A stretch of 64,000 nucleotides of DNA, from positions 23,627 to 87,626 of the forward strand of contig JANQLF010000122.1 of assembly GCA_028280785.1 (NCBI GenBank), given 5' to 3'. Under the pieces are notes generated by a model that was not told the DNA's origin, searched no databases, and saw only the letters and a program-made list of their open reading frames with translations. Numbering within the stretch: position 1 is the stretch's first letter; every line of letters begins with the position of its first letter. The translations under genes and the position numbers were made by a program. Positions 1 through 64,000 of this stretch are shown in pieces. This stretch comes from Planctomycetota bacterium. GTDB taxonomy: Bacteria; Planctomycetota; UBA11346.

Positions 1-20
1 TTGACAGTGGGAAATACGAT

Positions 21-572
21 ATGAATAAGCAATTAATTAAAACCAGTAAATTTCTCAGTTTGGTCTTGCGTCATAAACCAGAAGCAATCGGAATTACCTT
101 AGACAGGCAGGGCTGGGTACGCATTGATGTTTTGCTAAAGGCTATGCAAGAAAATGGCAGAGCCATCAAGCGATCAACACTGGAAGAGATTGTCGAGACT
201 AATGATAAGAAGCGTTTTGCTATAAGCACAGATGGCTTATCTATTCGGGCGAATCAAGGTCATTCGCTTGATGTAGAACTAGATTATGCCCCGAAAAAAC
301 CTCCTGCGCATTTGTATCATGGAACAGCAACGCGTTTTCTCGGATCTATTTTCAAAGAAGGATTAACTAAACAAAATAGACATCACGTGCATATGACTGA
401 AAACCGCGAGACGGCAAAGCAGGTTGGTAGCCGTTATGGCAAAGTAGTTTTACTACTGATCGATGCACAGCGTATGTTTGATGATGGGCATATATTCTAT
501 CTAGCTGAAAACAATGTGTGGTTATGTGATGCTGTGCCGAATCAGTATCTTAGCGAAGATAAAGGAGGGTGA
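21..572 (+). CDS. kptA: RNA 2'-phosphotransferase (Tpt1/KptA family)
   Basis: 183 aa; N-terminal LRHKPE...LD..GWV block and central HGT/HVHM motifs typical of Tpt1/KptA; stop at 570-572 followed by GGAGGG RBS of next gene. Confidence 0.75.
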   Translation: MNKQLIKTSKFLSLVLRHKPEAIGITLDRQGWVRIDVLLKAMQENGRAIKRSTLEEIVETNDKKRFAISTDGLSIRANQGHSLDVELDYAPKKPPAHLYHGTATRFLGSIFKEGLTKQNRHHVHMTENRETAKQVGSRYGKVVLLLIDAQRMFDDGHIFYLAENNVWLCDAVPNQYLSEDKGG

Positions 573-576
573 AATT

Positions 577-1035
577 ATGGGCGTTTTAGTGCATGCACCT
601 CAGCTAATTCCTACTACTCATTTAAAATCCGTCTTTTTAGCGGGGACGATCGACAATGGGAGCAGCGTTGATTGGCAAGAAGAACTGAGCCAGCGTTTAA
701 GAGCGCATGATGTGCTCATCTTAAATCCGCGGCGAGAAGAATGGGATGCGAGCTGGGAACAGAGCATTGCTCATCAGCAATTTAAACAGCAGGTAGAGTG
801 GGAACTGGACGGTTTAGAATGTGCTGATTATATTTTTATGTATTTTCTTGGAAAAAGCCAATCGCCTATCACGCTTTTAGAATTAGGTCTTCATGCTCGT
901 TCTGAAAAAATAATTATTGTTTGTGAAAAAGGTTTCTGGCGACGCGGTAATATCGAAGTGCTTGCTGATCGTTATGATTTACTGTTGTTTGACAATTTCG
1001 AAGAAGGAGTGGCGCAGCTTATAACAAAGTTATAA
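577..1035 (+). CDS. nucleoside 2-deoxyribosyltransferase-like protein (Nuc_deoxyri_tr2-like fold)
   Basis: ORF track 514..1035; probable start ATG 577 after GGAGGG. FLAGTID near N-terminus and SPITLLELGLHA, which matches the NDT catalytic-Glu block. 5 bp from kptA stop, so probably co-transcribed. Confidence 0.55.
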   Translation: MGVLVHAPQLIPTTHLKSVFLAGTIDNGSSVDWQEELSQRLRAHDVLILNPRREEWDASWEQSIAHQQFKQQVEWELDGLECADYIFMYFLGKSQSPITLLELGLHARSEKIIIVCEKGFWRRGNIEVLADRYDLLLFDNFEEGVAQLITKL

Positions 1036-1071
1036 GCACTTTTATATTGATTCATAAATAAATGTGCCATA

Positions 1072-1509
1072 TTGTGCGCCATGATAATTTACAATCTGAA
1101 AGCCTTTGTTTCAGTTGGTATACCAGCTGCTGCTACATTCTTATACATGCAATATGTATTGGCAGAGCATTTCCCAGATGCTGAGTGGGGCATGGCTAGT
1201 GTCTTTTTTGTATTTGGTGGCTTGTGTTTTATTGTTGATTGGATGCTCAAAATTAACGGCAAGAAAGAAGATCAGATGGGGAGTGGTGGTACGGTCTTTT
1301 TTATACCAGTGTGGTTTTGGAGTCTGTTGGTAATCGGCCTAGGCGTTTTTATTTTAGTCAATCCACAAGAGTTTGAGCGGCAAAAAGAAAAGATCCCCGA
1401 TGCACCAACGGTTGAAGATCTGCCTGATATACCCAAGCCTGAACAGAAACCGGCCGAAAAAGAAAAACCAATAGGGCCTGTGACTTCAGACAAGAATAGG
1501 GATCTCTGA
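1072..1509 (+). CDS. hypothetical membrane protein with Pro/Glu/Lys-rich C-terminal tail
   Basis: 145 aa, 3-4 predicted hydrophobic helices, low-complexity C-terminus. Confidence 0.45.
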   Translation: MCAMIIYNLKAFVSVGIPAAATFLYMQYVLAEHFPDAEWGMASVFFVFGGLCFIVDWMLKINGKKEDQMGSGGTVFFIPVWFWSLLVIGLGVFILVNPQEFERQKEKIPDAPTVEDLPDIPKPEQKPAEKEKPIGPVTSDKNRDL

Positions 1510-1583
1510 TTTTTTCAGCTCTCTATTTTTCTAACAGCTGTTTGGTATACGGTTTAACTTTATCGAGTGAATGAATAAATAAG

Positions 1584-2144
1584 ATGGCATCTTCATACGA
1601 AGAATACTCGGGTTCTATATTTGTAGTAAGAAATGCGATGAGCAGTGATCTCTGCGAAGAGCTTATTGCTATGAGTGAAGAACGTGGATATGGCGAGGCT
1701 CCGATAACCACGGCTAGAGGTCCTGTATTAAATAAGGACATGCGTAATAATAATCGAGTTATAGTCGATTCATTTGATCTGGCAGATCAATTATGGCCAT
1801 TAGTTGCTGACTATATTCCTGAAATGTGGCACATGCGTAAAAAAATTGGTTTGAATGAGCGCTTTCGTTTTTATCGCTATGATCCTGGCGAGCAATTTGA
1901 TTGGCATTATGATGGCTACTTTCGCCGAGATAATGACGAGAAATCTCAGTTCACTTGTATGTTTTATTTAAATGACAATTTTGAAGGTGGTACGACAGAT
2001 TTTGCCAATTGTAGTGTCGTTCCTGGCCGTGGTGATGCACTGCTCTTCTATCATCATCAATCACATCGTGGTGCCCCTGTACTCAGTGGTAGAAAGTACG
2101 TCATTCGAACCGATGTGATGTATAGTCCGGAAATAGCTGTCTAA
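1584..2144 (+). CDS. 2OG-Fe(II) oxygenase, prolyl 4-hydroxylase-like
   Basis: 186 aa; HxD (WHYD) and distal His (HRGAPV) with jelly-roll spacing; YLNDNFEGG typical of P4Hc family. Confidence 0.7.
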   Translation: MASSYEEYSGSIFVVRNAMSSDLCEELIAMSEERGYGEAPITTARGPVLNKDMRNNNRVIVDSFDLADQLWPLVADYIPEMWHMRKKIGLNERFRFYRYDPGEQFDWHYDGYFRRDNDEKSQFTCMFYLNDNFEGGTTDFANCSVVPGRGDALLFYHHQSHRGAPVLSGRKYVIRTDVMYSPEIAV

Positions 2145-2186
2145 AGCGCTGTTTACTTTTTCTCGTCATTTTCACACTATTTCTCA

Positions 2187-4568
2187 ATGAAGCTAGTTGT
2201 CGTCGAGTCGCCGAATAAAGTTAAAAAGATTCGCTCGTTCTTGGGCAATGATTACAATGTTGGCGCCTCCTTTGGTCATATTCGTGACTTACCAGCTAAG
2301 GGTGATTTGGGGGTCGATTTCAAAGATGGGCACATCGCCCCGCATTATATGGTCACTAAGAAAGACATGGCTTCGCAGTTGCAGCGCTTGGCCAAAGGCG
2401 CTGATGAAATACTTATTGCAACTGACCCGGATCGCGAAGGTGAGGCGATTGGTTGGCATATCGTACAAATCTTGGGTGCTGATAAATTCACTTACAAGCG
2501 CGTGACCTTTAACCAAATTACTAAAAAAGCCGTGCTCGATGCTGTGGCGAATCCAGGCGAATTAAATATGGATTTAGTTAATGCCCAACAAGCTCGTCGC
2601 GTCTTTGACCGAGTTGTCGGTTGGGTGGTTTCACCAACACTGCGACGTGGTGTTGGTAAAAAAGAAGCGCGCAGTGCTGGGCGCGTACAATCAACGGCAT
2701 TGCGTTTAGTTGTAGAACGTGAATTAGCGATTCGTGATTTTGATAATAAAGATTATTTTGAACTGGACGCGCATTTACTTGGCAGCAAAGAACCAGCTTT
2801 TGTTGCGACCTTATTTGAGTGGCAGGGTAAAAAACTTGAGCATCGCCTTACGAGTAAAGAAGAGGCTGAAGCCTTAGTTGAGTCGTGTAAGCCTGGTCCC
2901 TGGTCAATAGAGTCGGTCGATAGAAAAAAATCCAATAAACATGCACCACCGCCGTTTACCACCTCAACAGCCCAGCAGGCAGCGAGTGTTAAATTAAAAC
3001 TTTCTCCTGATCAATGTATGAAGGCATTGCAGGCTTTATTTGAAGCTGGGCACATCACTTATCACCGGACTGACAGCGTATCGTTATCCCCTGAGGCTAT
3101 TAAGGCGGCGCGTGATATTATTCAGAAAAATTACGGTGATGCATATGTGCCAGCCAAAGCGAACCAGCACAAATCAAAAGTTGCCAATGCTCAGGAGGCA
3201 CACGAGGCTATTCGACCCACACATCCTGAACACGGTGCGCAAAATGATCAGGTCAAAGCACATCGCGATGTCTATGAATTAATCTGGCAACGTTATATCG
3301 CCTCGCAAATGGCTGCCGGTGTTGATGATGTTACGGTCTACACCGTTAAAACAGAGAGTAATGATCAGGTACGTTTCCGCACTCGTGGCAGTGTGTGTAT
3401 TTTTGATGGTTGGCGTAAAATCGGTGATGATAGCACCAGCGAAAAGAAAAACGCTAAAGACCAAGATGCCAAGCCGCTGCCAGAATTAGTGGCTGGTGAA
3501 ACATTACAGCTACAAGATCTTAAATTAAATAAAAAGACCACGAAACCACCGCCACGCTATACCCAAGCCTCATTAATTAAAGAAATGGAAAAACGTGGTA
3601 TCGGTCGGCCGTCAACCTATGCCAGCATTATGAAAACTATCATCGATCGCACCTATGTTTTTGAGCAAAAACGAAAACTGCATGCGAGCGATCTTGGTAT
3701 CGATGTTTGTCAGTGGCTTATTAATCATTACCAAGGTAACTTTATTGAAATTGAATATACCTCGGCAATGGAAGAGCGCCTTGATGCGATGAGTCGTGGT
3801 GAGCTTAATTGGGAATCAGCCATTACTGAAGAGTCAGAGCTTTTGGTTTCGATTTCACAGAAAGCAGGTCTGAGTTACAATCCTTTATCCGGTGAAAAAC
3901 CTCAGCCAGCAAAACCAGTGGAGGGTATGCATTGTCCGACTTGCAATGGACCAATGCGCGCAATTAAAAGTGCCCATGGTGAATTTTACGGTTGCATGGA
4001 TTATCCTAAATGCAAAGGAACGCGCCCGGGTAAGGAGCAGGCTGAAGCAGAAAAAAATGCACCAGCCTGTCCTTTGTGTGAAAGCCCAATGCGTTATCGC
4101 AAAAGTGCTCACGGTGCATTTTGGGGCTGCAGTCAGTATCCCAAGTGCAAGGGTCTGCGAAATGTAGACGGCGAAGATAAAAGCCCAAGCAATGATACGA
4201 AAAAATCCTCATCAAAAAAGAAAACGACTAAGCAAACTGTTAATAAAGATGTGCAGTGTCCGCAATGTCAAAAACCTATGCGCCTAGTGCCTGAAAAGGA
4301 AGGGAAGTATAAGGCTTTTTGGTCATGCACTGAATATCCGAAATGCAAAGGCACTCGCCAACACGAAGACGAAACAAAGACTAAAGCTAAGACTAAAACT
4401 AAGTCCAAGAATAATACACAGGCTAAAACAAAGCCTCAAACAAATAACAATGTTTCGCCAGCATGCCCAGAATGCGGTTCAGAAATGTATCGCGTGCCTG
4501 CGCAAAATGGTAAACCAGAACATTATACCTGTTGTCATGCACCAGATTGTTCTGGTACCATTACATAA
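2187..4568 (+). CDS. topA: DNA topoisomerase I (type IA) with four C-terminal Cys4 zinc ribbons
   Basis: 793 aa. N-terminal Toprim (VVVESPNKVKKI), active-site region ITYHRTDS, then four CPxC...C..C zinc ribbons separated by Lys/Thr-rich linkers. Confidence 0.85.
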   Translation: MKLVVVESPNKVKKIRSFLGNDYNVGASFGHIRDLPAKGDLGVDFKDGHIAPHYMVTKKDMASQLQRLAKGADEILIATDPDREGEAIGWHIVQILGADKFTYKRVTFNQITKKAVLDAVANPGELNMDLVNAQQARRVFDRVVGWVVSPTLRRGVGKKEARSAGRVQSTALRLVVERELAIRDFDNKDYFELDAHLLGSKEPAFVATLFEWQGKKLEHRLTSKEEAEALVESCKPGPWSIESVDRKKSNKHAPPPFTTSTAQQAASVKLKLSPDQCMKALQALFEAGHITYHRTDSVSLSPEAIKAARDIIQKNYGDAYVPAKANQHKSKVANAQEAHEAIRPTHPEHGAQNDQVKAHRDVYELIWQRYIASQMAAGVDDVTVYTVKTESNDQVRFRTRGSVCIFDGWRKIGDDSTSEKKNAKDQDAKPLPELVAGETLQLQDLKLNKKTTKPPPRYTQASLIKEMEKRGIGRPSTYASIMKTIIDRTYVFEQKRKLHASDLGIDVCQWLINHYQGNFIEIEYTSAMEERLDAMSRGELNWESAITEESELLVSISQKAGLSYNPLSGEKPQPAKPVEGMHCPTCNGPMRAIKSAHGEFYGCMDYPKCKGTRPGKEQAEAEKNAPACPLCESPMRYRKSAHGAFWGCSQYPKCKGLRNVDGEDKSPSNDTKKSSSKKKTTKQTVNKDVQCPQCQKPMRLVPEKEGKYKAFWSCTEYPKCKGTRQHEDETKTKAKTKTKSKNNTQAKTKPQTNNNVSPACPECGSEMYRVPAQNGKPEHYTCCHAPDCSGTIT

Positions 4569-4608
4569 ACCAAAAGATTAGTTTCTTACAGATTTTTTTA
4601 GATAATCT

Positions 4609-5988
4609 TTGGGAATGAATAGAAAAAACGTCTTATTTATTGCAGTCGATGATTTACGTACCCAGCTTGGTTGCTATGGCATGGATTGGGTACATTCACC
4701 TCATATTGATGCCCTAGCTGCTGCTGGAACCGTATTTGAGCGTGCCTATTGTCAGCAGGCAATTTGTGGACCGTCGCGTGCGAGTGTCTTGTCTGGTTGT
4801 CGACCTGATACGAACGGTGTCCATGATTTGCAAACACAGTTACGTGAGGCGATGCCAGATGTACTGAGTCTGCCAGAGCATTTTAAAAACAATGGCTACG
4901 AAACTATTTCAATAGGCAAAATTTATCATCACAAGAATGACGATTTACAGGGTTGGTCAAAGGAACCGTTTCAATCCAAGGGTGATTGGCAGGGTCGTGG
5001 TTATTTAACTGATGAGGCGATCGAAACTATAGCGCAAGGGGATAAAGAGCGCGAACAACATGGCGATAAACGCCGCGGTTTAGGACCTGCATTTGAAGCA
5101 GCTGATGTTGCGGATGAAGATTATCACGATGGTAAAGATGCCTTGGCTGCCATTGAGGAATTAAATCGCTTAAAAACACTTGATAAACCATTTTTTCTTG
5201 GGTTAGGATTTCATAAACCACATTTGCCGTTTAATGCGCCCAAGCGTTATTGGGATATGTATAATGCTGAATCGCTACCATTAGCAAAGAATCCATTTTT
5301 CCCCAAAGGAATTACAGAATATTCATTAGCTGATTTTGGTGAGTTACGTGGTTATTTTGGTGTGCCGAAAGAGGGGCCGATTCCAGATGAATTTGCACGT
5401 CAATTAATACATGGTTACTGTGCCTGTGTGACCTATATGGACGCACAACTGGGTAAAGTTATTCAACATCTCAAAGATTTAAACCTCTATGATAATACGA
5501 TTATTGTATTATGGGGCGATCATGGTTGGAAATTAGGTGAGCATAATTCGTGGTGTAAGCATTCTAATTTTGAAATTGATACACAGGCGCCACTAATCGC
5601 CGTTGATCCATCGATCCAGCAAAATAGGACCGCGGCTTTAGTAGAGTTCATTGATATGTATCCGAGTTTGTGTGAGCTCTGTAATATTGAAATTCCTGAA
5701 CAATGTGAGGGCCAAAGTTTTGTGTCGCTTATGCATGATGGAGGAGCGCCTTGGCGTGATACCGCATTAAGTCAGTACCCACGCGGTGACGTTATGGGTT
5801 ATACGATGCGTACTGATCGTTACCGCTATACCGAATGGTTAAATAAATCGGACAATGCATTGCGTGCGAGGGAATTATATGATCACCAGGTCGATGATCA
5901 GGAAAACGAGAATATCGCAGAATCAGCAGATGAAGCCTTATTAGTTCAGCTTTCGGCGCAGTTGCATCAGGGTTGGAATATTACTTAA
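4609..5988 (+). CDS. sulfatase (formylglycine-dependent, iduronate-2-sulfatase-like)
   Basis: 459 aa; C-x-P-S-R sulfatase signature CGPSRAS at aa 53-59; VDDLR metal-binding start; no obvious signal peptide. Confidence 0.8.
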   Translation: MGMNRKNVLFIAVDDLRTQLGCYGMDWVHSPHIDALAAAGTVFERAYCQQAICGPSRASVLSGCRPDTNGVHDLQTQLREAMPDVLSLPEHFKNNGYETISIGKIYHHKNDDLQGWSKEPFQSKGDWQGRGYLTDEAIETIAQGDKEREQHGDKRRGLGPAFEAADVADEDYHDGKDALAAIEELNRLKTLDKPFFLGLGFHKPHLPFNAPKRYWDMYNAESLPLAKNPFFPKGITEYSLADFGELRGYFGVPKEGPIPDEFARQLIHGYCACVTYMDAQLGKVIQHLKDLNLYDNTIIVLWGDHGWKLGEHNSWCKHSNFEIDTQAPLIAVDPSIQQNRTAALVEFIDMYPSLCELCNIEIPEQCEGQSFVSLMHDGGAPWRDTALSQYPRGDVMGYTMRTDRYRYTEWLNKSDNALRARELYDHQVDDQENENIAESADEALLVQLSAQLHQGWNIT

Positions 5989-5990
5989 GA

Positions 5991-8900
5991 TTATTTTTGT
6001 GATAATGTAGCGATGCGATATTTCACATAACGTGAAATAGTGGCGCTATGTGTTTTTTTGTAGGGAGGCAATACTAGAAATTCTTGGTAGAGTTCTAACG
6101 CATGTTGCGCACGACCACGGAGGTCATAGTTAACAGCTTGATAAAGCAAATAATCCTGATCGATTGTTGTCTGTGTTGGTTGCTTCATGAAATAATCTTT
6201 ATCTATACTGCCAGTGGCCAATTTACTACAATACCAAGGGCGTAAGCCTTGATACCATTTTCTGTTTTCCTGAAGTTCACGCATGGCCTTTTTAAATACA
6301 TCCTCATTACCGTTGAAGTGCTCAAGTATGGGATAGAGGAAAAAATATTCAAAATTCGGTTGCCTTGCACGTAGCATATAACCGGGTGTGTTATCAATAT
6401 ATTCACGCATATCTGCTAAGGAACTTTTGTCGCCCTGGATATAGCGTTTTAAAGCGAGTGACATGCGGGCGTCAAAACGATAATCCGGTGTAAATTCACG
6501 GTGATTCTCTTGGGCAATTAAAAACCCTTCTTCGTTTTCAAGGTAGAGTTGAACAAGTGTCCATAAAAGGTCACCTTCTTCAGACATATCTTCAATAGCT
6601 TTAAAGTTATTTTCCCCAAAGAGAATAATATTATCATACAAATCTGATTCTTTACCAAATAGTTTTTTGGCCTCTTCGATGCGACCAAGGTTTAGTAAGG
6701 TGCCAAATTTGTCTTCAGGTTTTTTTCCGTATTCATCAAGCCATTTGAGTAATGCTTCGTATTGGCCGGTGGCGCGAAGAGCGTTGGCATAATGACCGCT
6801 CTCTTCAGGAACTCGTTCCATTATTTCTTTATAACGGCCACATTCGCTCATCGCTCGGAGTACATAGGACTCATGTTTTGGAAACCATTCGATTGCCTTA
6901 TCGGCCCGTCCAAGAATAACTAAACTATCGTATATGTTTTTAACAAAAATATCGTTATCTGGAAAATACTTACTGCGCATGGCTAGTAGTTTATCGATCA
7001 TATCGAGATAGCCGTGATCATTAGCTTTCTTTAAAAATATAACCCATTGTAAAATAATACGTTCTCTGCTACTTTTTTTAGCAATTGCTTGCTCCATCTC
7101 TTTGATGATCTGGTATGGTTTGTCATGTCTTATTAAATACATCCATCGGTAATGATAAATATACACATCATAATAAGGATCATCAATACTATCCCATAAT
7201 TCAACGGCTTCGGCATGTTTACCCAGATGATAATTACAAAGACCTAATTTATAAAGGCTATAATTGGCTGTGTCGGTTCCGGCGTGAACGCGACTGATGC
7301 GTTCATAATGTTCAGCTGCTGTTTCAAATTGTTCATGCTGAAATAGTATATCGATAGTTTTGGTAATGTCGGTGATTTCAGGTAATTCTTTATTATAAAT
7401 TTTGATGTTGTCGAAGGCTTTATTGTCAAAATACGCATAGAGTCCTATATAACCACTGTCGATAGGTGTAATTAAATCATGCGAGTTCAAAAGGACGTCA
7501 TCAACGTAAAGACGCAGACGCTTACCGTCAATTTCTGCGCGAATTTTATATTTCTGACCGTTTTCGATGGTAAACTCAGAATAATTAAGGCGGCCGACGG
7601 GCCCATCAATCATGGTGCAGGTATTACTCAGGGCACCAAGTTGTAAATAATAGGCATTGGTGGGTGCTTGTGATTTTCCTTCTTGATTAAATTCCTTAAG
7701 GTCCGGTACATGGATAATTGACAAATCACCTGGCTTAGAGTCTGGCAGGCTTTCACCTTCAAATTCGATGGCAACGCTACCTTTAATTTTATGCTTATAG
7801 AGCCAAGTGAATTCTGGCCCTTTCTTGGCAATCAAACGACCATCTTCAATGGCAAAGGCATCGGAACGATCTTTGCGAAACAGCCAGTCGTCCTTCCAAT
7901 TTTTATCATCATTAAATGACGTTTCAAAGATTGGGTCACCCCATCCAGCAATTTGTCGCTGTTGATTTTTATAGACTCCATAGACAGCGGCAGCAATAAA
8001 GATCAAGAGTACCGCTACCCAGACAAAATGTTTTGATGATTTCTTGAGATGATAGCGGAAATACTCGCGCAGGCTGTATTGATAGGTATCAACCATGCCT
8101 CCACTTTGATATATTCTCAATTCACTGATGAGCGATTGAATATCTGGATAACGATCCTGTGGTTTTGCCGCCATACATTTTTTACAAATGGCGAGTAAGG
8201 GCTTAGGAATTGTTTTAGATTCTCCAAGATTCAATATACCTTTGCGTTTATGCTCCCAAAACATTTCCACGTTTTTACTGCTATATGGAAATTGACCGGA
8301 TAAGACATGATAAAAAGTAGTGCCTAAACAATAGATATCACTGCTTTTTGTTGCTTGTTCTTTACGCGCTTGTTCGGGGCTCATATACATTGGTGTGCCC
8401 GACATACTGCCACTTATATTTTTATCGTCACTGACATCGAGTGCGATGCCCCAGTCAACAAGATAGACTTCACCATAATCACCAACCATTACATTGTCTG
8501 GTTTAATGTCGCGATGAATAACGTTGCGCGAATGGGCATAGGCAACGGCGTCACAAACTTTTAGAAAAACGGAAAGAACCTTGGCTACATCATCTGCATT
8601 TTCGACTTCACCTTGTTTAATATATCGACTTAACGGTTTTCCGTTAATTTTTTTCATGATGTAATATATTTTATTATCTACTTGAATATCGAGGTTGTAG
8701 ACAGGAGGGATGTTGGGATGCTCGAGATAGCTGGTAATTAAAGCTTCGTGCATGAAGCGTTTAACAGTTTTGACCTTCGTTTCGTTATCTGTTGATAGGA
8801 ATTTAATAGCAACACTGCGACGCAGATTGTTGTCTTGGAGTTCATAAACAGCTCCGCTACCACCTGAACCAATCAGTTCTTTGATGTCAAAGCGTTCAGT

Positions 8901-9119
8901 ACAAGGGAACTCGTCCGTGCTATCGAGGACCAAAGTGCCATTGACCAAGATATCTTCGTAACGTGTCTCAGTGGTGGTAGTCTCGCCATCTTCAATGGTG
9001 TTGATGGCCATAACGTCAATGTTATTGCTAACAATCAGATCTGGTGTGTGCTCAGCAATAGTTTGCGCTAACTCGTTAAAGAGCTTCTCATCATCAGAAT
9101 CGTCAAGATCTTGCGTCAT
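5991..9119 (-). CDS. Hanks-type Ser/Thr protein kinase with TM helix and large TPR-containing ectodomain
   Basis: 1042 aa; GSGGSGAVY...AIK ATP-binding, HRDIKPDN catalytic loop, DWG, SGTPMYMSPE activation segment; single TM (VWVAVLLIFIAAAVYGVY); C-terminal approx 650 aa with TPR-like repeats. Confidence 0.8.
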   Translation of the reverse strand: MTQDLDDSDDEKLFNELAQTIAEHTPDLIVSNNIDVMAINTIEDGETTTTETRYEDILVNGTLVLDSTDEFPCTERFDIKELIGSGGSGAVYELQDNNLRRSVAIKFLSTDNETKVKTVKRFMHEALITSYLEHPNIPPVYNLDIQVDNKIYYIMKKINGKPLSRYIKQGEVENADDVAKVLSVFLKVCDAVAYAHSRNVIHRDIKPDNVMVGDYGEVYLVDWGIALDVSDDKNISGSMSGTPMYMSPEQARKEQATKSSDIYCLGTTFYHVLSGQFPYSSKNVEMFWEHKRKGILNLGESKTIPKPLLAICKKCMAAKPQDRYPDIQSLISELRIYQSGGMVDTYQYSLREYFRYHLKKSSKHFVWVAVLLIFIAAAVYGVYKNQQRQIAGWGDPIFETSFNDDKNWKDDWLFRKDRSDAFAIEDGRLIAKKGPEFTWLYKHKIKGSVAIEFEGESLPDSKPGDLSIIHVPDLKEFNQEGKSQAPTNAYYLQLGALSNTCTMIDGPVGRLNYSEFTIENGQKYKIRAEIDGKRLRLYVDDVLLNSHDLITPIDSGYIGLYAYFDNKAFDNIKIYNKELPEITDITKTIDILFQHEQFETAAEHYERISRVHAGTDTANYSLYKLGLCNYHLGKHAEAVELWDSIDDPYYDVYIYHYRWMYLIRHDKPYQIIKEMEQAIAKKSSRERIILQWVIFLKKANDHGYLDMIDKLLAMRSKYFPDNDIFVKNIYDSLVILGRADKAIEWFPKHESYVLRAMSECGRYKEIMERVPEESGHYANALRATGQYEALLKWLDEYGKKPEDKFGTLLNLGRIEEAKKLFGKESDLYDNIILFGENNFKAIEDMSEEGDLLWTLVQLYLENEEGFLIAQENHREFTPDYRFDARMSLALKRYIQGDKSSLADMREYIDNTPGYMLRARQPNFEYFFLYPILEHFNGNEDVFKKAMRELQENRKWYQGLRPWYCSKLATGSIDKDYFMKQPTQTTIDQDYLLYQAVNYDLRGRAQHALELYQEFLVLPPYKKTHSATISRYVKYRIATLSQK

Positions 9120-9235
9120 TTTGAATGATTATCTTATATTGCGCTGTCGTTAGGAAAGAGGACTACGGCTTATCCTAGTGTGCAAATGTGAGATGGCAAA
9201 TCGAGGTCAGTGTGGCGCTGTACTTAAATAGGTCG

Positions 9236-10231
9236 CTAATCGAGAACGCCGCGAGCGAGGTCGCTCTCATCGACAATTTCTTGACCGAGTAATTCCTCAA
9301 GCACATCTTCCATAGTGACGATACCGACGGTTTCGTTCTTATCGTTGCGGACGATAGCGATGTGTTCATGGGCGTTAACGAGCTCGTTATACAGTTCCAC
9401 CAATGTATTATCAGCCTGAACCGTAACGATCGGACGTTTAAATTGTTGCATGGTTTGCCGGCCATTTTTTCCAAGCAATGCGCCGAGCACTTCATCTTTT
9501 AAGACATAGCCAATAATATTATTGACTGTATCATTGTAGAGCGGGATACGTGAGACGTGCCAACTTTTTGATTGTGGTGTTAATTGATTAATTGGAGTGC
9601 TTACAGGAAGGGCAACTAAACGATCCATCGGTGTCATAACGTGTTGCGTTTGTAGATCTTCTTTTTCCATCAGGTTTTCTATAATACGACGTTCATGCTC
9701 GCGAATTAGACCATCACGATGGCCCATACTGGCAACGCGCGTTAAATCTGTTCGAGATAAAATACTTTCTTCTTCGTTACGGCGTAACATTTTTGTAATT
9801 AATTGACAAAACCATACAGCTGGGGCAAGTATAATGGTTAACCAAGTGGTAGTGGTCACAACCGGTTTGGCTAATTGACGCCAGTACACTGCACCGATGG
9901 TTTTAGGAATAATTTCTGAGCAGATTAAAATGAGAATGGTGGCGACAAAACTGACCAAGGTGAGGGCTTCTTCTCCCCAAATCTGTTGAGCAGCGGCCCC
10001 AACACCCGCGGCCCCAATGGTATGGGCAAAAGTGTTGAGGGTTAGGATAGCAGCTAGGGGCTTGTCGATGTCGCGTTTCAGTTTTTCTAACGCATTGGCA
10101 AAGCGACCGTCCTGAGAGGCAATGAAGCTGGGCGTTAAGCTGAGCAATACGGCTTCAAGAACTGAGCACAGGAAGGAAAAGAACAGGGCGATGGCAAGAA
10201 AGCTAAGGAGTAAGATCCAGGCGTGGTCCAT
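9236..10231 (-). CDS. CNNM/HlyC-CorC family membrane protein (DUF21 + CBS pair)
   Basis: 331 aa; N-terminal DUF21 TM domain followed by two CBS-like segments. Confidence 0.7.
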   Translation of the reverse strand: MDHAWILLLSFLAIALFFSFLCSVLEAVLLSLTPSFIASQDGRFANALEKLKRDIDKPLAAILTLNTFAHTIGAAGVGAAAQQIWGEEALTLVSFVATILILICSEIIPKTIGAVYWRQLAKPVVTTTTWLTIILAPAVWFCQLITKMLRRNEEESILSRTDLTRVASMGHRDGLIREHERRIIENLMEKEDLQTQHVMTPMDRLVALPVSTPINQLTPQSKSWHVSRIPLYNDTVNNIIGYVLKDEVLGALLGKNGRQTMQQFKRPIVTVQADNTLVELYNELVNAHEHIAIVRNDKNETVGIVTMEDVLEELLGQEIVDESDLARGVLD

Positions 10232-10340
10232 GGGTGGGTATGATGGGGGCTTTGCGGTGGGGACAAGGATCTAAGTTTCAGCACATTTCTTGGTGAACAT
10301 TTATACTGAGGGTATAGGCTGATGGTAAGAGAGATATGCA

Positions 10341-10571
10341 GTGTTAGGTAAGATGGCGATCATTGGGTATATATTTGTAACAACCTTTATTGGCATAGCA
10401 GTTTTATGTATAGGCATTGAAGAAGAGAGCTCTTCAAGTATTGCTTGGGGTGTTGGACTAATTATTGGGGCACTTGCATTGTGGTTTATTATGGCATTAA
10501 AGCTACGAAACGACAATAAGCGTAGTTTATTGATTTGCCTTTTGCTTTCCTTGATACCGTGGGATATTTGA
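10341..10571 (+). CDS. small hypothetical membrane protein
   Basis: 76 aa, two hydrophobic helices; weak call. Confidence 0.3.
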   Translation: MLGKMAIIGYIFVTTFIGIAVLCIGIEEESSSSIAWGVGLIIGALALWFIMALKLRNDNKRSLLICLLLSLIPWDI

Positions 10572-10599
10572 AAAATTAAATTGTAGTGCACGGTGGTGA

Positions 10600-11133
10600 G
10601 TGAGAACGTCAGTGAATATTATAGATTACAACCAGCCTGATATATTCTCGGTTGAAACAATTCAAAGAGAATACATTCAACTGTGCAAGCAATATGGGAT
10701 AAAAGAACCCCTGCCACTTGAGCCAGAAATTTGGGAGGAAGGTGATCGAAGGTGGATTTATTCTATCTGGGATGAAGTGATAAAGGGTATTGAATCAGAT
10801 GATCTAGCTTGCATTGATCTAAGTCTTAAGTGTTTGGAATATATGAAACCGATTCCCTTTGGTAGAATAACACGAAGCCGTATCGCAAGAAGTCTCAAAC
10901 GAGCCAATCTGAATATGGCGCAAAAGTCAAGAATAAGAAAGTTATGTAAAATAAAGTTAGATTCAGGTCGATTGGGAACGGAATTTAAAGATTATAGCCG
11001 ATTATTAGTTAAAGTTGGTTTTGCTGATATGGTTTTAGATTTTACTGATATCGATAAGGATGATCCTGACTATGTCGTTAAATATAAGAAATATTTTCAA
11101 TTGAAGTATGAAGAAACTAATTGTGTTGAGTGA
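10600..11133 (+). CDS. hypothetical protein
   Basis: 177 aa ORF, no recognisable motif; 4 bp from next ORF. Confidence 0.45.
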   Translation: MRTSVNIIDYNQPDIFSVETIQREYIQLCKQYGIKEPLPLEPEIWEEGDRRWIYSIWDEVIKGIESDDLACIDLSLKCLEYMKPIPFGRITRSRIARSLKRANLNMAQKSRIRKLCKIKLDSGRLGTEFKDYSRLLVKVGFADMVLDFTDIDKDDPDYVVKYKKYFQLKYEETNCVE

Positions 11134-11136
11134 CAT

Positions 11137-11637
11137 ATGATAGACCCAGAATTAATGAATAAAATCAATGCACATGTCGGAATTGTACATGTCCACATAC
11201 TTGAAACCTCTAGTGTTTTATTGGTTGAGATAGTAGATGAGGTGGCTTATGTCATTGGAGCAAGTGATTATAGTTATGAGGATGAGGATAATTTAAAGTT
11301 TATACTGAACATAGAACGTATCAAAGTTGACATTGTCGATAAACAAGATTTAGAATTTTACAGGTCGTTTGCACTGAGTCGTGATTCTGACGGCTTCTAT
11401 GAGCATGTAATTCAATGCGAAAAGAAATTTAAATTTAAATGTCCAAATGACTGGTATGCAATGGACGAAACAAATAACGCAAGAATCCGTCATTGCCAGG
11501 AATGCGATAAGGACGTGTATTTCTGTGTGGATGCCGCCGAAATTCTTAAGGCTAAAACAGAAGGTCTGTGTGTTGGCTTTGTCGAGAAGGATGAAGAAGG
11601 TAGTGATATAACTTTAGGGTTGTTGCAACCGGACTAA
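11137..11637 (+). CDS. hypothetical protein with C-terminal Cys/His cluster
   Basis: 166 aa; CPNDW...HCQEC...FC arrangement suggests zinc binding. Confidence 0.45.
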   Translation: MIDPELMNKINAHVGIVHVHILETSSVLLVEIVDEVAYVIGASDYSYEDEDNLKFILNIERIKVDIVDKQDLEFYRSFALSRDSDGFYEHVIQCEKKFKFKCPNDWYAMDETNNARIRHCQECDKDVYFCVDAAEILKAKTEGLCVGFVEKDEEGSDITLGLLQPD

Positions 11638-11673
11638 TTCAGCTGCATCACTGACATAAAAATCAACACTATT

Positions 11674-11955
11674 TTGGAACAGTTGACTACGATCTCAGCA
11701 AAGTATCACTGCTATCGAAAGTCTGATGAAGCAATGAAGATACGTCCACCATCCCTCGGCATGTTTGCTGCCCTGACCTGCATTTTCGCCCTGATCTCGA
11801 TCACTGGCGTCATGCTCTACTTCACCACTGGTAGTGTCGAAGGTCTTTATATTGGCGGCGGAGCCTCCGCCTTCATCTTCATAGGTAGCTTTTTCGCCAT
11901 ATTCCTATCCTTCATGCTGCTTGCTAAGGGCATCATCAAGAAGGGCAAATCTTAA
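11674..11955 (+). CDS. small membrane protein
   Basis: 93 aa, two TM helices. Confidence 0.35.
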   Translation: MEQLTTISAKYHCYRKSDEAMKIRPPSLGMFAALTCIFALISITGVMLYFTTGSVEGLYIGGGASAFIFIGSFFAIFLSFMLLAKGIIKKGKS

Positions 11956-12043
11956 AGAAAACGCCCTTAAGCCCCTTGACTGGCACCACTTACAAATAGA
12001 TACTGGACAAAGCCAAACACGGCACAACATGTGCCGCCCCGAT

Positions 12044-12120
12044 GCGGGTGTAGCTCAGTTGGCTAGAGCGACAGCTTGCCATGCTGTAGGTCGTGAGTTC
12101 GAGTCTCATCACCCGCTCCA
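12044..12120 (+). tRNA. tRNA-Gly (anticodon GCC) with encoded CCA
   Basis: 77 nt cloverleaf folded by hand: acceptor stem GCGGGTG/CACCCGC, D-arm GCTC/GAGC, anticodon stem ACAGC/GCTGT with loop TTGCCAT, T-arm GTGAG/CTCAT with loop TTCGAGT, discriminator T, CCA. Confidence 0.85.
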
Positions 12121-12122
12121 AA
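12075..12122 (+). repeat. attL: 48 bp direct repeat (anticodon loop to 3' end of tRNA-Gly)
   Basis: Exact 48 bp match to 30178-30225. Confidence 0.85.
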
Positions 12123-12124
12123 CG

Positions 12125-12158
12125 AAAACCCCGTGAGGTATTAACCTTGCGGGGTTTT
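12125..12158 (+). terminator. rho-independent terminator after tRNA-Gly
   Basis: CCCCGTGAGG-loop-CCTTGCGGGG hairpin followed by TTTT. Confidence 0.6.
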
Positions 12159-12237
12159 CTCTTGCTTTAAATTATGGGCCTAAGAAACGTCAGTTGAAAC
12201 GCTGTTGAAAGGTAATTCACTTTAGGGCATCAAGCGA

Positions 12238-12789
12238 ATGGTCACACGCGATACACTCAACGAAAACAAACAAAACAGATACTTGGGAAAACAGCATACC
12301 ATATCGGATAATTTTCTGGTCACTCAAGAACACGATGACTACACATGCTGGGCAGCCTGCATTGCTATGGCAACAATTTGGCACAACGACCCGAAGACTA
12401 TAGATTCAATAGTTGAAGAATTGATGCCCGGTGTGGATAAGAAGTCACCCAAAGCCGCTGTAAATAATTTGGATTTCACATTCGCAACACAAGAAATTAA
12501 ATGCCCTAACAACACCACCTTAACATTTACTCCAATATTAAATACAACCCCAAGCATCGAAGAAATAAAAAAGGGAATTATAAATGGGCCCTACCTGCTT
12601 TGGCTGAAGAGTCAGGATCATACCTCAAATATGGGCCACATTGTATTGGGAGTCGGGGTTTGGCATGTACCAGAGACAGACAGTATACTTGCGTGGTCTG
12701 TTTTAGACCCTAACAATAATTACAATATCCTCGTCAAAAAGCCTGGAATTAATGACATCCACCAGATAAGACAAATAGTCAGGATATAA
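12238..12789 (+). CDS. papain-fold cysteine peptidase, C39-like
   Basis: 183 aa; CWAACIAMA resembles the C39 catalytic Cys block (CGAACLAM); downstream GHIVLGVG resembles the C39 His block; stop is 1 nt before TIR gene start. Confidence 0.5.
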   Translation: MVTRDTLNENKQNRYLGKQHTISDNFLVTQEHDDYTCWAACIAMATIWHNDPKTIDSIVEELMPGVDKKSPKAAVNNLDFTFATQEIKCPNNTTLTFTPILNTTPSIEEIKKGIINGPYLLWLKSQDHTSNMGHIVLGVGVWHVPETDSILAWSVLDPNNNYNILVKKPGINDIHQIRQIVRI

Positions 12790-12790
12790 A

Positions 12791-13390
12791 ATGACCGTAT
12801 TCCTAAGCCATAACAGTAAAGATAAACCAACTGTTAGATCAGTTGCCACACAACTACAGCTAATGAAAATAAACGTGTGGCTTGATGAATGGAATCTACA
12901 ACCTGGCGACATGTTAACGATGAGCATATCGGATGCATTGGATAACTGCGATACAATTTTAGTATTCTGGTCAGAGAGCGCCGCCCAAAGTAATTGGGTC
13001 AATGCCGAAATAAATTCTGCCATTACACAATCCATAACGCATGGAAAAAAAGTGATACCTATTATTCTAGACTCAACTCCGCTACCGGCCCTTCTATCTG
13101 GAATAGTTTATATTAACGGAACGAACCTAAATACACTCCCAATGAACTGTATATCTGCAATAACAGGTATTACGAAAAGAAGTGACCAACTAATGGCCAT
13201 GCAGGATGAATTGGCAAATATCGGCGATTTACATTACAATCCACTCATAGGTAATTTTTTTGTCTGCCCCAACTGCGGCGGAAATGCTAGCGACCTTCAC
13301 TCATCTAGCGCACTCGACGAAGAGCACGATAGAATGTATGGCATCGTTAAATGTAGTAATTGCGGTTATCAAGAAGTCAGCGAAATATAA
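12791..13390 (+). CDS. TIR domain protein with C-terminal zinc ribbon
   Basis: 199 aa. TIR hallmarks are FLSHNSKDK (betaA), VWLD, and SNWVNAEINSAI with Trp-x3-Glu spacing like the catalytic Glu of NADase TIRs. C-terminal CPNCGG...CSNCGY zinc ribbon. Confidence 0.7.
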   Translation: MTVFLSHNSKDKPTVRSVATQLQLMKINVWLDEWNLQPGDMLTMSISDALDNCDTILVFWSESAAQSNWVNAEINSAITQSITHGKKVIPIILDSTPLPALLSGIVYINGTNLNTLPMNCISAITGITKRSDQLMAMQDELANIGDLHYNPLIGNFFVCPNCGGNASDLHSSSALDEEHDRMYGIVKCSNCGYQEVSEI

Positions 13391-13488
13391 TATTACAAGA
13401 GAACATATCACACGTGTATTTTCTCTTGCTAACTGTGTAAATTGTTGGCCTGCGCCGTCCACTAAAATGAACGCTTCATGGGACAGCG

Positions 13489-13800
13489 ATGACAATTACT
13501 ACCGACATTACATTTCGTGAAATAAGTGAAGATGAGTGGGAAATTTTCACAGGCGCACAATCATGGAACGATGAAGAACCTTTAATATCAGAAGGTCATC
13601 TAAATGACCATACGCCTTATTTCATGCTGCTAGATCGCAACGGTGGTTGTATTTTATTATATGACTCACAGGACCAACAGGGATGCCTGCAACTAAATCT
13701 AGAGTTTGCACACCAGGCTGAAGCCAGGGCCTTTATTTATGATAATATTCAAAGGCTCACTCTCGAATGTTTTATCAACGCTGGATTCATGGAGGTTTAA
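13489..13800 (+). CDS. hypothetical acidic protein
   Basis: 103 aa ORF between TIR gene and integrase, overlaps annotated integrase ORF start. Confidence 0.3.
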   Translation: MTITTDITFREISEDEWEIFTGAQSWNDEEPLISEGHLNDHTPYFMLLDRNGGCILLYDSQDQQGCLQLNLEFAHQAEARAFIYDNIQRLTLECFINAGFMEV

Positions 13801-14948
13801 TCATGGGGAAAATAAAAAGCCGCCATGTTCGTTACTGCTCTGTAGTAGACATCCACAAGGCCAAGAAAAAGTCTGGGAAAAAGAACTGGAATATAGGTAA
13901 GAGGTGGCTTGGGCGCGTTCAGATTATTGGCACAAAGAAGTATAGGACCAAAGCGTTTGATGAGGAAGTACAGGCTTGGGAATGGGCAGAGGACTTACTC
14001 GCTAAAATTAAAAGCGGCGCGGACCATGGCAAGAAATGCACAATTTCAGCTATCAAAGATGAATACCTTGCACACCTAAAGGGCATGAACTGCTCGCCCG
14101 GTCATATTAGTCAATGTGAAATGGTTTTAGGTCTTGCCATAAAAAATGGAATAAATGACCTACGACACGACCATATTGCATCTAAAGTTGAAACCTTCAT
14201 CCATAACCTCAAAGCACAAACCAGAAGCAAAGACGGAACGATACGGCGCAGAACAAAGTTAACATTATCTGCACGCACTAAAAATTGTTACCTCAATCAT
14301 TTGCTTGCACTGGTTTCTTTTGCTCACAAGCGCCGATATTTACCGATTGATCCACTCCACGGTATTGTGTCAAAGGTTAAGGGGCCATCAAAAATCAAAC
14401 CGACTTTTACGTTTAAAGAAATCCATCTAATACTTTCTGATCCTAATTACTCAGAGCCTATGATGATACCATTTGCATTTACCATTTATTCGGGCTTGAG
14501 AATTAGTGAGGCTATGCATGTCGAGTGGCAGGATATAGATTGGAAGGAGGGACAGATAAAGATTCGAGTGAAATCTGAATACAGACTCAAGGGTCAAAAA
14601 GAGCGCGTTGTGCTGCTACCCTTGGAATTAGCCAATTTACTACGCCCTATTGCCAAACCGCACGGGTGGATTGTTGATGATCATTTACGGACACATAAAT
14701 CCGTATGGCGGCACTACTTCATTAGACTATTGAAGAATAATGACATCGAACTTGATGGCCGCAGCCCCCATAGTGGAAGGCATACCTGGGCCTGCATATG
14801 TTCCGCTAATGGAATGGATTCTTTTGAACTGAAAACATTGGCTGGCCATGCATCACTCCAAACTACTTGGGGGTACTGTCAGAATGTTAATCATTACAGA
14901 TTTGCAATAAAAGAAAAATCTATGAGTCTGTCATCAAATGTTGGATAA
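13767..14948 (+). CDS. int: tyrosine-type site-specific integrase
   Basis: 393 aa in ORF track (probable real start ATG 13803, MGKIKSRH). C-terminal catalytic R...HSGRHTW...LAGHASLQTTWGY, which is the R-H-x-x-R-Y pattern. Confidence 0.8.
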   Translation: MFYQRWIHGGLIMGKIKSRHVRYCSVVDIHKAKKKSGKKNWNIGKRWLGRVQIIGTKKYRTKAFDEEVQAWEWAEDLLAKIKSGADHGKKCTISAIKDEYLAHLKGMNCSPGHISQCEMVLGLAIKNGINDLRHDHIASKVETFIHNLKAQTRSKDGTIRRRTKLTLSARTKNCYLNHLLALVSFAHKRRYLPIDPLHGIVSKVKGPSKIKPTFTFKEIHLILSDPNYSEPMMIPFAFTIYSGLRISEAMHVEWQDIDWKEGQIKIRVKSEYRLKGQKERVVLLPLELANLLRPIAKPHGWIVDDHLRTHKSVWRHYFIRLLKNNDIELDGRSPHSGRHTWACICSANGMDSFELKTLAGHASLQTTWGYCQNVNHYRFAIKEKSMSLSSNVG

Positions 14949-14955
14949 ATAACAC

Positions 14956-17688
14956 TTAATCAAACTCCATCTTATCGCCATCAGGCTTCGAAGAATATCT
15001 CCAGCCACGTTGCGCAAACGCCTCCTTACCACCCTCTAGCTTAAGAAGAGACTCTCTATTCTCTATATTCTCAATAGCAAATTGTTGCACATTCGTAATG
15101 CCGTTCTCCAGAGAATTTAGAGAAATAACGAGGTCAGCGTCGCCATTTATTACAAAATTAGCATTATGCGTTGCAAATATTATCTGCCTCCGCGATTTTT
15201 GTCGTTTTATTAGGTCAGTCAAATACTCTGCAATTAACGCACTGTCCAGATGTGCCTCCGGCTCATCTATAATCAATGGGTGATTGCCAATACTTAACAA
15301 AATAACTAAAACTGCAGTGCATCTTTGACCAAATGAACAAGTTTCGATTGGTTTGTCTCCATACTCTATATTAACAGATCTGATGCTCTTTATTGAGCAG
15401 AGGCGCTTCATGTACATCAATCTTAAAATTTGAATATTATTTGAGTCTCTCAGGTATTCCTTTAATAAATTAACCGTCTTACCTTCGGGTATTCCATCAA
15501 ATAACGCATCAAATACATCATCATCACTTCCCTCAGCCCATATCTTACCATTTAATTGTTCAATACAGCGCCGCACTTTGTCTGCCCTTAAATTACTCTC
15601 TTCGTACTGTTGGTTCATCAAATCAATCAACTCTGATGCAAGACTCGAATGAGCATAGCCAAAAAGCAAACCGGGCTTAATTACTATTGACTTTACATGG
15701 GGAGACGTCGCTTTTAACAGATCGTTCAAGTCGTCAATTATCGGAATAGAATGCTCCATATAACTCGATAACAATTGATCTGGGGGAGGATTATTATCGA
15801 TATACTCTTTATGTTCCGAAATTTCTTCATTGATATTCGCCAGAGACTGCTTCAGCTCAAGAATATCTTCATTGGCCTTGTTCAAATCAAGTGCATTCTG
15901 GGGCTCCACTCCCTTTTCTGCCAAAAACACTTCTAACTTCTCCCTCTCAGTTGCAATGTCTGCCTCGACACTCAAAGACTTTTTCTGCAAATCTGCAAGG
16001 ATTCGTGTAGTAGGTGATGATTTCCTTATTTCACCATATTGAACTATAACCCCGTCCAACCATTCTTTAGCATCTTCATCTTTTGGTTTTTTAATGCTCT
16101 CTAATGAATGAATTGCCTCAGCTAAAATTGATTCGGCGTTTTCTATGATAGCAATGTCTGACTTATATTCGGACAGCGTTCCTGCGAGCTCACTAATTTT
16201 ATCATTAATCTCCTTATGGGCTGGATCATTCAATGAAGATACAATGCGCTCTAAAGAACCGATTCTTTTTTCTACATTGGCTCTTTCTTTAATTAGACTC
16301 GCGTATTTTCGCATTGAACCCACTAAACTGTCGATCGTATCCCCATTAGCCTCGGCCTCATTGATTATTCCCATCAGCTTATTGCTTGAGTCCAACTGTG
16401 TAATTCTATTGTATATTGCACTCGACAACTCTCGCCCATTAATAGCGTAACCTTCGACCTTATCTTGGGGTAAATATTCCGCTGAATCTGGTGGCGTTCC
16501 ATCATTCAGGCTACAAAAGTCAGACGGCGAGAAAACTTGGCCATTATCATCATGCAAAACACAGCCATCCAAAAAACCAGCTGGTTTTCCCATTCCTGCA
16601 TTAATCAACTGCAACAATGTGCTTTTTCCTGATCCTCGACCTCCAACAACACATGTGTAGGACGGAGAAAATGATATTAATCCTACGCCATTAAAGCAAA
16701 AAGGATAAGTCGATTCTATCTGACCGGCCTTGGACTCAACTGATAATTCAGGGTTAGATAGCGTCAATTTATTTATTACATGTATTGGAGTCTGCGGGGC
16801 ATATTGACCAATGTGCACCCTATACTGAGGTTCATACTTAATCTGCTTTAAACCCTCGAATGTTAATTCAGACTTGATCCAACACTTTCGATCCTTATGT
16901 GGACAAAAAACTTTTTCTAAGTTGTGGGCATCAGAGCCCTTAATGCAGGGCAGCAGCTTTCCGTATCTTTGTTTTATATATTCCTCATCTTTATCCTCGC
17001 TTAAACCCAGGAAATATTCTACATCCTTTGGCCTACCGCTGTCGATGAAATCCACAAAACCATATAAAAAGTCTCTTAATGATTGGAAGGAACCCGCGCT
17101 CAAACCTCCAAGACCATCTTTCGAATTATTGGGAATGCCAAGCAATACATTTTTACGAATTTTTGGATTATCATTAAAAAAATCCATAAGCCTAGTGTAC
17201 GAAACCTTAAACTGACTTATGCCCAGCTCATACGCTTCGTTCTCGCTCAACTCAGAAGAAGAGGCCTGTTGTCCTAGCTTAATTAAATCGTTTCGAGTAC
17301 AAAAATATTCTCCGAATTTCATACTCGGGAAAAATACTCGTTCAAAATCCTCTAAAATATCTGGATTCACCAAAATATGAAAATTAACAGGGTTCCCGTC
17401 TTCCGTCTGAATATCCAGTCGAAGCTCAAGATTGGGTAAATGAAATTCGATATCGTTTGCTCGCCCCTGATCATGAAAATTTTTGAATTTCCTGTAATTA
17501 TCAAAAGAGTAGTAGTCAGTTATTGCAATGGCCTTCACTTCTGGATAGGATTCAATTTTATCCAGATAGGCGCCCCATTTATTACCTGCATCAGATCCAG
17601 CAAACTGATCATTCAGTGCAGTATCTGGGCTGTGTATATGCAAATCCCATCTATTCCAAACAGACCCAATGCAATTTTGCTCACTCAT
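14956..17688 (-). CDS. PHP phosphoesterase fused to SMC/Rad50-like ABC ATPase with coiled-coil (Ppl-like single-gene defence candidate)
   Basis: 910 aa. N-terminal WDLHIHS PHP motif. Walker A GGRGSGKSTLLQL. Approx 300 aa coiled-coil insert. C-terminal signature-like SFGQR, Walker B IIDEPEAHLD and H-loop FATHN. Confidence 0.7.
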   Translation of the reverse strand: MSEQNCIGSVWNRWDLHIHSPDTALNDQFAGSDAGNKWGAYLDKIESYPEVKAIAITDYYSFDNYRKFKNFHDQGRANDIEFHLPNLELRLDIQTEDGNPVNFHILVNPDILEDFERVFFPSMKFGEYFCTRNDLIKLGQQASSSELSENEAYELGISQFKVSYTRLMDFFNDNPKIRKNVLLGIPNNSKDGLGGLSAGSFQSLRDFLYGFVDFIDSGRPKDVEYFLGLSEDKDEEYIKQRYGKLLPCIKGSDAHNLEKVFCPHKDRKCWIKSELTFEGLKQIKYEPQYRVHIGQYAPQTPIHVINKLTLSNPELSVESKAGQIESTYPFCFNGVGLISFSPSYTCVVGGRGSGKSTLLQLINAGMGKPAGFLDGCVLHDDNGQVFSPSDFCSLNDGTPPDSAEYLPQDKVEGYAINGRELSSAIYNRITQLDSSNKLMGIINEAEANGDTIDSLVGSMRKYASLIKERANVEKRIGSLERIVSSLNDPAHKEINDKISELAGTLSEYKSDIAIIENAESILAEAIHSLESIKKPKDEDAKEWLDGVIVQYGEIRKSSPTTRILADLQKKSLSVEADIATEREKLEVFLAEKGVEPQNALDLNKANEDILELKQSLANINEEISEHKEYIDNNPPPDQLLSSYMEHSIPIIDDLNDLLKATSPHVKSIVIKPGLLFGYAHSSLASELIDLMNQQYEESNLRADKVRRCIEQLNGKIWAEGSDDDVFDALFDGIPEGKTVNLLKEYLRDSNNIQILRLMYMKRLCSIKSIRSVNIEYGDKPIETCSFGQRCTAVLVILLSIGNHPLIIDEPEAHLDSALIAEYLTDLIKRQKSRRQIIFATHNANFVINGDADLVISLNSLENGITNVQQFAIENIENRESLLKLEGGKEAFAQRGWRYSSKPDGDKMEFD

Positions 17689-17847
17689 GCCTAACTCGGT
17701 ACACTCCCTGCCTAATAAGCAGGGAGTCTAACACATGCAAATTAAACTTAAAGCCCGTAAGGAACGGCACTTGAAGCTCAACACCTTATGAGAACAAGCT
17801 CCAATTAACACGAGGGTTAACACAAGGACACTGTTTGTGGCCCTTAA

Positions 17848-18213
17848 CTATCTTCGAGCAATTAGTGCTATGATGGCAGCAATGCCTACCACGACCAAGC
17901 CCTTCTTGATCAAATCAGAGGTCTTCGCATCAGATCGAATCTCTACATCGTTTTTTAGGAGATTGGTCCTGGCAGTTTCCGCATCCTTGAACACCTGAGA
18001 AGGCATAACCCCTAGTCCATAACATAGTTTATCTAACAGATCTACGGATACGCTTACATCGCCCTTCTCAGCCCTAGATATCGTTGACTGAGGAATGCCC
18101 GTTTTTTCAGAGAGATCTTTTTGCTCAATACCCTTGGTGGTCCTGTAATGCCTCAATATTGCGCCGACCACTGCTGGGAAGGTGGTGACATTCACCATTT
18201 TTTCATTTGACAT
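17848..18213 (-). CDS. XRE-family HTH transcriptional regulator with C-terminal TM anchor
   Basis: 121 aa; HTH_3 (LSEKTGIPQSTISRAEKGD); C-terminal VVVGIAAIIALIA hydrophobic helix; sits upstream of the PHP-ATPase gene on the same strand. Confidence 0.6.
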   Translation of the reverse strand: MSNEKMVNVTTFPAVVGAILRHYRTTKGIEQKDLSEKTGIPQSTISRAEKGDVSVSVDLLDKLCYGLGVMPSQVFKDAETARTNLLKNDVEIRSDAKTSDLIKKGLVVVGIAAIIALIARR

Positions 18214-18692
18214 ATATGCTTCTCCTGCATATTAGGTTTTCAGCCATACACGCTCAAGGAGCAATTATGCTAGATAATGGCAATTCACCAAGTCCAATAG
18301 ATGACCCGAGGGGCATTCCTGCAGGTACACCAATTTACCTCAATGTGGGGTTTTATAGACATATCGGCATCGTCTCGGATAGGAAAATGCACGGCAAGCC
18401 CATGGTCCTTGAGAAGTCCTTGAAGCGTGGTCGAGCCATGGAAGTCACATGGGATACATTCAGTAATGGTCAACCCATTTATCGATATGACATTCAGTCC
18501 AATACAAATGCCCAAAACGCAATAAGAAACGCGAGATCAAAGCTTGGTGAAACCTGGACACCTTGGAATAACTGCGAGCACTTTGTAAGAGAGTCACTTT
18601 GCGTTGACTCAAGCAGTCCCCAACTACAAACAACTGCGATCTTCACAGGTTTATCCGCGATTCTCTTACTGATATCAATAAAAAGTCGATAA
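18207..18692 (+). CDS. LRAT/PLAAT-like NlpC/P60-fold protein with C-terminal TM anchor
   Basis: 161 aa (real start may be 18267 MLDNG). YRHIGIVSD His block and NCEHFV Cys block characteristic of LRAT/H-rev107 family. C-terminal TAIFTGLSAILLLISI helix. Confidence 0.55.
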   Translation: MTYMLLLHIRFSAIHAQGAIMLDNGNSPSPIDDPRGIPAGTPIYLNVGFYRHIGIVSDRKMHGKPMVLEKSLKRGRAMEVTWDTFSNGQPIYRYDIQSNTNAQNAIRNARSKLGETWTPWNNCEHFVRESLCVDSSSPQLQTTAIFTGLSAILLLISIKSR

Positions 18693-19005
18693 TTAATCTC
18701 ACGCGTGGGAAATATATTTCGCACCAGAGAAGGGGTCAGACAGTGATGCTAAAGAGGAAACTTTTCGCGTCCATAATTGAAAAGTAATATTATATACACC
18801 ATTCCCCTATGCCTCTAACAACATAAATTATGTAAAACAAACATGAATGAGCAGGATAGTTCATGTAGTAAAAACATGGAATAAATTTCCAGAAATATTT
18901 CACCGAGGTCTTTTCATGCTCCAAAAATATTTCTGCCCGTTTATTAGATTCAGAATGTCACGGGAGCGCTCGTCTGGCGTCGGAGATATATCTCTAAACC
19001 AGATA

Positions 19006-19785
19006 TCATCCCTTGTCGCTAATAATGTGCGGGAGCACATGATAGACCCGCTGCCTTGGCATATCAGGCAGCGACATTTTACGTTGATATTTTCCATCTG
19101 AACTCTTTTTAATATACCCATTTTTTGCCAAGACCTTTGCCACAAATCGAGCATCCATGCCCTTGCAAACATGCTGACGCCATGCGTTGGGTAAAAAATA
19201 ATAATGGTTAAGTTGACGTGGTTCATCCTCACCATCAATTAATGTCTGTACTTTATCAATAAATCCAGTTCTGTTGCGAACAGGAAATCCATCTATTGTC
19301 ACCCTGCCATTAAAACGATTAATAACATTCATTTGAGACGGTGCATTATACTCAATATAAGAACGTATTAATTCGATAGCCTGCTGCTCCTCTCGACTAG
19401 TTGTTGAGCCGCGATTTTCAATCCAGGCATTGGCCACCTTAATCACATTTGTTCTTGCAACACCAGATTTCCATCCAGTGATACCCCATTCACTTGCCTT
19501 TTCACCTGCAAATGCAACTTGTGCAAAGCGTTCTAACACGCGAACAATTTGTCCGTCAGAATCCTTTGGCAAAACTTCTTTAAGGAAAATGGCCTTAAAC
19601 TCTTGCCATTCTTCTGGCAGTTCGTCCTGCCAATGCACTGCCTGTGCTATAAACTGTCTACCCGCATAACCAGTGTTTTCCTTGGCCAGCTTTCGAATTT
19701 CATCTGAGAATTGTGCTCCACTTTTAGCCATTATGTAAATCCTCCCACACACCGAGCCCACATCCAGCATCTGCAGGGATATCAA
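19006..19785 (-). CDS. DUF927-family C-terminal segment (possible split gene, probable start approx 19734)
   Basis: 259 aa ORF directly following and overlapping the DUF927 ORF; no independent RBS evident. Confidence 0.4.
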   Translation of the reverse strand: MISLQMLDVGSVCGRIYIMAKSGAQFSDEIRKLAKENTGYAGRQFIAQAVHWQDELPEEWQEFKAIFLKEVLPKDSDGQIVRVLERFAQVAFAGEKASEWGITGWKSGVARTNVIKVANAWIENRGSTTSREEQQAIELIRSYIEYNAPSQMNVINRFNGRVTIDGFPVRNRTGFIDKVQTLIDGEDEPRQLNHYYFLPNAWRQHVCKGMDARFVAKVLAKNGYIKKSSDGKYQRKMSLPDMPRQRVYHVLPHIISDKG

Positions 19786-21076
19786 TAAATCTGGCCTCTT
19801 GACCTGCCTTAACTTGTTTACCTGCTTCTGATAATAGATCAGCTAATGCAATTTCAGAGGATGATAAAACCATAAAATTCCATGTAAAAACTGGTCTGCT
19901 CGTAATAGTTGCTGTCATACGGCGCTTTCCTCTCTCATTGGCAAACATGTACACGGTTTCACCAACTGTACGCGGGACCGCCTGTCCCAACTCATCCAAG
20001 ACAACTAGTCTGTGATTGCTAGAAGCGGCTAACATCTCAAAAGCATTGTCAGTAGAACGCCATGACTGGACCTGTGTTCCATTCACACTTACAGCTAACT
20101 GCAGCAAGACTGTTTTACCTATAGATGAATTACCGCGCAAATTAAAGCACACGGTTGGTAGCTCCAAGAGCGAAGAAAGTGATGCTGCAAAACCAAGGCA
20201 CAAAGCAAAAACAGCGCGGCTATTTCCAATAGATTTTACCGCTAGTTCATTACGCCAGGCTGAATAACTGCCCTTATATTCAACTACATCTGCCATATAG
20301 TCAGATTGAAGAAAAACACGTTCATTCTCATCTTCAGATTTATAAACAACCGTTCCAAGACTATCGCCCATAACATAATGGCCATTATGCCAGCCAGGCT
20401 GACTTACGCTGGTAAAACGTACCTCACTTACGGAATGAAAAACATAGCTAGTCAGCAAATGTATATGCAGTTTTGTGATCGAGTATCTCAATCCACGGTC
20501 TGCTAAGGCTTCCAATAATTGATGCGACTCCTTGGGTATCAGCGATGCTTTTACAGGCAAGTGATGTGTACGACCATCGCCGTCACGCCACCATAGCAAA
20601 ACACCCCAATTAGTGCCGTCCTTTGCACGAGTCTGACCAAGAACTACAAGCGGCGTCGATATCCAGGTACGAATAGTATCTTCTGGTTTTTTATCATTTG
20701 GCTTTAAATACCAGACTCCATGTTGATCAATTTCAAAAAAACCAATTTGTGGTATGTCACGAATCATTGGCAAGACAGGATCAAATTGGATTAATTGGTC
20801 TATGATTTCGGGTTCTGACAATTCGCTATTTTCTTGTTCAATGCAATGATCCTCTGCTAGATCATCATAATCAGGATCAGCAGTAGGGTCATTGTCGTCA
20901 TATGTAATGAGCGTATCGGTCTGCTCTTTACCTTCAGGTACCAGTGTTGTTTCAGTGCGATGTTCAGTCTTTTGGGGCTCCTCATTATCAAACCCAAGCT
21001 CTTCTGCTAGATCATTTATGATATCACTGTGAGACTTACTTTCTGGGTCATCATAGTCATCATCGAAATCTGACAT
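19724..21076 (-). CDS. DUF927/primase-associated P-loop NTPase (P4-alpha / VirE-like replication protein), N-terminal part
   Basis: 450 aa; highly acidic N-terminus; WGVLLWWRDGDG and PGWH blocks as in DUF927; Walker A-like GNSSIGKT. Confidence 0.55.
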   Translation of the reverse strand: MSDFDDDYDDPESKSHSDIINDLAEELGFDNEEPQKTEHRTETTLVPEGKEQTDTLITYDDNDPTADPDYDDLAEDHCIEQENSELSEPEIIDQLIQFDPVLPMIRDIPQIGFFEIDQHGVWYLKPNDKKPEDTIRTWISTPLVVLGQTRAKDGTNWGVLLWWRDGDGRTHHLPVKASLIPKESHQLLEALADRGLRYSITKLHIHLLTSYVFHSVSEVRFTSVSQPGWHNGHYVMGDSLGTVVYKSEDENERVFLQSDYMADVVEYKGSYSAWRNELAVKSIGNSRAVFALCLGFAASLSSLLELPTVCFNLRGNSSIGKTVLLQLAVSVNGTQVQSWRSTDNAFEMLAASSNHRLVVLDELGQAVPRTVGETVYMFANERGKRRMTATITSRPVFTWNFMVLSSSEIALADLLSEAGKQVKAGQEARFIDIPADAGCGLGVWEDLHNG

Positions 21077-21412
21077 GACAGCTTTCCTTATTTAAAACAA
21101 TTGTTCGGCCCACCAGGACCACCAAGTAAGACGGACAAGGTGTCCGCGTTTTGGCGCTGATAGACCCAAAACCAGAGTGCTAGAGAGCAACTTGGGCACC
21201 AAGACCACTTGGGACACAAGATAAAAAGCAGAGTACGGTGCTGGGGAAAGGCAGCACCCAAAGTCTTGCCAGTTTTTTTGTTCTTTGCCTTCCTCAGAAG
21301 TGGACGCGGTGGGCAAGGTGTCCAACCCCACACGGAAGCATTTCTGCTGGGAAAAATACACAAAAGCCATGGCCACTTTGCGGCTCGTGCAAAGTGGCCA
21401 GGGTGGACAACG

Positions 21413-21895
21413 CTAAGCATCACTGCTGAACACTTTGTTCAGTAATGCATCTGCTGCATCAACTTCTACGCAGAGTGTTAAATCAAAATAGAACGCCACA
21501 TCAAGTGCATTCGATAGTAAGGAATCATCAATAGTTGCTGGCTCAATGTCCTTTGGTTTCTTAGCGGCATGTCGCTGTTGATTTCTTACATGAATCCAAT
21601 GCTCAATATCTGCTGATCGCATATTTATGCTCATCGCATAGATGTGTTGTGCTGTCAAAAGCTCACCATGACTCAGACTATGTAGACCAGTTCCCTTCAA
21701 TCCGGGCCGCTTACTAAATAATACAGGCTTGGCATCATCATGCTCGGTAAAGTAATCGTTGGTATGCAATACAATTCCGCACAACAGCATATGGAAATAG
21801 GTAGGATCACGGTTCTTTTTGCCCGATGGCAATGGGCCATCTAGGTCATAATTATTGAGGTCTATATCAGGGATATCAATCACGGCTGTCTCCAT
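21413..21895 (-). CDS. hypothetical protein (island)
   Basis: 160 aa ORF, no motif. Confidence 0.35.
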   Translation of the reverse strand: METAVIDIPDIDLNNYDLDGPLPSGKKNRDPTYFHMLLCGIVLHTNDYFTEHDDAKPVLFSKRPGLKGTGLHSLSHGELLTAQHIYAMSINMRSADIEHWIHVRNQQRHAAKKPKDIEPATIDDSLLSNALDVAFYFDLTLCVEVDAADALLNKVFSSDA

Positions 21896-22214
21896 CCAAA
21901 TACACTTCAGTGATCCAAATCTCTGTGCGCTTAATTAACTCATTCAAACAGTATGTTTCCAGTGCAGGATGACCTTCATCCCGTAAGCCACATATAATTG
22001 TTCTTATCTTTAATGGGTCCAAGCCTGCATTTTTATACTCACGTATGCATTCTTTGACATTATCTTCGACAATTTTTTTAATACTGCTTACCATATCTAT
22101 AGTATAGACAGCATTGCCTTTAGGGTCTGGAGATCCTCCTGTTAAATCCTTGGAACCTTCGATGATCGAAGCAAGCTCCCATGAGCGATCTTCATTTCGT
22201 TGCTTTTCCTGCAT
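21876..22214 (-). CDS. hypothetical protein (island)
   Basis: 112 aa ORF. Confidence 0.35.
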   Translation of the reverse strand: MQEKQRNEDRSWELASIIEGSKDLTGGSPDPKGNAVYTIDMVSSIKKIVEDNVKECIREYKNAGLDPLKIRTIICGLRDEGHPALETYCLNELIKRTEIWITEVYLDGDSRD

Positions 22215-22235
22215 AATTTCTCCTTAGTTACAGGG

Positions 22236-22601
22236 TTAATTGATTGATCTGTTTGAATGGTGCTTCTTATACCAAGCAGCAGCATCGGACTGGTCGATGA
22301 GCCAGATTGACTTGCCGCCAGACTCGACTTTTTCTCCATGCAACTGCCCTGAGTTAAGAGCGTCGTATACAACCTTACGCTTAAGCTTGTACATCTTCCG
22401 GACCTGGGCACCGGAAAGCTTGGTGCTGCGGTTTGCCACGCAGTCCTCGATGAGCCCCGGCAGATCTCTGTAGATCGACTCACGCAATGACGTATGCTCT
22501 GCCTTAAGAGCTAATGCGAATTGCTGAAGGGCTGCAATTATTGAAGTTAATGGCTGATGAAATGGATCATCTGATTTACAACGGCGGTTGTTCATGGTCA
22601 T
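22236..22601 (-). CDS. AlpA/excisionase-like DNA-binding protein
   Basis: 121 aa; C-terminal KLSGAQVRKMYKLKRKVVYDALNSGQLHGEKV...IWLIDQSDAAAWY resembles MerR/AlpA-type HTH with winged tail. Confidence 0.4.
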   Translation of the reverse strand: MTMNNRRCKSDDPFHQPLTSIIAALQQFALALKAEHTSLRESIYRDLPGLIEDCVANRSTKLSGAQVRKMYKLKRKVVYDALNSGQLHGEKVESGGKSIWLIDQSDAAAWYKKHHSNRSIN

Positions 22602-22664
22602 GAGTGGAGGTCATACAGACGACAACTACATTGGCTAAACCCAATCCCAAAAGAGACGCCGGAA

Positions 22665-23735
22665 ATGTCAAAAGGAGCGACTTTTGACATATTGCCACTG
22701 TATTCCAGAGATACACCTATCAGCGCCGCTAACCAAGTTTACAATTGCGGGCATAAGCCAACAAGGAGTCAAACTATGACAAAGGAAAAGATTTTCCTGG
22801 ACCGCAAAAAGGTTATGGACATTGCAAGCAAGAAATTTAGCGAACCAATTATTACTAATTTAGGACATGCAGCATTTCCAGGTTTAAGTAGTGGACCCAG
22901 CTATGTCTCCCGTGCAATTGGGGAGCCCAGAAACAATAGCACCACCAACCGATGGATAACGGTCGGTCAGGCTATAGCCATTGCCAATGCGATTGGAGTT
23001 ACTGACTGGAAAGAGCTGAAGTCTACGACATTCGATGACCAATTAAGCCTTCTAGCAACCACACTACAGTCAGAGGTAAGAGAGAGCGATAGATTTTACG
23101 ATGCCTACTTTCATGGCGAGGAGAGTTTCAACTTTAACATCGATTTAAACCTATGGGAATTTCTCATCATTGCAAAATCCATTAAAAGCCTGCCCGATAC
23201 AGTACAAAAAGACCACTTCCACAGCCACAAAACCCTTAAAGAGAAATTGATCAGTGCACTCATGAAATCTCCCTTATTGAAGCCCGACAGATCCCACGGG
23301 GTAAACAATGAAAATTTTGAATGGGATGCTTTACTTACAGCTGCAGAGGGATTAATAGACACGTTGGAATATGAGTCATGGAATAAAATGAGAACCGAGA
23401 ATTTACTCGATCATTACTCCAATGACCCGGAGGCAGTTAAGCTGATTTCAAAAGAAAAACGCCATGGCTTGAAACGGCTTTCAAAGGACATCGATAAGAT
23501 CACCCGAAAAATCCTTTCAGAAGAGCTTGATAAAAATAATTACATCAATGTTAGCAGATGGCACCAATGGAAAAACAACTCTGAAGGCCGAGAATTTCTG
23601 AAATATTTACACGATCACATCGCGTTCATCCCCCAAATTAGTAGCGCTGAGGATGAGGACTATGATTACTATATCGAAGATCAGTGGTCTGTGATCGAGG
23701 CCGCTCAACGGATTCTACACGCGGTATTAAGCTAA
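22665..23735 (+). CDS. hypothetical protein (island)
   Basis: 356 aa ORF (alternative start MTKEK at 22777); possible HTH-like stretch NRWITVGQAIAIANAIGV. Confidence 0.4.
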   Translation: MSKGATFDILPLYSRDTPISAANQVYNCGHKPTRSQTMTKEKIFLDRKKVMDIASKKFSEPIITNLGHAAFPGLSSGPSYVSRAIGEPRNNSTTNRWITVGQAIAIANAIGVTDWKELKSTTFDDQLSLLATTLQSEVRESDRFYDAYFHGEESFNFNIDLNLWEFLIIAKSIKSLPDTVQKDHFHSHKTLKEKLISALMKSPLLKPDRSHGVNNENFEWDALLTAAEGLIDTLEYESWNKMRTENLLDHYSNDPEAVKLISKEKRHGLKRLSKDIDKITRKILSEELDKNNYINVSRWHQWKNNSEGREFLKYLHDHIAFIPQISSAEDEDYDYYIEDQWSVIEAAQRILHAVLS

Positions 23736-23867
23736 CTAGTGTCAAAGCTGAGTTGATTTGACACTTTAAATCTGAGTCAGAATTATTTTACATGCAGAAA
23801 TGTATTTATAGATAAATTGCGGAGTAAATCGCAGAATCTATAATTCATTTCAATCGGAATTAGTAAA

Positions 23868-25037
23868 ATGCCTGACCCAAGAAAAAAAGACCCAACTCTG
23901 CCTCGTGGCGTGACCATAGAAGACCAATGGGAAAAACGACGACGACTTGGAAAGCCGGTTAACCCCGGCGTGCGGCGATACCTAGCAAAAGCCCTAATCG
24001 GTGGGACTAAATATAAATCCAAAGTGTTTGATAAACGCCGCGACGCTATCGACTGGGCTACCGCTACCGTCGCTCGTATACAAGCAGGACTCGACACAGG
24101 CAGATGCTGCCTTGTGGTAACATACTTGGATGAATATCTTTCGGAATTAAAAAGTCGCCGCCTGTCAGAAGGTTATATTAGACAAGCTGAAGACACACTC
24201 CAATTACTGCATAACAATGGCGCGAAGGACTTAAACAATCCATCATTCATACACACTGCAAAATTGATATTATATAATAAAAAAGCCCTGAAGACCAACA
24301 GAGATGGGTCTGTACGCCGCCAAACACAGTTAAAATTATCACCGTCTACAATTAACAGATACATTGCCCAGGCCAAGACATTCTCAACTTGGTGTAGTGA
24401 CAATGGATATGCAAATCGAGATGTATTAGCGCCGTTAAAGAAGCTACGTGAAGTAAAGAAAAACAAGCCCGTCCTGACTGTGTCAGAGCTCAAGCGTCTA
24501 CTAAATGACGAAAATAGTCACCATTCATTTTGGTTGATGACATGCCTGATGTGCTACCTCGGCTTACGTTGCGGTGAAGCGGCGGGCCTTCGAACTGCCG
24601 ACATTCTCTTCGAAGAAGAAATTGTTCGAGTCTGCATGCCGGATGGCCATGGGATGAAATTAAAATGGCAAAAAGAACGTCTAGTGCCTCTACAACCAGA
24701 ATTAGCTGAGATACTTCGTAAGCAAATGGATCCAAAGGCCAAATACGTGGTAAAGTCTGATAGACCACGAAAGGACAAGACCAAGTGGCGGACTGACTTC
24801 GACCAACTTCTAAGACTGGCAGGAATCACTAAGCGACCAGGGCTCAGCCCTCACAGTTGCAGACATACTTACATATCGCTTATGGTTGCCCATACAGGTG
24901 ACATGCGAAAGGTCCAAAAGAGCGTTGGCCATCAAAGCATCGTCACTACAGAAAAGTACGCTGAAAGTGCAGATGCCTACTACATATTTGTAAAAGACTG
25001 GCCCAAGGACCAGTATCTACACTTGCGCAACTTGTAG
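23868..25037 (+). CDS. int: tyrosine-type site-specific integrase (second)
   Basis: 389 aa; HSCRHTYISLM ... GHQSIVTTEKYAE, which is the H-x-x-R ... Y catalytic pattern. Confidence 0.8.
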   Translation: MPDPRKKDPTLPRGVTIEDQWEKRRRLGKPVNPGVRRYLAKALIGGTKYKSKVFDKRRDAIDWATATVARIQAGLDTGRCCLVVTYLDEYLSELKSRRLSEGYIRQAEDTLQLLHNNGAKDLNNPSFIHTAKLILYNKKALKTNRDGSVRRQTQLKLSPSTINRYIAQAKTFSTWCSDNGYANRDVLAPLKKLREVKKNKPVLTVSELKRLLNDENSHHSFWLMTCLMCYLGLRCGEAAGLRTADILFEEEIVRVCMPDGHGMKLKWQKERLVPLQPELAEILRKQMDPKAKYVVKSDRPRKDKTKWRTDFDQLLRLAGITKRPGLSPHSCRHTYISLMVAHTGDMRKVQKSVGHQSIVTTEKYAESADAYYIFVKDWPKDQYLHLRNL

Positions 25038-25049
25038 CACTGACTTGCT

Positions 25050-28000
25050 ATGACGTTAGTACAAGTGAGCACAGTAGGTTATAGCGAAGACTGGGAGGAA
25101 GGATTATCTGCACCTGTACTCCTAATCCATCTAGCTATTGCTAAGGCCTCATTGGACTTACGTCATTCAAGAGACAGAATCCCTCATGTAACATTAAGCT
25201 GCCGCCTAAGGATGTACTACATGAGCGCTCTTTCCGACCTTCTTGACGATTATCGAAACAAATCACAAACCGAGCGCGAAAAAGGCACCTATTTTGAAGA
25301 GCTGATTAGGACCTATTTCAGGTTTGAAGCGACCTATAAGGATCTATACAGCGATGTGTGGCTATACTCAGACTGGGCCAAAGAGCAGGGACTAGATCAA
25401 AGGGATACTGGAATTGACCTAGTTGCCAAAACACATGCAACAAATGAATTCCATGCCATTCAATGCAAATGCTTCGCTGAAGATTACAAAGTTCAAAAAA
25501 AGGATATTGATAGTTTTTTCACGGCTTCCGGAAAGAAGCCATTTTCACACCGGATCATAGTTACCACAACTAATCTCTGGAGTGAACACGCAGATGATTC
25601 CCTTCGGGATCAACAATTATCAGTTAATAAAATTGACCTCCACGATCTTGAGAATAGTCAAATCGACTGGGCCAAATATAAATCCGACAACAAACCTATA
25701 CTAAAGAAAAAGAAAACTCTTCGGCGACACCAAGAAACTGCGCTCTCAAACGTTGTATCTGGGCTCAATAAAGCAGACCGTGGTAAGCTGATTATGGCCT
25801 GTGGGACAGGTAAAACTTTTACCAGCTTAAAAATAGCTGAACAAATGGCCGGAAAAGGGAAAAGAGTATTGTTTCTGGTCCCGAGCTTGTCTCTACTTAG
25901 TCAAACCTTAACTGAATGGACTCAGCAATCTGAAACGCCAATGCATAATTTTGCAGTTTGTTCGGATAGTGCTGTAGGAAAAAAACGAAAGAAAGATGAT
26001 GATATAGTTCAAACTTTCATGCACGAACTTAGGTATCCAGCAACCACTGATCCCAAGCGCTTGGCTGGTGAAATGAAGAAAAGACACGATGATCAGCATA
26101 TGAGCGTTGTGTATTCAACCTATCACTCAATTGAAGTGATTAATCAAGCACAAAAAAATCATGCACTAGATGATTTTGATCTGATTATATGTGATGAGGC
26201 CCATCGAACTACAGGAGCTACATTCGAAGACGAAAGTGAAAGCAACTTCGTGAAGATTCACGATTCGGGTTTCATTAAATCCAAGAAACGTTTGTATATG
26301 ACAGCAACACCAAGAATTTATGGTGATAGTGCAAAGGCTACTGCCGAAAAAGACAATGTTGCAATATGCTCTATGGATGACGAGAAATTATACGGTAAAG
26401 AACTTCACGTAATAACATTCTCAGAATCTGTTAAACTAGGGCTGCTCACAGACTATAAAGTGATCGTCCTTTCGATTGATGAAGAACATGTTAGCTCAAG
26501 AATACAAAATTTATTAAAAGATGATAATAACCAGTTAAAGGTAGATGATGCTGCCAAAATTATTGGCTGCTGGAAAGCACTCAGCAAACAAGGGATGGAG
26601 GAGGATTTGATCCTTGATCCCAAACCAATGAAAAGGTCTGTTGCATTTTGTCAAGTTATTGACCCAAAATCTGGAAGAAGCCACAAGGTCAGCTCTAAAC
26701 AGATTTCATCAATGTTCCAAGAAGTGGTTGAAGCGTACCAAGAACAGGAAGAAGAACACAATACACTGATATGTGAGGCAAGGCATATCGACGGGAGCAT
26801 GAATGCCAGTGAAAAGACTGAAAAGATTGATTGGTTAAAATCAGAGCCAGCCGAAGACACTAGTCATATCCTCAGTAATGTCCGCTGCCTCTCCGAAGGC
26901 GTTGATATTCCAGCACTAGATGCAGTTCTTTTTCTCACACCCAGGAATTCTCAGATTGATGTTGTCCAATCAGTTGGCCGTGTAATGCGGAATGCCGATG
27001 GCAAAAACAAAGGGTATGTAATTTTACCTGTCGTAATACCAATGGGCATGACTCCCTCTGAAGCTTTGAATGACAATAAAGTATACAAGGTTGTTTGGGA
27101 GGTCTTACAAGCTCTAAGATCTCACGATGACCGCTTTGATGCAATGATAAACAAGTTGGATCTAATCGGCAAAGATACAAGCAAAATGGAAGTCATTGCA
27201 ATAACAGACAAAGTTCAACGAAAGGCAAAAAAGAAGAAAAAACAAGCTGGCAAAGGTAGCAGCACCATTGGCAGCCCAGATCTAAACAACATTCCCACAC
27301 AAATGGACATACAATTCGAAGTTGGTGAAGTGGAACGAGCGTTATATGCAAAAGTGGTTAAAAAATGCGGAAACAGAAACCACTGGGAAGATTGGGCAAA
27401 AGATATTGCTAAAATAGCAAAAACTCATATTGCTAGAATTACAACCATAATAAGGGATAAAAGCAATAAAATAGAAAGAAAGTCCTTCTTTGCGTTCGCA
27501 GAAGAACTTCGAGATGATTTAAACGATAGTATAACTGATGATGAAGTAATAGAAATGCTTTCACAGCATTTGATTACTAAACCCGTATTTGATGCGTTGT
27601 TCAAGGACTATAGTTTTGCTAATAACAACCCCGTATCTCAGGCAATGCAACAAGTATTGGATACTCTCCAAGAACATCGATTGGACAAAGAGACGGATAC
27701 CTTAGATCGTTTTTATTCAAGCGTTCAATTACGTGCAGAGGGCATTGATAGCGCCGAAGGGAAACAAAGGATAATACTTGAACTGTACGATAAATTCTTC
27801 CGTAATGCATTTCCTCGGATGACCGAACGATTAGGCATCGTCTACACACCTGTTGAGGTAGTAGACTTCATAATACACAGTGTTAATGACCTACTTAAAT
27901 CACAGTTCAAACAGACATTAAATAACCAGGGAGTGCACATTATAGATCCCTTTACCGGAACTGGAACATTTGTCACTCGATTGCTTCAAAGTGGTTTAAT

Positions 28001-30080
28001 AAAACAAGAGAACCTTAAAGAAAAATACATGAAAGAAATTCATGCAAATGAAATTGTTTTACTAGCCTATTACATAGCCGCCATAAATATTGAATCGGTT
28101 TATTATAGCATCGTTGGCGGCGAGCATAAGACCTTCAATAACATATGCCTAACAGATACTTTTCAGCTGCATGAAAAAGATGATACCATAAGCGGTTTAT
28201 TGGAAGACAATAGCGACAGAAGGATTAAGCAAAAAAAATTAGACATAAGGGTGATTATGGGCAACCCACCCTATTCAGCAATACAATCGAGCGAGAATGA
28301 TAACAACAAAAAAACTGGTTACCCAAATCTTGACGGGAGAATTCGAGATACATTCGCGCTTGGCTCAAGCGGTGTACTCAAAAATGCCTTGTATGACTCA
28401 TATGTAAGAGCAATGAGATGGGCGATAGATCGTATCGGCAATAAAGGTATTATAGGATTTGTAACTGGCAGCGCCTGGATTGACAGGACATTTGCCGATG
28501 TGATGAGAAAATGCTTGGCTGAAGAATGTACAAGCATTTACATAGTGGACCTAAGGGGCGATATTAGAAAAAATATGCTAAGTAAGGGAGCAGCAAAGCA
28601 GGGAGGCAATATATTTGGGTCAAGCAGCATGACTGGGATCGCCGTTACATTTTTTGTTAAAAACCCTTCTTCATCTAAAAAGAGCAAGATCTACTATTTA
28701 GATATTGGTGAAGATCTTAGCAGTGAGGACAAATTAAATGAGTTATTGCGCCTTAAGAGCTGCAATAATATTTCGGAATTAGGTCTTTGGTCTGAGTTGA
28801 TCCCGGATAAGTATAACGATTGGATTAATCAACGTGACGACAAGTTTGAGTCATACCCGGTCATTGGGAGCAAGAAAAAAGACTCCGGGGTGACTATTTT
28901 CAATGTATATTCGGGCGGCGTAAAAACCAATCGCGATGCATGGTGCTATAATTTCTCTCGAGAATCTGTCGCACATAATATGTCTAATATGGCCGATTTT
29001 TACAACAGTGAGATGATGAGGTACAAAAAACATTGTGAGCGCACCCCCAAGGATCGGAGGACTCCGGTTGATGAATTTATAGATAACAACCCTAAAAACA
29101 TTAGCTGGACAAGAGAATTAAAGAGAGATCTTTTGAATGGAAAAGATCGCCCCTATAATGAATCCGCTATTAGAATGGCACATTATAGACCATTTATAAA
29201 ATGCTGGATGTATTTTGATAGATACTATAACAACTGTATTTACCAGATGCCTAAATTATTCCCGAATCCAGATTCTGCCAATAAGATAATTTGTGTCTCC
29301 GGTATTGGGTCCAGGAGCGGATTTTCTGCTTTAATGGTTGATGCCGTTCCTTGCTTGGACATGATCGAAAAAGGGCAGTGTTTCCCAATTATTCAATATA
29401 AAGAAAGTGAAGAATCTACACAAACAACTTTCATAAACCAAGAAAATTCTACTGAAATTCCTGCTATCACCAGCGAGGGACTTGAGTATTTTCGTAGGAA
29501 TTTGACGGAAATTGAAGTGGATGAAAGTGATGTCTTTTACTATGTCTATGGATTACTTCACAGTAGAGACTATGTGAAAAAATTTGGGAAAAACCTCATA
29601 AAGGAACTGCCTAGAATTCCATGCCCCAAAGAATCTGATGACTTTAAAACATATTCAGTTAACGGAAAGAAACTTTCTGAATTACATCTAAACTATGAAT
29701 CAGTAGAGTGTTATCCTGCTAAAATTGAGACATCTGTTGATAGACTTAGACCCGATCATTACCTAGTCGATAAGATGAAGTTTAAAACCAAAAAAGACAA
29801 GACCATTATTGTGTACAATGAGTTTATCACAATAAATGGGATTCCTGAAAAAGCGTACGATTATCTGGTCAGCGGCAAACCCGCCATAACCTGGGTGATG
29901 GAGAGACAGTCTAAATCAGTTGACAAAAAAAGTGGAATCGTAAATGATGCGAATAATTGGGCTACTGACACAATTGGTAACCATAAGTATCCCCTAGAGT
30001 TACTTCTGCGTGTCGTCACTGTCAGCTTGCAAACACTGAACATTATTGACGATCTACCAAGCATCGAATTTATTGATTGA
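25050..30080 (+). CDS. Type ISP restriction-modification enzyme (Mrr-like nuclease + SF2 helicase + N6-adenine MTase + TRD in one polypeptide)
   Basis: 1676 aa (start may be 25212). N-terminal PD-(D/E)xK Mrr-like block (GIDLVAK...IQCK). Helicase Walker A ACGTGKTFT and DEAH box LIICDEAHRT. Gamma-class MTase GNPPYS (NPPY). Long C-terminal target-recognition region. Architecture as in LlaGI/LlaBIII. Confidence 0.8.
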   Translation: MTLVQVSTVGYSEDWEEGLSAPVLLIHLAIAKASLDLRHSRDRIPHVTLSCRLRMYYMSALSDLLDDYRNKSQTEREKGTYFEELIRTYFRFEATYKDLYSDVWLYSDWAKEQGLDQRDTGIDLVAKTHATNEFHAIQCKCFAEDYKVQKKDIDSFFTASGKKPFSHRIIVTTTNLWSEHADDSLRDQQLSVNKIDLHDLENSQIDWAKYKSDNKPILKKKKTLRRHQETALSNVVSGLNKADRGKLIMACGTGKTFTSLKIAEQMAGKGKRVLFLVPSLSLLSQTLTEWTQQSETPMHNFAVCSDSAVGKKRKKDDDIVQTFMHELRYPATTDPKRLAGEMKKRHDDQHMSVVYSTYHSIEVINQAQKNHALDDFDLIICDEAHRTTGATFEDESESNFVKIHDSGFIKSKKRLYMTATPRIYGDSAKATAEKDNVAICSMDDEKLYGKELHVITFSESVKLGLLTDYKVIVLSIDEEHVSSRIQNLLKDDNNQLKVDDAAKIIGCWKALSKQGMEEDLILDPKPMKRSVAFCQVIDPKSGRSHKVSSKQISSMFQEVVEAYQEQEEEHNTLICEARHIDGSMNASEKTEKIDWLKSEPAEDTSHILSNVRCLSEGVDIPALDAVLFLTPRNSQIDVVQSVGRVMRNADGKNKGYVILPVVIPMGMTPSEALNDNKVYKVVWEVLQALRSHDDRFDAMINKLDLIGKDTSKMEVIAITDKVQRKAKKKKKQAGKGSSTIGSPDLNNIPTQMDIQFEVGEVERALYAKVVKKCGNRNHWEDWAKDIAKIAKTHIARITTIIRDKSNKIERKSFFAFAEELRDDLNDSITDDEVIEMLSQHLITKPVFDALFKDYSFANNNPVSQAMQQVLDTLQEHRLDKETDTLDRFYSSVQLRAEGIDSAEGKQRIILELYDKFFRNAFPRMTERLGIVYTPVEVVDFIIHSVNDLLKSQFKQTLNNQGVHIIDPFTGTGTFVTRLLQSGLIKQENLKEKYMKEIHANEIVLLAYYIAAINIESVYYSIVGGEHKTFNNICLTDTFQLHEKDDTISGLLEDNSDRRIKQKKLDIRVIMGNPPYSAIQSSENDNNKKTGYPNLDGRIRDTFALGSSGVLKNALYDSYVRAMRWAIDRIGNKGIIGFVTGSAWIDRTFADVMRKCLAEECTSIYIVDLRGDIRKNMLSKGAAKQGGNIFGSSSMTGIAVTFFVKNPSSSKKSKIYYLDIGEDLSSEDKLNELLRLKSCNNISELGLWSELIPDKYNDWINQRDDKFESYPVIGSKKKDSGVTIFNVYSGGVKTNRDAWCYNFSRESVAHNMSNMADFYNSEMMRYKKHCERTPKDRRTPVDEFIDNNPKNISWTRELKRDLLNGKDRPYNESAIRMAHYRPFIKCWMYFDRYYNNCIYQMPKLFPNPDSANKIICVSGIGSRSGFSALMVDAVPCLDMIEKGQCFPIIQYKESEESTQTTFINQENSTEIPAITSEGLEYFRRNLTEIEVDESDVFYYVYGLLHSRDYVKKFGKNLIKELPRIPCPKESDDFKTYSVNGKKLSELHLNYESVECYPAKIETSVDRLRPDHYLVDKMKFKTKKDKTIIVYNEFITINGIPEKAYDYLVSGKPAITWVMERQSKSVDKKSGIVNDANNWATDTIGNHKYPLELLLRVVTVSLQTLNIIDDLPSIEFID

Positions 30081-30177
30081 AGCGTAATTGAAATATGACA
30101 TACACATCCAGGACTGTAAAAAATGTAAATTTAAATGACATGCCGTAACCTTACAGTCCTCAACATATATTTCCCTT

Positions 30178-30225
30178 CTTGCCATGCTGTAGGTCGTGAG
30201 TTCGAGTCTCATCACCCGCTCCAAA
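30178..30225 (+). repeat. attR: 48 bp copy of tRNA-Gly 3' part
   Basis: Exact copy of 12075-12122. Confidence 0.85.
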
Positions 30226-30226
30226 G

Positions 30227-30262
30227 AAAAAGCCCTTCGATTATTCGAAGGGCTTTTTCTTT
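30227..30262 (+). terminator. rho-independent terminator (probable original tRNA-Gly terminator)
   Basis: AGCCCTTCG-ATTAT-CGAAGGGCT perfect hairpin followed by TTTTT. Confidence 0.7.
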
Positions 30263-30317
30263 ATAAAACAAATGGATGTAGAGTGTGACTTGAACTCACA
30301 ACTTACCAAGCCTGACA

Positions 30318-31673
30318 TTAGGTATTCACTGGCCAGGGGCCTTTTATGGCGAGTGTGTATCCAGGATTTTGAATATTAACGAATAAGGTTGAACCATCGG
30401 GCGAAAAGCAGGCCCCTGCAAATTCGGATCCATTAAATGCGTTCTCAGCAAAAATGTATGCCTGCCCCTCTGAGGTGACGCCGATTAATCTATTCCTCCG
30501 AGTGGCATTACCGTAATCGTTATCCTCACAGACGATCAAATCTCCCCATGGTGCTATCGTAAGATTATCATTATTTTCCATGATATCATTTGATTTGCTT
30601 TCATAGAATAATTGTAGGAGACCGGGATCATTATTTTCTGCTGCTTCACCTTCTACTTGGCTTGGTGTGTATTTCCATATTTGACCGACACCTGCTTCCC
30701 CACCAGTGCTGGCGGAAAAATATAAACTGTCTTTAGCCCACCATATGCCTTCACCTCGACTAAATGTTTTTGCTCCTAGCTTTTTCCCTGAAGTTCTTGT
30801 TGGTTTTGTTAATGCATCATAGTCGTCAATGGTTACCCATTCGACTGTATATAATTTGACTAACCAGTTGATTTGATTTTTAATTTTTAAAGCTTGAAGA
30901 ATTCCTGAGCTTAAGTCTCCGTAAGTATCCGGAATGAATCTATAAAAAAGTCCATCACCTTTATCTTCAGTTAAATATACAATTCCTGTGTCTGGGTCTA
31001 CGGTAGCAGCTTCATGATTAAAGCGACCCATTTTTTTTAATGGTATGGCATTTTGTAATCCGATAACTTCTGTTGCATCTACTTCAAAAATATATCCATG
31101 ATCTTTAGAATAATTACCGCCAGTGACATTATCTGACTCTTCGCAGGTTAGCCATGTATTCCAGGGTGTTTTCCCACCAGCACAATTAACGTCAGTTCCT
31201 GCAAGGCTTAAATGGCTGCTTACAATTGTCTCTAAATTTAAGTCATAAACAAAATTGGTGGTGCCTCCAATACAGGGAAGAGCACCTGAACCAGAATCGT
31301 ACAACTTGGGTACATCACTAGGAGATAATAAAGATGCATCGGAGCTAAACGGGCTTTCACTTTGTGATGAATAACCAAGCTCGTGGTTACGTACAACAAT
31401 TATTTGACTACCGACATGTGCAAATGTCGCCATGCCATCTGGTCTACCGGGAACCAGATATCCATCATTCATTAGGTTTCCAGTTTGTTGAATAATTTTA
31501 TAACTGAAACCTTCGGGCAAGTTTAATATATTAGAATTGTCAGATAACACTGGACCAAAACCAGCATGCTTAGCTGAACCATTGCCATTACTGCAAGATT
31601 GTAGCATTAAGAGTCCATTAAATGCTAACGATGTTGCACAAAATTGTTTAATAAATTCTCTTCTATTCGCCAT
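30318..31673 (-). CDS. TAT-signal lipoprotein, DUF839/PhoX-like beta-propeller family
   Basis: 451 aa; MANRREFIKQF twin-arginine motif + LQSC lipobox; C-terminal GACFSPDG..LFVNIQNPG resembles PhoX family terminus. Confidence 0.5.
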   Translation of the reverse strand: MANRREFIKQFCATSLAFNGLLMLQSCSNGNGSAKHAGFGPVLSDNSNILNLPEGFSYKIIQQTGNLMNDGYLVPGRPDGMATFAHVGSQIIVVRNHELGYSSQSESPFSSDASLLSPSDVPKLYDSGSGALPCIGGTTNFVYDLNLETIVSSHLSLAGTDVNCAGGKTPWNTWLTCEESDNVTGGNYSKDHGYIFEVDATEVIGLQNAIPLKKMGRFNHEAATVDPDTGIVYLTEDKGDGLFYRFIPDTYGDLSSGILQALKIKNQINWLVKLYTVEWVTIDDYDALTKPTRTSGKKLGAKTFSRGEGIWWAKDSLYFSASTGGEAGVGQIWKYTPSQVEGEAAENNDPGLLQLFYESKSNDIMENNDNLTIAPWGDLIVCEDNDYGNATRRNRLIGVTSEGQAYIFAENAFNGSEFAGACFSPDGSTLFVNIQNPGYTLAIKGPWPVNT

Positions 31674-31756
31674 TGAGATCTCTACCTAGCATTGTAATGA
31701 ATTCTGTAAGATGGCACCTGCTATTATTGTATAAATACAGAACATGGTATAAGTAC

Positions 31757-33007
31757 TTATACCTTCATCAGGCTTTCAATAGCCTTGATGCTCTTTGGAA
31801 TAGCCTTGGTCAATTCTTCACAGCCATCTTTGGTGATGAGTAGATCATCCTCAATGCGTATACCGATACTTTCATCAGCGAGGTAAACGCCGGGTTCGTT
31901 GCTGATGATCATGCCGGGAGCGAGTGGAATATTGTAATCACTTGGATCGTGAACATCCATGCCGATGTGGTGACTGAGTCCATGATGACGTTTGAGGCCC
32001 GCGTCTAAAATAGGTTGCCAGGCAATTTCATTTAATTCATTGATGGTAATACCCGGACGAGCGTGCTTACGGCCGAGTTTATTACAGTGCAATACTAATG
32101 CATATAATTCGCGATAACGCTTGTTGGTGAATTTACCGCTAATAGGTGCACAGCGAGTAACGTCTGCGCAATACGAGCCAAAAGTGGCGCCGGAATCAAT
32201 GAGGATGCCTTTGCGTTTATCGAGTGGTTGGTCGTTATGTGGGTAATGCAGTGTTGCTGCATTAAGGCCACAACCGACGATACTTGAAAATGCTAGCGGC
32301 TCGTGATGGGGACTCACATAATGTTGTAAGAGACAGCTGGCGATTTCAGATTCGTTTTTAAAAGTCGGAATTAATGGCAGTGTCTTTTTTAATCCGTGTT
32401 CGGTAATTTTAATTGCTTTGCGGTGTAAAGCTATTTCATCCTTGTCTTTAATCATGCGCATTGGGGTAAGTGCTGGCTCACCATTGAGCACTTCAATGCC
32501 GCGAAGTTTTTTCTTCCAAACGTCAAACTGAGCTGATTGAAAACCTGGTTCTTTATCACGAGACAACATAACAATTTTACCACGTGCACGTTTGGCTGCA
32601 TCGTGAATGTGATTCACGATATCGTGAACATCCCCAGTTTGGTCAACGCCAAAAGCTTTTTTGGCAGCAGTACCTGGTTGCAATTTTGGGCCTTCCCAAA
32701 TAACTCGTGCTGGATCTCCGGGATCAAGTAAAAGTAAATCGCGTTGTTTTGCTTTTGGATCAATTAACAGTGCAGCACCTGGTTCGTGACAACCACTAAA
32801 ATAATCAAACCATTGGTCCTGACGCGGAGCACCAGCAACGGGTGTGCGCATGGTTGAAAGATCTTCTTCTGGACAGCCAATCAAAAGAAGGGGGACCTGT
32901 TTGCCGAAAGCTTTCTGTAGCAAGCGAATAGCCTTACTGCGTCGACGACGATAGGTGCTGAGAGGAAGAGATCTGCCGCGAATAACCATGATGGTAGTGT
33001 GTGGCAT
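31757..33007 (-). CDS. Xaa-Pro aminopeptidase (M24 family)
   Basis: 416 aa; M24 metal ligand blocks HGLSHHIGMDVHD and ISNEPGVY...IRIEDD. Confidence 0.75.
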   Translation of the reverse strand: MPHTTIMVIRGRSLPLSTYRRRRSKAIRLLQKAFGKQVPLLLIGCPEEDLSTMRTPVAGAPRQDQWFDYFSGCHEPGAALLIDPKAKQRDLLLLDPGDPARVIWEGPKLQPGTAAKKAFGVDQTGDVHDIVNHIHDAAKRARGKIVMLSRDKEPGFQSAQFDVWKKKLRGIEVLNGEPALTPMRMIKDKDEIALHRKAIKITEHGLKKTLPLIPTFKNESEIASCLLQHYVSPHHEPLAFSSIVGCGLNAATLHYPHNDQPLDKRKGILIDSGATFGSYCADVTRCAPISGKFTNKRYRELYALVLHCNKLGRKHARPGITINELNEIAWQPILDAGLKRHHGLSHHIGMDVHDPSDYNIPLAPGMIISNEPGVYLADESIGIRIEDDLLITKDGCEELTKAIPKSIKAIESLMKV

Positions 33008-33029
33008 TTAGGGGCTTGGTAAATAGTTC

Positions 33030-33905
33030 TTGTTTCGAACGTCTGGCAATGAGGATACCTTAATGAGAAGTTTTTTAACCGAATTAGCCCATGTTGCCGG
33101 TAAAATTGCTCGACAACACTTTCGTAGCCTCGGCCATCAAGCCACCAGTAAAAAGGGTCGCAATGACTATGTGACCTTTGTTGACCGCAACATCGAAGAG
33201 ACGCTGAGTGTTCGAATAAAAAGCCAATATCCCGATCATTTAATTGTTGGTGAAGAAACGCATGAAGCATTCGGAGATTATGAGGGCCCCGCATGGATTA
33301 TCGATCCGATTGATGGCACGACTAATTTTGTACGTGGTATCCCACATTTTGCGATTTCTATTGCTTATTGTGAAAAAAACTTTGAACCAAAATTTTCGGT
33401 CATTTATGATCCGATGAAAGATGAGTTATTCTTCGCTGAAAAAAATGCTGGCGTGTGGATGAATAATGAGCGGATCTATACTTCAAATTGTAAGACGCTT
33501 GAGGAATCAATGATCGCCTGCGCAGCACCATTTCGCAGTATGGATGCGACTGATGATGTCTTTGCCATTATTAAAGAATTACAGCCACAAATCGATGACA
33601 TTCGTCGAGCCGGTTGTTGCGCATTAGATTTAGCCTACACCGCGGTTGGTCGTTGTGATGCGTATTGGGAATTAGGTATTTGGCCTTGGGATACCGCAGC
33701 TGGTGAATTAATGGTGCGTTGTGCTGGCGGAATAGTTACCGATGTAAGGGGCAATGAAGGTGATTTATTAACGCGCCGTAGCATCATTGCTGCTGCTACA
33801 CCAGAATTACATGCATTATTATCAAAGGCTTGTGCACGATTACAGCCTTGGTTGGACAAAGCACCGTATACAGATCATTTAGTCGCTTTGCAAAAACAGG
33901 CCTAA
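33030..33905 (+). CDS. inositol monophosphatase family protein (SuhB/CysQ-like)
   Basis: 291 aa; WIIDPIDGTTNFV and WDTAAG motifs. Confidence 0.75.
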   Translation: MFRTSGNEDTLMRSFLTELAHVAGKIARQHFRSLGHQATSKKGRNDYVTFVDRNIEETLSVRIKSQYPDHLIVGEETHEAFGDYEGPAWIIDPIDGTTNFVRGIPHFAISIAYCEKNFEPKFSVIYDPMKDELFFAEKNAGVWMNNERIYTSNCKTLEESMIACAAPFRSMDATDDVFAIIKELQPQIDDIRRAGCCALDLAYTAVGRCDAYWELGIWPWDTAAGELMVRCAGGIVTDVRGNEGDLLTRRSIIAAATPELHALLSKACARLQPWLDKAPYTDHLVALQKQA

Positions 33906-33908
33906 ACT

Positions 33909-34631
33909 ATGCTGATCCTCAGCTGGATCTCTACGGTACATCATCACGGGCATAATCGCCTACGCGGTTTAGTGATAGTAAGTTTACTGTTGCCAATTCT
34001 AGCGGGCATAATCTACGCACTCGAACAATATTTGGCAGGATCATTGGATGCAGATTCTTTGTATTGGCATAATATAATTGGAGACTGTCGGCTTTATAGC
34101 GAATCATTGTTCGATATATGGCAGTTGTGGACTTATGTATTTTTTCACGATAATATTTTCCAATTATTATTAAACGTATTTTTTTTATTGCCCATTGCAT
34201 TTTATTGGGAACGCCATTTTGGATTATGGTTTATTCTCACGATAATTTTACTGCTACCAGTTTGTGTGGTATTTTTCGTATTATCTAACACCATCGTACC
34301 CGATGTCGGTACCAGCCCCTTGGTGGTCGCTATGTATGCTGCAGTTTTATTACATGACCGCGGTATGTTAGCAGAGCTAGGGGTATTCACCTGGTGGGGT
34401 ACTCAGATTCGACTGCGCCGCGTCTCGCTGGCCTTATCATGGATATTAGTGGCATTTATTCTGCTTGATTTAAGTCAATGGTTTTGGCGTTCTTTTGATA
34501 TGTGGCAATTTAGTATTTACGTCATGAATATCATAGTAGCTGCGTGTGCCGGTTCTTCGGTCTACGCGGTCATGGATCATTTGCGTCAACGCTTGTTGTT
34601 AGAAGCGGAAGAGACGCAGTCTGCTACTTGA
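33909..34631 (+). CDS. polytopic membrane protein (possibly rhomboid-like)
   Basis: 240 aa, approx 6 TM helices; no clear GxSG catalytic motif. Confidence 0.4.
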   Translation: MLILSWISTVHHHGHNRLRGLVIVSLLLPILAGIIYALEQYLAGSLDADSLYWHNIIGDCRLYSESLFDIWQLWTYVFFHDNIFQLLLNVFFLLPIAFYWERHFGLWFILTIILLLPVCVVFFVLSNTIVPDVGTSPLVVAMYAAVLLHDRGMLAELGVFTWWGTQIRLRRVSLALSWILVAFILLDLSQWFWRSFDMWQFSIYVMNIIVAACAGSSVYAVMDHLRQRLLLEAEETQSAT

Positions 34632-34672
34632 GTTTTGGAGCAGATCCTAAGGATGCCGCCCCGGAGTAAGCA

Positions 34673-35965
34673 GTGGCTGAACAAATCGATAGTGCCCCCG
34701 TCAAAGGTGTTCGTGATTTCTATCCCGATGACATGCGCGTGCGCAATTGGTTGTTTGAGCATTGGCGTGCAGTAGCCAAGCAATTTGGCTATGAAGAGTA
34801 CGATGCTTGTGTGCTCGAATCTGAATCGCTGTATGTGCGTAAGGCTGGTGATGAAATAGTTGGTCAACTATATAATTTTGCTGATAAAGGTGATCGTAAG
34901 GTTGCATTGCGACCAGAAATGACACCAAGTTTGGCACGTATGGTTTTAGCCAAGAAAAATAGTTTAGCCTTTCCACTGCGTTGGTTTTCCATTCCACAAT
35001 GTTTCCGTTACGAACGCATGCAAAAAGGTCGTAAACGTGAGCACTTTCAATGGAATATGGATTGCATCGGTTTAGACAGCGTTGCCGCAGAGGTCGAGTT
35101 AATGTCTGCGCAGGTGGCATTTTTACAGAATGTCGGTTTCCAAGTCAGTGCAGAGAAATGTGACATCGCATTTAAAGTTTCAAATCGTCAGGTCCTCCAG
35201 GATTATTTAGCAACATTAAATATCACTGGCGAAGATTTTGCCGCGGTCTGTGTCATTATCGATAAGCGTGATAAAATTGGTGATGAAGCTTGCGCTGAAT
35301 TATTGGCAGAAAAAAATGTCGATGGAGAAACTGCAGGGAAGATCCTCGATTTATTAAATGTTCGTGGGCTCGACGATTTAGCACGGGTAGCAGGCGAGGA
35401 AAATGCCGGTTATCAATCATTAAAAGCATTAATGGAATTAGCAGAAGCAAGTGGTATTGCTCATGCCATTCAAATCGATTGTTCTGTGGTGCGCGGTCTG
35501 TCGTATTATACCGGAACCGTCTGGGAATTATTCGATGAATCTGGATCGGTGCCACGCGCCATCGCCGGTGGCGGTCGCTATGATCGTTTAATGGAAACCT
35601 TTGGTGGCCAATCAGTGCCAATGGTAGGTTTTGGTTTTGGTGATGTGGTTATTGCATTATTGCTCGAAGAGCGCGGACTTATTCCTAACTCCGATGCACG
35701 TGTTGATGATTATATTTATCCAATGAATGAATCGGGTTTTGTTATTGCCAATAAAATTGCTGCAAAGCTTCGCACAGATGGTCAGAAAGTTTTAGTCGAT
35801 TATTCCTGTCGCCGCTTCAAACACGTGATTAAAGCGGCAGAAAACGCAGGCGCATCACGGATGTTTACCCTAGGTGATCAAGAAATTGAAGCGGGTATTG
35901 TTAAGGTTCGTACCATTGGTGCCGAACGCGTAGAAAACGACCATCCAATTTCAGAATTTACCTAG
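34673..35965 (+). CDS. hisS: histidine--tRNA ligase
   Basis: 430 aa; GVRDF, motif 2 FRYERMQKGRKREHFQWNMD and class II motif 3 region; GTG start at 34673 (in-frame ATG at 34652 is also possible). Confidence 0.85.
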   Translation: MAEQIDSAPVKGVRDFYPDDMRVRNWLFEHWRAVAKQFGYEEYDACVLESESLYVRKAGDEIVGQLYNFADKGDRKVALRPEMTPSLARMVLAKKNSLAFPLRWFSIPQCFRYERMQKGRKREHFQWNMDCIGLDSVAAEVELMSAQVAFLQNVGFQVSAEKCDIAFKVSNRQVLQDYLATLNITGEDFAAVCVIIDKRDKIGDEACAELLAEKNVDGETAGKILDLLNVRGLDDLARVAGEENAGYQSLKALMELAEASGIAHAIQIDCSVVRGLSYYTGTVWELFDESGSVPRAIAGGGRYDRLMETFGGQSVPMVGFGFGDVVIALLLEERGLIPNSDARVDDYIYPMNESGFVIANKIAAKLRTDGQKVLVDYSCRRFKHVIKAAENAGASRMFTLGDQEIEAGIVKVRTIGAERVENDHPISEFT

Positions 35966-36089
35966 TGTCGCTGTTGCTGACGCCGAGTGACGGTCGTGGC
36001 TATTTGCCACGAATTTTTCATAGCGAAAGCGGAGAAAAATAGAAACGACAAAGTCAGCGAGGGGCTTGGGGCATTGCCCCAAAACAAAA
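35966..36089 (+). repeat. REP-like repeat family member (124 bp copy)
   Basis: Homologous along its length to 44847-44957 and to the right half of 48800-49096; ends with hairpin GGGGCATTGCCCC then AAAACAAAAG. Confidence 0.6.
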
Positions 36090-36131
36090 GGACGTATTGA
36101 GAAAGATCATCAAATTAGCGAATTCTCTTAA
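36090..36131 (+). other. orphan diverged copy of hisS 3' end (14 codons incl. stop)
   Basis: Translates GRIEKDHQISEFS* versus native AERVENDHPISEFT*; several identical residues use different codons (Ser TCA vs AGC). Confidence 0.5.
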
Positions 36132-36142
36132 ATTTTAATTTC

Positions 36143-36259
36143 TCTCACGGAGGCACGGAGCCACAGAGGGATTAAAAAATTGTGTTTATTTATATAAGTT
36201 ACCTTTTGTTTTGACGATTTAGATGGGAAATGCTTTTAAATCTCCGTGCCTCTGTGAGA
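36143..36259. repeat. 18 bp inverted repeat pair separated by 81 bp
   Basis: TCTCACGGAGGCACGGAG at 36143-36160 and CTCCGTGCCTCTGTGAGA at 36242-36259 (1 mismatch); right arm ends 7 bp from AraC-family gene stop. Confidence 0.5.
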
Positions 36260-36265
36260 ATTTAT

Positions 36266-37147
36266 TTAAGTTAATAAATTTTGGGATAGCCGACGTTGTT
36301 TGGCGCGAATTAACTTCGGTTGATAGGTTCCTGCTTTAATATCGATACGATACTGTTTTGGCGATACTTTATACTGTTGTTTAAATGCACGTGAAAAATG
36401 AAATTGATTTTCAAAGCCACATTCTTCAGCAATGTCTTGCACACTGATATCACTACGTGCTAAAATCATGGCGGCGTGGTCTAAACGAATATTGCGCAGA
36501 CATTGTGCCGGACTGACACCGAGTTCTTGCTTAAAGATGCGCACTAAGTGGCCACGTGATACATCAATAGCTGCGGCAATCTCTTCAACGGCGGGACTGT
36601 GCATGCCATGCAATTGCCATTGATTGCGTACGTAGTCCATTGATTTGCTGATTATGGGATGCTCTTCGATGCCAGTTTCAACGGACACACCTTGAGCACG
36701 CTCATAAATAAAACACAAGAGTGCATGTTTTAAACCTTGCACGGCTAAGGTTTGACTAATGCGATCATCGGCCTGGGCGGTGTAGATGACGTGATTCAGT
36801 AAACGAATTAAAAATTGTTCTTCACCGCATTGAATAATGCGTGGCCAATCACGTGGATTACCGAGGACGTGATTTTTATCCTCAATTTCAAAATGAATAA
36901 AACCGTGGCGAGTGCGTTTACCAGGATCCCAAATAAATGAATCAGTTTCACCTGGACGACATAAACACACGCTGCCTGCAGGCATGGCATAGCGTTCGTC
37001 GTCGGCTATCCACTCGACATCGCCACTGACAATCCATACGAATTCGTAGTTGGTGCAGTGGCGCGGTCCAAAGCTGGCTCCGGCTGGATAATCGGCGACG
37101 CCCATGGAATTGGCATGCTGAACGAGGATGTGATCGAGGCCAATCAT
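36266..37147 (-). CDS. AraC-family transcriptional regulator (N-terminal cupin + C-terminal AraC HTH)
   Basis: 293 aa; C-terminal DIAEECGFENQFHFSRAFKQQYKVSPKQYR. Confidence 0.75.
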   Translation of the reverse strand: MIGLDHILVQHANSMGVADYPAGASFGPRHCTNYEFVWIVSGDVEWIADDERYAMPAGSVCLCRPGETDSFIWDPGKRTRHGFIHFEIEDKNHVLGNPRDWPRIIQCGEEQFLIRLLNHVIYTAQADDRISQTLAVQGLKHALLCFIYERAQGVSVETGIEEHPIISKSMDYVRNQWQLHGMHSPAVEEIAAAIDVSRGHLVRIFKQELGVSPAQCLRNIRLDHAAMILARSDISVQDIAEECGFENQFHFSRAFKQQYKVSPKQYRIDIKAGTYQPKLIRAKQRRLSQNLLT

Positions 37148-37241
37148 CTGAATATGTTACAAAAAGATATGAAATTGTCCACAATAGGCATTCAAATGAG
37201 ATATTTGAGTATATACTGAGGGGCTGAAAAGGAGCATGTAG

Positions 37242-38156
37242 ATGCTAAGCACCAAAACCTTACCACAGATCACCGATGCCATGATCAAGCAGTATGTTGA
37301 GGATGGCTTTCTTATTGTAGAAGATCTCTTTGATCCTGAAGACATCACGGCGATGACTGATGAGGCACCCAAAATTGCCCGCGGCCAAAATGGCTTTCCA
37401 GCACTCTTAGAAGATGTTGAAAACAAAGCAGACGAAGAACTCGAGCGTGAAATATTGTGCATTCACTTTCCACATGCCGGTAGTGAAGTCATTCGCGACT
37501 ATGTCTGTGATGAAAGAGTATCGCATGTTTTGTCGAAGGTGACTGCGGCTCATTTACCTGAATCGTGGTGGGATGGCTCGGTGAAGTGCATGCAGTCGAT
37601 GTATTTTTGCAAAGCACCAGGCATGCCTGGTCAGGCTTGGCACCAAGATGAAATTTATATTCCAACCCGTGATCGTAGTTTAATTGGTGCATGGTATGCC
37701 CTTGATGATGCATCTGTCGAAAATGGATGCTTGTGGGTTATCCCTGGTAGTCATCGCAATGGTATTTTATATGAGCAACGTGCGCATCATGATCCAGAAT
37801 TTGATGGCGCCCAACAAAGTTTTGGTTTTGATGACAGTAGCGAAGTTCCAGTTGAAGTGAAAAAAGGCAGTGTTGTTTTCTTTAACGGCTACCTCTTACA
37901 TCGCAGCGCTAAAAATCGCAGTAAAGATGATTTCCGTCGCGTGCTGGTTAATCACTACATGAACTCGTACTCATTGTTACCATGGGGTGGTGCTGAGGAT
38001 GGCGTACCTGTGGCTCGATCAGATAAGCGCGCCGTCATGTTCGTCAGCGGCAAAGATCCATACCCCGAACGTCCATTGCTTGAATGCAATCACATGTCGT
38101 TGAGAGGAAAGTGTGAGGGCGAAAAGTGGGAGGGCGTCACTCGCGAAACAAATTGA
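37242..38156 (+). CDS. phytanoyl-CoA dioxygenase (PhyH) family Fe(II)/2OG oxygenase
   Basis: 304 aa; AWHQDE (HxD) and GYLLHRSAKNRS distal His/Arg. Confidence 0.7.
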   Translation: MLSTKTLPQITDAMIKQYVEDGFLIVEDLFDPEDITAMTDEAPKIARGQNGFPALLEDVENKADEELEREILCIHFPHAGSEVIRDYVCDERVSHVLSKVTAAHLPESWWDGSVKCMQSMYFCKAPGMPGQAWHQDEIYIPTRDRSLIGAWYALDDASVENGCLWVIPGSHRNGILYEQRAHHDPEFDGAQQSFGFDDSSEVPVEVKKGSVVFFNGYLLHRSAKNRSKDDFRRVLVNHYMNSYSLLPWGGAEDGVPVARSDKRAVMFVSGKDPYPERPLLECNHMSLRGKCEGEKWEGVTRETN

Positions 38157-38218
38157 GTCAAGTTGAATTGTTTATTTCCATTAAGAAATGGCGGTTTTTT
38201 ATGTTGATTAACGCTAAT

Positions 38219-39283
38219 TCAAAATCCGAAATCTTTAGGATTAGCTTTGCCGCGTTTATCACTTGCGCTCACGTATAATTTGAATTTGCCATCATCAGCA
38301 AGAAATAGACATTCGATTTTGGTGTTGGTGAATGTGGCGCTGCTTGAAGTACGAGAAGTTGAGGAGCTCTCCATTCCTCCAGCATGTTTATGAACAATGG
38401 TATCACCACTGCTTTGTGCTATGGCAGAAGTTGCTCCCATTTTTAGCATCATAAGGGTTTGGCCTAAGCCACCAAGATTGACTTTTTCCCAACGACTTGC
38501 ACCAATTTTCTTGCCTTTTGGTCCAATAAATTCGACATCCTGTTTTCGATCTGCTGGTATGAGATAGGCCGTATATTTTTGTTTCTTATGATGGAGCGTG
38601 TAGGCCTTGCCGGTTTCTACTTCGATGGGCTTTTCTAGTGAATTAAAGCCATCAATTTTCACAGTCTTTTGTAAATTCTTGGACATAGTAAATGTAAATT
38701 TTTCTCCGGGCTTAATTGGGTTAGCGCTTTTGGCTCCCTGTTTCGGTTTGACGGAGACATTCACCTGAAGAATGAGACTAGCGTGCCAGTTTTGATTAAT
38801 ACGAATATGCGGTTTGAAATCAGAAAACGTAATGGTGAATCCTGAGCTAGTACTTGGATTTTTATCGAGGTAGGATTTCTTCGCCTCTTTTGCTAATTGT
38901 TTGGTGCAAGCACGTTGTGCAATGTGGTACCAATTAAAAAGTCGATCCGCTGATGTTTCGAGCCAGTAGTTTTCAATGCTAAATTGTCCAGGGGCGGTTT
39001 CTTTGATGATGGCATCCTCAGACAAATCTTTGTCAGTTTTCAAAAAGGTGACTGGAATCTTAGTGTTTTTATTTCTTTTGAATGCGAGTGTATATTGTTT
39101 GTTATGCGTCACATGCAGAGCGTTGTCTTTAATACCAACATCATCAATGGTAAATGATATACTGTCTGGGTTAGCAACGTCTAACTTAAATTCTTCAGCT
39201 GAAATGAGTGGAATGATTACAAGCACAAGAAGATGCGATAATAGTTTGAAGATCATTGATTTGCTCCTTAGGCAAGCGCACAT
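38219..39283 (-). CDS. secreted hypothetical protein
   Basis: 354 aa; N-terminal signal peptide LLSHLLVLVIIPLISAEE. Confidence 0.5.
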   Translation of the reverse strand: MCACLRSKSMIFKLLSHLLVLVIIPLISAEEFKLDVANPDSISFTIDDVGIKDNALHVTHNKQYTLAFKRNKNTKIPVTFLKTDKDLSEDAIIKETAPGQFSIENYWLETSADRLFNWYHIAQRACTKQLAKEAKKSYLDKNPSTSSGFTITFSDFKPHIRINQNWHASLILQVNVSVKPKQGAKSANPIKPGEKFTFTMSKNLQKTVKIDGFNSLEKPIEVETGKAYTLHHKKQKYTAYLIPADRKQDVEFIGPKGKKIGASRWEKVNLGGLGQTLMMLKMGATSAIAQSSGDTIVHKHAGGMESSSTSRTSSSATFTNTKIECLFLADDGKFKLYVSASDKRGKANPKDFGF

Positions 39284-39412
39284 TTATAGATGAGATATGA
39301 ATAGGGCAATAAATAAACTGTCGTATTTGAATCGACAACGAGGCGTTCTGTTCTTGTAGGTTAAACAGTCTGAATATTAGACACATTTTTTAAATTATTG
39401 TTGTTACATGGA

Positions 39413-39493
39413 TTAGCGTTGAAATCGTCGTTCTAACTCTGTCCACGATAGATCTAATGTGGTCGGACGACCATGCGGACAATGTTCCATGTG
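39413..39493 (-). other. orphan recoded copy of mutL 3' end (26 codons + stop)
   Basis: Minus-strand translation HMEHCPHGRPTTLDLSWTELERRFQR* is identical to the MutL C-terminus; 17 of 81 nt differ from 39597-39677, all synonymous. Confidence 0.8.
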
Positions 39494-39596
39494 GCTTTTT
39501 GTTTCGAGACTCCGTCTCGGGCTCTGCGCCTTAAAATATCTCAAGAGCCAAGCTCATTATTGAAATATTTTAATGCTTCACGAACACATGGAACGT
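39494..39596 (-). repeat. REP-like repeat family member (103 bp copy)
   Basis: Reverse complement ends ...GGCGCAGAGCCCGAGACGGAGTCTCGAAACAAAAAG, homologous to the ends of the other copies; contains CAATAATGAG motif. Confidence 0.55.
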
Positions 39597-41417
39597 TTAT
39601 CTTTGAAACCTGCGCTCTAGCTCGGTCCAACTTAGGTCTAATGTTGTCGGTCGCCCATGTGGACAATGTTCCATGTGTTCTAACGTATATAATAATTTGA
39701 CTAGGTTGCGTTGTTCGGCTTCGGAGAGTTTATCGCCAGCTTTGACGGCGCGGTGACAGCTGGCGCTGTGAGCAATGCGTTTACGAATGGCTTCGATGCT
39801 TTTGTCTTTATTGCCATCTTCGGCCATGCTTTCGAAAAAACCTTGCCAATTTATTTTTTTCAAAGCGAGCGGATGGGAGCGTAATAAAATAGTGGTTGGA
39901 CCAAAACATTCGGCTTCGATGCCATGTTCACCCAGACTTTCCAATAGCGGCTCAAGCACAGCAACTTCTGCAGCGCTTAATTCAATATTCTTAGGAACCA
40001 ATAATTCCTGACGCCCACTGCCTTCAAAGTCGGTGACGCTGGGGTCTAAACACAAAAATATGGATTTTTCATGGAGGGCATGTTGATCGACTAAGCGAAT
40101 GCCGAGCTCGGTTTCAATGAGCAAATACATATCATTTAATTGTACAATGCGACGAATGCCGGGTAGGTCATCATTACTGTCGACAGCGTAGGTGCTTTGT
40201 TGTTCAGCAACGGTACTGGTGTCGATGGTTTCTTGTGCTGGCATTTGTGGGACGAAGCGCTCTTGTAGTGCTTCTTGCTGATCTTCTGCTGCTTTAACCA
40301 CCGTACGTTTTACAATGTCATCGCCGCTTGTTACCGGTGAGTTCGGTGCAACGGGAGGTGGGCTCGTTAATTCAGGCGCTGCTGCGGTGTGCAGCATATT
40401 GAATCCACCACTGTTTTTTTCGAGAACTTCACGGATGGCATTGCGTAATATTTTAAATATCTCTCGATCATTGCGGAAGCGAACTTCTGCCTTCGTTGGA
40501 TGCACATTCACATCAATCAATTTTGGATCAGTGTCGATGTGAATAAAAACTGGCGGGTGTAGGCGTGGTTCCAAAAAACCACGATATGCTTCGCGAATGG
40601 CTGCAATGATTAATTTGTCTTTAATATAGCGACCGTTTAAAAAAACGAACTGTCGCTTGGCGCGTGGCTTCGCTTCGCTTGGGTGTGATGCGTAACCGGT
40701 TATTTGCGTGGTATAGCTGTGTCCGTCTATGGCAAATAATTGATCGGTAACATTTTTACCAAATATCGCTCGAATGCGTTGTCCAAGGTGATCGTGAACA
40801 GGCAAGTCGTGAATGACTTTATCGCCGGCAATTAATTCAAAGGCAATGTGCGGATGACTTAAAGCCATGCGCTGAACCACATCGGTAATATGACCAGCTT
40901 CAGCGCTTGGAGATTTGAGGAATTTTAATCGCGCAGGTACATTCCAAAATAAATTTCGAACCGTAACCTTCGTGCCCGGGGCCATGGAACAGGCTTGGAC
41001 ATCTTGAATCTCGCTGCCATGCACGCGCAGCGCATAACCACTGTCATTGTCATGGGTACGGCTGGCAATTTCAAATTCAGAAACAGCAGCAATAGAAGGC
41101 AGTGCTTCGCCGCGAAATCCTAAAGAGTTTATGGCAAACAAATCGTCAGCTGCTTGTAGTTTTGAGGTGGCATGCCGACTCAGGGCGAGAGGTAAATCAT
41201 CTTTGTTGATGCCGTGACCATTATCGGCAATGCTTAATAAATGCTGACCACCATCAGCCATGTGAATGGTGATTTGTGTAGCCCCTGCATCGATACTGTT
41301 TTCAATAAGTTCTTTGGCGACAGCAGCTGGGCGTTCAATGACTTCGCCAGCAGCAATCTTATTGGCGATGTCATCACTGAGTTGATGAATCTGCGGTGGT
41401 TTAGTCTTCAATGTCAT
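39597..41417 (-). CDS. mutL: DNA mismatch repair protein MutL
   Basis: 606 aa; GHKL ATPase blocks (ELIENSIDAGA, DNGHGI), C-terminal dimerisation domain. Confidence 0.85.
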   Translation of the reverse strand: MTLKTKPPQIHQLSDDIANKIAAGEVIERPAAVAKELIENSIDAGATQITIHMADGGQHLLSIADNGHGINKDDLPLALSRHATSKLQAADDLFAINSLGFRGEALPSIAAVSEFEIASRTHDNDSGYALRVHGSEIQDVQACSMAPGTKVTVRNLFWNVPARLKFLKSPSAEAGHITDVVQRMALSHPHIAFELIAGDKVIHDLPVHDHLGQRIRAIFGKNVTDQLFAIDGHSYTTQITGYASHPSEAKPRAKRQFVFLNGRYIKDKLIIAAIREAYRGFLEPRLHPPVFIHIDTDPKLIDVNVHPTKAEVRFRNDREIFKILRNAIREVLEKNSGGFNMLHTAAAPELTSPPPVAPNSPVTSGDDIVKRTVVKAAEDQQEALQERFVPQMPAQETIDTSTVAEQQSTYAVDSNDDLPGIRRIVQLNDMYLLIETELGIRLVDQHALHEKSIFLCLDPSVTDFEGSGRQELLVPKNIELSAAEVAVLEPLLESLGEHGIEAECFGPTTILLRSHPLALKKINWQGFFESMAEDGNKDKSIEAIRKRIAHSASCHRAVKAGDKLSEAEQRNLVKLLYTLEHMEHCPHGRPTTLDLSWTELERRFQR

Positions 41418-41631
41418 CGCGGAACCGAATAAACATAACGTGGTCGGTCTCGCTCATGAGGCGGTCTTCATCGTCCATGACTTCACGGGCTAAAGTTTCC
41501 AAGCGGACGCCGAGGATTTTTTCAGCAGGAATTTCACGAAGGCTGCGATTAGTTAAGGTCTCAAGTTGCTCAAGACTATTAGCTGCGTCTTCTATCAGCG
41601 ATATTAAGCGAATCTGAATGTGTTCTGCCAT
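41401..41631 (-). CDS. small acidic hypothetical protein overlapping mutL start
   Basis: 76 aa ORF, 17 bp overlap with mutL. Confidence 0.3.
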   Translation of the reverse strand: MAEHIQIRLISLIEDAANSLEQLETLTNRSLREIPAEKILGVRLETLAREVMDDEDRLMSETDHVMFIRFRDDIED

Positions 41632-41668
41632 GGCTCTACTAGAAATACTCGGTCATAAAACACAAGAC

Positions 41669-42412
41669 TTAAAGTGGGGCGAATTCTTCGCCTTCCTTGT
41701 GTAGATGCGTAAGCCGTCTACCGAGAGAAACAATGTACAGAAGGATGAAATAGGCGATGTAGCACTCTTTCAGTTCTTGCACTTCATTAAAATAAAAGTC
41801 TAAACCAAACCAATCTTCAATTTTAGAAGGCCAAGTTGAAATGGTGGTGATGACAGCCGTTGGCAAGCAAACCCAGGTCGGCCATAGCCACCAAAATCGT
41901 CTGGTGTGATGAACGCGCCACGCTTTGTAGTAAAATAAAAGCGGGATGAATACACCACCTACAAAGACGAGTAACGATACCACGCCTTTTGGATGTCGGT
42001 CAAACCATTCTGAGGTGTTGTGAATATTGGTTTCTTTTTGGTCATTATGCTCAAGAAAGAATTCGCTAGTTTCCCAGCCAAACCAATGTTGTCCCCAGCT
42101 TGCTTCTTCACCAGCAAAATAAATGCAGCCAAGGCAATAGAGAACCAGAAATATTTTCAAGAAAAGATGTAGTGATTTACCAAAACGAACAATGATGCTC
42201 ATGGTACATACAAGGGCAAAAAGCAGGAAAATAACTGTTAAATTTTCAATGATTCCTAATTCATGTTGAAGATAGGATTCTATGCCTTTTTTTGCTGTAC
42301 CAAAAAAGTGAGCGACATAACGAAACACATAAAATAGTATCGGCAGATGTAACCACCAAAACATATTTATTTCATGGTTAATGGAGTCGTCAGTAAGCTC
42401 GGAATCACTCAT
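41669..42412 (-). CDS. polytopic membrane protein, paralog A
   Basis: 247 aa; shares GIIENLTV and GEE.SWGQH.FGW.T.E blocks with adjacent paralog. Confidence 0.55.
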   Translation of the reverse strand: MSDSELTDDSINHEINMFWWLHLPILFYVFRYVAHFFGTAKKGIESYLQHELGIIENLTVIFLLFALVCTMSIIVRFGKSLHLFLKIFLVLYCLGCIYFAGEEASWGQHWFGWETSEFFLEHNDQKETNIHNTSEWFDRHPKGVVSLLVFVGGVFIPLLFYYKAWRVHHTRRFWWLWPTWVCLPTAVITTISTWPSKIEDWFGLDFYFNEVQELKECYIAYFILLYIVSLGRRLTHLHKEGEEFAPL

Positions 42413-42415
42413 AGT

Positions 42416-43159
42416 TTAGGCTGCTGTATTAGAATCTGAGACAGCATCATCTTCATTCTCAGGGTGTAGGCGCAAGAATAATGTGACGATGAAAATGAGG
42501 AAAAAGAGCGTAACCATGCATTCTTTGATTTCGGCAATGTTGCCGGGGTGAGGAATTTTAAAGCCAATTTTACTTAGTCGCTGAGGGAGTGTGATAACAA
42601 AAGAAAGCAAGCCTACCGATACACAGGTAAAAGAAGGCCATAACCACCACATTTTTTTATCGCGATCGCTGTGTAATTTTTTGTACTTAAACCAGCGAAA
42701 GAGTGGCATAAGACCACCAAAAATAAATATGAGGGCACTTAATACTGTTCGTGCTTTATTACCGAATCCATTAATGTTGTGAAGATTTGTTTCCTGCTGT
42801 TTATTAATGGCAGCAAGTGACTCTGGTGTTTGCCAACCGAAAAAATGTTGACCCCAGCTGAGTTCTTCGCCGGCTATGACGAAGCAACCAAGAGCAAAAC
42901 AGACAAGAAATCCTTTAAGTAGTTTATCGCTAGTGAACTGACCTTTTCTAAACAAAATAATTATGGGTATGATAGCAATTACTGCGAATAGGACGGTAAG
43001 ATTTTCGATTATGCCAAATTCACCATGCATGAATGAATTGAAATTACGCACAACTTTCAGCTTATGGAGAATGAAGTAACTGAAGTAGACGATACAGAGG
43101 ACTATGGGTACCCACAGCCACAACCATTTGGGTACTAGGAGTTGATCGTCTCGTTGCAT
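42416..43159 (-). CDS. polytopic membrane protein, paralog B
   Basis: 247 aa, same length and motifs as paralog A, 3 bp apart. Confidence 0.55.
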   Translation of the reverse strand: MQRDDQLLVPKWLWLWVPIVLCIVYFSYFILHKLKVVRNFNSFMHGEFGIIENLTVLFAVIAIIPIIILFRKGQFTSDKLLKGFLVCFALGCFVIAGEELSWGQHFFGWQTPESLAAINKQQETNLHNINGFGNKARTVLSALIFIFGGLMPLFRWFKYKKLHSDRDKKMWWLWPSFTCVSVGLLSFVITLPQRLSKIGFKIPHPGNIAEIKECMVTLFFLIFIVTLFLRLHPENEDDAVSDSNTAA

Positions 43160-43250
43160 GAGTGCTGAGTTTTAGGCATATAATGCCGATGCAAGCTCAC
43201 TGGAAATATTATTATAGACCCTACCATGCGCCCCTCGAGGAGATCCGGGG

Positions 43251-44846
43251 ATGATTACTGCTTCAGAAATCACCGTCGCCTTTGGCGAAAAGCCACTCTA
43301 TGAAAATGTTAGTCTGCGCTTAACCGCAGGTAACTGCTATGGTTTTATTGGTGCAAATGGCTGCGGTAAAACGACCTTTATCAAGGTACTGTCTGGTGAA
43401 ATGGAGCAGAACGCAGGTACGGTCACCTTGGATCCCGGCATGCGTATGGCCACCTTAAAGCAAAATCAATTTGGTTATGAAGATCAAAAAGTCATGGATG
43501 TGGTTTTGCAAGGTTATGAAGAAGTATGGCAGTTGCAGTTGGATATGGACGCCTTGTATGCTAAAGAAGATTTTTCTGATGCTGATGGTGAGAAAGTTGC
43601 AAAGTTACAAGAACGCTACGATGAATTAGATGGCTATTCGCAAGAATCGAATGCCGCTGAAGTATTAACCAATCTTGGTGTGAGCCCTGATGTACATAAC
43701 AGTGCGATGTCTGAAATAGATGCCACGTTGAAGGTGCGTGTTTTATTAGCTCAAGTAATTTTCTCGCGGCCAGATGTATTGTTGCTCGACGAGCCAACTA
43801 ATAACTTGGACATTGAAACCATCGCCTGGCTTGAAAAATTCTTGGCAGATTACGAAGGTTGTATTGCCGTAGTGAGCCATGACCGACACTTTTTAAACCG
43901 TGTTTGTACCCATGTCTGCGATGTTGATTTTCAAACAATCCGAACATTTGTTGGGAATTGGGATGTATACGCAGCATCCGAAGCACTTGCTCGTGCGCAG
44001 CGCAGTAAAGAAAAAGCACGTGTTGATAAGCAAGTGGAAAAATTAAAGAGCTTTGTCCAGCGTTTTAAAGCCAATGCATCGCGTTCGAAGCAAGCGACGA
44101 GTCGTATGAAGCAAATCGACGCACTCGGTTCACAACAAGTCTTACCATCAAGTCGCGTGGCTCCGCGTATTAATTTTAAACAAGAACGTGAAAGTGGTCA
44201 GGATATTATTAAAGCTGAAGGCCTCAGTTTTAAATACGATGATGGTCCCGAAATTTGTAATGATTTAGATCTGCGCTTGGAAAAGGGTGAGCGCTTGGCG
44301 ATTGTTGGTCGTAACGGTATTGGTAAAACCAGTATTATTAAATTGCTCAATAATGAATTAACACCGCAAGCAGGATCAGTGACCCTTGGTGGAACCATTA
44401 AAGTCGGTTACTTCCCACAAGACAGTCGTCATCTGTTTGAAAAAGACATCGATATTGTGACGTGGTTGCAGCAGTTCACGGACAACCAGGACATCAATAA
44501 CATGCGCGCGATGCTCGGTCGCATGCTCTTCTCGGGTGACGATGTGAAGAAATCGGTAACTGTGCTTTCGGGTGGTGAAAAGGTGCGTTGTTTGATGTCG
44601 ATGCTGATGCTTCAAGAAGCCAACTTGCTGATCTTAGACGAACCGACTAACCACTTGGATTTGGAATCGATCGAAGCTCTCCAGGAAGCCTTGGAAGAGT
44701 TCAAAGGTAGCATCATCTTTGTCAGCCATGACCGTGAATTCGTTGACCACGTCGCCAGCCGCGCCCTGGTTATGACCGACGAGGAGGGCATCGTCGATTG
44801 GCGAGGTACTTACTCTGAATACCGCGACTCAAAGGGCCTGGATTAG
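43251..44846 (+). CDS. ABC-F family ATPase (EttA/Uup-like, two ABC domains, no TMD)
   Basis: 531 aa; two Walker A (GANGCGKTT, GRNGIGKTS), two signatures (LSGGEKVR...), inter-domain linker. Confidence 0.8.
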   Translation: MITASEITVAFGEKPLYENVSLRLTAGNCYGFIGANGCGKTTFIKVLSGEMEQNAGTVTLDPGMRMATLKQNQFGYEDQKVMDVVLQGYEEVWQLQLDMDALYAKEDFSDADGEKVAKLQERYDELDGYSQESNAAEVLTNLGVSPDVHNSAMSEIDATLKVRVLLAQVIFSRPDVLLLDEPTNNLDIETIAWLEKFLADYEGCIAVVSHDRHFLNRVCTHVCDVDFQTIRTFVGNWDVYAASEALARAQRSKEKARVDKQVEKLKSFVQRFKANASRSKQATSRMKQIDALGSQQVLPSSRVAPRINFKQERESGQDIIKAEGLSFKYDDGPEICNDLDLRLEKGERLAIVGRNGIGKTSIIKLLNNELTPQAGSVTLGGTIKVGYFPQDSRHLFEKDIDIVTWLQQFTDNQDINNMRAMLGRMLFSGDDVKKSVTVLSGGEKVRCLMSMLMLQEANLLILDEPTNHLDLESIEALQEALEEFKGSIIFVSHDREFVDHVASRALVMTDEEGIVDWRGTYSEYRDSKGLD

Positions 44847-44957
44847 AAATCTATTCCAGACGCCGAGAGCCGTTCAGGCCTACTTGGCCTGACATTTTCG
44901 TAGATAATGAGGATCGACAAAGTCTGCGGGGTCCGGGGCAGAGCCCCGAAACAAAAA
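44847..44957 (+). repeat. REP-like repeat family member (111 bp copy)
   Basis: Hairpins CAGGCCTACTTGGCCTG and CGGGGCAGAGCCCCG; ends AAACAAAAA; homologous to 35966-36089 and 48970-49096. Confidence 0.6.
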
Positions 44958-45005
44958 AGGCGTGGTACATATTCTGAATACCGCGACTCAAAAGGCTTGG
45001 ATTAG
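44958..45005 (+). other. orphan recoded copy of ABC-F gene 3' end (15 codons + stop)
   Basis: Translates RRGTYSEYRDSKGLD* versus native WRGTYSEYRDSKGLD*; 5 synonymous differences (CGA/CGT, ACT/ACA, TAC/TAT, AAG/AAA, CTG/TTG) around a 20 bp identical core. Confidence 0.75.
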
Positions 45006-45084
45006 AGGGTAAGTAAGCCCGAAGCTGCAGTCCAGTAGTTGCTTAGGTTGGATTTGAACTAGCATCTCGCCTCCACTGATTGAG

Positions 45085-45513
45085 GTGGCAAAGGAAGGAC
45101 GAGCTATGAAGCGCATAATAGCACTGTCGGCTATGACGAGTACCTACGTGATGGGTGCCGGTGAAGATCTCACTGCACCAGTTCCAGCAGGACCAGAAAA
45201 CGGTCAGGACCAAAGCCAACAAGCACCGGGCGGAATGGGTTTCCCATTCTTCATGCTCATTTTGATGTTGGTCTTCATGTACTTCGTCTTGATTCGTCCA
45301 CAAAATAAAGAGCAGCGTCGTCGTCGTGGTATGATGGATGATCTCAAGGTTGGTGACATGGTCGTGACCATCGGTGGTCTCCATGGTGAGGTTGCGCGCA
45401 AAGGTGAGAACGACATAGATCTCAAAGTCGCTGAAAATACAGTCATGACCTTTAACCTTGGTGCGGTTAACCAGGTGGTTAAAGACGGCGAAAAATTAAA
45501 CGGTCAAGAATAG
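45085..45513 (+). CDS. yajC: preprotein translocase subunit YajC
   Basis: 142 aa (GTG start; may start later); FVLIRPQNKEQRRRR...KVGDMVVTIGGLHGEV typical YajC. Confidence 0.7.
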   Translation: MAKEGRAMKRIIALSAMTSTYVMGAGEDLTAPVPAGPENGQDQSQQAPGGMGFPFFMLILMLVFMYFVLIRPQNKEQRRRRGMMDDLKVGDMVVTIGGLHGEVARKGENDIDLKVAENTVMTFNLGAVNQVVKDGEKLNGQE

Positions 45514-45523
45514 GTCGAAATAA

Positions 45524-48500
45524 ATGAAGCACCGTTTCGGCTCTATATTTATTGTATTTGTAATAGCAGTAAGCTTATTATATCTGCAAAATAAAGTTTA
45601 TGTCGGCAGTCAGTATTATTTTGCTGAAGCAGTTCCAGTAAAACAAGGTGAAGAGGTTAAGTATCCATTTGTCAGTAAAGAAGGTGGGTATTTCTTACTC
45701 AAGGATATAGCCGGAAAAGCATTCGAACCGACAGCATTACAAATCGAACAATTTAAGTATTTTGCCGAACGTGGTTCTGATGGTAAGCCATTCCTGATTG
45801 ATACAGAAAATATAACCGTCAACGGGATGATGATTGAGTATAAATTTCAAAACTCATCACAAGTTAATTTACGCAGACTGAAAAAATTTGAGAAACGTCT
45901 TTTAGAGTTTTCTTTCTCTGAACCAAATAGTGAACGTGATTTATTATTCGTACCACTTGGTATTGACTTACGTGGCGGTGTTGAATTTATCTGTTCACTG
46001 TACGATGATGATCAAAATCGTGTAGAGGCTGAACAGCAAACTGTCGACATCCTACGCACTCGTTTAGAAACGCGTGGTTTATCAGAGCCACAGGTATCGC
46101 GTTTAACCAACGGTGATATTCAGGTGGTCATTCCGGGCGGCGGTAAAGCAGAAGCGGCTCGGACGCGTAAAGTATTAGAGACCACCGGTAAATTAGAATT
46201 CCGTGAAGTGCTCGAGGTCTTTGGTATTGAAGATGAAGAGGCTTTTAGCAGCCATGAACCCGGTGAACAAATTATTATCAATAAGAAGGGTAAGCCGGCT
46301 TTCAAACCAGGTGGTGGTGCTGGTTTTGATACCCTTGGTGAAAAATTATATCCACTCAAGGCTCCACGCGGTCAAACCCCATTGGCCTTCTATCGTTTGG
46401 GTCCGGCAAAAATCACTGGTCAGCATGTAGAAGATGGCTTTACCACAGCTAACGATGATGGCACGCCAGCAGTTGGTATTAAATTAAATGCAACTGGTGG
46501 TTCGATTAGTTATGAGTGGACTACCGATGTGAAAAAACGCGGTCCACTTGGTGAGAGTACGGGTGGATCTGGTCGTTTTGCAATTTGCTTAGATGGCGTG
46601 GTGTTTTCAGCACCGCGGGTACAGGAGCCAACCGGCGTTCACAGCCGCATTACTGGTCAGTTTACCACCGAAGAAGTAAACAACTTAATTTTAGTTTTAG
46701 ATACGGGTGCATTAACGGTTACCCCAGAAGTGTTATCTGAACGCGTAATTGGTGCGACCTTGGGTAAAGAAACCATCTCAAAGGGTTTGGTCGCAATGGT
46801 AACGTCATTAGCGATCATTCTTGGCTTTATTGTGATGTACTATCGCCGCCTTGGTGTGGTAGCGATGGTCAGTTTGGCAACCACCTTGGCTTTAGTGTGG
46901 ACGGCTGTTTCTGTATTTAGCATCACGATGACTTTGCCTGGCTTGGCTGGTTTGGTTTTAACGATTGGTATGGCGGTCGACGCAAATATTTTGATCTTTG
47001 AGCGTATCCGTGAGGAGATATCAGAGGATGTTGATTTACGTACCTCGTTGGATGCTGGTTATGCGCGAGCATTTTTAACAATTTTTGATGCGAATGTAAC
47101 GACCTTTTTAACAGCGTTTGTCTTGGCTTGGATTGGTACCGGTGCGATAAAAGGTTTCGGTAATACCCTTATGATCGGTATCGTTACCTCGATGTTTGGT
47201 GCGATTTATATTGGTCGGATTATTACCGACTTTTTATATCATAAAATAGACAGCACTAAAGTTAACGATTCCTTGTCGAAATTACCATTAGAGCAACCAT
47301 ATGTCAGTTGGCGTATGCCTGCCGCTATTTTATCGACATTGGTTATTATTGTCGGCATGTACACTTTTATAGCTGGTGGATCTAAGCATTTCGCGATTGA
47401 CTTTACTGGTGGTAACATGGTACAGGCAACCTTGGTGGAGCCGAAGTCTTTAGAGGAAATTCAAGACACCTTGGAAAAAGCTTACAAATCTGACCCAGAA
47501 AAATACAATCTACTCGGTGAAGATTTGCAAATTTTGCCATACTTTAGTGATTTTGAAGAGAGTGGTGAGAAGAGCCGTCAGTATGTGTTTAAGGGTCGTG
47601 ATGATCAGGCGATCATCATTAATAAAAATATGGCCGGTCAGCAAGAAGCCTTATGGAAAGTGAGTGAGAAAAAGAATACCAAACTCAACGAAGGGGTTCC
47701 GTTAACTGATCCAGCAATTAGAGAGTTGAATAAAGAAATCGCTAAATTGAAATTAGAGTTACAGCCATTTAAGGATCAATTAGCTGAGCGTATTGAAGTA
47801 TTTAAATCACAATTGGCTAGCGCTTTAGCAGGTATGATCATAGCAGAGCATTCTGAATTAGTGGCGATAAGCTTTGATGAGCAACGTATGAGCATAACGC
47901 TTACGATGTTAAGTGTTGCCGATGATACGCAAAAAGCTCAGGTCAATGATGGCATGCTTAAGCGCAATGATTTAACAGATGTTTCTATAAGCACAGATGA
48001 TGTGCGCATGACCTTTAATGCTAAATACGTTCGTGACATAGACGTTGATCCAGCAATTGGTGATAAGCAAGTGACTGCCATGAAGGAGCAAGACGCACTG
48101 TGGGCGCGTATGTATGATCAACTTGATGCAGCGACACCAGTCTCTGATCGTTATGCGCATGCGACGTTATTACGTAATTATTACGACACCTGTGTTGATC
48201 GTGCCGCATCAAGTGGTTTGCAGGTAGCGGCGGCTTATCCAGCAACTGACCATTTCTCGCCACAAGTGGCATCGCAAATGAAAAATAAAGCCTACTTAGC
48301 ATTGGGCTTTAGCATGTTGGCTATTTTATTTTATATCGCTATGCGTTTCGAATTCCGTTACGGTGTTGGTGCAATTATGGCATTGACCCATGACGTCATC
48401 GCGACGGTTGGCATTTTGGCTATGCTCGGTGTGCGCATTGATTTAACCGTTGTTGCAGCGTTATTAACCATCGTTGGTTATTCATTAAACGATACCATCG

Positions 48501-48799
48501 TCGTGTTCGACCGTATTCGTGAAAACATCAAGAAATACGGCAAGGCGATGATCGATACGATTGATAAAGCCATTGCTCAAACCATGAGCCGAACCATTTT
48601 AACCAGTTTGACCACTATTTTTGTAATCACCATTTTATTAATTTGGGGTGGTGAGGGTGTACGCTCATTCAGCGTGACCATGTTGGTCGGCTTAATTCTC
48701 GGTACTTATTCTTCGGTCTTTGTTGCATCACCATCGTTGTTGTTGTTTAAAGATCCAGAGCCAGAGGACGAGACGGACGAAGTAGTTCCCGGTACTTAG
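45524..48799 (+). CDS. secDF: fused protein-export membrane protein SecD-SecF with large periplasmic insertions
   Basis: 1091 aa; two 6-TM blocks with SecD/SecF conserved TM motifs (GLVLTIGMAVDANILIFERIRE, TLLTIVGYSLNDTIVVFDRIREN). Confidence 0.8.
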   Translation: MKHRFGSIFIVFVIAVSLLYLQNKVYVGSQYYFAEAVPVKQGEEVKYPFVSKEGGYFLLKDIAGKAFEPTALQIEQFKYFAERGSDGKPFLIDTENITVNGMMIEYKFQNSSQVNLRRLKKFEKRLLEFSFSEPNSERDLLFVPLGIDLRGGVEFICSLYDDDQNRVEAEQQTVDILRTRLETRGLSEPQVSRLTNGDIQVVIPGGGKAEAARTRKVLETTGKLEFREVLEVFGIEDEEAFSSHEPGEQIIINKKGKPAFKPGGGAGFDTLGEKLYPLKAPRGQTPLAFYRLGPAKITGQHVEDGFTTANDDGTPAVGIKLNATGGSISYEWTTDVKKRGPLGESTGGSGRFAICLDGVVFSAPRVQEPTGVHSRITGQFTTEEVNNLILVLDTGALTVTPEVLSERVIGATLGKETISKGLVAMVTSLAIILGFIVMYYRRLGVVAMVSLATTLALVWTAVSVFSITMTLPGLAGLVLTIGMAVDANILIFERIREEISEDVDLRTSLDAGYARAFLTIFDANVTTFLTAFVLAWIGTGAIKGFGNTLMIGIVTSMFGAIYIGRIITDFLYHKIDSTKVNDSLSKLPLEQPYVSWRMPAAILSTLVIIVGMYTFIAGGSKHFAIDFTGGNMVQATLVEPKSLEEIQDTLEKAYKSDPEKYNLLGEDLQILPYFSDFEESGEKSRQYVFKGRDDQAIIINKNMAGQQEALWKVSEKKNTKLNEGVPLTDPAIRELNKEIAKLKLELQPFKDQLAERIEVFKSQLASALAGMIIAEHSELVAISFDEQRMSITLTMLSVADDTQKAQVNDGMLKRNDLTDVSISTDDVRMTFNAKYVRDIDVDPAIGDKQVTAMKEQDALWARMYDQLDAATPVSDRYAHATLLRNYYDTCVDRAASSGLQVAAAYPATDHFSPQVASQMKNKAYLALGFSMLAILFYIAMRFEFRYGVGAIMALTHDVIATVGILAMLGVRIDLTVVAALLTIVGYSLNDTIVVFDRIRENIKKYGKAMIDTIDKAIAQTMSRTILTSLTTIFVITILLIWGGEGVRSFSVTMLVGLILGTYSSVFVASPSLLLFKDPEPEDETDEVVPGT

Positions 48800-49096
48800 G
48801 TTTCGAGGGGCTCTGCCCCTCGTGCTCCCCCGCGACGGTTGCACGGTCAAGCCGCATCAAGATCGCGACTATTTTTCTCCGTTTAGAACTGCGAAAAATC
48901 CAGGTCAAGTAGACCTGACCGTCGCTCGGTCGTAGCCGGTTGCAGAAGCAACCGAAGAGCGCGCCGAGTTCTCGAGGCGGCGAGCACCGATGAATGGTCT
49001 GAGCTATATGCGAAGAATTTTTCGTAGCGTCAGCGTAGAAAAATAATGAAGACAACGCTCGCGGGGGAGCCCGAGGGGCAGAGCCCCTCGAAATAA
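48800..49096 (+). repeat. full-length BIME/MITE-like element with 35 bp terminal inverted repeats
   Basis: TTTCGAGGGGCTCTGCCCCTCGTGCTCCCCCGCGA at 48801-48835 versus reverse complement of 49059-49093 (1 mismatch). Several internal hairpins. Fills the exact interval between the secDF stop and the convergent regulator stop. Confidence 0.65.
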
Positions 49097-50959
49097 TCAG
49101 ATTACTTTATATTGACGCAATTTTGCGTAGAGCGTTGAACGATCTATGCCAAGCACTTCGGCGGTGGCTTTTTTGTTGCCGCCGCAGTGATCGAGGACGC
49201 GAAGGATGTGCATTTTTTCGACGTCAGCTAATGGGGCGATCGGTGAATTAAAGTTTTCATCTTCGCCACCGCTGATGCCGTCGGGTAAATCGCTGGCTTC
49301 GATTACTTTTCCCGCAGCCAAAATATTCACGCGTTCAATAGTGTTGCGTAATTGGCGTACATTACCTGGCCAACTGTAGCGCAGTAATAAGGCGCGTGCT
49401 TCAGGGCTGAATGTTTTTGCGGTTTCACTTAAGCGATTGGCGCTCTCATGTAAAAAGTGATCGATTAATGTGTCGATATCTTTTGGTCGATCAGAGAGTG
49501 GTGGAATATGTACTGATAAAACATTTAGGCGATGATAGAGATCTTCACGGAAATTACCGGCTTTAATCTCTTCCTCTAAATTGCGATTGGTTGCTGCGAG
49601 GATGCGTACATCAACTTGGCGTACCGAGCCTTCACCAACGCGTTGCACTTCACCTTGTTCAAGTGCGCGCAATAATTTTGCCTGTACCGACATTGGCAAT
49701 TCACCGACTTCGTCGAGGAAGAGCGTGCCTTGATCAGCTAATTCGAATAAACCAGGTCTGGTTTCATCGGCACCAGTAAAGGCGCCTTTAACATGACCAA
49801 ATAATGCAGACTCAATTAATGATTCGGCAATAGCGGCACAATTAATAACCTGCAAGACATTGGTGTTACGTTTACTTTGTTGATGAATGGAGCGGGCAAC
49901 TAATTCTTTGCCGGTACCACTAGCACCAGTTACCAAAATTGGCGCGTCAGTTGGTGCAGCTTTTTCAATAAATTGAAAGACAGTATCCATGCTTGGATCA
50001 CTGCCGATCAGATTTATTTTTTGTGTTTCTTGTTCGTCTTGTTGCAGACGTTCTACTTCTGCTTCAAGTTCAGCAACATGATCACAGTTATATAAACGGA
50101 TGGCTAATTGATTGGCAACCGCATGTAAGAATTCTAATTGAACGCGACTAAATGGTTTATCGCCATCAAGACGGTCGACATAAATTAAGGCCTGTAATTC
50201 TTCACCGATACGAATCGGCGCAGCCATCGCACTGCGTACGCCTGCCTGCATCATTGATGAGCTTGGGTCGACGTCACCGCCAATAGTACAGAGCATAGGC
50301 TCTTGGGTTTTACGTACTTGTCGCAGTAAGGTGCCAGCGAAAGGGGTGCTACCGAAGCGGGCGCGTAAGCGACGTTCATGCGGTGGCCATAAGGCCCAAT
50401 CATCAGGCGTTGGTAAAAAGACCGCGCAGCGTTCGCCTTCCAGAGCATCTGCCGCAACATCATCTAAAATTTCAAATAATTCATCACGGGTTTTGACTTC
50501 ATGGCTGCGTAGGACGACTTCATGTAATAACACTAAACAGTCGTGGGCTTCACGAATAATTGGATCTTGAATAACGCTTGAGGTAAACAGGACGCTGCTG
50601 CTGTCGAGGCCTTCCATGTCCCATGAAAAATCATCTTCAGCATAAGCAATAGTTTGGTCGACTTCTTCCGCGCTTTCAGCTTCATAGCGAATGTAGGTAT
50701 GACCGATTCGAAAGATGTAACCATCACTGAGCTCTTGCTGCTCGATGGAACCATTATCATCCCAAATGCCATTGGATGAATTTAAATCGCGTAGGGTGTA
50801 GCGTTTATTGGCAAAGGTGATTTCGCAATGGATGCGCGAGGCTTTAGCGTCCTCCAACTTGATCGCATTGGTACTATCACGACCCAATGTCGCCCGCTTT
50901 TTGTCTAATTTGAGGACAAAGCCTTGTCCGGGACCTTCGACGATTCGTAGTTGTGGCAT
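49097..50959 (-). CDS. sigma-54-dependent transcriptional activator with N-terminal FHA and central GAF domain
   Basis: 620 aa; FHA (ATLGRD...NSSNGIW); AAA+ sigma54 domain (VTGASGTGKE, GAFTGA, ESALFGH); C-terminal Fis-type HTH. Confidence 0.8.
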   Translation of the reverse strand: MPQLRIVEGPGQGFVLKLDKKRATLGRDSTNAIKLEDAKASRIHCEITFANKRYTLRDLNSSNGIWDDNGSIEQQELSDGYIFRIGHTYIRYEAESAEEVDQTIAYAEDDFSWDMEGLDSSSVLFTSSVIQDPIIREAHDCLVLLHEVVLRSHEVKTRDELFEILDDVAADALEGERCAVFLPTPDDWALWPPHERRLRARFGSTPFAGTLLRQVRKTQEPMLCTIGGDVDPSSSMMQAGVRSAMAAPIRIGEELQALIYVDRLDGDKPFSRVQLEFLHAVANQLAIRLYNCDHVAELEAEVERLQQDEQETQKINLIGSDPSMDTVFQFIEKAAPTDAPILVTGASGTGKELVARSIHQQSKRNTNVLQVINCAAIAESLIESALFGHVKGAFTGADETRPGLFELADQGTLFLDEVGELPMSVQAKLLRALEQGEVQRVGEGSVRQVDVRILAATNRNLEEEIKAGNFREDLYHRLNVLSVHIPPLSDRPKDIDTLIDHFLHESANRLSETAKTFSPEARALLLRYSWPGNVRQLRNTIERVNILAAGKVIEASDLPDGISGGEDENFNSPIAPLADVEKMHILRVLDHCGGNKKATAEVLGIDRSTLYAKLRQYKVI

Positions 50960-51008
50960 GAGGTCGCTATGTTGGTGTCAAATAGAGGCGAGGAAAGGCT
51001 TCGATCAT

Positions 51009-52934
51009 CTAAAAACTAGACGTCATCAGCTTCTGGATCCTTTTGGCAAATCCTACATTGTCCTTTATCTGCGAACCGTCTGCGAGTAAGGCCTGATCAC
51101 GAAGGACTTGGATGTAATCATCAAGAACCTCAGCTTTTGAATCGTCGCCATGCAAGTCATTGAGCTTTTGAATCAACTCATGATCTGGATTGAGTTCGAG
51201 AATCCGTTGTTGCGGTGGCAGGGCCTGACCGTTGCGGCGCAGGAGTTCTTCCATCTGACTGGTCATACCGCCGGCGTCATTGACGATGCAGCATGGTGAA
51301 TCTGTTAAGCGTTTGGATAAGCGCACTTCTTTAATGTCTTCACCAAGCGTTTCGTTGGCAAAGTCCATAAATGGTTTGAACGATTCACTCAATTCTTCCA
51401 GTGCTTTCTTATCGTCTTCATCGCTCAGGTCATCGCCACCACTGTTTATATTTACCAGCGATTTTTCTTTGTATTCATTTAAATGCTGTGCAACCCATTC
51501 ATCAACAGGATCGGTTAAATACAGAACTTCATAACCCTTGCTTAAATAACCTTCTAAATGTGGGCTGCCTTTAGCGGCGGCGAGATTTGGTGCGGTGATA
51601 ACATAGATTTTTTCTTGATCTTCACCCATGCGTTCGATGTAGGCATCAAGACTGGTTTTAAGGGTGCCATCTTCTGCTTGTTCTTGTTCAATTGACCATG
51701 AGCTTTGGAAGCGAGCAAGACCGCTGAGCTTTTCTTTGTTTTCAAAATCTTGGACAATGCCTTCGCGCAGGACTGAACCAAAGTTTTCTTCAATAGAATT
51801 AAAGAGTTTTTGATCTTCATCCTTTTTGCTTTTGGCGAGTTTTGCTAAGTGATCGAGGACGCGTTTGACTAATTGTTTACGCAGTTTATCGACAACACTT
51901 TGCTGTTGCAATATTTCACGACTAACATTTAACGGTAAATCATCGCTATCGACAACACCTTTAACGAAGCGCAAATATTCAGGTAATAAATCTTCGCAGT
52001 CGTCCATAATAAAGACACTGCGTACATACAACGACAAGCCTGATTTATTATTGTTAAACATATCCATTGGCTTGCTGCCAGGGATGTATAATAAACCAGT
52101 AAAGGTGAGCGAGCCTTCTACGTTAAAGTGAATCCACGATGCTGGCTCGTCCCATTGCTTGCATGCGGTGCGATAAAAGTTTTTATAATCTTCATCAGAA
52201 ATATCTGATTTAGATTTGGTCCACAGTGCTTTGCCTTCATTGACTTGTTCGTACTCTGCTTCTTTGCCTTCTTTTTGATCCTCTTCGCTGACCGTGCCGA
52301 GCATGAAGATCGGATAGGTGACGTAGTCGCTGTATTTTTTAATTAAGCTACGCAGACGGAAGCTTTCGGCGTACTCATGGGCATTCTCGCGCAGATAGAG
52401 GGTGATGGTGGTACCACGTTGTGGGCGGGCGATGTTTTCGAGTTCGAAGCTGCCGTCGCCGTTGCTTTCCCAACGCACACCTTCGTTGGAACTGAGGCGA
52501 ACGCTGCGGCTTTCGACCACCACGCGCTCGGCTACTATAAAGGAAGAGTAGAAGCCAACGCCGAATTGGCCAATCAGACTGTTAAGATCACTTTGCTGCT
52601 CGGCATCAACTGAACCCAGGAACTCTTTTGTACCGGATTTGGCGATGGTACCGAGGTGCTCTTTGGCCTCATCCAGGCTCAAGCCGATACCGTTGTCGCT
52701 GATCGTGACGGTGTGCTCATCGGCATCGAAGTCGACATGGACCTTGAGATCTTCATCGCCTTTGAGGAGCTCGGTGTTAGTCAGGCTCTCAAAGCGCAGC
52801 TTGTCGCAGGCATCAGATGCATTGCTGATCAGCTCACGCAGGAAGATTTCACCCTCACTGTAGAGGCTGTGGATCATCAGGTGAAGGAGTTGTTGAACTT
52901 CTGTCTGGAACTCGTGTTGACTCATATCGGACAC
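51009..52934 (-). CDS. htpG: molecular chaperone HtpG (Hsp90)
   Basis: 641 aa; IFLRELISNASDACDKLR, GQFGVGFYS motifs. Confidence 0.85.
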   Translation of the reverse strand: MSDMSQHEFQTEVQQLLHLMIHSLYSEGEIFLRELISNASDACDKLRFESLTNTELLKGDEDLKVHVDFDADEHTVTISDNGIGLSLDEAKEHLGTIAKSGTKEFLGSVDAEQQSDLNSLIGQFGVGFYSSFIVAERVVVESRSVRLSSNEGVRWESNGDGSFELENIARPQRGTTITLYLRENAHEYAESFRLRSLIKKYSDYVTYPIFMLGTVSEEDQKEGKEAEYEQVNEGKALWTKSKSDISDEDYKNFYRTACKQWDEPASWIHFNVEGSLTFTGLLYIPGSKPMDMFNNNKSGLSLYVRSVFIMDDCEDLLPEYLRFVKGVVDSDDLPLNVSREILQQQSVVDKLRKQLVKRVLDHLAKLAKSKKDEDQKLFNSIEENFGSVLREGIVQDFENKEKLSGLARFQSSWSIEQEQAEDGTLKTSLDAYIERMGEDQEKIYVITAPNLAAAKGSPHLEGYLSKGYEVLYLTDPVDEWVAQHLNEYKEKSLVNINSGGDDLSDEDDKKALEELSESFKPFMDFANETLGEDIKEVRLSKRLTDSPCCIVNDAGGMTSQMEELLRRNGQALPPQQRILELNPDHELIQKLNDLHGDDSKAEVLDDYIQVLRDQALLADGSQIKDNVGFAKRIQKLMTSSF

Positions 52935-53173
52935 TCCAATGGGGCAGTGTGTAAATGGGCTGCTTCCTATAATAGATGAATTGGATCTGCCAAGTCTTTT
53001 GGGTTTCGGGCTGTGACTTGTAGCAAGCCCTATGCTAATTCATGAGTTACACACACTCGCTATAGTGGCATCAAGCATGCCTTTGACGCTGAAATGGGAT
53101 CTGTCACGATACAATGCTCTCTTGCCGTTAAATCTTAGCTAAATCTGTATCTTACAGATATTTAGCGCTCCGC

Positions 53174-55084
53174 ATGCGGCACGAGAAAGTCGAGGGAGTT
53201 TTGCCAATGGATGCTTTTCCAGTCATCTGGGGCTTGGACATCGGACACAGCACACTTAAGGCGGTTAAATTAGCCCGTTCTGGTCCTGATGTAATCATTC
53301 AAGGTTATGCGATCGAACCTATTGCACGCGGTGAAGATGTTGACCGCGACATGGCGGTACTCGATTCGTTGAAAGCCTTGGTCGAGCGTGAAGAAATGCA
53401 CGACGCACCTGTCGTCGTGGCATTATCTGGTCGTCAGATTTTTACCAAGACCATTAATGTACCCGTTCTGAATCAAAATAAAATTGGCCGCATGGTCGAA
53501 TTAGAGGCGCGCCAACAAATTCCTGGCGACTTTAATGACGTCGAGTGGGATTATCACCTATCGCCTTCTATTGATGGTGCGTCGTATGACGTGACTTTAT
53601 TTGCTGCGCGTCGTGAGTTGGTGCATAATTTGGTTACCTTATGCGACGCTGCTGATTTACAGTTGGCTGGTGTATCGGTATCAAGTTTAGCTGTTTATAA
53701 CTTTGTTAATTATGACCAAGAATTCGAAGAAGAAGAATCGGTGGTTATTCTTGATGTTGGTGCCGAAAACACTGACTTAGTTGTTTATCAAGATGATCAT
53801 TTATGGATTCGTAACTTGGCTTTCTCGGGTAATGATATTACCCACGCTTTCGAAAAGAAATTCCGTGTAAGCTTCGAAGAAGCTGAAAAATTAAAAATGG
53901 AAGTCAACGACAGTCGTCAGGCTGAGCGTATTATGAAAGTGGTCGAGGCGAGCCTTGGCGATTTGACTTCTGATGTGCAACGAAGTTTAGGCTTTTATAA
54001 GAGCCAAAACCCTGATGCGAATTTTGAAAATGTCGTGGTCAGTGGTAATACCTTCCGGATGGAAGCACTCAGTTCCTACTTAGCTAATAAATTAGGTTAC
54101 CCCATTATTACCTTGGTTGAACTTGATCGTATTGAAGTACACGATTCGCTTGAGCGTGAACAATTTGCTCACGATGTGCAATCATTAAGTACGGCAATTG
54201 GTTTAGCACTTGAGGGTGTCGGTGCCGGTACGGCTTCGGTTAATTTATTGCCGAAGAGCATTCGCTTGCAGGCCCTGTTAAAAACCAAGCGTTGGGCGGC
54301 AATTGCGGCATTAATTTTAATTGCTATTGCCTTTATCGTTACCTATTCAATCAAGAGTACCCGTGCAGCTGATTATGCTGAATGGAAAAACCAAGTTACC
54401 ACCGTTCAAGATCAATTAGCTGAAGGTGAAGCACCCGTTCAGGCTTTGGTTGATAAAATCGTACCACAGGCCCAGGAGATGGCTTCGTATCGGACCTTTG
54501 GCCAGCAAAAAGGACATATCCAAAGTATCCAACAAGGCATCATTGTGACCTTGCAATCGATTGCCCAGAATCCTGAATTTACTTTGGATCCACCGAATAA
54601 GAAACCCATCAATGGTGGTGATCCGGTAACCCAGCCAATATTTTTAGATGCAATCAAAATTCCTGAATTAGCTTTAAATGAGAATAACATTTTTACACCA
54701 GACACATCTGGTCGTATTGTAGAGATCGTGGTTTTAATTCACAGCCGTGCTTCGAATGCCAAGATTGTGAAAACCATCGCTGAAAAACTTACCGACCTTA
54801 AAATTGGTAAGGCCTTACAGCATGTGAATGGTTTAGATGCTACACACAAAGTGTTTGTATCTGTAAATAGTGCTTCGGAAGAATCAAAAGACATTCGTTG
54901 GCGCTATCGCCAAGATAACTTTGTCGGTGTTGATGGCGGCATTAGCCACAAGTTAGATCAAAACACCACGCGTTATACGGCAATGACATTTGTCTGTGAA
55001 TTAAATAGTCTCAAGCCACAACCAAAGGTTGAAGCGGCACCTCCTCCACCTGAGGAAGATGTTGTAGAAGAGGAGGCTGAATAA
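53174..55084 (+). CDS. type IV pilus/T2SS inner-membrane assembly protein, fused PilM-PilN-like with extended periplasmic domain
   Basis: 636 aa; N-terminal actin-like PilM fold (VIWGLDIGHSTLKAV), single TM (AAIAALILIAIAFIV), approx 250 aa periplasmic tail; 1 nt overlap (TAATG) with next gene. Confidence 0.65.
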   Translation: MRHEKVEGVLPMDAFPVIWGLDIGHSTLKAVKLARSGPDVIIQGYAIEPIARGEDVDRDMAVLDSLKALVEREEMHDAPVVVALSGRQIFTKTINVPVLNQNKIGRMVELEARQQIPGDFNDVEWDYHLSPSIDGASYDVTLFAARRELVHNLVTLCDAADLQLAGVSVSSLAVYNFVNYDQEFEEEESVVILDVGAENTDLVVYQDDHLWIRNLAFSGNDITHAFEKKFRVSFEEAEKLKMEVNDSRQAERIMKVVEASLGDLTSDVQRSLGFYKSQNPDANFENVVVSGNTFRMEALSSYLANKLGYPIITLVELDRIEVHDSLEREQFAHDVQSLSTAIGLALEGVGAGTASVNLLPKSIRLQALLKTKRWAAIAALILIAIAFIVTYSIKSTRAADYAEWKNQVTTVQDQLAEGEAPVQALVDKIVPQAQEMASYRTFGQQKGHIQSIQQGIIVTLQSIAQNPEFTLDPPNKKPINGGDPVTQPIFLDAIKIPELALNENNIFTPDTSGRIVEIVVLIHSRASNAKIVKTIAEKLTDLKIGKALQHVNGLDATHKVFVSVNSASEESKDIRWRYRQDNFVGVDGGISHKLDQNTTRYTAMTFVCELNSLKPQPKVEAAPPPPEEDVVEEEAE

Positions 55085-56115
55085 TGGATAAAATCAAGCC
55101 ATACTTATTCTGGATTATCTGCGGTGTTGTGTTGATAATCGAATTGGTGCTGATCACGGTGATGCAGCCAGTTAATGATGACGGCAAAGATGTGTATAAG
55201 GCAACTAGAGCTTTAAATGATGCAGTTGACTCCTTTGATAAAGGTTATGTCAATCGCACTAAGCAGTTGCCTCCATCAAGCTTCGCTATCGATAATGTTG
55301 ACTATTTCAATAATATTAAACAAAGTTACTTGGTATCTGACAGTTGGATGCCAGGCTTACAGCAAGTCGATAAAAACTTAAAAACCCATAAGAAAAATGT
55401 TGAAGATAAATTAAAGAAGAGCAGCGAAATTCTACATGAACCAATTAGACGCACCAATTTATTGGCTGATTGGTATACTGCGTATATCGCAAAGACGACT
55501 GCACTGCTGAAACAGTTAAAAGATAACAATCAACTGCAACCGCCAACTAATGATCCATTTGCCAAAGCCAAGGCTAAGGATGAGGAAGCGATGGAGGAGA
55601 TCCTTCGGTCCAATAATGCCGTGCGAAAAATTTGTGGTTTTTACACCAAAGGAGCACAATTCCCAACGACTGAAGAGCATCCAATTATTACTACGCGTTT
55701 TCATATCACCAACGCGATTGTGAAAGCTGCGCTCGAGTCAGAGGGTTCCTTATTAAATAATCGCTTAATGGCATTTGGTGAAACCAACTTTGTCATTCCA
55801 CCCGAAGGTGTGGTACGCCCCAAAATTGAAGAAATTATGTGGGGCACTAATGCAGTTAAATGGGACAGCGAAAATACAATTGGTGTCAAAGGTGGTCGTG
55901 CGATTACTTGTACATTGAAAGCACGCGGCTCAGCATCAGCGTTATTAGCGCTGACTGCAAATATCGAGAAAAGCCAGACCCCAATTTTTATCGTCCATGG
56001 TAGCCAATGGTCACAGCCACGAAATCGTAGGCGTGATAGTGTCAAGGCTATGGATAGTGACATCATCATGACGCTTAAATTAGCCATATTGGATTATCAA
56101 GGAGGTCAGCAATGA
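55084..56115 (+). CDS. membrane-anchored periplasmic protein (possible PilO-analog)
   Basis: 343 aa; N-terminal TM; translationally coupled to both neighbours. Confidence 0.4.
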   Translation: MDKIKPYLFWIICGVVLIIELVLITVMQPVNDDGKDVYKATRALNDAVDSFDKGYVNRTKQLPPSSFAIDNVDYFNNIKQSYLVSDSWMPGLQQVDKNLKTHKKNVEDKLKKSSEILHEPIRRTNLLADWYTAYIAKTTALLKQLKDNNQLQPPTNDPFAKAKAKDEEAMEEILRSNNAVRKICGFYTKGAQFPTTEEHPIITTRFHITNAIVKAALESEGSLLNNRLMAFGETNFVIPPEGVVRPKIEEIMWGTNAVKWDSENTIGVKGGRAITCTLKARGSASALLALTANIEKSQTPIFIVHGSQWSQPRNRRRDSVKAMDSDIIMTLKLAILDYQGGQQ

Positions 56116-57824
56116 AGGTCTTGTTAATGCAACATGGGGAAAAGCTCGTTCTCCTAATCGTTTTGATAATTTTAGGCATGTGGATTAGCGGTGTAAACAG
56201 CGATGGTAAAACCTTGCCTAAAAAGCAGGCAGAAAAAATTAATATCGATAAGAAAATCAAAGAAGCTAAAGATTACACGGCAAAACCAGCACCAATTCCT
56301 GAGAAGCCGATGGATTATACTGGTGTTATTCAAAATCGTTTAGCAGTTTTAGTTGATTTTGCCGATACCTTGCAGTGGTTAACTGCACATCCTGACATCG
56401 TAGAAGGTAGCACCGATGACCGCACGGTTTTCTCTATCTATGAAGTGCTCTCTCCATCGGTGACTGCTGAGGATGAAGTTGGTTCGATTTTAGTCACGGT
56501 TGAAATGCCAGATCGTCGTGGCGGTAAAGGCGGCGATGAGGTGCAAACCGGCGACGAAATTGAATGGGAGCGTGCATTGAAAGGCGGTAAAACCGTCACC
56601 AATACTGCGCGTTGGTTAGGTGTAAAAGTAGAATATCAAGTTGGTGGAAAAGGCGCTTGGCGTCCACTGAAGAGCGTTGGCCTTAAAGATGGCGTGCATA
56701 TTTTCAGAGATGAATCTATGACACCTCCAGAATTCCGTCATAATGGTGTACAAGGTAAACAGCAATATTCGTACCGCGCTTCATTAATTGTTGCGGCAAC
56801 AGGTGTACGCGAAGAAGGCCCAGCTGAGCTCGGTGAAGAGACTATTGTTTATGATGGTGAATATACAGGACAGATCGATCGTTTTGTGTGGGCTCAAGGT
56901 GCTGGACGCATTAAAGGTCGTCTCAAAGCGGTAGAACCGAAAACAGTTCCTGATATGCATCGTGTTACTCTTGGTAAAACCGAAAAACTTTATATTGGCC
57001 GTGCTGGTGAAGCAGGTACCGTCGAGCAAACGGAATCAGATATTATATTTGCAGTAAAACAAATTAGTGCACTTGGTGGCACTGATCCGACATTGCGTGT
57101 CTATATGATGAAAATGGTACGTGATCGCAACGGTAAAATTCTTGGCTGGACCGAAGCATTGGAAATTAAAAATGTTAAGGTTGGTGATAAATTAGGAACA
57201 CCGCCAGAGGGCCAGAAAGGTATTCCAGTTAAATTACGCAATGCACCAGATGGTGGTTTACGCTTGGTGAATTTCCAAACAGATTGGGTAGTTGCTGATT
57301 TAAATATCGAAGGTCGTCGCATTTATTATTACGAAGTGAAAAAGAAAAATGTTGATGGAAAGACCATCTTGTATCTTAATGAAAAAGCACGTACTAATTA
57401 TCATGTTGTAACGTTGAATAATGGTGTTGAAAATATTCAAATCATTCGTTTGGATAAATTGACTCCGAATCGTAATCCTCAATTCTGTTATCCGCTCATT
57501 CAACAAAAGGTTAATGAAACTGAAGAATTTAAAGATGGCGATCCAACTGAGTTCACGCAGCCTATTTTAGAACCAGAAAAACCGGTTGAGTGGCCAGCGG
57601 ATAAAATTCCACCAGATGGTGTGCCTGAGGACTTCCAAACCGACGTGCCATACTTCGTTTTTGCTGATGGTCGCATCGTCTGGTATGACCACGTGAATAA
57701 GAAAATGAAGTCTACCGAGGTGAAACCACCGAAGGTCGAAGAGCCAGAAGTTCCGGAAGGTGGCGAGGGTGAAGATGGCGAAGCACCGCCAGACGGCCAA
57801 GAACCACCGCCAGATGGCAACTAA
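56112..57824 (+). CDS. membrane-anchored periplasmic protein with Pro/Glu-rich C-terminus (possible PilP-analog)
   Basis: 570 aa; N-terminal TM; ATGA overlap with upstream gene. Confidence 0.4.
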   Translation: MKVLLMQHGEKLVLLIVLIILGMWISGVNSDGKTLPKKQAEKINIDKKIKEAKDYTAKPAPIPEKPMDYTGVIQNRLAVLVDFADTLQWLTAHPDIVEGSTDDRTVFSIYEVLSPSVTAEDEVGSILVTVEMPDRRGGKGGDEVQTGDEIEWERALKGGKTVTNTARWLGVKVEYQVGGKGAWRPLKSVGLKDGVHIFRDESMTPPEFRHNGVQGKQQYSYRASLIVAATGVREEGPAELGEETIVYDGEYTGQIDRFVWAQGAGRIKGRLKAVEPKTVPDMHRVTLGKTEKLYIGRAGEAGTVEQTESDIIFAVKQISALGGTDPTLRVYMMKMVRDRNGKILGWTEALEIKNVKVGDKLGTPPEGQKGIPVKLRNAPDGGLRLVNFQTDWVVADLNIEGRRIYYYEVKKKNVDGKTILYLNEKARTNYHVVTLNNGVENIQIIRLDKLTPNRNPQFCYPLIQQKVNETEEFKDGDPTEFTQPILEPEKPVEWPADKIPPDGVPEDFQTDVPYFVFADGRIVWYDHVNKKMKSTEVKPPKVEEPEVPEGGEGEDGEAPPDGQEPPPDGN

Positions 57825-57831
57825 GAAGCAT

Positions 57832-57868
57832 ACAAAAGGCCTGAATCTGCTGATTCAGGCCTTTTTTT
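57832..57868 (+). terminator. rho-independent terminator
   Basis: AAAAGGCCTGAATC-TGCT-GATTCAGGCCTTTTTTT. Confidence 0.7.
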
Positions 57869-58084
57869 GTGGCTGAAAGCGACAGATGCCGATAGAGGTC
57901 AAATACGGCACCATTAGTCGTGCGTTTTGACTAAGAAATATAGACCTAATCACTTGTAAAAATAAGGACTTAGGTGATGAGACACAGTGGCAGACACCGC
58001 TAGGGGCAGTGCCCATCCTTACTTGGTAAGGGCTTGACCGCTATCTAGTCTAATCGGCCCAGATCGCCTAGAGCGAGGAATGTT

Positions 58085-60490
58085 ATGATGAAGCGTCAAT
58101 TGACCATGGTAGCCACCATGACAGCAATGTTGTGTTGGCCTGCTTTACAAGCAGAAGAAGCTCAACCTAAACCAAAGACAGCAGCGGAGTTGCTTGAAGA
58201 AGTTGGCAACGAAGCGGACCTCGATACCTCAGCACGTTATGCCCAAGCCGATGCAGCCTATGTGCAAGCTAAGGCCTATTACGATGCAACGCGTTTCCAA
58301 GAAGCGAAAAAAGAAATCGACCGTGCTATTCGTTTATTTCCAGAGCACAAATTAGCGCAGCAATTGCGTAATAATATTTATTCGGTTTTAGGTAAGCGCG
58401 GTAACGCTTTACAGCAATTGGCGACCTACGCTAACATGCAACAAAATGTTGCGCTCCAAGAGCAAGCAGTGCGCATGATTCGCATGCTCAACGAAGGCGA
58501 TGAATTTTTTGCTGCTGGTGATTATGCCAATGCCTTTGACCGTTACGATCGTGTATCGATTCAAATGCGTACGTTTACCTATCGTTTTGACTGGGGTGAA
58601 TTACCAAAAGAAGTTGAACGTAAATTACGCATGGCCGAAGCTAAAATTCGTGAAGAAGATTTGGATCGTACCAATCAAGCACGTGCGAAAGCGTTAGCCT
58701 TACAAAAAGAAAAGACCCAAATGCAAGAGCAGGCTCTTGCACAAAAAGTTAATCAAATTTTATACCGTGCTGCACAAGCCTATAATCGTCACGATTTTTC
58801 TCGTGCGCAAACCTTAGCATGGGATGCCTATGAAATGGATCGCCGCCGCGAAGATGCGCGTAGCATGTACTTACGTGCGCGTCGTGCCGGTCACGTTCAA
58901 TTCGAAGATTATATTCGTGAAGAGCGCGCTGAGCGTTTAGCACGTGTGAATGAAGAAATGCATCAGACTTTAATTCCACAAGTCGATGTGTTGCTGTATC
59001 CTGAAGATTGGTTCAAGAAATCATTGCGTAAGCCAACAGAGTTGGGCGACGATACCGAAGAGCCATGGGTACAGGTTTTACGCGACCGCTTAGATGAAGT
59101 GGTAACGGTTAACTTTGAAGACACACCACTTGAAGATGCGATTGCCTTTTTGCGTAATCAGACCGGTGTGAACTTCATTATTGCTAACGAAATTTTTGAA
59201 AGCGATCCTCCACCAATCACGCTGCGCGCTACCAACATGAAGCTGCGCACAGCACTGAAGTGGATTTTAGAAGTTACTGATTTGAAAATGGCTATTCGTG
59301 ATGAAGCAATTTTCATTTCAACTGAAGATGTACGTGGCGATATTTTACTGCGCATGTACGACATCAGTGACTTAACTTCTCCAGTTCGTGACTTCCCAGG
59401 TCTTGAGCTTGCTTACAACGCTGCTGGTACTTCTGGCGGTGGTGCAAGTTTATTCGCTGATGCTGGCTTTGATGATGATGAAGGCGGTATCGACCCTGAA
59501 GAAATTGCTGACTTTATTCAAGAAAGTGTGGCGATTGATTCTTGGGATGAAGACGGTGTTGGTATCACAACCCGCGCTGGTGGTACGCTCTTTGTGAGCC
59601 AAACCAGTGAAGTTCATGATTTAATTGGTCAATTATTGGTGAGCTTGCGTAACCAGCAAAGCTTGCAGGTGCATTTACAAATTCGTTTACTTGATGTGAC
59701 CAAAGGCTTCTTCGAAGAAATTGGTGTTGATTGGACGATTGCGAATGACAACCGCAGCGCTGAGTTCCTTGGCTCATCTGATAACAACTTGCCACCACGT
59801 CGAACCACCAACGGTTTCGATCCACAGTTAACTGGTTTATTTTATACACATGACTTGAACTACGATGGCTCGTTTGACTTACCACAGGTTAATGCGCTGT
59901 TAATTGCTGCTGAGTCTGAAAACGATTCACAAATCTTAGAAGCGCCAGAAATCACCTGCTTTAATGGTCAACGTGCAAACGCGACCTTTGTTAACCAATT
60001 CGCCTATATCTTTGACTATGACGTGCAAACTGGTTCTGGTGGTAACGGTACACTCGACCCACAAATTCGAATCTTGAATTTTGGTACGCTACTCGACGTA
60101 CGCCCAGTTGTGTCTTCTGACCGTAAATACATCACCATGGAAGTTCGCCCATCATCAGCGATTTTATTACGTACCGATATCGCTCAGTTGGTTGCATTAA
60201 CCACCGTTGCGAACTTTGGTGTGTCGCTGTTCTTACCAATCGAATTGCCAGTTATCGAAATTCGTACCATGCGTTCGACCGTGATGTTGCCTGATAAAGG
60301 TACCTTGGCGATCGGTGGCTTTACCAATGCGGTACGTCAACGTTCACACGCCGGTATTCCATTCTTGGCACACATTCCGTTCTTAGGCCGTCTCTTCGGT
60401 CGTAACGGTGTCTACGATGATAACCGTCGTCTCTACTACTTGCTGACTGCTGAGATCATTGACCTCGCAGAACGCGAGTCGCTGAACTAA
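58085..60490 (+). CDS. secretin (PilQ/GspD family) with N-terminal signal peptide, TPR/coiled-coil region and STN-like domain
   Basis: 801 aa; STN-like VNFEDTPLEDAIAFLRNQTGVNFII; C-terminal secretin block IRTMRSTVMLPDKGTLAIGG...GIPFLAHIPFLGRLFG. Confidence 0.7.
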   Translation: MMKRQLTMVATMTAMLCWPALQAEEAQPKPKTAAELLEEVGNEADLDTSARYAQADAAYVQAKAYYDATRFQEAKKEIDRAIRLFPEHKLAQQLRNNIYSVLGKRGNALQQLATYANMQQNVALQEQAVRMIRMLNEGDEFFAAGDYANAFDRYDRVSIQMRTFTYRFDWGELPKEVERKLRMAEAKIREEDLDRTNQARAKALALQKEKTQMQEQALAQKVNQILYRAAQAYNRHDFSRAQTLAWDAYEMDRRREDARSMYLRARRAGHVQFEDYIREERAERLARVNEEMHQTLIPQVDVLLYPEDWFKKSLRKPTELGDDTEEPWVQVLRDRLDEVVTVNFEDTPLEDAIAFLRNQTGVNFIIANEIFESDPPPITLRATNMKLRTALKWILEVTDLKMAIRDEAIFISTEDVRGDILLRMYDISDLTSPVRDFPGLELAYNAAGTSGGGASLFADAGFDDDEGGIDPEEIADFIQESVAIDSWDEDGVGITTRAGGTLFVSQTSEVHDLIGQLLVSLRNQQSLQVHLQIRLLDVTKGFFEEIGVDWTIANDNRSAEFLGSSDNNLPPRRTTNGFDPQLTGLFYTHDLNYDGSFDLPQVNALLIAAESENDSQILEAPEITCFNGQRANATFVNQFAYIFDYDVQTGSGGNGTLDPQIRILNFGTLLDVRPVVSSDRKYITMEVRPSSAILLRTDIAQLVALTTVANFGVSLFLPIELPVIEIRTMRSTVMLPDKGTLAIGGFTNAVRQRSHAGIPFLAHIPFLGRLFGRNGVYDDNRRLYYLLTAEIIDLAERESLN

Positions 60491-60514
60491 TAGACTGTAA
60501 AAGGTTTTCGTTTA

Positions 60515-62929
60515 GTGAAGCTAATGAGCACCGCTGTTTTAATTAACAAGGGCCTGACTCTCTGTCAGGTCCTTTTGCTCATGGCATTTATTTCGTTGCA
60601 GGCAGAAGAAATAAAAACAACGCCAACAAAAACTGATGGCAACGTTGATGCCGAAATCATGGCGCTGCTACATGAGGCAAAGAAGCTCGAAGAAGCTGGT
60701 CGTTTTGCTGATGCACGTCAAAAATACTCGCAAGTTTTAAAAATCACTCCAGGTGATTATGATATCCGTCGCAAAATTGTGGAAGTTGGATTGGAGCGTC
60801 CTGACGCAGGATTTAGTTATTTTGTCGAACACCAATTAATGGCTGTTGAAGCGCAGACGCACATGTTACGTGCCGAACAGTTTTATAAAAAAGGGCAAAT
60901 ACAATTAGCACTTGATGAATTAGATTATGCAGAGGCTTTGCATAATCGAACCAAGCAAGCCTTGACGAATACCGATGTTTCACGTTTGCATGAATTGCGC
61001 GTCTTATTATTTCGTGCGCGCAAAGACAATGAGTTAGCGGAGCGTGAAAAACAACGCCTTGAAAATCAGCGTCGCATGGTTGCGGTGGTGCAGGATAATG
61101 AAGTGCGCGAACGTAATATTTTTGAACAACGTTTGGCGCGTATTTCAGATTTAGTTAAAAAAGCCTTATACGAGCGTGCTCTGGTATTAAGCCGTAATTT
61201 AGTTCGCGATTATCCAGCAAATCCAGCAGCTGACACTATGTTCATGCATGTTGTCGATTTAGCGCACAAGCAACGTCAGCTGAGTTTCGATGAAAGCATG
61301 GAGAATCTCAAGCGTGAAATTCGCCATCAGATGCATGAAGGTTTGATTCCTAAAGCTTGGGATGGCATGCCGATTTACCCAGAAGATTGGAATACGCGTA
61401 TTAACACGCGTGAAGTGTCTTACTATGAAATCGATATACCTGATTGGAAAGTAGCACTGCAAAATAAAATGGCTGAGCGCACCTCGGTGAATTTCGAAGA
61501 TCAAGATATTGGTGATGCACTCGATTTTTTAAGTACACGTCTAGGCGTTAATATTGTTGTTGATCCCGATGTCCGTGCATCTGGAACGGTCGTCAATATT
61601 CAAGCGCGTAATATGACCATCGGTAATATTTTATCGTGGCTAGCACAGCAAGCAGATAGCCAGTGGGAATATTATAACGAAGCGATTTATTTCGGACCAC
61701 CGCAAGAACAAGAGCCGGTTACTCGTATTTACGATGTTGGTCAGTTAGTTTATGCTGCCCCTGATTTCCCAGGAGTCGAACTGGTACTTGGCAGCGGACA
61801 ATCAGGCGCGAGTGGTGGTGCCGGTTTATTCAGTGAAGATGATGGTTTCGATACCGATGGCGGCATCGCTCCTGAAGATTTAATCGATTTATTGCAAGAA
61901 ACAGTTAACCCAATTGGTTGGGAAGATCACGATGACTGGGGCATTCGCGTTCGTGGTTCTACATTGATGATCACTGCTAATGCTGATACCCATTTATTGA
62001 TTCGCGAATTTATTCATGGCATGCGCGATGCGAATGATTTATTAGTTAATATTAGTGCTCGTTGGGTAACCATCAGCGATATCTTTGTTGAAGAAATTGG
62101 TTTAAACTTTTTAAACGAAGGTCGTTTAGACAATGTAGTTAACGAAGCCATTCATCCGAGTCGTCCACGTGACCCTGATGATGACGTCGATTTTGGCATT
62201 AATGTTGAGCATGTGCTGCCAGGTTCAGCTGTCTCGACTGCGCAAACAATCTTGGATCGTGGTTTGCGCTTGGACTTCGCGGTCATCGACGCCATTCAAA
62301 TGGTTGCAGTCTTTGAAGCCTTCCAGATCAAAGAAAAGGGTCGCGTCCTCGAAGAGGTCTCACTGACCGTTCATAACGCGGCTCGCGCTAATGCCTTTAT
62401 GGCCCGCAGCATCGCCTACATCCGTGACTATGATGTGGAATCAGGTGCTGTTGGTGGTGGTAATGGTCAGATCAGCCGCCTCGATCCACAAATTGGCATC
62501 CTCAACGTTGGTGCCGCTCTTGATATCAAACCATTTGTGAGCTCAGACCGCAAATACGTGAGCTTGGACCTGCGTCCGAGCTTCACCACGGTTGAGTTCG
62601 ACATTGCCGTTATTGTTGCCATTCAGCAGTTCAATGCTGGTGCTCTGGGGCGTCCGCCTTCAGAGATGGCCTTCCCCATCGAACTGCCGATTGTACGCAG
62701 TAAACAGGTCCGCACGCGTGTCATGATCCCCGATCGAGGCACGATTTTGGCTGGTGGATTCGGTGAGCACATCGAGCAAAATTCCTATGCGCAAATACCG
62801 GTACTTGGTAATCTGCCGTTCATAGGTCGTTTGTTTGGTCGCAGGGCTATACGTGAATCACGTCAATCCCTGTATCTGATGGTGACTCCTAAGATTATCA
62901 TGTTCTCGGAATTGGAGACGTTACAGTGA
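60515..62929 (+). CDS. secretin paralog (PilQ/GspD family)
   Basis: 804 aa; same architecture: VNFEDQDIGDALDFLSTRLGVNIVV; C-terminal VMIPDRGTILAGG...QIPVLGNLPFIGRLFG. Confidence 0.7.
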   Translation: MKLMSTAVLINKGLTLCQVLLLMAFISLQAEEIKTTPTKTDGNVDAEIMALLHEAKKLEEAGRFADARQKYSQVLKITPGDYDIRRKIVEVGLERPDAGFSYFVEHQLMAVEAQTHMLRAEQFYKKGQIQLALDELDYAEALHNRTKQALTNTDVSRLHELRVLLFRARKDNELAEREKQRLENQRRMVAVVQDNEVRERNIFEQRLARISDLVKKALYERALVLSRNLVRDYPANPAADTMFMHVVDLAHKQRQLSFDESMENLKREIRHQMHEGLIPKAWDGMPIYPEDWNTRINTREVSYYEIDIPDWKVALQNKMAERTSVNFEDQDIGDALDFLSTRLGVNIVVDPDVRASGTVVNIQARNMTIGNILSWLAQQADSQWEYYNEAIYFGPPQEQEPVTRIYDVGQLVYAAPDFPGVELVLGSGQSGASGGAGLFSEDDGFDTDGGIAPEDLIDLLQETVNPIGWEDHDDWGIRVRGSTLMITANADTHLLIREFIHGMRDANDLLVNISARWVTISDIFVEEIGLNFLNEGRLDNVVNEAIHPSRPRDPDDDVDFGINVEHVLPGSAVSTAQTILDRGLRLDFAVIDAIQMVAVFEAFQIKEKGRVLEEVSLTVHNAARANAFMARSIAYIRDYDVESGAVGGGNGQISRLDPQIGILNVGAALDIKPFVSSDRKYVSLDLRPSFTTVEFDIAVIVAIQQFNAGALGRPPSEMAFPIELPIVRSKQVRTRVMIPDRGTILAGGFGEHIEQNSYAQIPVLGNLPFIGRLFGRRAIRESRQSLYLMVTPKIIMFSELETLQ

Positions 62930-64000
62930 ATACACATAACATAAGTTGGAAACAGCGCTTACTGCACTTGGTCCCAAGTGTAGCTTTGCTTGTTTCATGT
63001 CAGACCTTTGCGATGGCTGAGGATGCGGCGACCGAGCCAGCAACCGATGATACCGTCAAAACGACTGAAGATGACCCGAAGCCAACCCCTGCACCAGTGG
63101 TTACGGCAGATGATCGTCTGAAGGAACTGGCAGCTGCTCTTGAGCGAGCCAAAGACGGCAACTCAGCGGTGGCCAAATTTAACTACGACCAAGGCCTCAA
63201 AGCTTACGCCGAGAACCGCCTCGATGATGCCATCAATCATCTGCGTGTTGCTGTTGACGCAGAGCCGAATAACGATGGCTACCGCAAGAAGCTGCGTGAA
63301 GTTGCTGCTGCTGCTGGCGCCATTGGCGATCCACGTGATGTGATGGCCGATAACATCGCTGATACCTTATCAGTTGAGCATCAACGTCTCTTAATCGAAA
63401 TCGAACAACGCATCGAAGAGGGTAAGACCCACTTGATGCGTGAAGAATACAGCCAGGCGAAGAAGAGCTTCAACATGGCAAAGGTACGTTTGCAAAACTT
63501 ACCGATTGCTAATCTGAATCGTGAACCACGTCTGCGTGAAGTAGAAGCTTTAATCGAAGAAACTGACAAGCGTAGCCATGCAGCGGATCTTGCTGATGCG
63601 AGCGAAGCAAATGCACAGGCACAACAACGTCAGCAAGAATTACGCGATTATAATTTACGCCTCGAGAAAAACCGTATCGATGCGATGTTAGCACGCGCAC
63701 AAAAAGCGCGTGCCCGTCGTAATTACGATGAAGCCATTTTATACTGCCAAAATGTATTAAAAATTAATCCATCTGAAGCACGTGCTCATGACATGTTAGT
63801 TCGCGCTCGCCGTGAACGTCACGTTTACTTACGTCAAATCACCGCTGACTTGTGGGATGAAGAGCATCTTCGTCTTTCTGAGCAAATTCAGGAGGATATG
63901 CTCCCCCAGCTGGAACTAGTCCAGTACAGCGATGAATGGCATGAAATTGATGCACGACGTTCTGCACCTTCACGTACTGGGCTTGATGATACCGAAGCAG
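62926..64000 (+). CDS. secreted TPR/coiled-coil protein (5' part only; possible third paralog of the secretin N-terminal region)
   Basis: GTG start overlapping the upstream stop (GTGA); signal peptide LLHLVPSVALLVSCQTFA; reading frame open to window end; TPR-like YDEAILYCQNVLKINPSEA. Confidence 0.45.
   Translation, partial: MNTHNISWKQRLLHLVPSVALLVSCQTFAMAEDAATEPATDDTVKTTEDDPKPTPAPVVTADDRLKELAAALERAKDGNSAVAKFNYDQGLKAYAENRLDDAINHLRVAVDAEPNNDGYRKKLREVAAAAGAIGDPRDVMADNIADTLSVEHQRLLIEIEQRIEEGKTHLMREEYSQAKKSFNMAKVRLQNLPIANLNREPRLREVEALIEETDKRSHAADLADASEANAQAQQRQQELRDYNLRLEKNRIDAMLARAQKARARRNYDEAILYCQNVLKINPSEARAHDMLVRARRERHVYLRQITADLWDEEHLRLSEQIQEDMLPQLELVQYSDEWHEIDARRSAPSRTGLDDTEA

What the first reader, a model, noticed from the sequence alone, without database searches (positions are those of the whole stretch)
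12044..30262. 18.1 kb composite island integrated at tRNA-Gly(GCC), with two integrases and two terminator-bearing tRNA 3' ends
A perfect 48 bp direct repeat running from the anticodon loop through CCA+AA (12075-12122 and 30178-30225) brackets the region. Each copy is followed by its own different rho-independent terminator, so the island supplied a replacement tRNA 3' end plus terminator. Two tyrosine integrases (13767 and 23868) but only two att copies imply either tandem acquisition with loss of the internal att, or a nested element. Cargo is dominated by defence-type genes: a TIR pair, a PHP-ATPase, an LRAT-like gene and a Type ISP R-M enzyme. There is also a P4/PICI-like replication module (AlpA-like, DUF927).
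Basis: seen in the sequence. Interest (0 to 1): 0.55.

Follow-up and report, generated by a model that had tools for sequence, protein, structure and literature searches.

The report
Composite defence island at tRNA-Gly
An 18.1 kb piece of foreign DNA carrying anti-phage genes and two related integrases sits in the 3' end of a glycine tRNA gene; it is a real but fairly ordinary mobile island, probably two related elements fused after inserting at the same site.

Summary
A tRNA-Gly(GCC) gene (12044-12120) and a perfect 48-bp copy of its 3' part (12075-12122 = 30178-30225) bracket 18.1 kb. Each copy is followed by its own strong terminator. Both tyrosine integrases are intact, and no third att copy or remnant was found.

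New here: int1 belongs to an unnamed integrase clade. Two other members (48% identical) lie 2.5 and 4.7 kb downstream of a 97% identical tRNA-Gly(GCC), co-oriented with it. Variable defence genes sit between the tRNA and the integrase, and a GAAAC repeat motif is conserved next to attL. int2 is a singleton among 1.84 billion representative proteins; its nearest relatives (35%) are the int1 clade.

Cargo:
- one TIR protein, not a pair
- a TrlF/Ppl-like ATPase
- an intact Type ISP enzyme
- an AlpA-like/DUF927 replication operon whose helicase gene is split into two ORFs

No capsid or packaging genes were found, so it is not a demonstrable P4 or PICI satellite.

Best reading (about 0.5): serial insertion of related elements at one attB, followed by loss of the internal att. 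This resembles tycheposon-type island growth. No related genome was available, so the empty site and excision remain untested. It is a new member of a known kind, of modest interest.

The parts
12044..12120 (+). tRNA-Gly(GCC), intact; its 3' 46 nt lie inside the attL core
   Evidence: ARAGORN; Rfam RF00005 69.3 bits
12075..12122 (+). attL core (48 bp, anticodon loop to CCA+AA)
   Evidence: identical to 30178-30225, no extension
12124..12159 (+). terminator 1 (inferred to be supplied by the element)
   Evidence: 16-pair stem plus T-run; -27 kcal/mol, z -6.8
12184..12210 (+). GAAAC direct repeats with 11-nt period; candidate integrase arm-type sites of the int1 clade
   Evidence: TRF. Only match to GAAAC-N5-8-GAAAC in the window. 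Same motif at the same relative place in L092 and L093, although the surrounding DNA has diverged
12238..12789 (+). p183, unknown; not detectably TIR; sits in the cargo slot with the TIR gene
   Evidence: no Pfam, PADLOC, NCBIfam or PHROG hit; no similarity to the TIR protein; AF2 model unusable
12791..13390 (+). TIR-domain protein with C-terminal zinc ribbon (defence-type)
   Evidence: TIR_2 E 8e-27; PADLOC PDC-S66 and ThsB-like hits
13418..13475 (+). stretch similar to the DNA just after terminator 1 (12154-12205); possible vestige of a second element's arm
   Evidence: local alignment z 5.2; 5 of 500 shuffles reach the score. Weak and post hoc
13489..13800 (+). p103, small ORF directly upstream of int1 and conserved with the closest int1 relative
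   Evidence: 42% identical homologue upstream of the 61% identical integrase in L086/L087
13803..14948 (+). int1, tyrosine integrase of a clade that targets tRNA-Gly(GCC) (alternative start 13767)
   Evidence: Pfam; relatives at 48-61%; L092 and L093 lie at tRNA-Gly(GCC); catalytic residues invariant
14956..17688 (-). TrlF-family AAA-like ATPase (Ppl-like); candidate single-gene defence
   Evidence: NCBIfam NF045780 E 4e-131, 439.5 bits against a cutoff of 350; PADLOC Ppl 3.8e-37, partial match
17848..18213 (-). XRE/cI-type HTH regulator
   Evidence: HTH_3 2e-10; phrog_3 repressor 2e-11
18216..18692 (+). 158-aa protein with a sub-threshold LRAT/NlpC-P60 hit
   Evidence: PF04970 E 0.014, 16.2 bits against a cutoff of 24.3
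18693..19005 (.). 313-nt non-coding AT-rich stretch downstream of the helicase genes, with direct and inverted repeats; candidate replication origin
   Evidence: repeats D1, I1, I4 and I9; position downstream of pri as in Gram-negative PICIs (PMC10111431). Inference only
19006..19731 (-). p241, C-terminal part of the DUF927 helicase encoded as a separate ORF
   Evidence: aligns to the C-terminal 200-260 residues of 28 single-chain relatives, directly after the end of the p450 match; phrog_1139 positions 680-887
19724..21076 (-). DUF927 helicase, N-terminal and core part (450 aa); overlaps p241 by 8 nt (ATGGCTAA)
   Evidence: PF06048 E 3e-58; phrog_1139 positions 355-676
21088..22214 (-). three small ORFs (p111, p160, p112) between the AlpA-like gene and the helicase; unknown function
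   Evidence: no family hits; same position as small ORFs, Prim-Pol or Toprim genes in L116, L118 and L119
22236..22601 (-). AlpA-like HTH_17 protein, first gene of the leftward replication operon; candidate regulator or excisionase
   Evidence: HTH_17 E 0.0013, below cutoff; the order HTH_17 -> small ORFs -> DUF927 recurs in L116 and L119
22666..22689 (.). palindrome 1: TGTCAAA-N10-TTTGACA
   Evidence: one of only two matches in 64 kb, 0.03 expected
22776..23735 (+). p319 (p356 if started at 22665), all-helical protein with no known relatives
   Evidence: the 319-aa form is the product on record; no hits in Pfam, PADLOC, NCBIfam or PDB; AF2 model unusable
23740..23763 (.). palindrome 2: TGTCAAA-N10-TTTGACA; overlaps a promoter-like site upstream of int2
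   Evidence: promoter-like site 23758-23786
23868..25037 (+). int2, intact tyrosine integrase; orphan sister of the int1 clade
   Evidence: Pfam E 7e-24; 32% identical to int1 over the full length; best non-self hit among 1.84 billion representatives is the int1 clade at 35%
25050..30080 (+). Type ISP restriction-modification enzyme (likely start about 25221)
   Evidence: Mrr_cat_2, ResIII/Helicase_C, ISP_coupler, N6_Mtase and Type_ISP_C domains; full-length PADLOC model match; 62% identical to annotated plasmid Type ISP enzymes from residue 58 onward
30081..30177 (.). right arm next to attR; has a 10-bp inverted repeat and 2x ATGACAT, but lacks the GAAAC motif
30178..30225 (+). attR core (tRNA 3' fragment)
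30223..30262 (.). terminator 2; bidirectional hairpin shared with the convergent host phoX gene; inferred to be the original tRNA terminator
   Evidence: 18-nt perfect arms; -28.1 kcal/mol, z -10.1

Best explanation
The region is a mobile genomic island. It entered the 3' half of a tRNA-Gly(GCC) gene by tyrosine-integrase site-specific recombination. The crossover lies inside a 48-bp core, so the element rebuilt the tRNA 3' end and brought its own terminator. The displaced original 3' end and terminator now form attR.

The left part comprises the attL arm with GAAAC repeats, the p183+TIR cargo, p103, int1 and the convergent TrlF/Ppl-like ATPase. It is a typical member of an uncharacterised integrase clade that targets tRNA-Gly(GCC) and keeps defence genes on both sides of the integrase.

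The right part comprises p319 flanked by two palindromes, int2 and the Type ISP enzyme. It has the same layout, but with an orphan integrase whose nearest relatives are the int1 clade.

The most likely history is therefore serial (tandem) insertion of related elements at the same attB, followed by deletion of the internal att. This left one 18.1 kb unit bounded by the only surviving att pair. A still older round may explain the p183+TIR cassette.

The AlpA-like/DUF927 operon would give the excised circle transient replication. The cargo protects the host against phage.

Shown: the att pair, the genes, the clade's target site and geometry, and the absence of an internal att. Inferred: the order of events, which integrase works today, and whether the island still excises.
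For: - att pair and terminators.
- Foreign composition: 0 of 300 size-matched host segments are as far from the host mean.
- Both integrases keep all catalytic residues and are 32% identical over their full length.
- int1 clade at tRNA-Gly(GCC): in L092 and L093 the integrase (48% identical) lies 4.7 and 2.5 kb downstream of a 97% identical tRNA-Gly(GCC) and is co-oriented with it. A terminator follows the tRNA. Different cargo sits between the tRNA and the integrase: a SMEK_N-TPR-PIN protein in L092 and a GmrSD_N protein in L093. A conserved small-ORF-plus-int block follows.
- The GAAAC-N6/7-GAAAC motif is conserved next to attL in all three.
- 7 of 10 neighbours of clade integrases hit PADLOC models.
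- Among 1.84 billion representatives, int2's best non-self hit is the int1 clade (35%, E 1e-55); only 17 hits have E<=1e-30.
- The right arm lacks the GAAAC motif, as expected if the two ends come from different elements.
- 12154-12205 resembles 13418-13475; 5 of 500 shuffles reach the score.
- Four int1-clade elements with 6-10 kb read downstream of int show no DUF927 module.
- Tandem arrays, eroded elements and att loss at tRNA sites are documented for tycheposons (bioRxiv 10.1101/2020.12.28.424599). They are documented for PICIs as tandems, with fusion across att proposed (PMC10111431).
Against: - No remnant of an internal att was found anywhere, so the tandem stage is inferred, not seen.
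- Tetranucleotide composition does not separate the left and right parts (distance 0.016 against a host-host mean of 0.017).
- The boundary between the two putative elements cannot be placed. The AlpA-like operon diverges from p319-int2 across only about 175 nt that contain a shared palindrome. This could mean that the operon and int2 form one unit.
- The arm-like vestige at 13418 is weak and was found post hoc.
- L092 and L093 share host flank and terminator at 99.4%. They therefore represent one further host lineage, not two.
- No empty site, circular form or related genome could be examined.
Confidence: 0.5

Rival explanations
1. A single mosaic element that was never a tandem. One int1-type island at tRNA-Gly picked up the p319-int2-Type ISP block (or the AlpA/DUF927-p319-int2-ISP block) by homologous or illegitimate recombination with another element. 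This would resemble the way cargo slots in this clade exchange genes. int2 is then a passenger.
For: - No internal att remnant.
- Composition of the two halves is indistinguishable.
- Cargo next to clade integrases is highly exchangeable.
- A complex PICI pair joined by recombination rather than integrase action has been described (PMC10111431).
Against: - int2 is fully intact, with all catalytic residues. It has its own promoter-like site and palindromic site, which is unexpected for a useless passenger.
- Its nearest relatives are the very clade that uses this att, which a tandem explains more simply.
Confidence: 0.25
2. Nested or adjacent insertion of a satellite-like element. The block from the non-coding stretch at about 18.7 kb through the DUF927 operon, AlpA-like gene, p319, int2 and Type ISP is one SaPI-like unit. 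In it, the integrase and a repressor-like gene (p319) diverge from an AlpA-led replication operon. int2 inserted this unit into or beside a short int1 island (attL-TIR-int1-TrlF).
For: - Tight divergent arrangement of the AlpA-like gene and p319-int2, with two identical-format palindromes (0.03 expected, 2 found) in front of p319 and int2.
- HTH_17 -> small ORFs -> DUF927 is a recurrent unit of integrative elements.
- int1-clade relatives lack a DUF927 module.
- A possible origin lies downstream of the helicase genes.
Against: - No direct repeat of 8 nt or more links any candidate left junction to the right arm.
- In the DUF927 relatives examined, the integrase is co-oriented with and upstream of the HTH_17 gene and is of the P4 type with an Arm-DNA-bind_3 domain, unlike int2.
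- No packaging, capsid or interference genes were found.
Confidence: 0.15
3. An immobilised remnant. The island is a fixed, decaying relic that no longer excises. The two ends carry mismatched arms, the helicase gene is broken, and the integrases persist only by chance or for another role.
For: - The helicase is split into 450 + 241 aa, whereas all 28 relatives are single chains.
- The left and right arms share no motif.
- The AlpA-like protein is only weakly recognisable.
Against: - The 48-bp cores are still perfect.
- Both integrases and all large cargo genes are full-length.
- Both helicase ORFs are intact and joined by a start/stop overlap typical of translational coupling.
Confidence: 0.1

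Closest known systems
Tycheposons and tRNA-seeded island growth in Prochlorococcus (bioRxiv 10.1101/2020.12.28.424599)
   Same: A tyrosine recombinase targets a tRNA 3' end, and partial-tRNA repeats flank the element. There is a modular integration + replication (primase/helicase) + cargo layout. Repeated insertions occur at one tRNA, with eroded older elements building an island.
   Different: The host here is different and unidentified. Homology to tycheposon hallmark genes was not tested. Here the internal partial tRNA is missing, whereas reported tandems keep it. The cargo is anti-phage rather than nutrient-related.
Gram-negative PICIs and P4-like satellites (PMC10111431; P4 from general knowledge)
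   Same: Integrase, an AlpA-type small HTH, a primase/helicase-class replication gene (the DUF927 class is counted as 'Primase' in that paper), a possible origin downstream of it, and defence genes as accessory cargo. Tandems at one att, and proposed fusion across an att, are described.
   Different: Genes are not unidirectional int->alpA->pri: int1 converges on the operon and int2 diverges from it. No terS, capsid, psu/sid/delta or other helper-exploiting genes were detected. The integrases lack the P4-type arm-binding Pfam domain seen in L116 and L118.
Composite genomic islands at tRNA genes, e.g. CGI48 at tRNA-Trp in Shewanella putrefaciens (PMC8978831); ICE/CIME accretion in streptococci (reviewed in PMC5704250)
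   Same: Two integrase-bearing units joined into one island at a tRNA site. Site-specific accretion is the origin.
   Different: Those composites keep recognisable internal att sites, or use a second distinct target gene, so they can revert to components. Here no internal site survives.
Type ISP restriction-modification enzymes (LlaGI/LlaBIII class; general knowledge, and plasmid homologues)
   Same: Full single-chain architecture: Mrr-family nuclease, SF2 ATPase, coupler, N6-adenine methyltransferase and C-terminal specificity domain. 62% identical to annotated enzymes.
   Different: It is chromosomal island cargo next to an integrase rather than plasmid-borne. Its recognition sequence is unknown.

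Membership tests
tRNA-integrated genomic island (tyrosine integrase, site-specific) | Intact tRNA gene at one end and a direct repeat of its 3' part at the other | tested here: met
   48/48 repeat
tRNA-integrated genomic island (tyrosine integrase, site-specific) | Tyrosine recombinase with a complete catalytic set encoded inside | tested here: met
   Pfam; invariant R, K, H, R, H, Y in alignment A1
tRNA-integrated genomic island (tyrosine integrase, site-specific) | Composition distinct from the surrounding chromosome | tested here: met
   tetranucleotide distance exceeds all 300 host segments
tRNA-integrated genomic island (tyrosine integrase, site-specific) | Presence/absence polymorphism (empty attB) or an excised circle | not testable with these tools
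   The best GTDB relative of the flanking PhoX is 48% identical. The only other source is the same strain.
int1 clade of tRNA-Gly(GCC) elements (defined here) | Integrase 48-61% identical to clade members, with conserved N-terminal and catalytic regions | tested here: met
   (int1); int2 reaches only 30-35%
int1 clade of tRNA-Gly(GCC) elements (defined here) | Lies downstream of tRNA-Gly(GCC), co-oriented with it, with variable cargo between the terminator and int | tested here: met
   window, L092 and L093:
int1 clade of tRNA-Gly(GCC) elements (defined here) | GAAAC direct repeats 60-90 nt beyond the tRNA end | tested here: met
Gram-negative PICI | Unidirectional int -> alpA -> pri organisation | tested here: not met
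   int1 is convergent with the AlpA-like/DUF927 operon and int2 is divergent from it (map). Definition from PMC10111431.
Gram-negative PICI | alpA gene | tested here: inconclusive
   HTH_17 19.4 bits, below the cutoff of 27; synteny with HTH_17 genes of L116 and L119; 17-25% identity
Gram-negative PICI | Primase/helicase replication gene | tested here: met
   DUF927 E 3e-58; phrog_1139 DNA primase
Gram-negative PICI | Helper-exploiting late genes (terS, capsid or redirecting genes) | tested here: not met
   no PHROG or Pfam hit of this kind for any island ORF. Several ORFs remain unknown, so absence is not proven.
P4-like satellite | psu, delta and sid capsid-size genes, and an alpha-type primase | tested here: not met
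   no such PHROG or Pfam hits. The list of defining genes is recalled from general knowledge.
Tycheposon | tRNA-targeting tyrosine recombinase, partial-tRNA flanks, and replication plus cargo modules | tested here: met
   description in bioRxiv 10.1101/2020.12.28.424599
Tycheposon | Homology to the Prochlorococcus tycheposon hallmark gene profiles | not tested
Type ISP restriction-modification enzyme | Single chain with Mrr-type nuclease, SF2 ATPase, coupler, N6 methyltransferase and C-terminal specificity domain | tested here: met
   all five Pfam domains present in order; full-length PADLOC match; 62% identical to annotated enzymes
Thoeris | ThsB-type TIR protein together with a ThsA effector (SIR2, Macro or TM with SLOG) | tested here: not met
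   The TIR protein gives only weak ThsB hits. No ThsA-like protein is present; p183 has no hits.
TrlF-family / Ppl anti-phage ATPase | Full-length match above the curated cutoff | tested here: met
   TrlF NF045780: 439.5 bits against a cutoff of 350. The Ppl equivalog is not met: 146.6 bits against a cutoff of 1000.

The most novel reading that the evidence does not exclude
The int1 clade marks an unrecognised, widespread family of small integrase-borne 'defence carriers' specific for tRNA-Gly(GCC). These would grow by repeated self-accretion at their own att followed by erosion of the inner att and older integrases. That process would explain why cargo accumulates between attL and the integrase. 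In this window, the process is caught midway, with two live integrases. In addition, p319 with its two flanking palindromes could be a new master regulator tying int2 to the AlpA/DUF927 replication operon of a satellite type that lacks all known helper-exploiting genes.
Probability: 0.15. Interest if true: 0.55.

Novelty: new member of a known kind. Interest (0 to 1): 0.3.

Why it matters
The locus is a clean example of how defence islands form at a tRNA hotspot. It has two related, intact integrases, one surviving att pair, and at least three unrelated anti-phage candidates.

The comparative work adds one modest new fact. An uncharacterised integrase clade targets tRNA-Gly(GCC) and holds exchangeable defence genes on both sides of the integrase. 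That could help island-finding software, which usually expects the integrase next to the att site.

The locus also supplies several uncharacterised candidate defence or regulatory genes (p183 with TIR, p319, TrlF-like) for testing. It does not open a new class of system.

Tried and rejected
1. Empty site. A GTDB scan with the flanking PhoX gave at best 48% identity. Exact-protein look-ups found only Logan run SRR20820735, whose contigs are 100% identical to the window and break at the repeat edges, so it is the same strain.

2. Close relatives of int1, int2, the DUF927 protein or the att core in viral contigs: none. int2 in plasmids and int1 in phages gave only distant hits.

3. My first int2 protein search used too strict an E-value and returned only the query itself. 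The full HMMER search replaced it.

4. Internal att remnants. blastn-short and Smith-Waterman searches against shuffled controls found nothing at any junction. A 32-nt gapped reverse match inside the intact ISP ORF (26191-26222; score 16 against a null maximum of 14) is taken as chance.

5. Nested-element direct repeats: none of 8 nt or more.

6. Composition split between the left and right halves: none.

7. 'The 450+241 helicase split is natural, as in L116': rejected. The 247-aa gene in L116 is unrelated, and all relatives are fused.

8. int2 as an invertase switching ISP specificity: rejected. There are no inverted repeats or spare specificity cassettes, and the homologous plasmid ISP has no integrase beside it.

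9. The palindromes as recombination sites making p319 a cassette: unlikely, because their central 10 nt differ. An operator role is favoured.

10. The Logan contig end at 22766 as a sign of an element boundary: rejected. Logan contigs also end at 7600 and 36213 without repeats.

11. Single-sequence AlphaFold models of p183 and p319 had pLDDT of about 35 and were unusable, so no fold search was run.

12. Arm duplication in L092 and L093 like that in the window: not found.

13. A literature search for 'TrlF' returned only unrelated chemistry papers.

Full report
**Observation**

ARAGORN and Rfam find a single tRNA in the window, tRNA-Gly(GCC) at 12044-12120. Bases 12075-12122 are repeated exactly at 30178-30225. 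The match is 48/48 and stops on both sides at once.

The repeat begins at the first base of the anticodon loop and ends two A's after CCA. Each copy is followed by a different strong terminator hairpin:
- 12124-12159: -27.0 kcal/mol, z -6.8.
- 30223-30262: 18-nt perfect arms, -28.1 kcal/mol, z -10.1.

The second hairpin is shared with the convergent host phoX gene. This fits it being the original tRNA terminator.

**Gene content**

Left to right:
- p183: no family hit.
- A 199-aa TIR_2 protein with a zinc ribbon.
- p103.
- int1.
- A 910-aa TrlF-family AAA-like ATPase on the minus strand. It scores 439.5 bits against a cutoff of 350 and matches the Ppl anti-phage model in part.
- An XRE/cI-type HTH regulator.
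- A 158-aa ORF with only a sub-threshold LRAT hit.
- A 313-nt non-coding stretch.
- A minus-strand operon: an AlpA-like HTH_17 protein (sub-threshold), three small unknown ORFs, a DUF927 helicase (E 3e-58) and p241.
- On the plus strand: p319/p356, int2 and a complete Type ISP restriction-modification enzyme.

The 'TIR pair' is not supported. p183 shows no TIR signal and no similarity to its neighbour.

The Type ISP homologues on Thiothrix and Pseudomonas plasmids (62% identity) begin at residue 58 of the ORF. The real start is probably about 25221, which leaves 183 nt after int2. The 319-aa form of p356 is the product on record.

The island's tetranucleotide composition lies outside all 300 size-matched host segments. 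Its left and right halves do not differ from each other. The flanks are core genes: topA, mutL, fused secDF, htpG and hisS.

**The two integrases**

They are 32% identical over their full length. Both keep the invariant catalytic R, K, H, R, H and Y.

int1 has relatives at 48-61% identity in metagenomes. A metagenome scan with a clade alignment returned 25 loci.

In two of them, L092 and L093, the integrase lies 4.7 and 2.5 kb downstream of a tRNA-Gly(GCC) that is 97% identical to the window's. It is in the same orientation as the tRNA. These two contigs share three things:
- the tRNA and a terminator (99.4% over 168 nt);
- a diverged small-ORF-plus-integrase block (72% identity);
- nothing in between, where L092 has a 1303-aa SMEK_N-TPR-PIN protein and L093 a 530-aa GmrSD_N protein.

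The window has the same geometry, with p183+TIR in that slot. So cargo between attL and the integrase is normal for this clade, and the TIR genes need not be a separate dead element.

A GAAAC-N6/7-GAAAC direct repeat lies 60-90 nt beyond the tRNA in all three, although the surrounding DNA has diverged. It is the only match to that pattern in the 64 kb window. I read it as a conserved arm-type binding site, which ties the left end of the island to int1.

Genes next to clade integrases are mostly defence-like; 7 of 10 tested hit PADLOC models. More distant members (31-34% identity) sit at tRNA-His.

int2 is different. In 1.84 billion representative proteins, only 17 score E<=1e-30. The best non-self hit is an int1-clade member at 35%. 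int2 is thus an orphan sister of the clade that uses this very att site.

**Internal att and boundaries**

No third copy or degenerate remnant of the core was found. blastn-short hits do not exceed 12 nt. The only Smith-Waterman hit above shuffled controls is a gapped reverse-strand match inside the intact ISP ORF. No direct repeat of 8 nt or more links a candidate inner junction to the right arm.

Two smaller signals exist:
- The DNA just after terminator 1 (12154-12205) resembles 13418-13475, just after the TIR gene. Only 5 of 500 shuffles reach the score. This may be the vestige of a second element's arm, but it is weak and was found post hoc.
- The right arm (30081-30177) lacks the GAAAC motif. 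It has its own 10-bp inverted repeat and two ATGACAT copies. The two ends therefore do not look like the arms of one attP.

**Replication module**

DUF927 relatives (42% identity or less) occur in integrative elements with the order integrase -> HTH_17 -> small ORFs or primase -> DUF927. One is a small prophage or capsid-forming element in Fodinicurvata (L116). One is an island ending at the helicase (L118). One carries a resolvase (L119). This supports the reading that the AlpA-like gene heads a replication operon.

In all 28 relatives, the region matching p241 is fused to the helicase directly after the p450 match. Here the gene is split into two intact ORFs joined by an ATGGCTAA overlap. 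This is either a recent frameshift or a working two-chain version. My earlier idea that L116 shows the same split was wrong.

No island ORF matches capsid, terminase, psu/sid/delta or other helper-exploiting families. Gene orientation also differs from the unidirectional int->alpA->pri order of Gram-negative PICIs (PMC10111431). The island works like a replicative integrative element, but it cannot be filed as a P4 or PICI satellite.

**A regulatory detail**

Two perfect TGTCAAA-N10-TTTGACA palindromes are the only matches in the window, against 0.03 expected. They bracket p319, at 22666-22689 and 23740-23763. The second overlaps a promoter-like site in front of int2.

Their central 10 nt differ, so they are more likely operators than recombination partners. 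They suggest that p319 and int2, and perhaps the divergent AlpA-like operon, share one regulator.

**Interpretation**

The basic claim is secure: this is a mobile island integrated at tRNA-Gly(GCC) by a tyrosine integrase, and it carries mainly defence genes.

For the two-integrase puzzle, I favour serial accretion of related elements at one attB followed by loss of the inner att (about 0.5). The reasons are:
- int1's clade provably uses this site.
- int2's nearest relatives are that clade.
- The right part repeats the clade layout (a gene, then the integrase, then a defence gene).
- The two ends carry different arm motifs.

Such tandems and their erosion are documented for tycheposons (bioRxiv 10.1101/2020.12.28.424599). 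Tandems are documented, and fusion across an att proposed, for PICIs (PMC10111431).

The rivals are:
- a single mosaic element that captured int2 by ordinary recombination (0.25);
- a satellite-like AlpA/DUF927-p319-int2-ISP unit nested in or beside a short int1 island (0.15);
- an immobilised relic (0.1).

None can be excluded. No related genome, empty site or excision product was accessible.

**Verdict**

The finding is real and largely as described, with corrections to the cargo list. It is a new member of a known kind of element. The modest new points are:
- the tRNA-Gly(GCC) integrase clade with defence slots on both sides of the integrase;
- the orphan second integrase;
- the split helicase;
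- the paired palindromes.

Interest is 0.3.

Noticed in passing
window 22666-22689 and 23740-23763: Two perfect 24-nt palindromes, TGTCAAA-N10-TTTGACA, are the only matches in 64 kb (0.03 expected). They bracket the unknown gene p319. The second overlaps a promoter-like site upstream of int2. The half-site TTTGACAT also occurs at 18206-18213, at the divergent start of the XRE-HTH and LRAT-like genes.
   Followed up: partly
window 12184-12210; L092 and L093 215-230: GAAAC direct repeats about one helical turn apart are conserved just beyond the tRNA terminator in three elements whose integrases are only 48% identical. They are candidate arm-type integrase sites.
   Followed up: partly
window 19006-21076 (minus strand): The DUF927 helicase is encoded as two intact ORFs (450 + 241 aa) overlapping by ATGGCTAA. 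All 28 relatives retrieved are single chains of 430-740 aa.
   Followed up: yes
window 25050-25220: The first 57 codons of the 1676-aa Type ISP ORF have no counterpart in homologues or in the PADLOC model. An ATG at 25221 preceded by AAGGA is the likely start, so int2 and the ISP gene are 183 nt apart rather than 13.
   Followed up: partly
window 18693-19005: A 313-nt non-coding AT-rich stretch lies downstream of the helicase genes. It has direct repeats (TCCAGAAATATTTC x2) and several palindromes. It is a possible replication origin.
   Followed up: no
window 21367-21403 (minus strand): A strong 15-nt-arm hairpin (93% complementary) followed by T's lies inside the putative p111 ORF. p111 may not be a real gene, or this may be an internal terminator or attenuator of the replication operon.
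   Followed up: no
L088, L089, L091-L095, L097 (just upstream of the integrase): A conserved ORF of about 70-80 aa (…RCRILASQTAE…PDTHIYKF…VEILGVVG) overlaps the integrase start by a few bases in most int1-clade loci. The window and L086/L087 have an unrelated p103-type ORF there instead. Its function is unknown; it may be an excision or directionality factor.
   Followed up: partly
L084 1-160 and L090 1-331: Two int1-clade loci from high-GC organisms have an FlhB/YscU-like gene fragment, not a tRNA, on the side upstream of the integrase. Part of the clade may use a different target.
   Followed up: no
L101 2377-2451 and 13124-13200: A distant clade member (34% identical) lies in a 10.7 kb segment between two tRNA-His(GTG) genes, both called full-length by ARAGORN. 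The integrase is at the end far from the presumably original tRNA. This geometry differs from the tRNA-Gly elements.
   Followed up: no
window 30095-30141: The right arm next to attR has two ATGACAT copies 40 nt apart (TGACAT expected 0.06 times in 97 nt) and a 10-bp inverted repeat, AGGACTGTAA/TTACAGTCCT. These are possible binding sites for the second integrase or a host factor.
   Followed up: no
window 5991-9119 (minus strand), outside the island: A 1042-aa Ser/Thr kinase gives partial hits to defence-associated kinases (MADS MAD6 at 5e-38, BREX PglW at 2e-16). It may simply be a housekeeping Hanks-type kinase.
   Followed up: no
whole window: Every window protein looked up is a singleton at 90% identity among about 15 billion sequences. 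The best GTDB match to PhoX is 48%. Secretins resemble the Akkermansia Amuc_1098 family. The host lineage is poorly sampled, possibly PVC-group, and was not identified.
   Followed up: partly

Follow-up and report, generated by a model that had tools for sequence, protein, structure and literature searches.

The window analysed here, the whole 64,000-nt stretch, carries two adjacent genes, A and B, just inside the left end of an element inserted at a tRNA gene. The relevant features are listed below.

12044-12120, plus strand: tRNA-Gly (GCC), the integration target, whose 3' part comes from the island (ARAGORN)
12075-12122, no strand: attL, the left copy of a 48-bp exact direct repeat (repeat comparison)
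12124-12159, plus strand: terminator-like hairpin after the tRNA, a 16-bp stem followed by a T run
12238-12789, plus strand: gene A, a 183-aa ORFan and candidate clan-CA (C39-like) Cys peptidase (ORF, codon usage, sub-threshold profile matches)
12791-13165, plus strand: gene B, TIR_2 domain, approximately residues 1 to 125 (Pfam, AbTir alignment, AF2, Foldseek)
13166-13252, plus strand: gene B, helical linker, approximately residues 126 to 154, with the family-invariant Q138 (family alignment, AF2)
13253-13390, plus strand: gene B, C-terminal four-Cys zinc ribbon and stop codon (Zn-ribbon Pfam/NCBIfam matches, four invariant Cys, AF2 strands)
13489-13800, plus strand: orf103, no family match, ending 3 nt before the integrase ATG
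13803-14948, plus strand: tyrosine integrase 1, 381 aa from the ATG at 13803, with the longest ORF starting at 13767 (Pfam Phage_integrase, 3e-20)
30178-30225, no strand: attR, the right copy of the 48-bp direct repeat and right end of the island (repeat comparison)

In full, gene B occupies positions 12791-13390 of the plus strand and encodes 199 aa (ORF list). A single nucleotide separates it from A (...ATA TAA A ATG ACC...), and an AGGA sequence lies 8 nt 5' of the B start codon, within the 3' end of A. The 1-nt spacing and the location of the B Shine-Dalgarno sequence inside A argue for joint expression, which at such spacing is typical of functional partners and counts against B acting on its own; the two genes are probably cotranscribed and possibly translationally coupled. 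Since the hairpin downstream of the tRNA resembles a terminator, A and B would need their own promoter within 12160-12237. No promoter was recognised in this interval, and A has no clear ribosome-binding site. When scored by the codon usage of the window, the 12238-12789 frame of A ranked first among the six frames (-0.07 bits/codon versus -0.35 or worse). This score is on par with those of B and the integrase, and A therefore looks like a real gene.

The 48-bp repeat (CTTGCC...CTCCAAA) is exact at 12075-12122 and 30178-30225, with 0 matches expected by chance. These positions delimit an island of 18.1 kb, so that A begins 115 nt inside attL. Bounded by direct repeats that copy the 3' part of the tRNA and equipped with a tyrosine integrase, the element has the hallmarks of a tRNA-integrated island; its content includes two integrases, a Ppl-like ATPase and a Type ISP restriction enzyme. 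A sequence-only reading of this locus had described two genes 1 nt apart (TAA-A-ATG) beside attL, as the ORFs, the junction and the 48-bp repeat confirm, and had placed the pair at the island edge, which attL bears out; the island is rich in defence genes. A search for an internal att site that would divide the island in two found none, and a metagenome scan with integrase alignment, aimed at related islands with different cargo in this position, returned distant integrases only.

Gene B matched Pfam TIR_2 (PF13676) over residues 3 to 111 with 94.6 bits (cut-off 28; E = 8.1e-27). In a phmmer search against the PDB it retrieved AbTir at 1e-10, with W69 and E73 of B aligned to W204 and E208 of AbTir; the E208A exchange abolishes the NADase activity of AbTir (10.1101/2023.05.19.541320). 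W69 and E73 lie in the motif SNWVNAE (residues 67 to 73), and the zinc-ribbon motifs CPNCGG and CSNCGY follow at residues 159 to 164 and 188 to 193. The AF2 model of B reached a mean pLDDT of 85.4 and showed linker helices at 116-125 and 130-144 as well as three beta-strands (169-176, 181-188 and 194-198) in the zinc ribbon, whose cysteines are C159, C162, C188 and C191. The top Foldseek matches of this model in the PDB were the TIR domains of RPS4, AbTir, Cat1 and SPARTA (E values from 1e-5 to 1e-3). We consider it solid, on these alignments, that B carries a TIR domain of the enzymatic type with E73 as its WxxxE catalytic Glu, and B is accordingly placed among the TIR proteins with predicted NAD+ glycohydrolase or cyclase activity. 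The catalytic Glu and the downstream zinc ribbon, both part of the sequence-only reading, thus hold up by the TIR_2 match, the AbTir alignment, AF2 and Foldseek.

Among defence-related TIR models, B scored 4e-17 with retron RT-TIR, 1e-15 with PDC-S66, 4e-11 with SAVED-TIR, 6e-10 with TIR-NLR and 1.6e-7 at best with ThsB; the ThcB4 model gave 2e-6, at 26.7 bits versus a cut-off of 220. Judged by these scores, the TIR of B resembles effector-type TIR models more than it does ThsB. All PADLOC matches of B span the TIR domain only, and the full TIR plus zinc-ribbon architecture is modelled by none of PADLOC, NCBIfam and Pfam. PADLOC gave nothing for A, and the earlier assertion that no known TIR system architecture fits the pair was thus upheld.

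A profile search recovered about 30 clusters of proteins of 195 to 227 aa, covering 98 to 100% of B. The 29 other family members that we aligned are 30 to 39% identical to B and collinear with it over their full length. Residues D11, D32, G39, W60, S61, W69, E73, D94 and P99 are invariant in all 30 members, as are Q138, C159, C162, Y183, C188 and C191. As far as sequence and gene neighbourhood tell, B therefore belongs to an unnamed family of TIR plus zinc-ribbon proteins of about 200 aa that normally stand alone. Its nearest relatives, at most 39% identical, are mainly actinobacterial; the host here looks to be of PVC type.

We surveyed the neighbours of full-length B relatives in 14 independent genomic contexts. 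A peptidase or A-like gene was found in 0 of 14, and no partner of any kind was conserved across them; all-against-all BLAST and tblastn comparisons of the neighbours were likewise negative for a hidden A-like protein or common partner. Ten contexts (L002, L003, L005, L006, L089/90, L091, L092, L093, L176 and L177) have no codirectional gene within 60 nt upstream. In the remaining four, the tight upstream neighbours are mutually unrelated: a 300-aa protein of unknown function, a split PDC-S25 SIR2 protein, a 324-aa protein of unknown function and a histidine kinase. The SIR2 neighbour (L087) was considered as a ThsA and rejected, being the split PDC-S25. Judged by these neighbourhoods, the TIR-zinc-ribbon family does not need A. 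Since even the closest relatives share just 39% identity with B and come mostly from actinobacteria, a partner specific to the under-sampled sub-lineage of B itself would go undetected in such a survey.

Family members recur in defence islands and on plasmids. The defence genes in their vicinity comprise CD-NTase with Cap15, GmrSD, PDC-S25, a PDC-S60-like protein, a SLATT and ThsB pair, HEPN and AbiEii/Mrr, and integrases are found there too. Some contexts (L092 and L175) have housekeeping-like surroundings. The presence of a tightly linked upstream gene in 4 of the 14 relatives counts against a stand-alone reading; in Thoeris TIR clusters, that pattern signals interchangeable effectors (10.64898/2025.12.03.692087).

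For gene A, a k-mer/HMMER search of 5.8 G clustered proteins returned A alone, phmmer over 1.84 G (billion) representative proteins gave three repeat-protein artefacts only, and tblastn against plasmids and phages gave nothing. No homologue was present in the 177 loci compared, and searches of PADLOC, NCBIfam, PHROGs and PDB sequences yielded nothing relevant. By these searches, A is a true, lineage-restricted ORFan.

Its sequence contains three motifs, QEHDDYTCWAACIAMA at residues 30 to 45, GHIVLGV at 133 to 139 and VLDP at 155 to 158, which supply candidate catalytic residues Q30, C37, H134 and D157 in papain order. Pfam Peptidase_C39_2 matched residues 28 to 140 with E = 0.014 and 16.4 bits, below the cut-off of 24, and an N-terminal fragment gave a sub-threshold match to Peptidase_C70 (E = 0.095); PF03412 had no match in Pfam at E <= 1. 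Comparison by hhalign with four PDB-verified C39 domains gave P = 0.013 (shuffle test, p of about 0.007). The C39 profile was seeded with a CvaB N-terminus validated by its matches to 6mpz, 3k8u and 4ry2. Both hhalign and hmmsearch placed C37 of A on the catalytic Cys of LahT, ComA, PCAT1 and CvaB, with Q30 nearby, in a marginal local match, and all C39 and C70 signals of A centre on the Cys helix. In an unsupervised MAFFT alignment, H134 and D157 were not aligned to the C39 His and Asp, though both come in the right order. A has no homologues from which to build an alignment; single-sequence AF2 reached a pLDDT of 34.9, and Foldseek results with that model were noise. A relaxed regular expression (Cys block, His block and x-DP) picked out A alone when applied to all DNA analysed (4,854 segments free of stops, 1.05 M residues), a uniqueness that is a rough guide only because the pattern was drawn up post hoc. 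A may be a papain-like (clan-CA, C39-like) Cys peptidase.

The sequence-only reading had gone further, proposing a C39-like peptidase paired with the TIR protein as a two-gene antiphage system. Of the peptidase assignment, the Cys and His blocks and the faint Cys-helix matches stand, against sub-threshold scores, unaligned His/Asp and a pLDDT of 35. A conserved peptidase-TIR system found no backing, as A has no homologue and no peptidase partner occurs in the 14 contexts of B relatives; for the same reasons, the pair is absent outside this genome as far as this can be tested, an outcome that the sequence-only reading had itself named as speaking against its proposal. With A a one-of-a-kind orphan of faint peptidase likeness, no relative backs a "protease plus TIR" system, and protease-TIR coupling of A and B is unsupported by these sequence comparisons.

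We therefore favour, with a probability of roughly 0.55, the interpretation that B works in defence as a self-contained TIR module of one protein, with A as a lineage-restricted accessory rather than the conserved partner of the family. It draws on the domains and catalytic motif of B, its family membership, the lack of a conserved neighbour among its relatives and the island context. B is cargo at the attL edge of the 18.1-kb defence island, with a presumed role in defence. The zinc ribbon, a putative sensor, would act together with the linker as a trigger-sensing or clustering element. Upon infection, the TIR domains of B would line up head-to-tail, as other bacterial TIR NADases do, and the assembled domains would use up NAD+, perhaps with release of a cADPR isomer, so that the infection is aborted. 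A would be a cotranscribed accessory and candidate papain-like Cys peptidase.

Alternatively, A and B could together make up an immune module of two genes that functionally links a minimal cytoplasmic peptidase, papain-like (C39-like) in type, to a TIR NADase. The peptidase would be either a sensor/activator that processes the TIR protein or a signal-activated effector. Such a logic would not be among the described Thoeris, CBASS, Pycsar and nuclease-protease systems, and it would show up in an under-sampled lineage of PVC type only; we regard it as unlikely. In one version, A would be an active Cys peptidase of papain-like type; on sensing infection it would cut B, e.g., in the TIR/zinc-ribbon linker, or an inhibitor, thereby unleashing the NADase; or else A would restrain B. 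The operon-like 1-nt spacing, the papain order of Q30, C37, H134 and D157, and the sub-threshold C39_2, C70 and classical C39 matches that put C37 on the catalytic Cys are consistent with this, and immune effectors are activated by proteolysis elsewhere, for example in trypsin-like protease/pro-nuclease pairs (PMC12799240). We nevertheless think it highly improbable: the B relatives lack a protease neighbour, so that the family does not need processing, the His and Asp blocks of A stay unaligned with C39 in the unsupervised alignment, its Pfam score is under the gathering cut-off and its fold could not be predicted. Moreover, the sole Gly-Gly of B (163-164) lies inside a zinc knuckle where the family consensus is CGA, an unlikely cleavage site for a C39 peptidase. 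The reverse flow of information, in which a ThsB-like B responds to phage with an ADPR-derived signal that activates A as a peptidase effector, would resemble type IV Thoeris, where TIR-to-protease signalling has a precedent (10.1101/2024.10.24.620036). The effector-first, TIR-second order is common in Thoeris, the four contexts of 14 with tight upstream genes, each a different one, resemble Thoeris effector swapping, and B has weak ThsB-model matches (1.6e-7; ThcB4, 2e-6). This, too, appears very unlikely, since A hits no PADLOC effector model and, at 183 aa with the C39_2 match over 28 to 140, is too short to hold a recognisable signal-binding domain as well. The TIR genes in 10 of 14 family contexts, without a codirectional gene within 60 nt upstream, have no candidate upstream effector, one of the "partners" is the complete independent single-gene candidate system PDC-S25, and the TIR of B scores effector-type models above ThsB. 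No peptidase or C39 effector is named among 29 putative Thoeris effector types in the available part of their description.

A role outside defence also deserves consideration: B could be an addiction-module toxin that stabilises the island or an interbacterial or host-directed NADase like AbTir and TcpB, with A an unrelated or decaying cargo ORF. The host-directed TIR_2 proteins AbTir and TcpB/BtpA are indeed among the best matches of B, some family members (L092, L175) sit in housekeeping-like contexts, and A lacks relatives, a clear ribosome-binding site and a recognised promoter. Yet the coding statistics of the A frame are normal, B shows neither a signal peptide nor a secretion-associated domain when read from sequence, and defence genes abound in the island and around most relatives, which makes this reading unlikely to us. 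The solid part of these findings is a compact TIR plus zinc-ribbon family of about 200 aa in which the catalytic Glu and four Cys are invariant. If these proteins are single-protein sensor-effectors, they would rank among the smallest TIR immune proteins and would make it convenient to study how TIR assembly is set off by a minimal sensor domain. Coupling of a papain-like protease to a TIR would, if true, constitute a new regulatory logic; its basis is one genome and sub-threshold similarity.

Compared with known proteins, A shares with C39 and C39_2 domains (LahT150 6mpz, ComA 3k8u, PCAT1 4ry2; PF03412, PF13529) the Q-x-C-[GW]-x-A-C-[LI]-A-M helix motif and, in the same order, a downstream GH[IV]V[LV] strand and x-D-P motif. 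The Cys-to-His spacing is 97 residues in A versus about 74 in these domains, and, unlike C39 proteins, A has no ABC-transporter fusion, signal peptide or evident double-glycine substrate. Caspase-like ThsE belongs to clan CD, not clan CA, and A had no caspase-family match in Pfam at E <= 1 or in PADLOC; A is also much smaller than ThsE, and its pairing with a TIR has been seen once. In type IV Thoeris, the TIR protein ThsB makes N7-cADPR, which activates the caspase-like protease ThsE, whose C-terminal domain is proposed to bind it (10.1101/2024.10.24.620036). Like A-B, that system is a two-gene operon of a TIR and a cysteine protease, and TIR-protease coupling thus exists in bacterial immunity. 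As regards the features of Thoeris-type effectors, A had no PADLOC, NCBIfam or PHROG match and no recognisable second domain, and the TIR-effector pairing did not recur across genomes. Our literature search found no paper on a defence system that combines a TIR and a peptidase of C39 or papain-like type.

AbTir and TcpB/BtpA have been studied as host-directed effectors. These TIR_2 NADases (PDB 7uwg, 8g83 and 4lzp) are the best sequence and structure matches of B, with W-x3-E aligned, but they have N-terminal coiled-coil or other regions and lack the zinc ribbon and the defence-island context. PDC-S66, the best PADLOC match of B (1.3e-15), is likewise a small single-gene TIR candidate. Its profile, however, matches only residues 3 to 91 of B with positions 151 to 240 of 282, and its architecture differs, with about 150 aa N-terminal to a C-terminal TIR and no C-terminal zinc ribbon. 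In SpbK, a single-protein TIR NADase, the phage portal protein triggers TIR clustering, followed by NAD+ consumption and abortive infection (PMC12847820); the course proposed here for B follows this precedent. SpbK has no detectable sequence kinship with B beyond the TIR fold and is absent from the PDB matches of B at E <= 0.1, and B differs from it in having an N-terminal TIR followed by a four-Cys zinc ribbon. Like B, however, SpbK of Bacillus subtilis is one polypeptide that combines an enzymatic TIR with a small noncatalytic part and resides on a mobile element.

Genes A and B open an integrated island, with A starting 115 nt inside attL, which agrees with the edge position that a sequence-only reading had given the pair. 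The 18.1-kb island is defined by a 48-bp exact direct repeat at both ends, consisting of the final 46 nt of tRNA-Gly and two flanking bases; a match of this kind arose in 0 of 100 shuffles. From attL, A and B come first, followed by a 103-aa ORF and integrase 1:

12044-12120, tRNA-Gly(GCC)
12075-12122 and 30178-30225, the 48-bp repeat, as attL and attR
12238-12789, + strand, gene A, ORF of 183 aa
12791-13390, + strand, gene B, ORF of 199 aa
13489-13800, + strand, orf103, 103 aa, stopping 3 nt ahead of the integrase 1 ATG
13803-14948, integrase 1, a tyrosine integrase
14956-17688, - strand, PHP-domain/ABC-type ATPase of 910 aa (PADLOC Ppl, 3.8e-37), convergent with integrase 1
after the Ppl-like ATPase, an HTH repressor-like gene, a DUF927 primase-like gene and an AlpA-like HTH gene
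23868-25037, integrase 2, a tyrosine integrase paralogous to integrase 1
25050-30080, + strand, Type ISP/IIG restriction-modification enzyme of 1,676 aa, stopping just short of attR

Since its cargo includes the integrases, the Ppl-like ATPase (probably a single-gene defence system) and the Type ISP/IIG enzyme (Mrr_cat_2, helicase, ISP coupler, N6 methylase and Type_ISP_C domains), we regard the element as a mobile defence island. The two integrases share 32% identity over 367 aa, and each adjoins a large defence gene; because a search of the island for an internal att copy found none, the island is either composite or equipped with a spare recombinase. Pfam, PADLOC, NCBIfam and PHROGs held no match to the orf103 product; this protein might work with the integrase, as an excisionase-like or regulatory partner. 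Just beyond the island, 5991-9119 (- strand) encodes a Ser/Thr kinase of 1,042 aa whose C terminus is long and extended. Its kinase domain matches PD-T4-6 models of PADLOC (1e-64) and MADS6 of NCBIfam (5e-38), and the protein could either serve in defence or be an ordinary Hanks kinase. The flanking chromosome encodes a fused SecDF (1,091 aa) and an Amuc_1101-family PilM-like protein (45524-48799 and 53174-55084), which suggest a PVC/Verrucomicrobia-type host.

A strong terminator-like hairpin (12124-12159), supplied by the island itself, directly follows the tRNA, so transcription of A and B must begin inside the island; the 78-nt leader ahead of A yielded no match to a promoter. Directly after attR (30223-30262), an inverted repeat with perfect 18-bp arms and a 4-nt loop resembles the terminator that tRNA-Gly had before the insertion moved it away. 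A and B meet at TAA-A-ATG, with AGGA lying 8 nt 5' of the B start, within A, and the two are probably cotranscribed. On window codon usage the annotated frame of A is the best of six, scoring similarly to B and the integrase, which marks A as an apparently genuine gene rather than a chance ORF. A 26-nt inverted repeat (85% complementary) with arms inside B (13204-13229) and integrase 1 (14328-14353) is probably due to chance.

Direct inspection of both proteins found all the motifs quoted in the earlier reading at their positions, and its description of B as a TIR domain with a catalytic Glu, followed by a zinc ribbon, was borne out. B matches Pfam TIR_2 at 8.1e-27 and aligns with the NADase AbTir (PDB 7uwg/8g83) at 1e-10, placing W69 and E73 on the AbTir W..E residues; in AbTir, WxxxE comprises W204 and E208, and the E208A mutant is catalytically dead (10.1101/2023.05.19.541320). 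All residues required for NAD+ cleavage are present in the TIR domain. The C-terminal 45 residues gave scattered weak zinc-ribbon matches in Pfam and NCBIfam. An AlphaFold2 model built with the family alignment was confident (mean pLDDT, 85.4): the TIR fold is followed by two helices in the linker and a ribbon of three strands. Foldseek against the PDB returned TIR domains only (RPS4, AbTir, Cat1, SPARTA TIR-APAZ and BtpA), and by sequence the domain is closer to TIRs of the effector type (retron RT-TIR, SAVED-TIR, TIR-NLR, AbTir and Cat1) than to ThsB models.

A first word-indexed search with B found almost no relatives; tblastn against plasmids found full-length ones in Streptomyces and Arthrobacter plasmids. 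A profile built from these recovered ∼30 clusters of 195- to 227-aa proteins covering 98 to 100% of B at 30 to 39% identity. Invariant in the 30-sequence alignment are D11, D32, G39, W60, S61, W69, E73 and D94 of the TIR domain, Q138 of the linker and all four ribbon cysteines. Together, these residues, the full-length relatives, the model and the Foldseek matches make B a genuine member of a coherent TIR-zinc-ribbon family. No model in PADLOC, NCBIfam or Pfam, the libraries searched, spans the whole of this architecture; among PADLOC models B matches PDC-S66 best, over the TIR part only, and that protein is built differently.

To see whether relatives keep the pairing, we compared the surroundings of full-length TIR-zinc-ribbon genes in 14 independent contexts. 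In 10 of them, a co-directional upstream gene within 60 nt was absent:

L002 (Streptomyces plasmid) and, alike, L007: XRE regulator 217 bp upstream, HEPN gene convergent
L003 (Arthrobacter pAL1): no convincing ORF in the 846 bp upstream
L005 (Kitasatospora): no such gene
L006 (Streptomyces): no such gene
L089/L090: upstream gene divergent, AbiEii and Mrr fragments nearby
L091, 5001-7446: 283-bp upstream gap, CD-NTase plus Cap15 (CBASS) and integrase downstream
L092: 436-bp upstream gap
L093: GmrSD convergent
L176 (Streptomyces tricolor), 5001-8168: upstream gene divergent, SLATT plus ThsB_TIR pair (Thoeris-like) nearby
L177: no such gene

A tight co-directional gene preceded the other 4 of 14, with a different protein each time, related neither to one another nor to A:

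L085/L086/L094: 300-aa unknown protein 6 nt upstream, HD_4 gene downstream
L087: split PDC-S25 SIR2 gene 58 nt upstream
L088: 324-aa unknown protein 44 nt upstream, PDC-S60-like giant gene downstream
L175: histidine kinase 42 nt upstream

The TIR-zinc-ribbon gene usually sits among other defence or mobile-element genes, and the neighbours in L176 and L091 place the family in defence islands. Since no partner is kept across the 14 contexts, the mobile unit is the single TIR-zinc-ribbon gene, and family contexts lacking A indicate that A would be dispensable for its core function. A three-gene block is common to metagenomic elements L085 (715-3267) and L094 (3447-5997): the 300-aa unknown (68% identity), the TIR-zinc-ribbon gene spaced 6 nt from it, and a protein with an HD_4 domain, an HD of RelA/SpoT type (84% identity). 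It may be a sub-lineage-specific multigene version of the family.

The two-gene system proposed earlier did not emerge from this comparison: no context held an A-like partner. Lack of co-occurrence outside this genome had been named in the earlier reading as grounds for refuting the pair, and the outcome here goes against the pair accordingly. The nearest relatives of B are only 39% identical and mostly actinobacterial, so a partner restricted to B's own unsampled sub-lineage may exist. The peptidase-plus-TIR pairing is a singleton, with sub-threshold similarity on the peptidase side and no comparative support.

A itself is an orphan. A search of 5.8 billion clusters returned A alone, and exhaustive phmmer over 1.84 billion representatives added only three matches, which we rejected as tandem-repeat artefacts; plasmids, phages, PDB sequences, PADLOC, NCBIfam and PHROGs gave nothing, nor did tblastn against the 177 fetched loci. 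An under-sampled lineage of the PVC/Verrucomicrobia type could help explain this status. The only family signals were weak matches to Pfam Peptidase_C39_2 (residues 28-140; E = 0.014, with 16.4 bits falling short of the gathering score of 24) and, for the N-terminal 60-residue fragment alone, Peptidase_C70 (E = 0.095), both families of the papain-like clan CA. Against a small profile of classical C39 domains (PDB-verified LahT150 6mpz, ComA 3k8u and PCAT1 4ry2, plus CvaB), hhalign placed residues 30-72 on the Cys helix with C37 at the catalytic Cys (P = 0.013), and when the four sequences were made into an HMM, only 33 of 5,000 shuffles outscored A. In an unsupervised MAFFT alignment, H134 and D157 fell elsewhere than on the C39 His and Asp. 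The order Q30...C37...H134...D157 is suggestive of a C39-like peptidase; this combined pattern, defined post hoc, occurred only in A among ∼1 M ORF residues scanned. Without homologues from which to build an alignment, single-sequence AlphaFold2 reached a pLDDT of 35, and fold matches of that model were rejected as noise. We put the odds that A is a C39-like peptidase at roughly even.

That B acts as a self-contained sensor-effector is the reading we favor, with a probability of about 0.55; A may modulate it. A genuine papain-like-peptidase/TIR module formed by A and B appears unlikely. Its protease-regulated version, with peptidase A controlling B as originally suggested, would account for the operon spacing and the Cys-helix similarity to C39, but no protease lies beside any B relative in the 14 contexts, the His block of A is unaligned with C39, and B lacks a plausible cleavage site, its only GG falling within the zinc knuckle at a spot that reads GA in relatives; we consider it improbable.

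Equally slim are the chances of Thoeris-like signaling with A as a signal-activated protease effector. Type IV Thoeris offers an analogy (10.1101/2024.10.24.620036), and a survey describes effector swapping in Thoeris TIR clusters (10.64898/2025.12.03.692087). However, at 183 aa, A has too little length to accommodate a signal-binding domain of its own, most B relatives have no candidate effector beside them, and the accessible text and supplements of that survey (10.64898/2025.12.03.692087) contain no peptidase effector. It is also rather unlikely that the pair is not a defence unit but, for example, an addiction toxin or host-directed TIR beside an unrelated orphan ORF.

For B as a self-contained sensor-effector, we infer NADase activity, a trigger and a phenotype in defence. 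Sensing of that trigger, or nucleation of assembly, has no candidates but the invariant zinc ribbon and linker. In function, the nearest precedent is SpbK, likewise a single TIR protein, in which a phage portal protein clusters the TIR domains and switches the NADase on (PMC12847820). Single-protein TIR-based defence is of an already known kind, and the TIR plus C-terminal zinc-ribbon architecture is an undescribed variant of it with a coherent family behind it.

Follow-up and report, generated by a model that had tools for sequence, protein, structure and literature searches.

An 18.1-kb island in the window (the 64,000-nt stretch of Planctomycetota DNA analysed here) carries a 910-aa gene whose product joins a PHP phosphoesterase to an SMC-like ABC ATPase (14956..17688, reverse strand). 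On its profile matches, the encoded protein falls, as a divergent member, into the previously named TrlF family and is a full-length remote relative, or sister, of Ppl. We hold with moderate confidence that it represents an intact, divergent TrlF and a remote Ppl homologue over its full length, carried as autonomous cargo of the island, with an ABC/PHP nuclease mechanism predicted by homology and an upstream HTH gene that is probably not its dedicated regulator.

The TrlF-family protein and its relation to Ppl

The NCBIfam model of the TrlF family (NF045780) matches the protein with 439.5 bits, compared to a curated cutoff of 350, and does so end to end (residues 8-898 on model positions 2-943 of 944). 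In contrast, the Ppl equivalog model (NF042955) yields 146.6 bits versus a cutoff of 1000. In a raw HMM scan, the similarity to the PADLOC Ppl model (PDLC02208) is significant (E=3.8e-37) at about 25-28% coverage; the Ppl models and BLASTP cover three colinear blocks only (about residues 236-310, 338-377 and 779-894), in which BLASTP identity to annotated Ppl is 31-34%. Alignment of the TrlF-family profile with the annotated E. coli Ppl (WP_059331541.1) using hhalign spans residues 5-896 against 2-892 (766 columns, 99.9% probability, 22% identity). Since the protein scores above the TrlF cutoff and below that of Ppl, and the profile aligns with Ppl at nearly full length, it is a sister of Ppl and not an orthologue; orthology was ruled out by the curated cutoff together with the pairwise coverage. 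The preliminary description had matched the architecture to Ppl, and this holds as a significant, near full-length resemblance but not as membership of the Ppl family itself.

Like Ppl, the protein is a single polypeptide in which an N-terminal PHP domain precedes an ABC ATPase in two parts, with a helical insertion in the centre, and each of the two is encoded by a stand-alone gene on a mobile element; the differences are the score far below the curated cutoff and the low profile-level identity. The founding TrlF of Photorhabdus laumondii (WP_011144772.1) has the same domain order, length, and PHP and ABC motifs. Over residues 8-878 the protein shares 28% identity with a plasmid-borne copy that bears the TrlF annotation. 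Identity to the nearest of all its relatives is only 34%, and the protein forms a singleton cluster. With identities of 22-34% to any relative, it may act on another substrate and respond to another trigger than Ppl. Application of the Ppl label to TrlF-family genes would be an over-claim. The position of TrlF as a full-length sister of Ppl provides the entire TrlF family with a specific mechanism that can be tested.

The modular organization of the protein can be followed along its sequence. The N-terminus (MSEQNCIGSVWNRWDLHIHS) leads into PHP motif I (W14-D15-L16-H17-x-H19), with additional PHP positions at D58, E88, H103 and SDAH 252-255. The PHP domain and its conserved linker (residues 8-300; 16789..17667, reverse strand) comprise the ligand motifs H17, H19, D58, E88, H103, D253 and H255, and the linker segment TFEGLKQ (276-282). 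These are followed, on the same strand, by the N-lobe of the ABC head (residues 330-436; 16381..16701), which bears the Walker A motif GGRGSGKST (349-357) and the Q-loop (Q408), by a coiled-coil insertion of ~225 aa (residues 437-661; 15706..16380), and by a helical insert with the C-lobe of the head (residues 662-898; 14995..15705), in which the signature-like SFGQR (785-789), the Walker B/D-loop IIDEPEAHLD (806-815) and the H-loop (H841) are located. All of the PHP, Walker A, signature-like, Walker B and H-loop motifs named in the preliminary description, as well as the coiled coil, are thus present in the ORF. In a 24-sequence family alignment, the invariant columns include W14, D15, H19, E88, D253 and H255 of the PHP domain and G349, R351, G352, G354, K355, Q408, S785, G787, D808, E811 and D815 of the ABC head. 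H17, D58 and H841 are conserved in at least 90% of the sequences, and H103 is variable, being replaced by another residue in some members. This conservation of the columns argues that the motifs do not occur by chance. In addition, a generic Walker A is found in all 71 surveyed relatives. Precomputed annotations of relatives include Pfam PF02811.

In a confident AlphaFold2 model (pLDDT 86, pTM 0.74), the long helices of residues 437-661 lie inserted between the two ABC lobes. The top Foldseek matches of the model are the coiled-coil-bearing heads of SMC, MukB, JetC, Rad50 and RecN, and the AriA head is a further structural neighbour; the PHP domain matches RNase AM of V. cholerae (9etk, E=1e-4) and the PHP domain of Pol III alpha (3e0d). 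Motifs and structural neighbours therefore agree with the earlier suggestion of an SMC/Rad50-like head with a built-in PHP domain. A sequence search found no solved structure of TrlF or Ppl. Like SbcCD/Mre11-Rad50, JetC of Wadjet and AriA of PARIS (Foldseek E 1e-9 to 1e-4), the protein possesses an ABC head into which an antiparallel coiled coil is inserted, and in these systems too the ATPase is coupled to a nuclease. Its nuclease, however, is the fused PHP domain, as opposed to a separate Mre11/SbcD, Toprim or JetD subunit, and conserved partner genes are lacking. The coiled coil is short and, unlike that of Rad50/SbcC, does not contain a CxxC zinc hook, since Cys is absent from residues 393-707.

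The island and the relatives of the gene

The island is integrated at a tRNA-Gly gene and is bounded by 48-nt repeats, which bears out its proposed location on an integrated element. The tRNA-Gly(GCC) gene and attL occupy 12044..12122 on the forward strand (tRNA 12044-12120, repeat copy 12075-12122). The repeat, composed of the 3' 46 nt of the tRNA and 2 additional nt, recurs exactly at 30178-30225 (forward strand); this exact 48-nt copy of the tRNA 3' end is attR, with which the island ends on its far side. No further att copy that could divide the island into two was found inside it, and an Rfam scan of the island matched the tRNA alone. Downstream of the TrlF gene lies the convergent tyrosine recombinase int1 (13767..14948, forward strand; Pfam Phage_integrase E=3e-20), separated from it by a 7-bp gap; the window contains no trlR-trlF-trlG operon. 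Judging by its domains (Pfam Type_ISP_C, ISP_coupler, Mrr_cat_2 and N6_Mtase), the 1676-aa Type ISP restriction-modification enzyme (25050..30080, forward strand; 2266 bits with PADLOC REase_MTase_IIG) is a co-resident defence gene, and the TIR_2-domain protein with its C-terminal zinc ribbon (12791..13390, forward strand; Pfam TIR_2 E=8e-27, PADLOC TIR-type matches) is a defence-type gene. The island also codes for a DUF927 replication-type protein (Pfam), and no related islands were detected through it in metagenome or viral contigs.

The founding TrlF was described in the Photorhabdus trlR-trlF-trlG operon, in which a temperature-restriction phenotype was mapped to trlG, with no mutations found in trlF (PMC7554251). 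The gene in the window differs from that locus by having no TrlG partner and, in place of TrlR, a tail-anchored XRE HTH protein that is probably of another family. Defence or other functional tests of TrlF-family proteins were not found in the literature.

The genomic neighbourhoods of 71 full-length relatives from diverse phyla were surveyed, with 62 upstream and 60 downstream neighbours scored. Most of the relatives stand alone, and no conserved neighbour gene was found among them. An XRE HTH gene occurs once among the upstream neighbours and an AlbA_2 domain once among the downstream ones, and a conserved HTH or TrlG partner for TrlF was consequently rejected. The frequent neighbours are restriction-modification subunits, GmrSD, CD-NTase, recombinases and transposases. 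The family ranges from Helicobacter to CPR bacteria and archaea, and a full-length relative is present on 167 plasmid records, many of them being conjugative plasmids of Klebsiella and other Enterobacteriaceae. The relatives in H. pylori occupy a fixed chromosomal site adjoining housekeeping genes.

The HTH gene, the spacer and the divergent neighbour

The HTH gene (17848..18213, reverse strand; 121 aa, Pfam HTH_3 E=2e-10) has the same orientation as the TrlF gene and lies 159 nt upstream of it. Its product ends in a hydrophobic stretch, GLVVVGIAAIIALIA (residues 105-119, between KK and RR), with a mean Kyte-Doolittle hydropathy of 2.97 over 15 aa. The co-oriented, membrane-anchored HTH protein of the preliminary description is therefore retained, with the qualification that the protein is anchored by its C-terminal tail, rather than through a transmembrane segment at the N-terminus or in the interior. 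The architecture was also thought to be unusual, but tail-anchored XRE proteins such as this one form a conserved family, defined by an N-terminal XRE HTH and a C-terminal hydrophobic helix within about 120-145 aa; the protein in the window has both features. Forty sequences of this family align end to end, with the C-terminal hydrophobic helix conserved, and its 19 metagenome members are 123-149 aa long with tail hydropathies of 1.6-2.9. The family was recovered by exhaustive HMMER search; word-index homologue searches with the HTH protein and with the neighbouring ORF (18267-18692) returned the queries alone.

The 159-nt spacer between the two genes (17689..17847, reverse strand) is predicted to form a structured RNA (fold z-score -3.2). 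It contains a hairpin at 17700-17730, adjoining the start of TrlF, and at 17805-17827 a direct repeat in tandem (TTAACACGAGG/TTAACACAAGG). Nothing resembling a promoter or a terminator was picked up in the spacer by a consensus scan; given the co-orientation of the genes, transcription may read through from the HTH gene into TrlF.

On the other side of the HTH gene, and divergent from it, lies a gene for a 141-aa PLAAT/LRAT-like protein (18267..18692, forward strand) with His32, an NCEHF motif containing Cys103 and a C-terminal hydrophobic tail. Homologues of this ORF adjoin genes of the tail-anchored HTH family, likewise divergently, at six loci (five intact, one split), and no TrlF relative was detected in about 20 loci of the HTH family. 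The catalytic His and the NCEHF Cys motif are invariant in the six members, all of which are matched by Pfam LRAT (PF04970; best E=1.6e-12). The profile of the family matches the PLAAT3 structures (PDB chains) with E=1.6e-7, and the hhalign comparison with PLAAT/LRAT gives 97.9%. The copy in the window, taken alone, reaches 16.5 bits against the PF04970 cutoff of 24.3, and its single-sequence structure model is unusable (pLDDT 40). The family resembles human PLAAT3/PLA2G16 and LRAT (the H-box/NC family) in the succession of catalytic His, NCEHF Cys and C-terminal membrane anchor, and differs from them in its bacterial origin, in a sequence identity of about 22% and in its pairing with an XRE regulator that has a tail anchor.

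These associations suggest that the HTH protein is probably not a dedicated regulator of TrlF, and that it belongs with the PLAAT/LRAT-like gene in a separate divergent cassette. A possible though doubtful extension is that the two genes (17848-18213, reverse, and 18267-18692, forward) compose an undescribed conflict or abortive-infection cassette, in which a tail-anchored XRE repressor would sense envelope perturbation and free a tail-anchored PLAAT/LRAT-like phospholipase or acyltransferase that would attack membrane lipids; separately, TrlF would then be a distinct defence family with triggers unlike those of Ppl. If the pairing is true, it would extend a eukaryotic family of lipid-modifying enzymes into the biology of bacterial mobile elements, and it may outweigh the TrlF result in importance.

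Predicted function and competing readings

Ppl is reportedly a single-gene anti-phage system (Gao et al. 2020). By analogy, the 910-aa protein is most likely an autonomous, nucleotide-regulated defence nuclease. Its ABC head would bind nucleotide and, together with the coiled coil, engage nucleic acid, and the PHP domain would serve as the nuclease effector. Bound NTPs may keep the PHP domain inactive, as reported for Ppl, and may release it once infection drains the nucleotide pool and leaves abnormal DNA ends exposed. In this regard, Ppl restricts T7 (PMC11482910) and has been reviewed as a 3'-5' ssDNA exonuclease that is inhibited by NTPs and activated by 3'-OH ends (PMC12904381); the primary paper, as cited in PMC13434339, is Xu et al. 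(Mol Cell 2026). RNA is also a possible substrate, since the closest structural match of the PHP domain is the exoribonuclease RNase AM.

Two of the alternatives would give the TrlF gene a partner. A reading in which it is a true Ppl defence gene, with its expression under the control of the membrane-tethered XRE protein encoded upstream, would be consistent with the significant Ppl-model similarity and shared architecture, with the co-oriented HTH gene 159 nt away and no detected terminator, and with a direct repeat and hairpin in the spacer that could be regulatory. We nevertheless regard this as quite improbable: the Ppl equivalog score (147 against 1000) falls short while the TrlF model is exceeded, the BLASTP matches to annotated Ppl are confined to three short blocks, and the HTH family pairs with the PLAAT-like gene at six loci and with TrlF at none of about 20, just as a single one of 62 upstream neighbours of TrlF relatives is an XRE HTH. 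The role of potential TrlF regulator formerly suggested for the HTH protein finds no support in the same counts. The small upstream regulator of the founding three-gene operon (PMC7554251), which has its parallel in the window, could instead point to a remnant of a TrlR-TrlF-TrlG system, incomplete or non-functional on its own for want of a TrlG-like AlbA_2/HATPase partner. Such a remnant is highly improbable, however, with an intact ORF, all catalytic motifs present, relatives that mostly stand alone and AlbA_2 in one of 60 downstream neighbours; moreover, neither AlbA_2 nor HATPase_c_4 occurs in the island ORFs scanned against Pfam.

The remaining alternative dispenses with immunity altogether and assigns to the protein an SbcCD-like processing of DNA ends or hairpins, or of RNA, that would help to maintain or replicate the mobile element or its host. 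Rad50, RecN and RNase AM among the structural neighbours, the DUF927 gene on the island and the fixed site of the H. pylori relatives among housekeeping genes would accord with such a role. It appears unlikely in view of the patchy distribution across phyla and on many conjugative plasmids, and because Ppl, the closest homologue to have been characterised, acts in defence. Defence by TrlF is further favoured by its relatives, which repeatedly lie next to genes of restriction or other defence systems; one example is an IncFII plasmid of Klebsiella, on which the TrlF relative has a Gabija-like ATPase/UvrD pair on one side and a gene of the Abi family on the other.

The 910-aa protein and its relation to Ppl

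The minus-strand ORF at positions 14956-17688 of the window codes for a protein of 910 aa, whose N-terminal region (MSEQNCIGSVWNRWDLHIHS) carries PHP motif I (H17 and H19). Further PHP positions are D58, E88, H103 and the SDAH of residues 252-255; the ABC ATPase motifs comprise Walker A (GGRGSGKST, 349-357), the Q-loop (Q408), a signature-like SFGQR (785-789), Walker B/D-loop (IIDEPEAHLD, 806-815) and the H-loop (H841). In an alignment of 24 relatives, which share 27-33% identity with the protein, most of these positions are invariant, with conservation of at least 90% for H17, D58 and H841 and substitution of H103 in some members. Since the motifs persist at this level of divergence, they are functional rather than fortuitous. 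The ORFs and all of the motifs named in the preliminary description are indeed present.

The same description had regarded the protein as Ppl-like. The NCBIfam model for TrlF family AAA-like ATPases (NF045780) matches it with 439.5 bits (curated cutoff, 350), protein residues 8-898 corresponding to model positions 2-943 of 944, whereas the Ppl equivalog model (NF042955) gives 146.6 bits versus a cutoff of 1000, and Spaf_1101, the third sister model, 135 bits versus 475. When the protein was cut into four pieces and each was scanned with the Ppl models, matches were confined to three colinear blocks, namely residues 236-310 (last PHP motif and linker), 338-377 (Walker A) and 779-894 (C-terminal ABC lobe). 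BLASTP against the Ppl comparator WP_059331541.1, the product of a plasmid gene annotated as "anti-phage protein Ppl", recovered the same blocks at 31-34% identity, together with a marginal N-terminal match. The TrlF family profile aligned with this Ppl over 766 columns (99.9% probability, 22% identity; TrlF-side residues 5-896, Ppl residues 2-892), which makes the two homologous over their full length, with one architecture. The proposed architecture and kinship to Ppl were thus upheld, but identity with Ppl was overstated: judged from its sequence, the protein falls on the TrlF side of the pair. It forms a singleton cluster in the clustered protein database, the closest of its relatives in a set of 5.8 billion proteins shares 34% identity with it, and the common Klebsiella plasmid TrlF 28%; it is a new, divergent member of this known, named family.

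Sequence searches of the PDB detected no TrlF or Ppl structure. The AlphaFold2 model of the protein is confident (pLDDT 86, pTM 0.74); in it, an alpha/beta domain at the N-terminus leads into a nucleotide-binding lobe, after which come long helices (437-661), a helical insert and a second lobe. Foldseek matched it (E 1e-9 to 1e-4) to the heads, with coiled coils, of SMC, MukB, JetC, Rad50, RecN and AriA, and its N-terminal domain to V. cholerae RNase AM and the PHP domain of Pol III alpha. Unlike Rad50, the protein lacks a zinc hook, since its coiled-coil region contains no cysteine. Among PADLOC models, mad3, which belongs to the methylation-associated MADS system, also matches the protein (E=3.7e-17).

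The integrated island

The region is a mobile defence island of 18.1 kb, its integration having been noted in the preliminary description. Its bounds follow from an exact 48-nt duplication: the stretch at 12075-12122, containing the 3' part of tRNA-Gly(GCC) (12044-12120), recurs at 30178-30225 and at no further site. Between the tRNA and the integrase lies a three-gene module (12238-13800) that may serve in TIR-based defence: one ORF (183 aa) matches Peptidase_C39_2 below threshold (E=0.014), another (199 aa) encodes a TIR_2 protein whose C-terminus carries a CxxC zinc ribbon, and the remaining one (103 aa) has no matches. The tyrosine recombinase is convergent with the TrlF gene, which is followed by the HTH gene and its divergent neighbour, and by small ORFs and a DUF927 replication-type gene (region 19006-21076, minus strand). 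The DUF927 ORF (450 aa) is overlapped by a 259-aa ORF (called publicly as 241 aa) without a Pfam match, and the pair may represent a replication protein that is split or made of two parts; in metagenome and viral contigs, no close relatives turned up. The attR end (23868-30080) carries a second tyrosine recombinase and, directly downstream of it, a Type ISP restriction-modification enzyme of 1676 aa. No att copy was found inside the island, so both recombinases lie within a single att pair.

TrlF genes in other genomes and a possible mode of action

A scan of species-representative genomes yielded 80 TrlF loci spread over many phyla, CPR bacteria and archaea among them; 71 of the loci contain full-length ORFs. 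Ten TrlF contexts from metagenomes and genomes share no conserved partner gene, and AlbA_2, the domain typical of TrlG, is downstream in only one of 60 immediate neighbours of full-length loci. Recurrent neighbour families include HsdS, HsdR, N6/N4 methylases, AlwI, GmrSD, CD-NTase, recombinases and transposase. A gut-metagenome relative is flanked in more than 100 contigs (represented by loci L005-L007) by MmeI-like and N6_Mtase/Eco57I-like methyltransferase genes, and DNA modification modules may be working partners of some TrlF genes. Full-length relatives occur in 167 plasmid records, mostly conjugative, and in only one phage record. On the Klebsiella pneumoniae IncFII plasmid pKP29105-2 (locus L093), TrlF is part of a small defence cluster: a Gabija-like pair (ATP-binding protein/ATPase and UvrD helicase) precedes it, and an Abi-family gene followed by ccdAB comes after it. 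Identical copies of this TrlF gene are found on dozens of clinical Klebsiella/Enterobacteriaceae plasmids. Taken as raw counts, neighbourhoods and plasmid distribution fit a stand-alone defence gene.

Ppl was reportedly described by Xu et al. (Mol Cell, 2026) as an NTP-inhibited 3'-5' ssDNA exonuclease. It restricts T7, and Bas63 gp130 counteracts it (PMC11482910); its 3'-5' ssDNA exonuclease is described as subject to NTP inhibition at both domains and as activated by 3'-OH ends and when nucleotides are depleted (PMC12904381). Just one experimental study of a TrlF gene was located in the literature; it mapped a Photorhabdus temperature-restriction phenotype to trlG and saw no role in it for the TrlF gene (PMC7554251). 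For the window protein, the architecture, the intactness of the catalytic motifs, the homology with Ppl and the setting on a mobile defence island are established; by analogy, it would work like Ppl as an ATP/NTP-gated nuclease acting alone. RNA could be a substrate, because the nearest PHP structure, V. cholerae RNase AM, is an exoribonuclease.

The HTH gene and its divergent partner

The 121-aa HTH protein (17848-18213), encoded on the same strand as TrlF, combines an XRE HTH with a strongly hydrophobic C-terminal segment between basic residues. A word-index search found no homologue; exhaustive HMMER gave about 70 end-to-end matches of 116-144 aa among the best 150, and both the HTH and the C-terminal hydrophobic helix are conserved in an alignment of 40 members. 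The earlier proposal that this protein regulates TrlF is probably wrong. An XRE HTH is upstream in only one of 62 immediate neighbours of full-length TrlF loci, none of about 20 good metagenome loci of the HTH family contains a TrlF relative, and no HTH aligning through the hydrophobic tail occurs in 1.05 Mb of TrlF-family loci. Transcription reading through from the HTH gene into TrlF is possible, as the 159-nt spacer (17689-17847) contains no canonical promoter or terminator. Compared with shuffled controls, the fold of the spacer is more stable (z=-3.2); it contains 11-nt direct repeats in tandem (17805-17827) and, directly before the TrlF start codon, a hairpin with 15-nt arms that may hide the GGGAG ribosome-binding site. 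From the gene neighbourhoods, the adjacency of HTH and TrlF nevertheless looks incidental: the HTH gene is assigned to a separate two-gene cassette, since pairing with its divergent partner recurs and pairing with TrlF does not.

This partner is the 141-aa PLAAT-like ORF at 18267-18692 (plus strand), and the two genes form a conserved divergent cassette, the most novel element of the locus. Homologues of the partner (phmmer E 1e-11 to 9e-15) are adjacent and divergent to HTH genes in five loci (L097, L099, L102, L103, L106), and in a sixth (L101) the gene is split. His32 and NCEHFV (102-107, with Cys103), followed by hydrophobic C-terminal segments, are invariant in six members. In the PDB, the profile built from them matches PLAAT3/PLA2G16, HRASLS2, PLAAT4 and an LRAT chimera (E 1.6e-7 to 9e-6), an independent check on the 97.9% obtained by hhalign with a PLAAT3 sequence. 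Pfam LRAT matches all six (best E=1.6e-12); the window copy by itself is sub-threshold. The flanks vary (Type I HsdR, RnlA toxin, housekeeping genes). In PADLOC, the PLAAT-like gene matches no model and the HTH protein only generic HTH models, and the literature searched contained no description of the cassette.

The sole LRAT-like gene in the 1.05 Mb of TrlF-family loci (11796-12206 of L010, Fictibacillus sp., about 4 kb downstream of TrlF) is probably coincidental, being found in one of about 92 loci. In another tail-anchored HTH sub-clade (metagenome loci L107-L109), a different small protein, 123-127 aa long and with several hydrophobic stretches, occupies the divergent position in place of the PLAAT-like gene.
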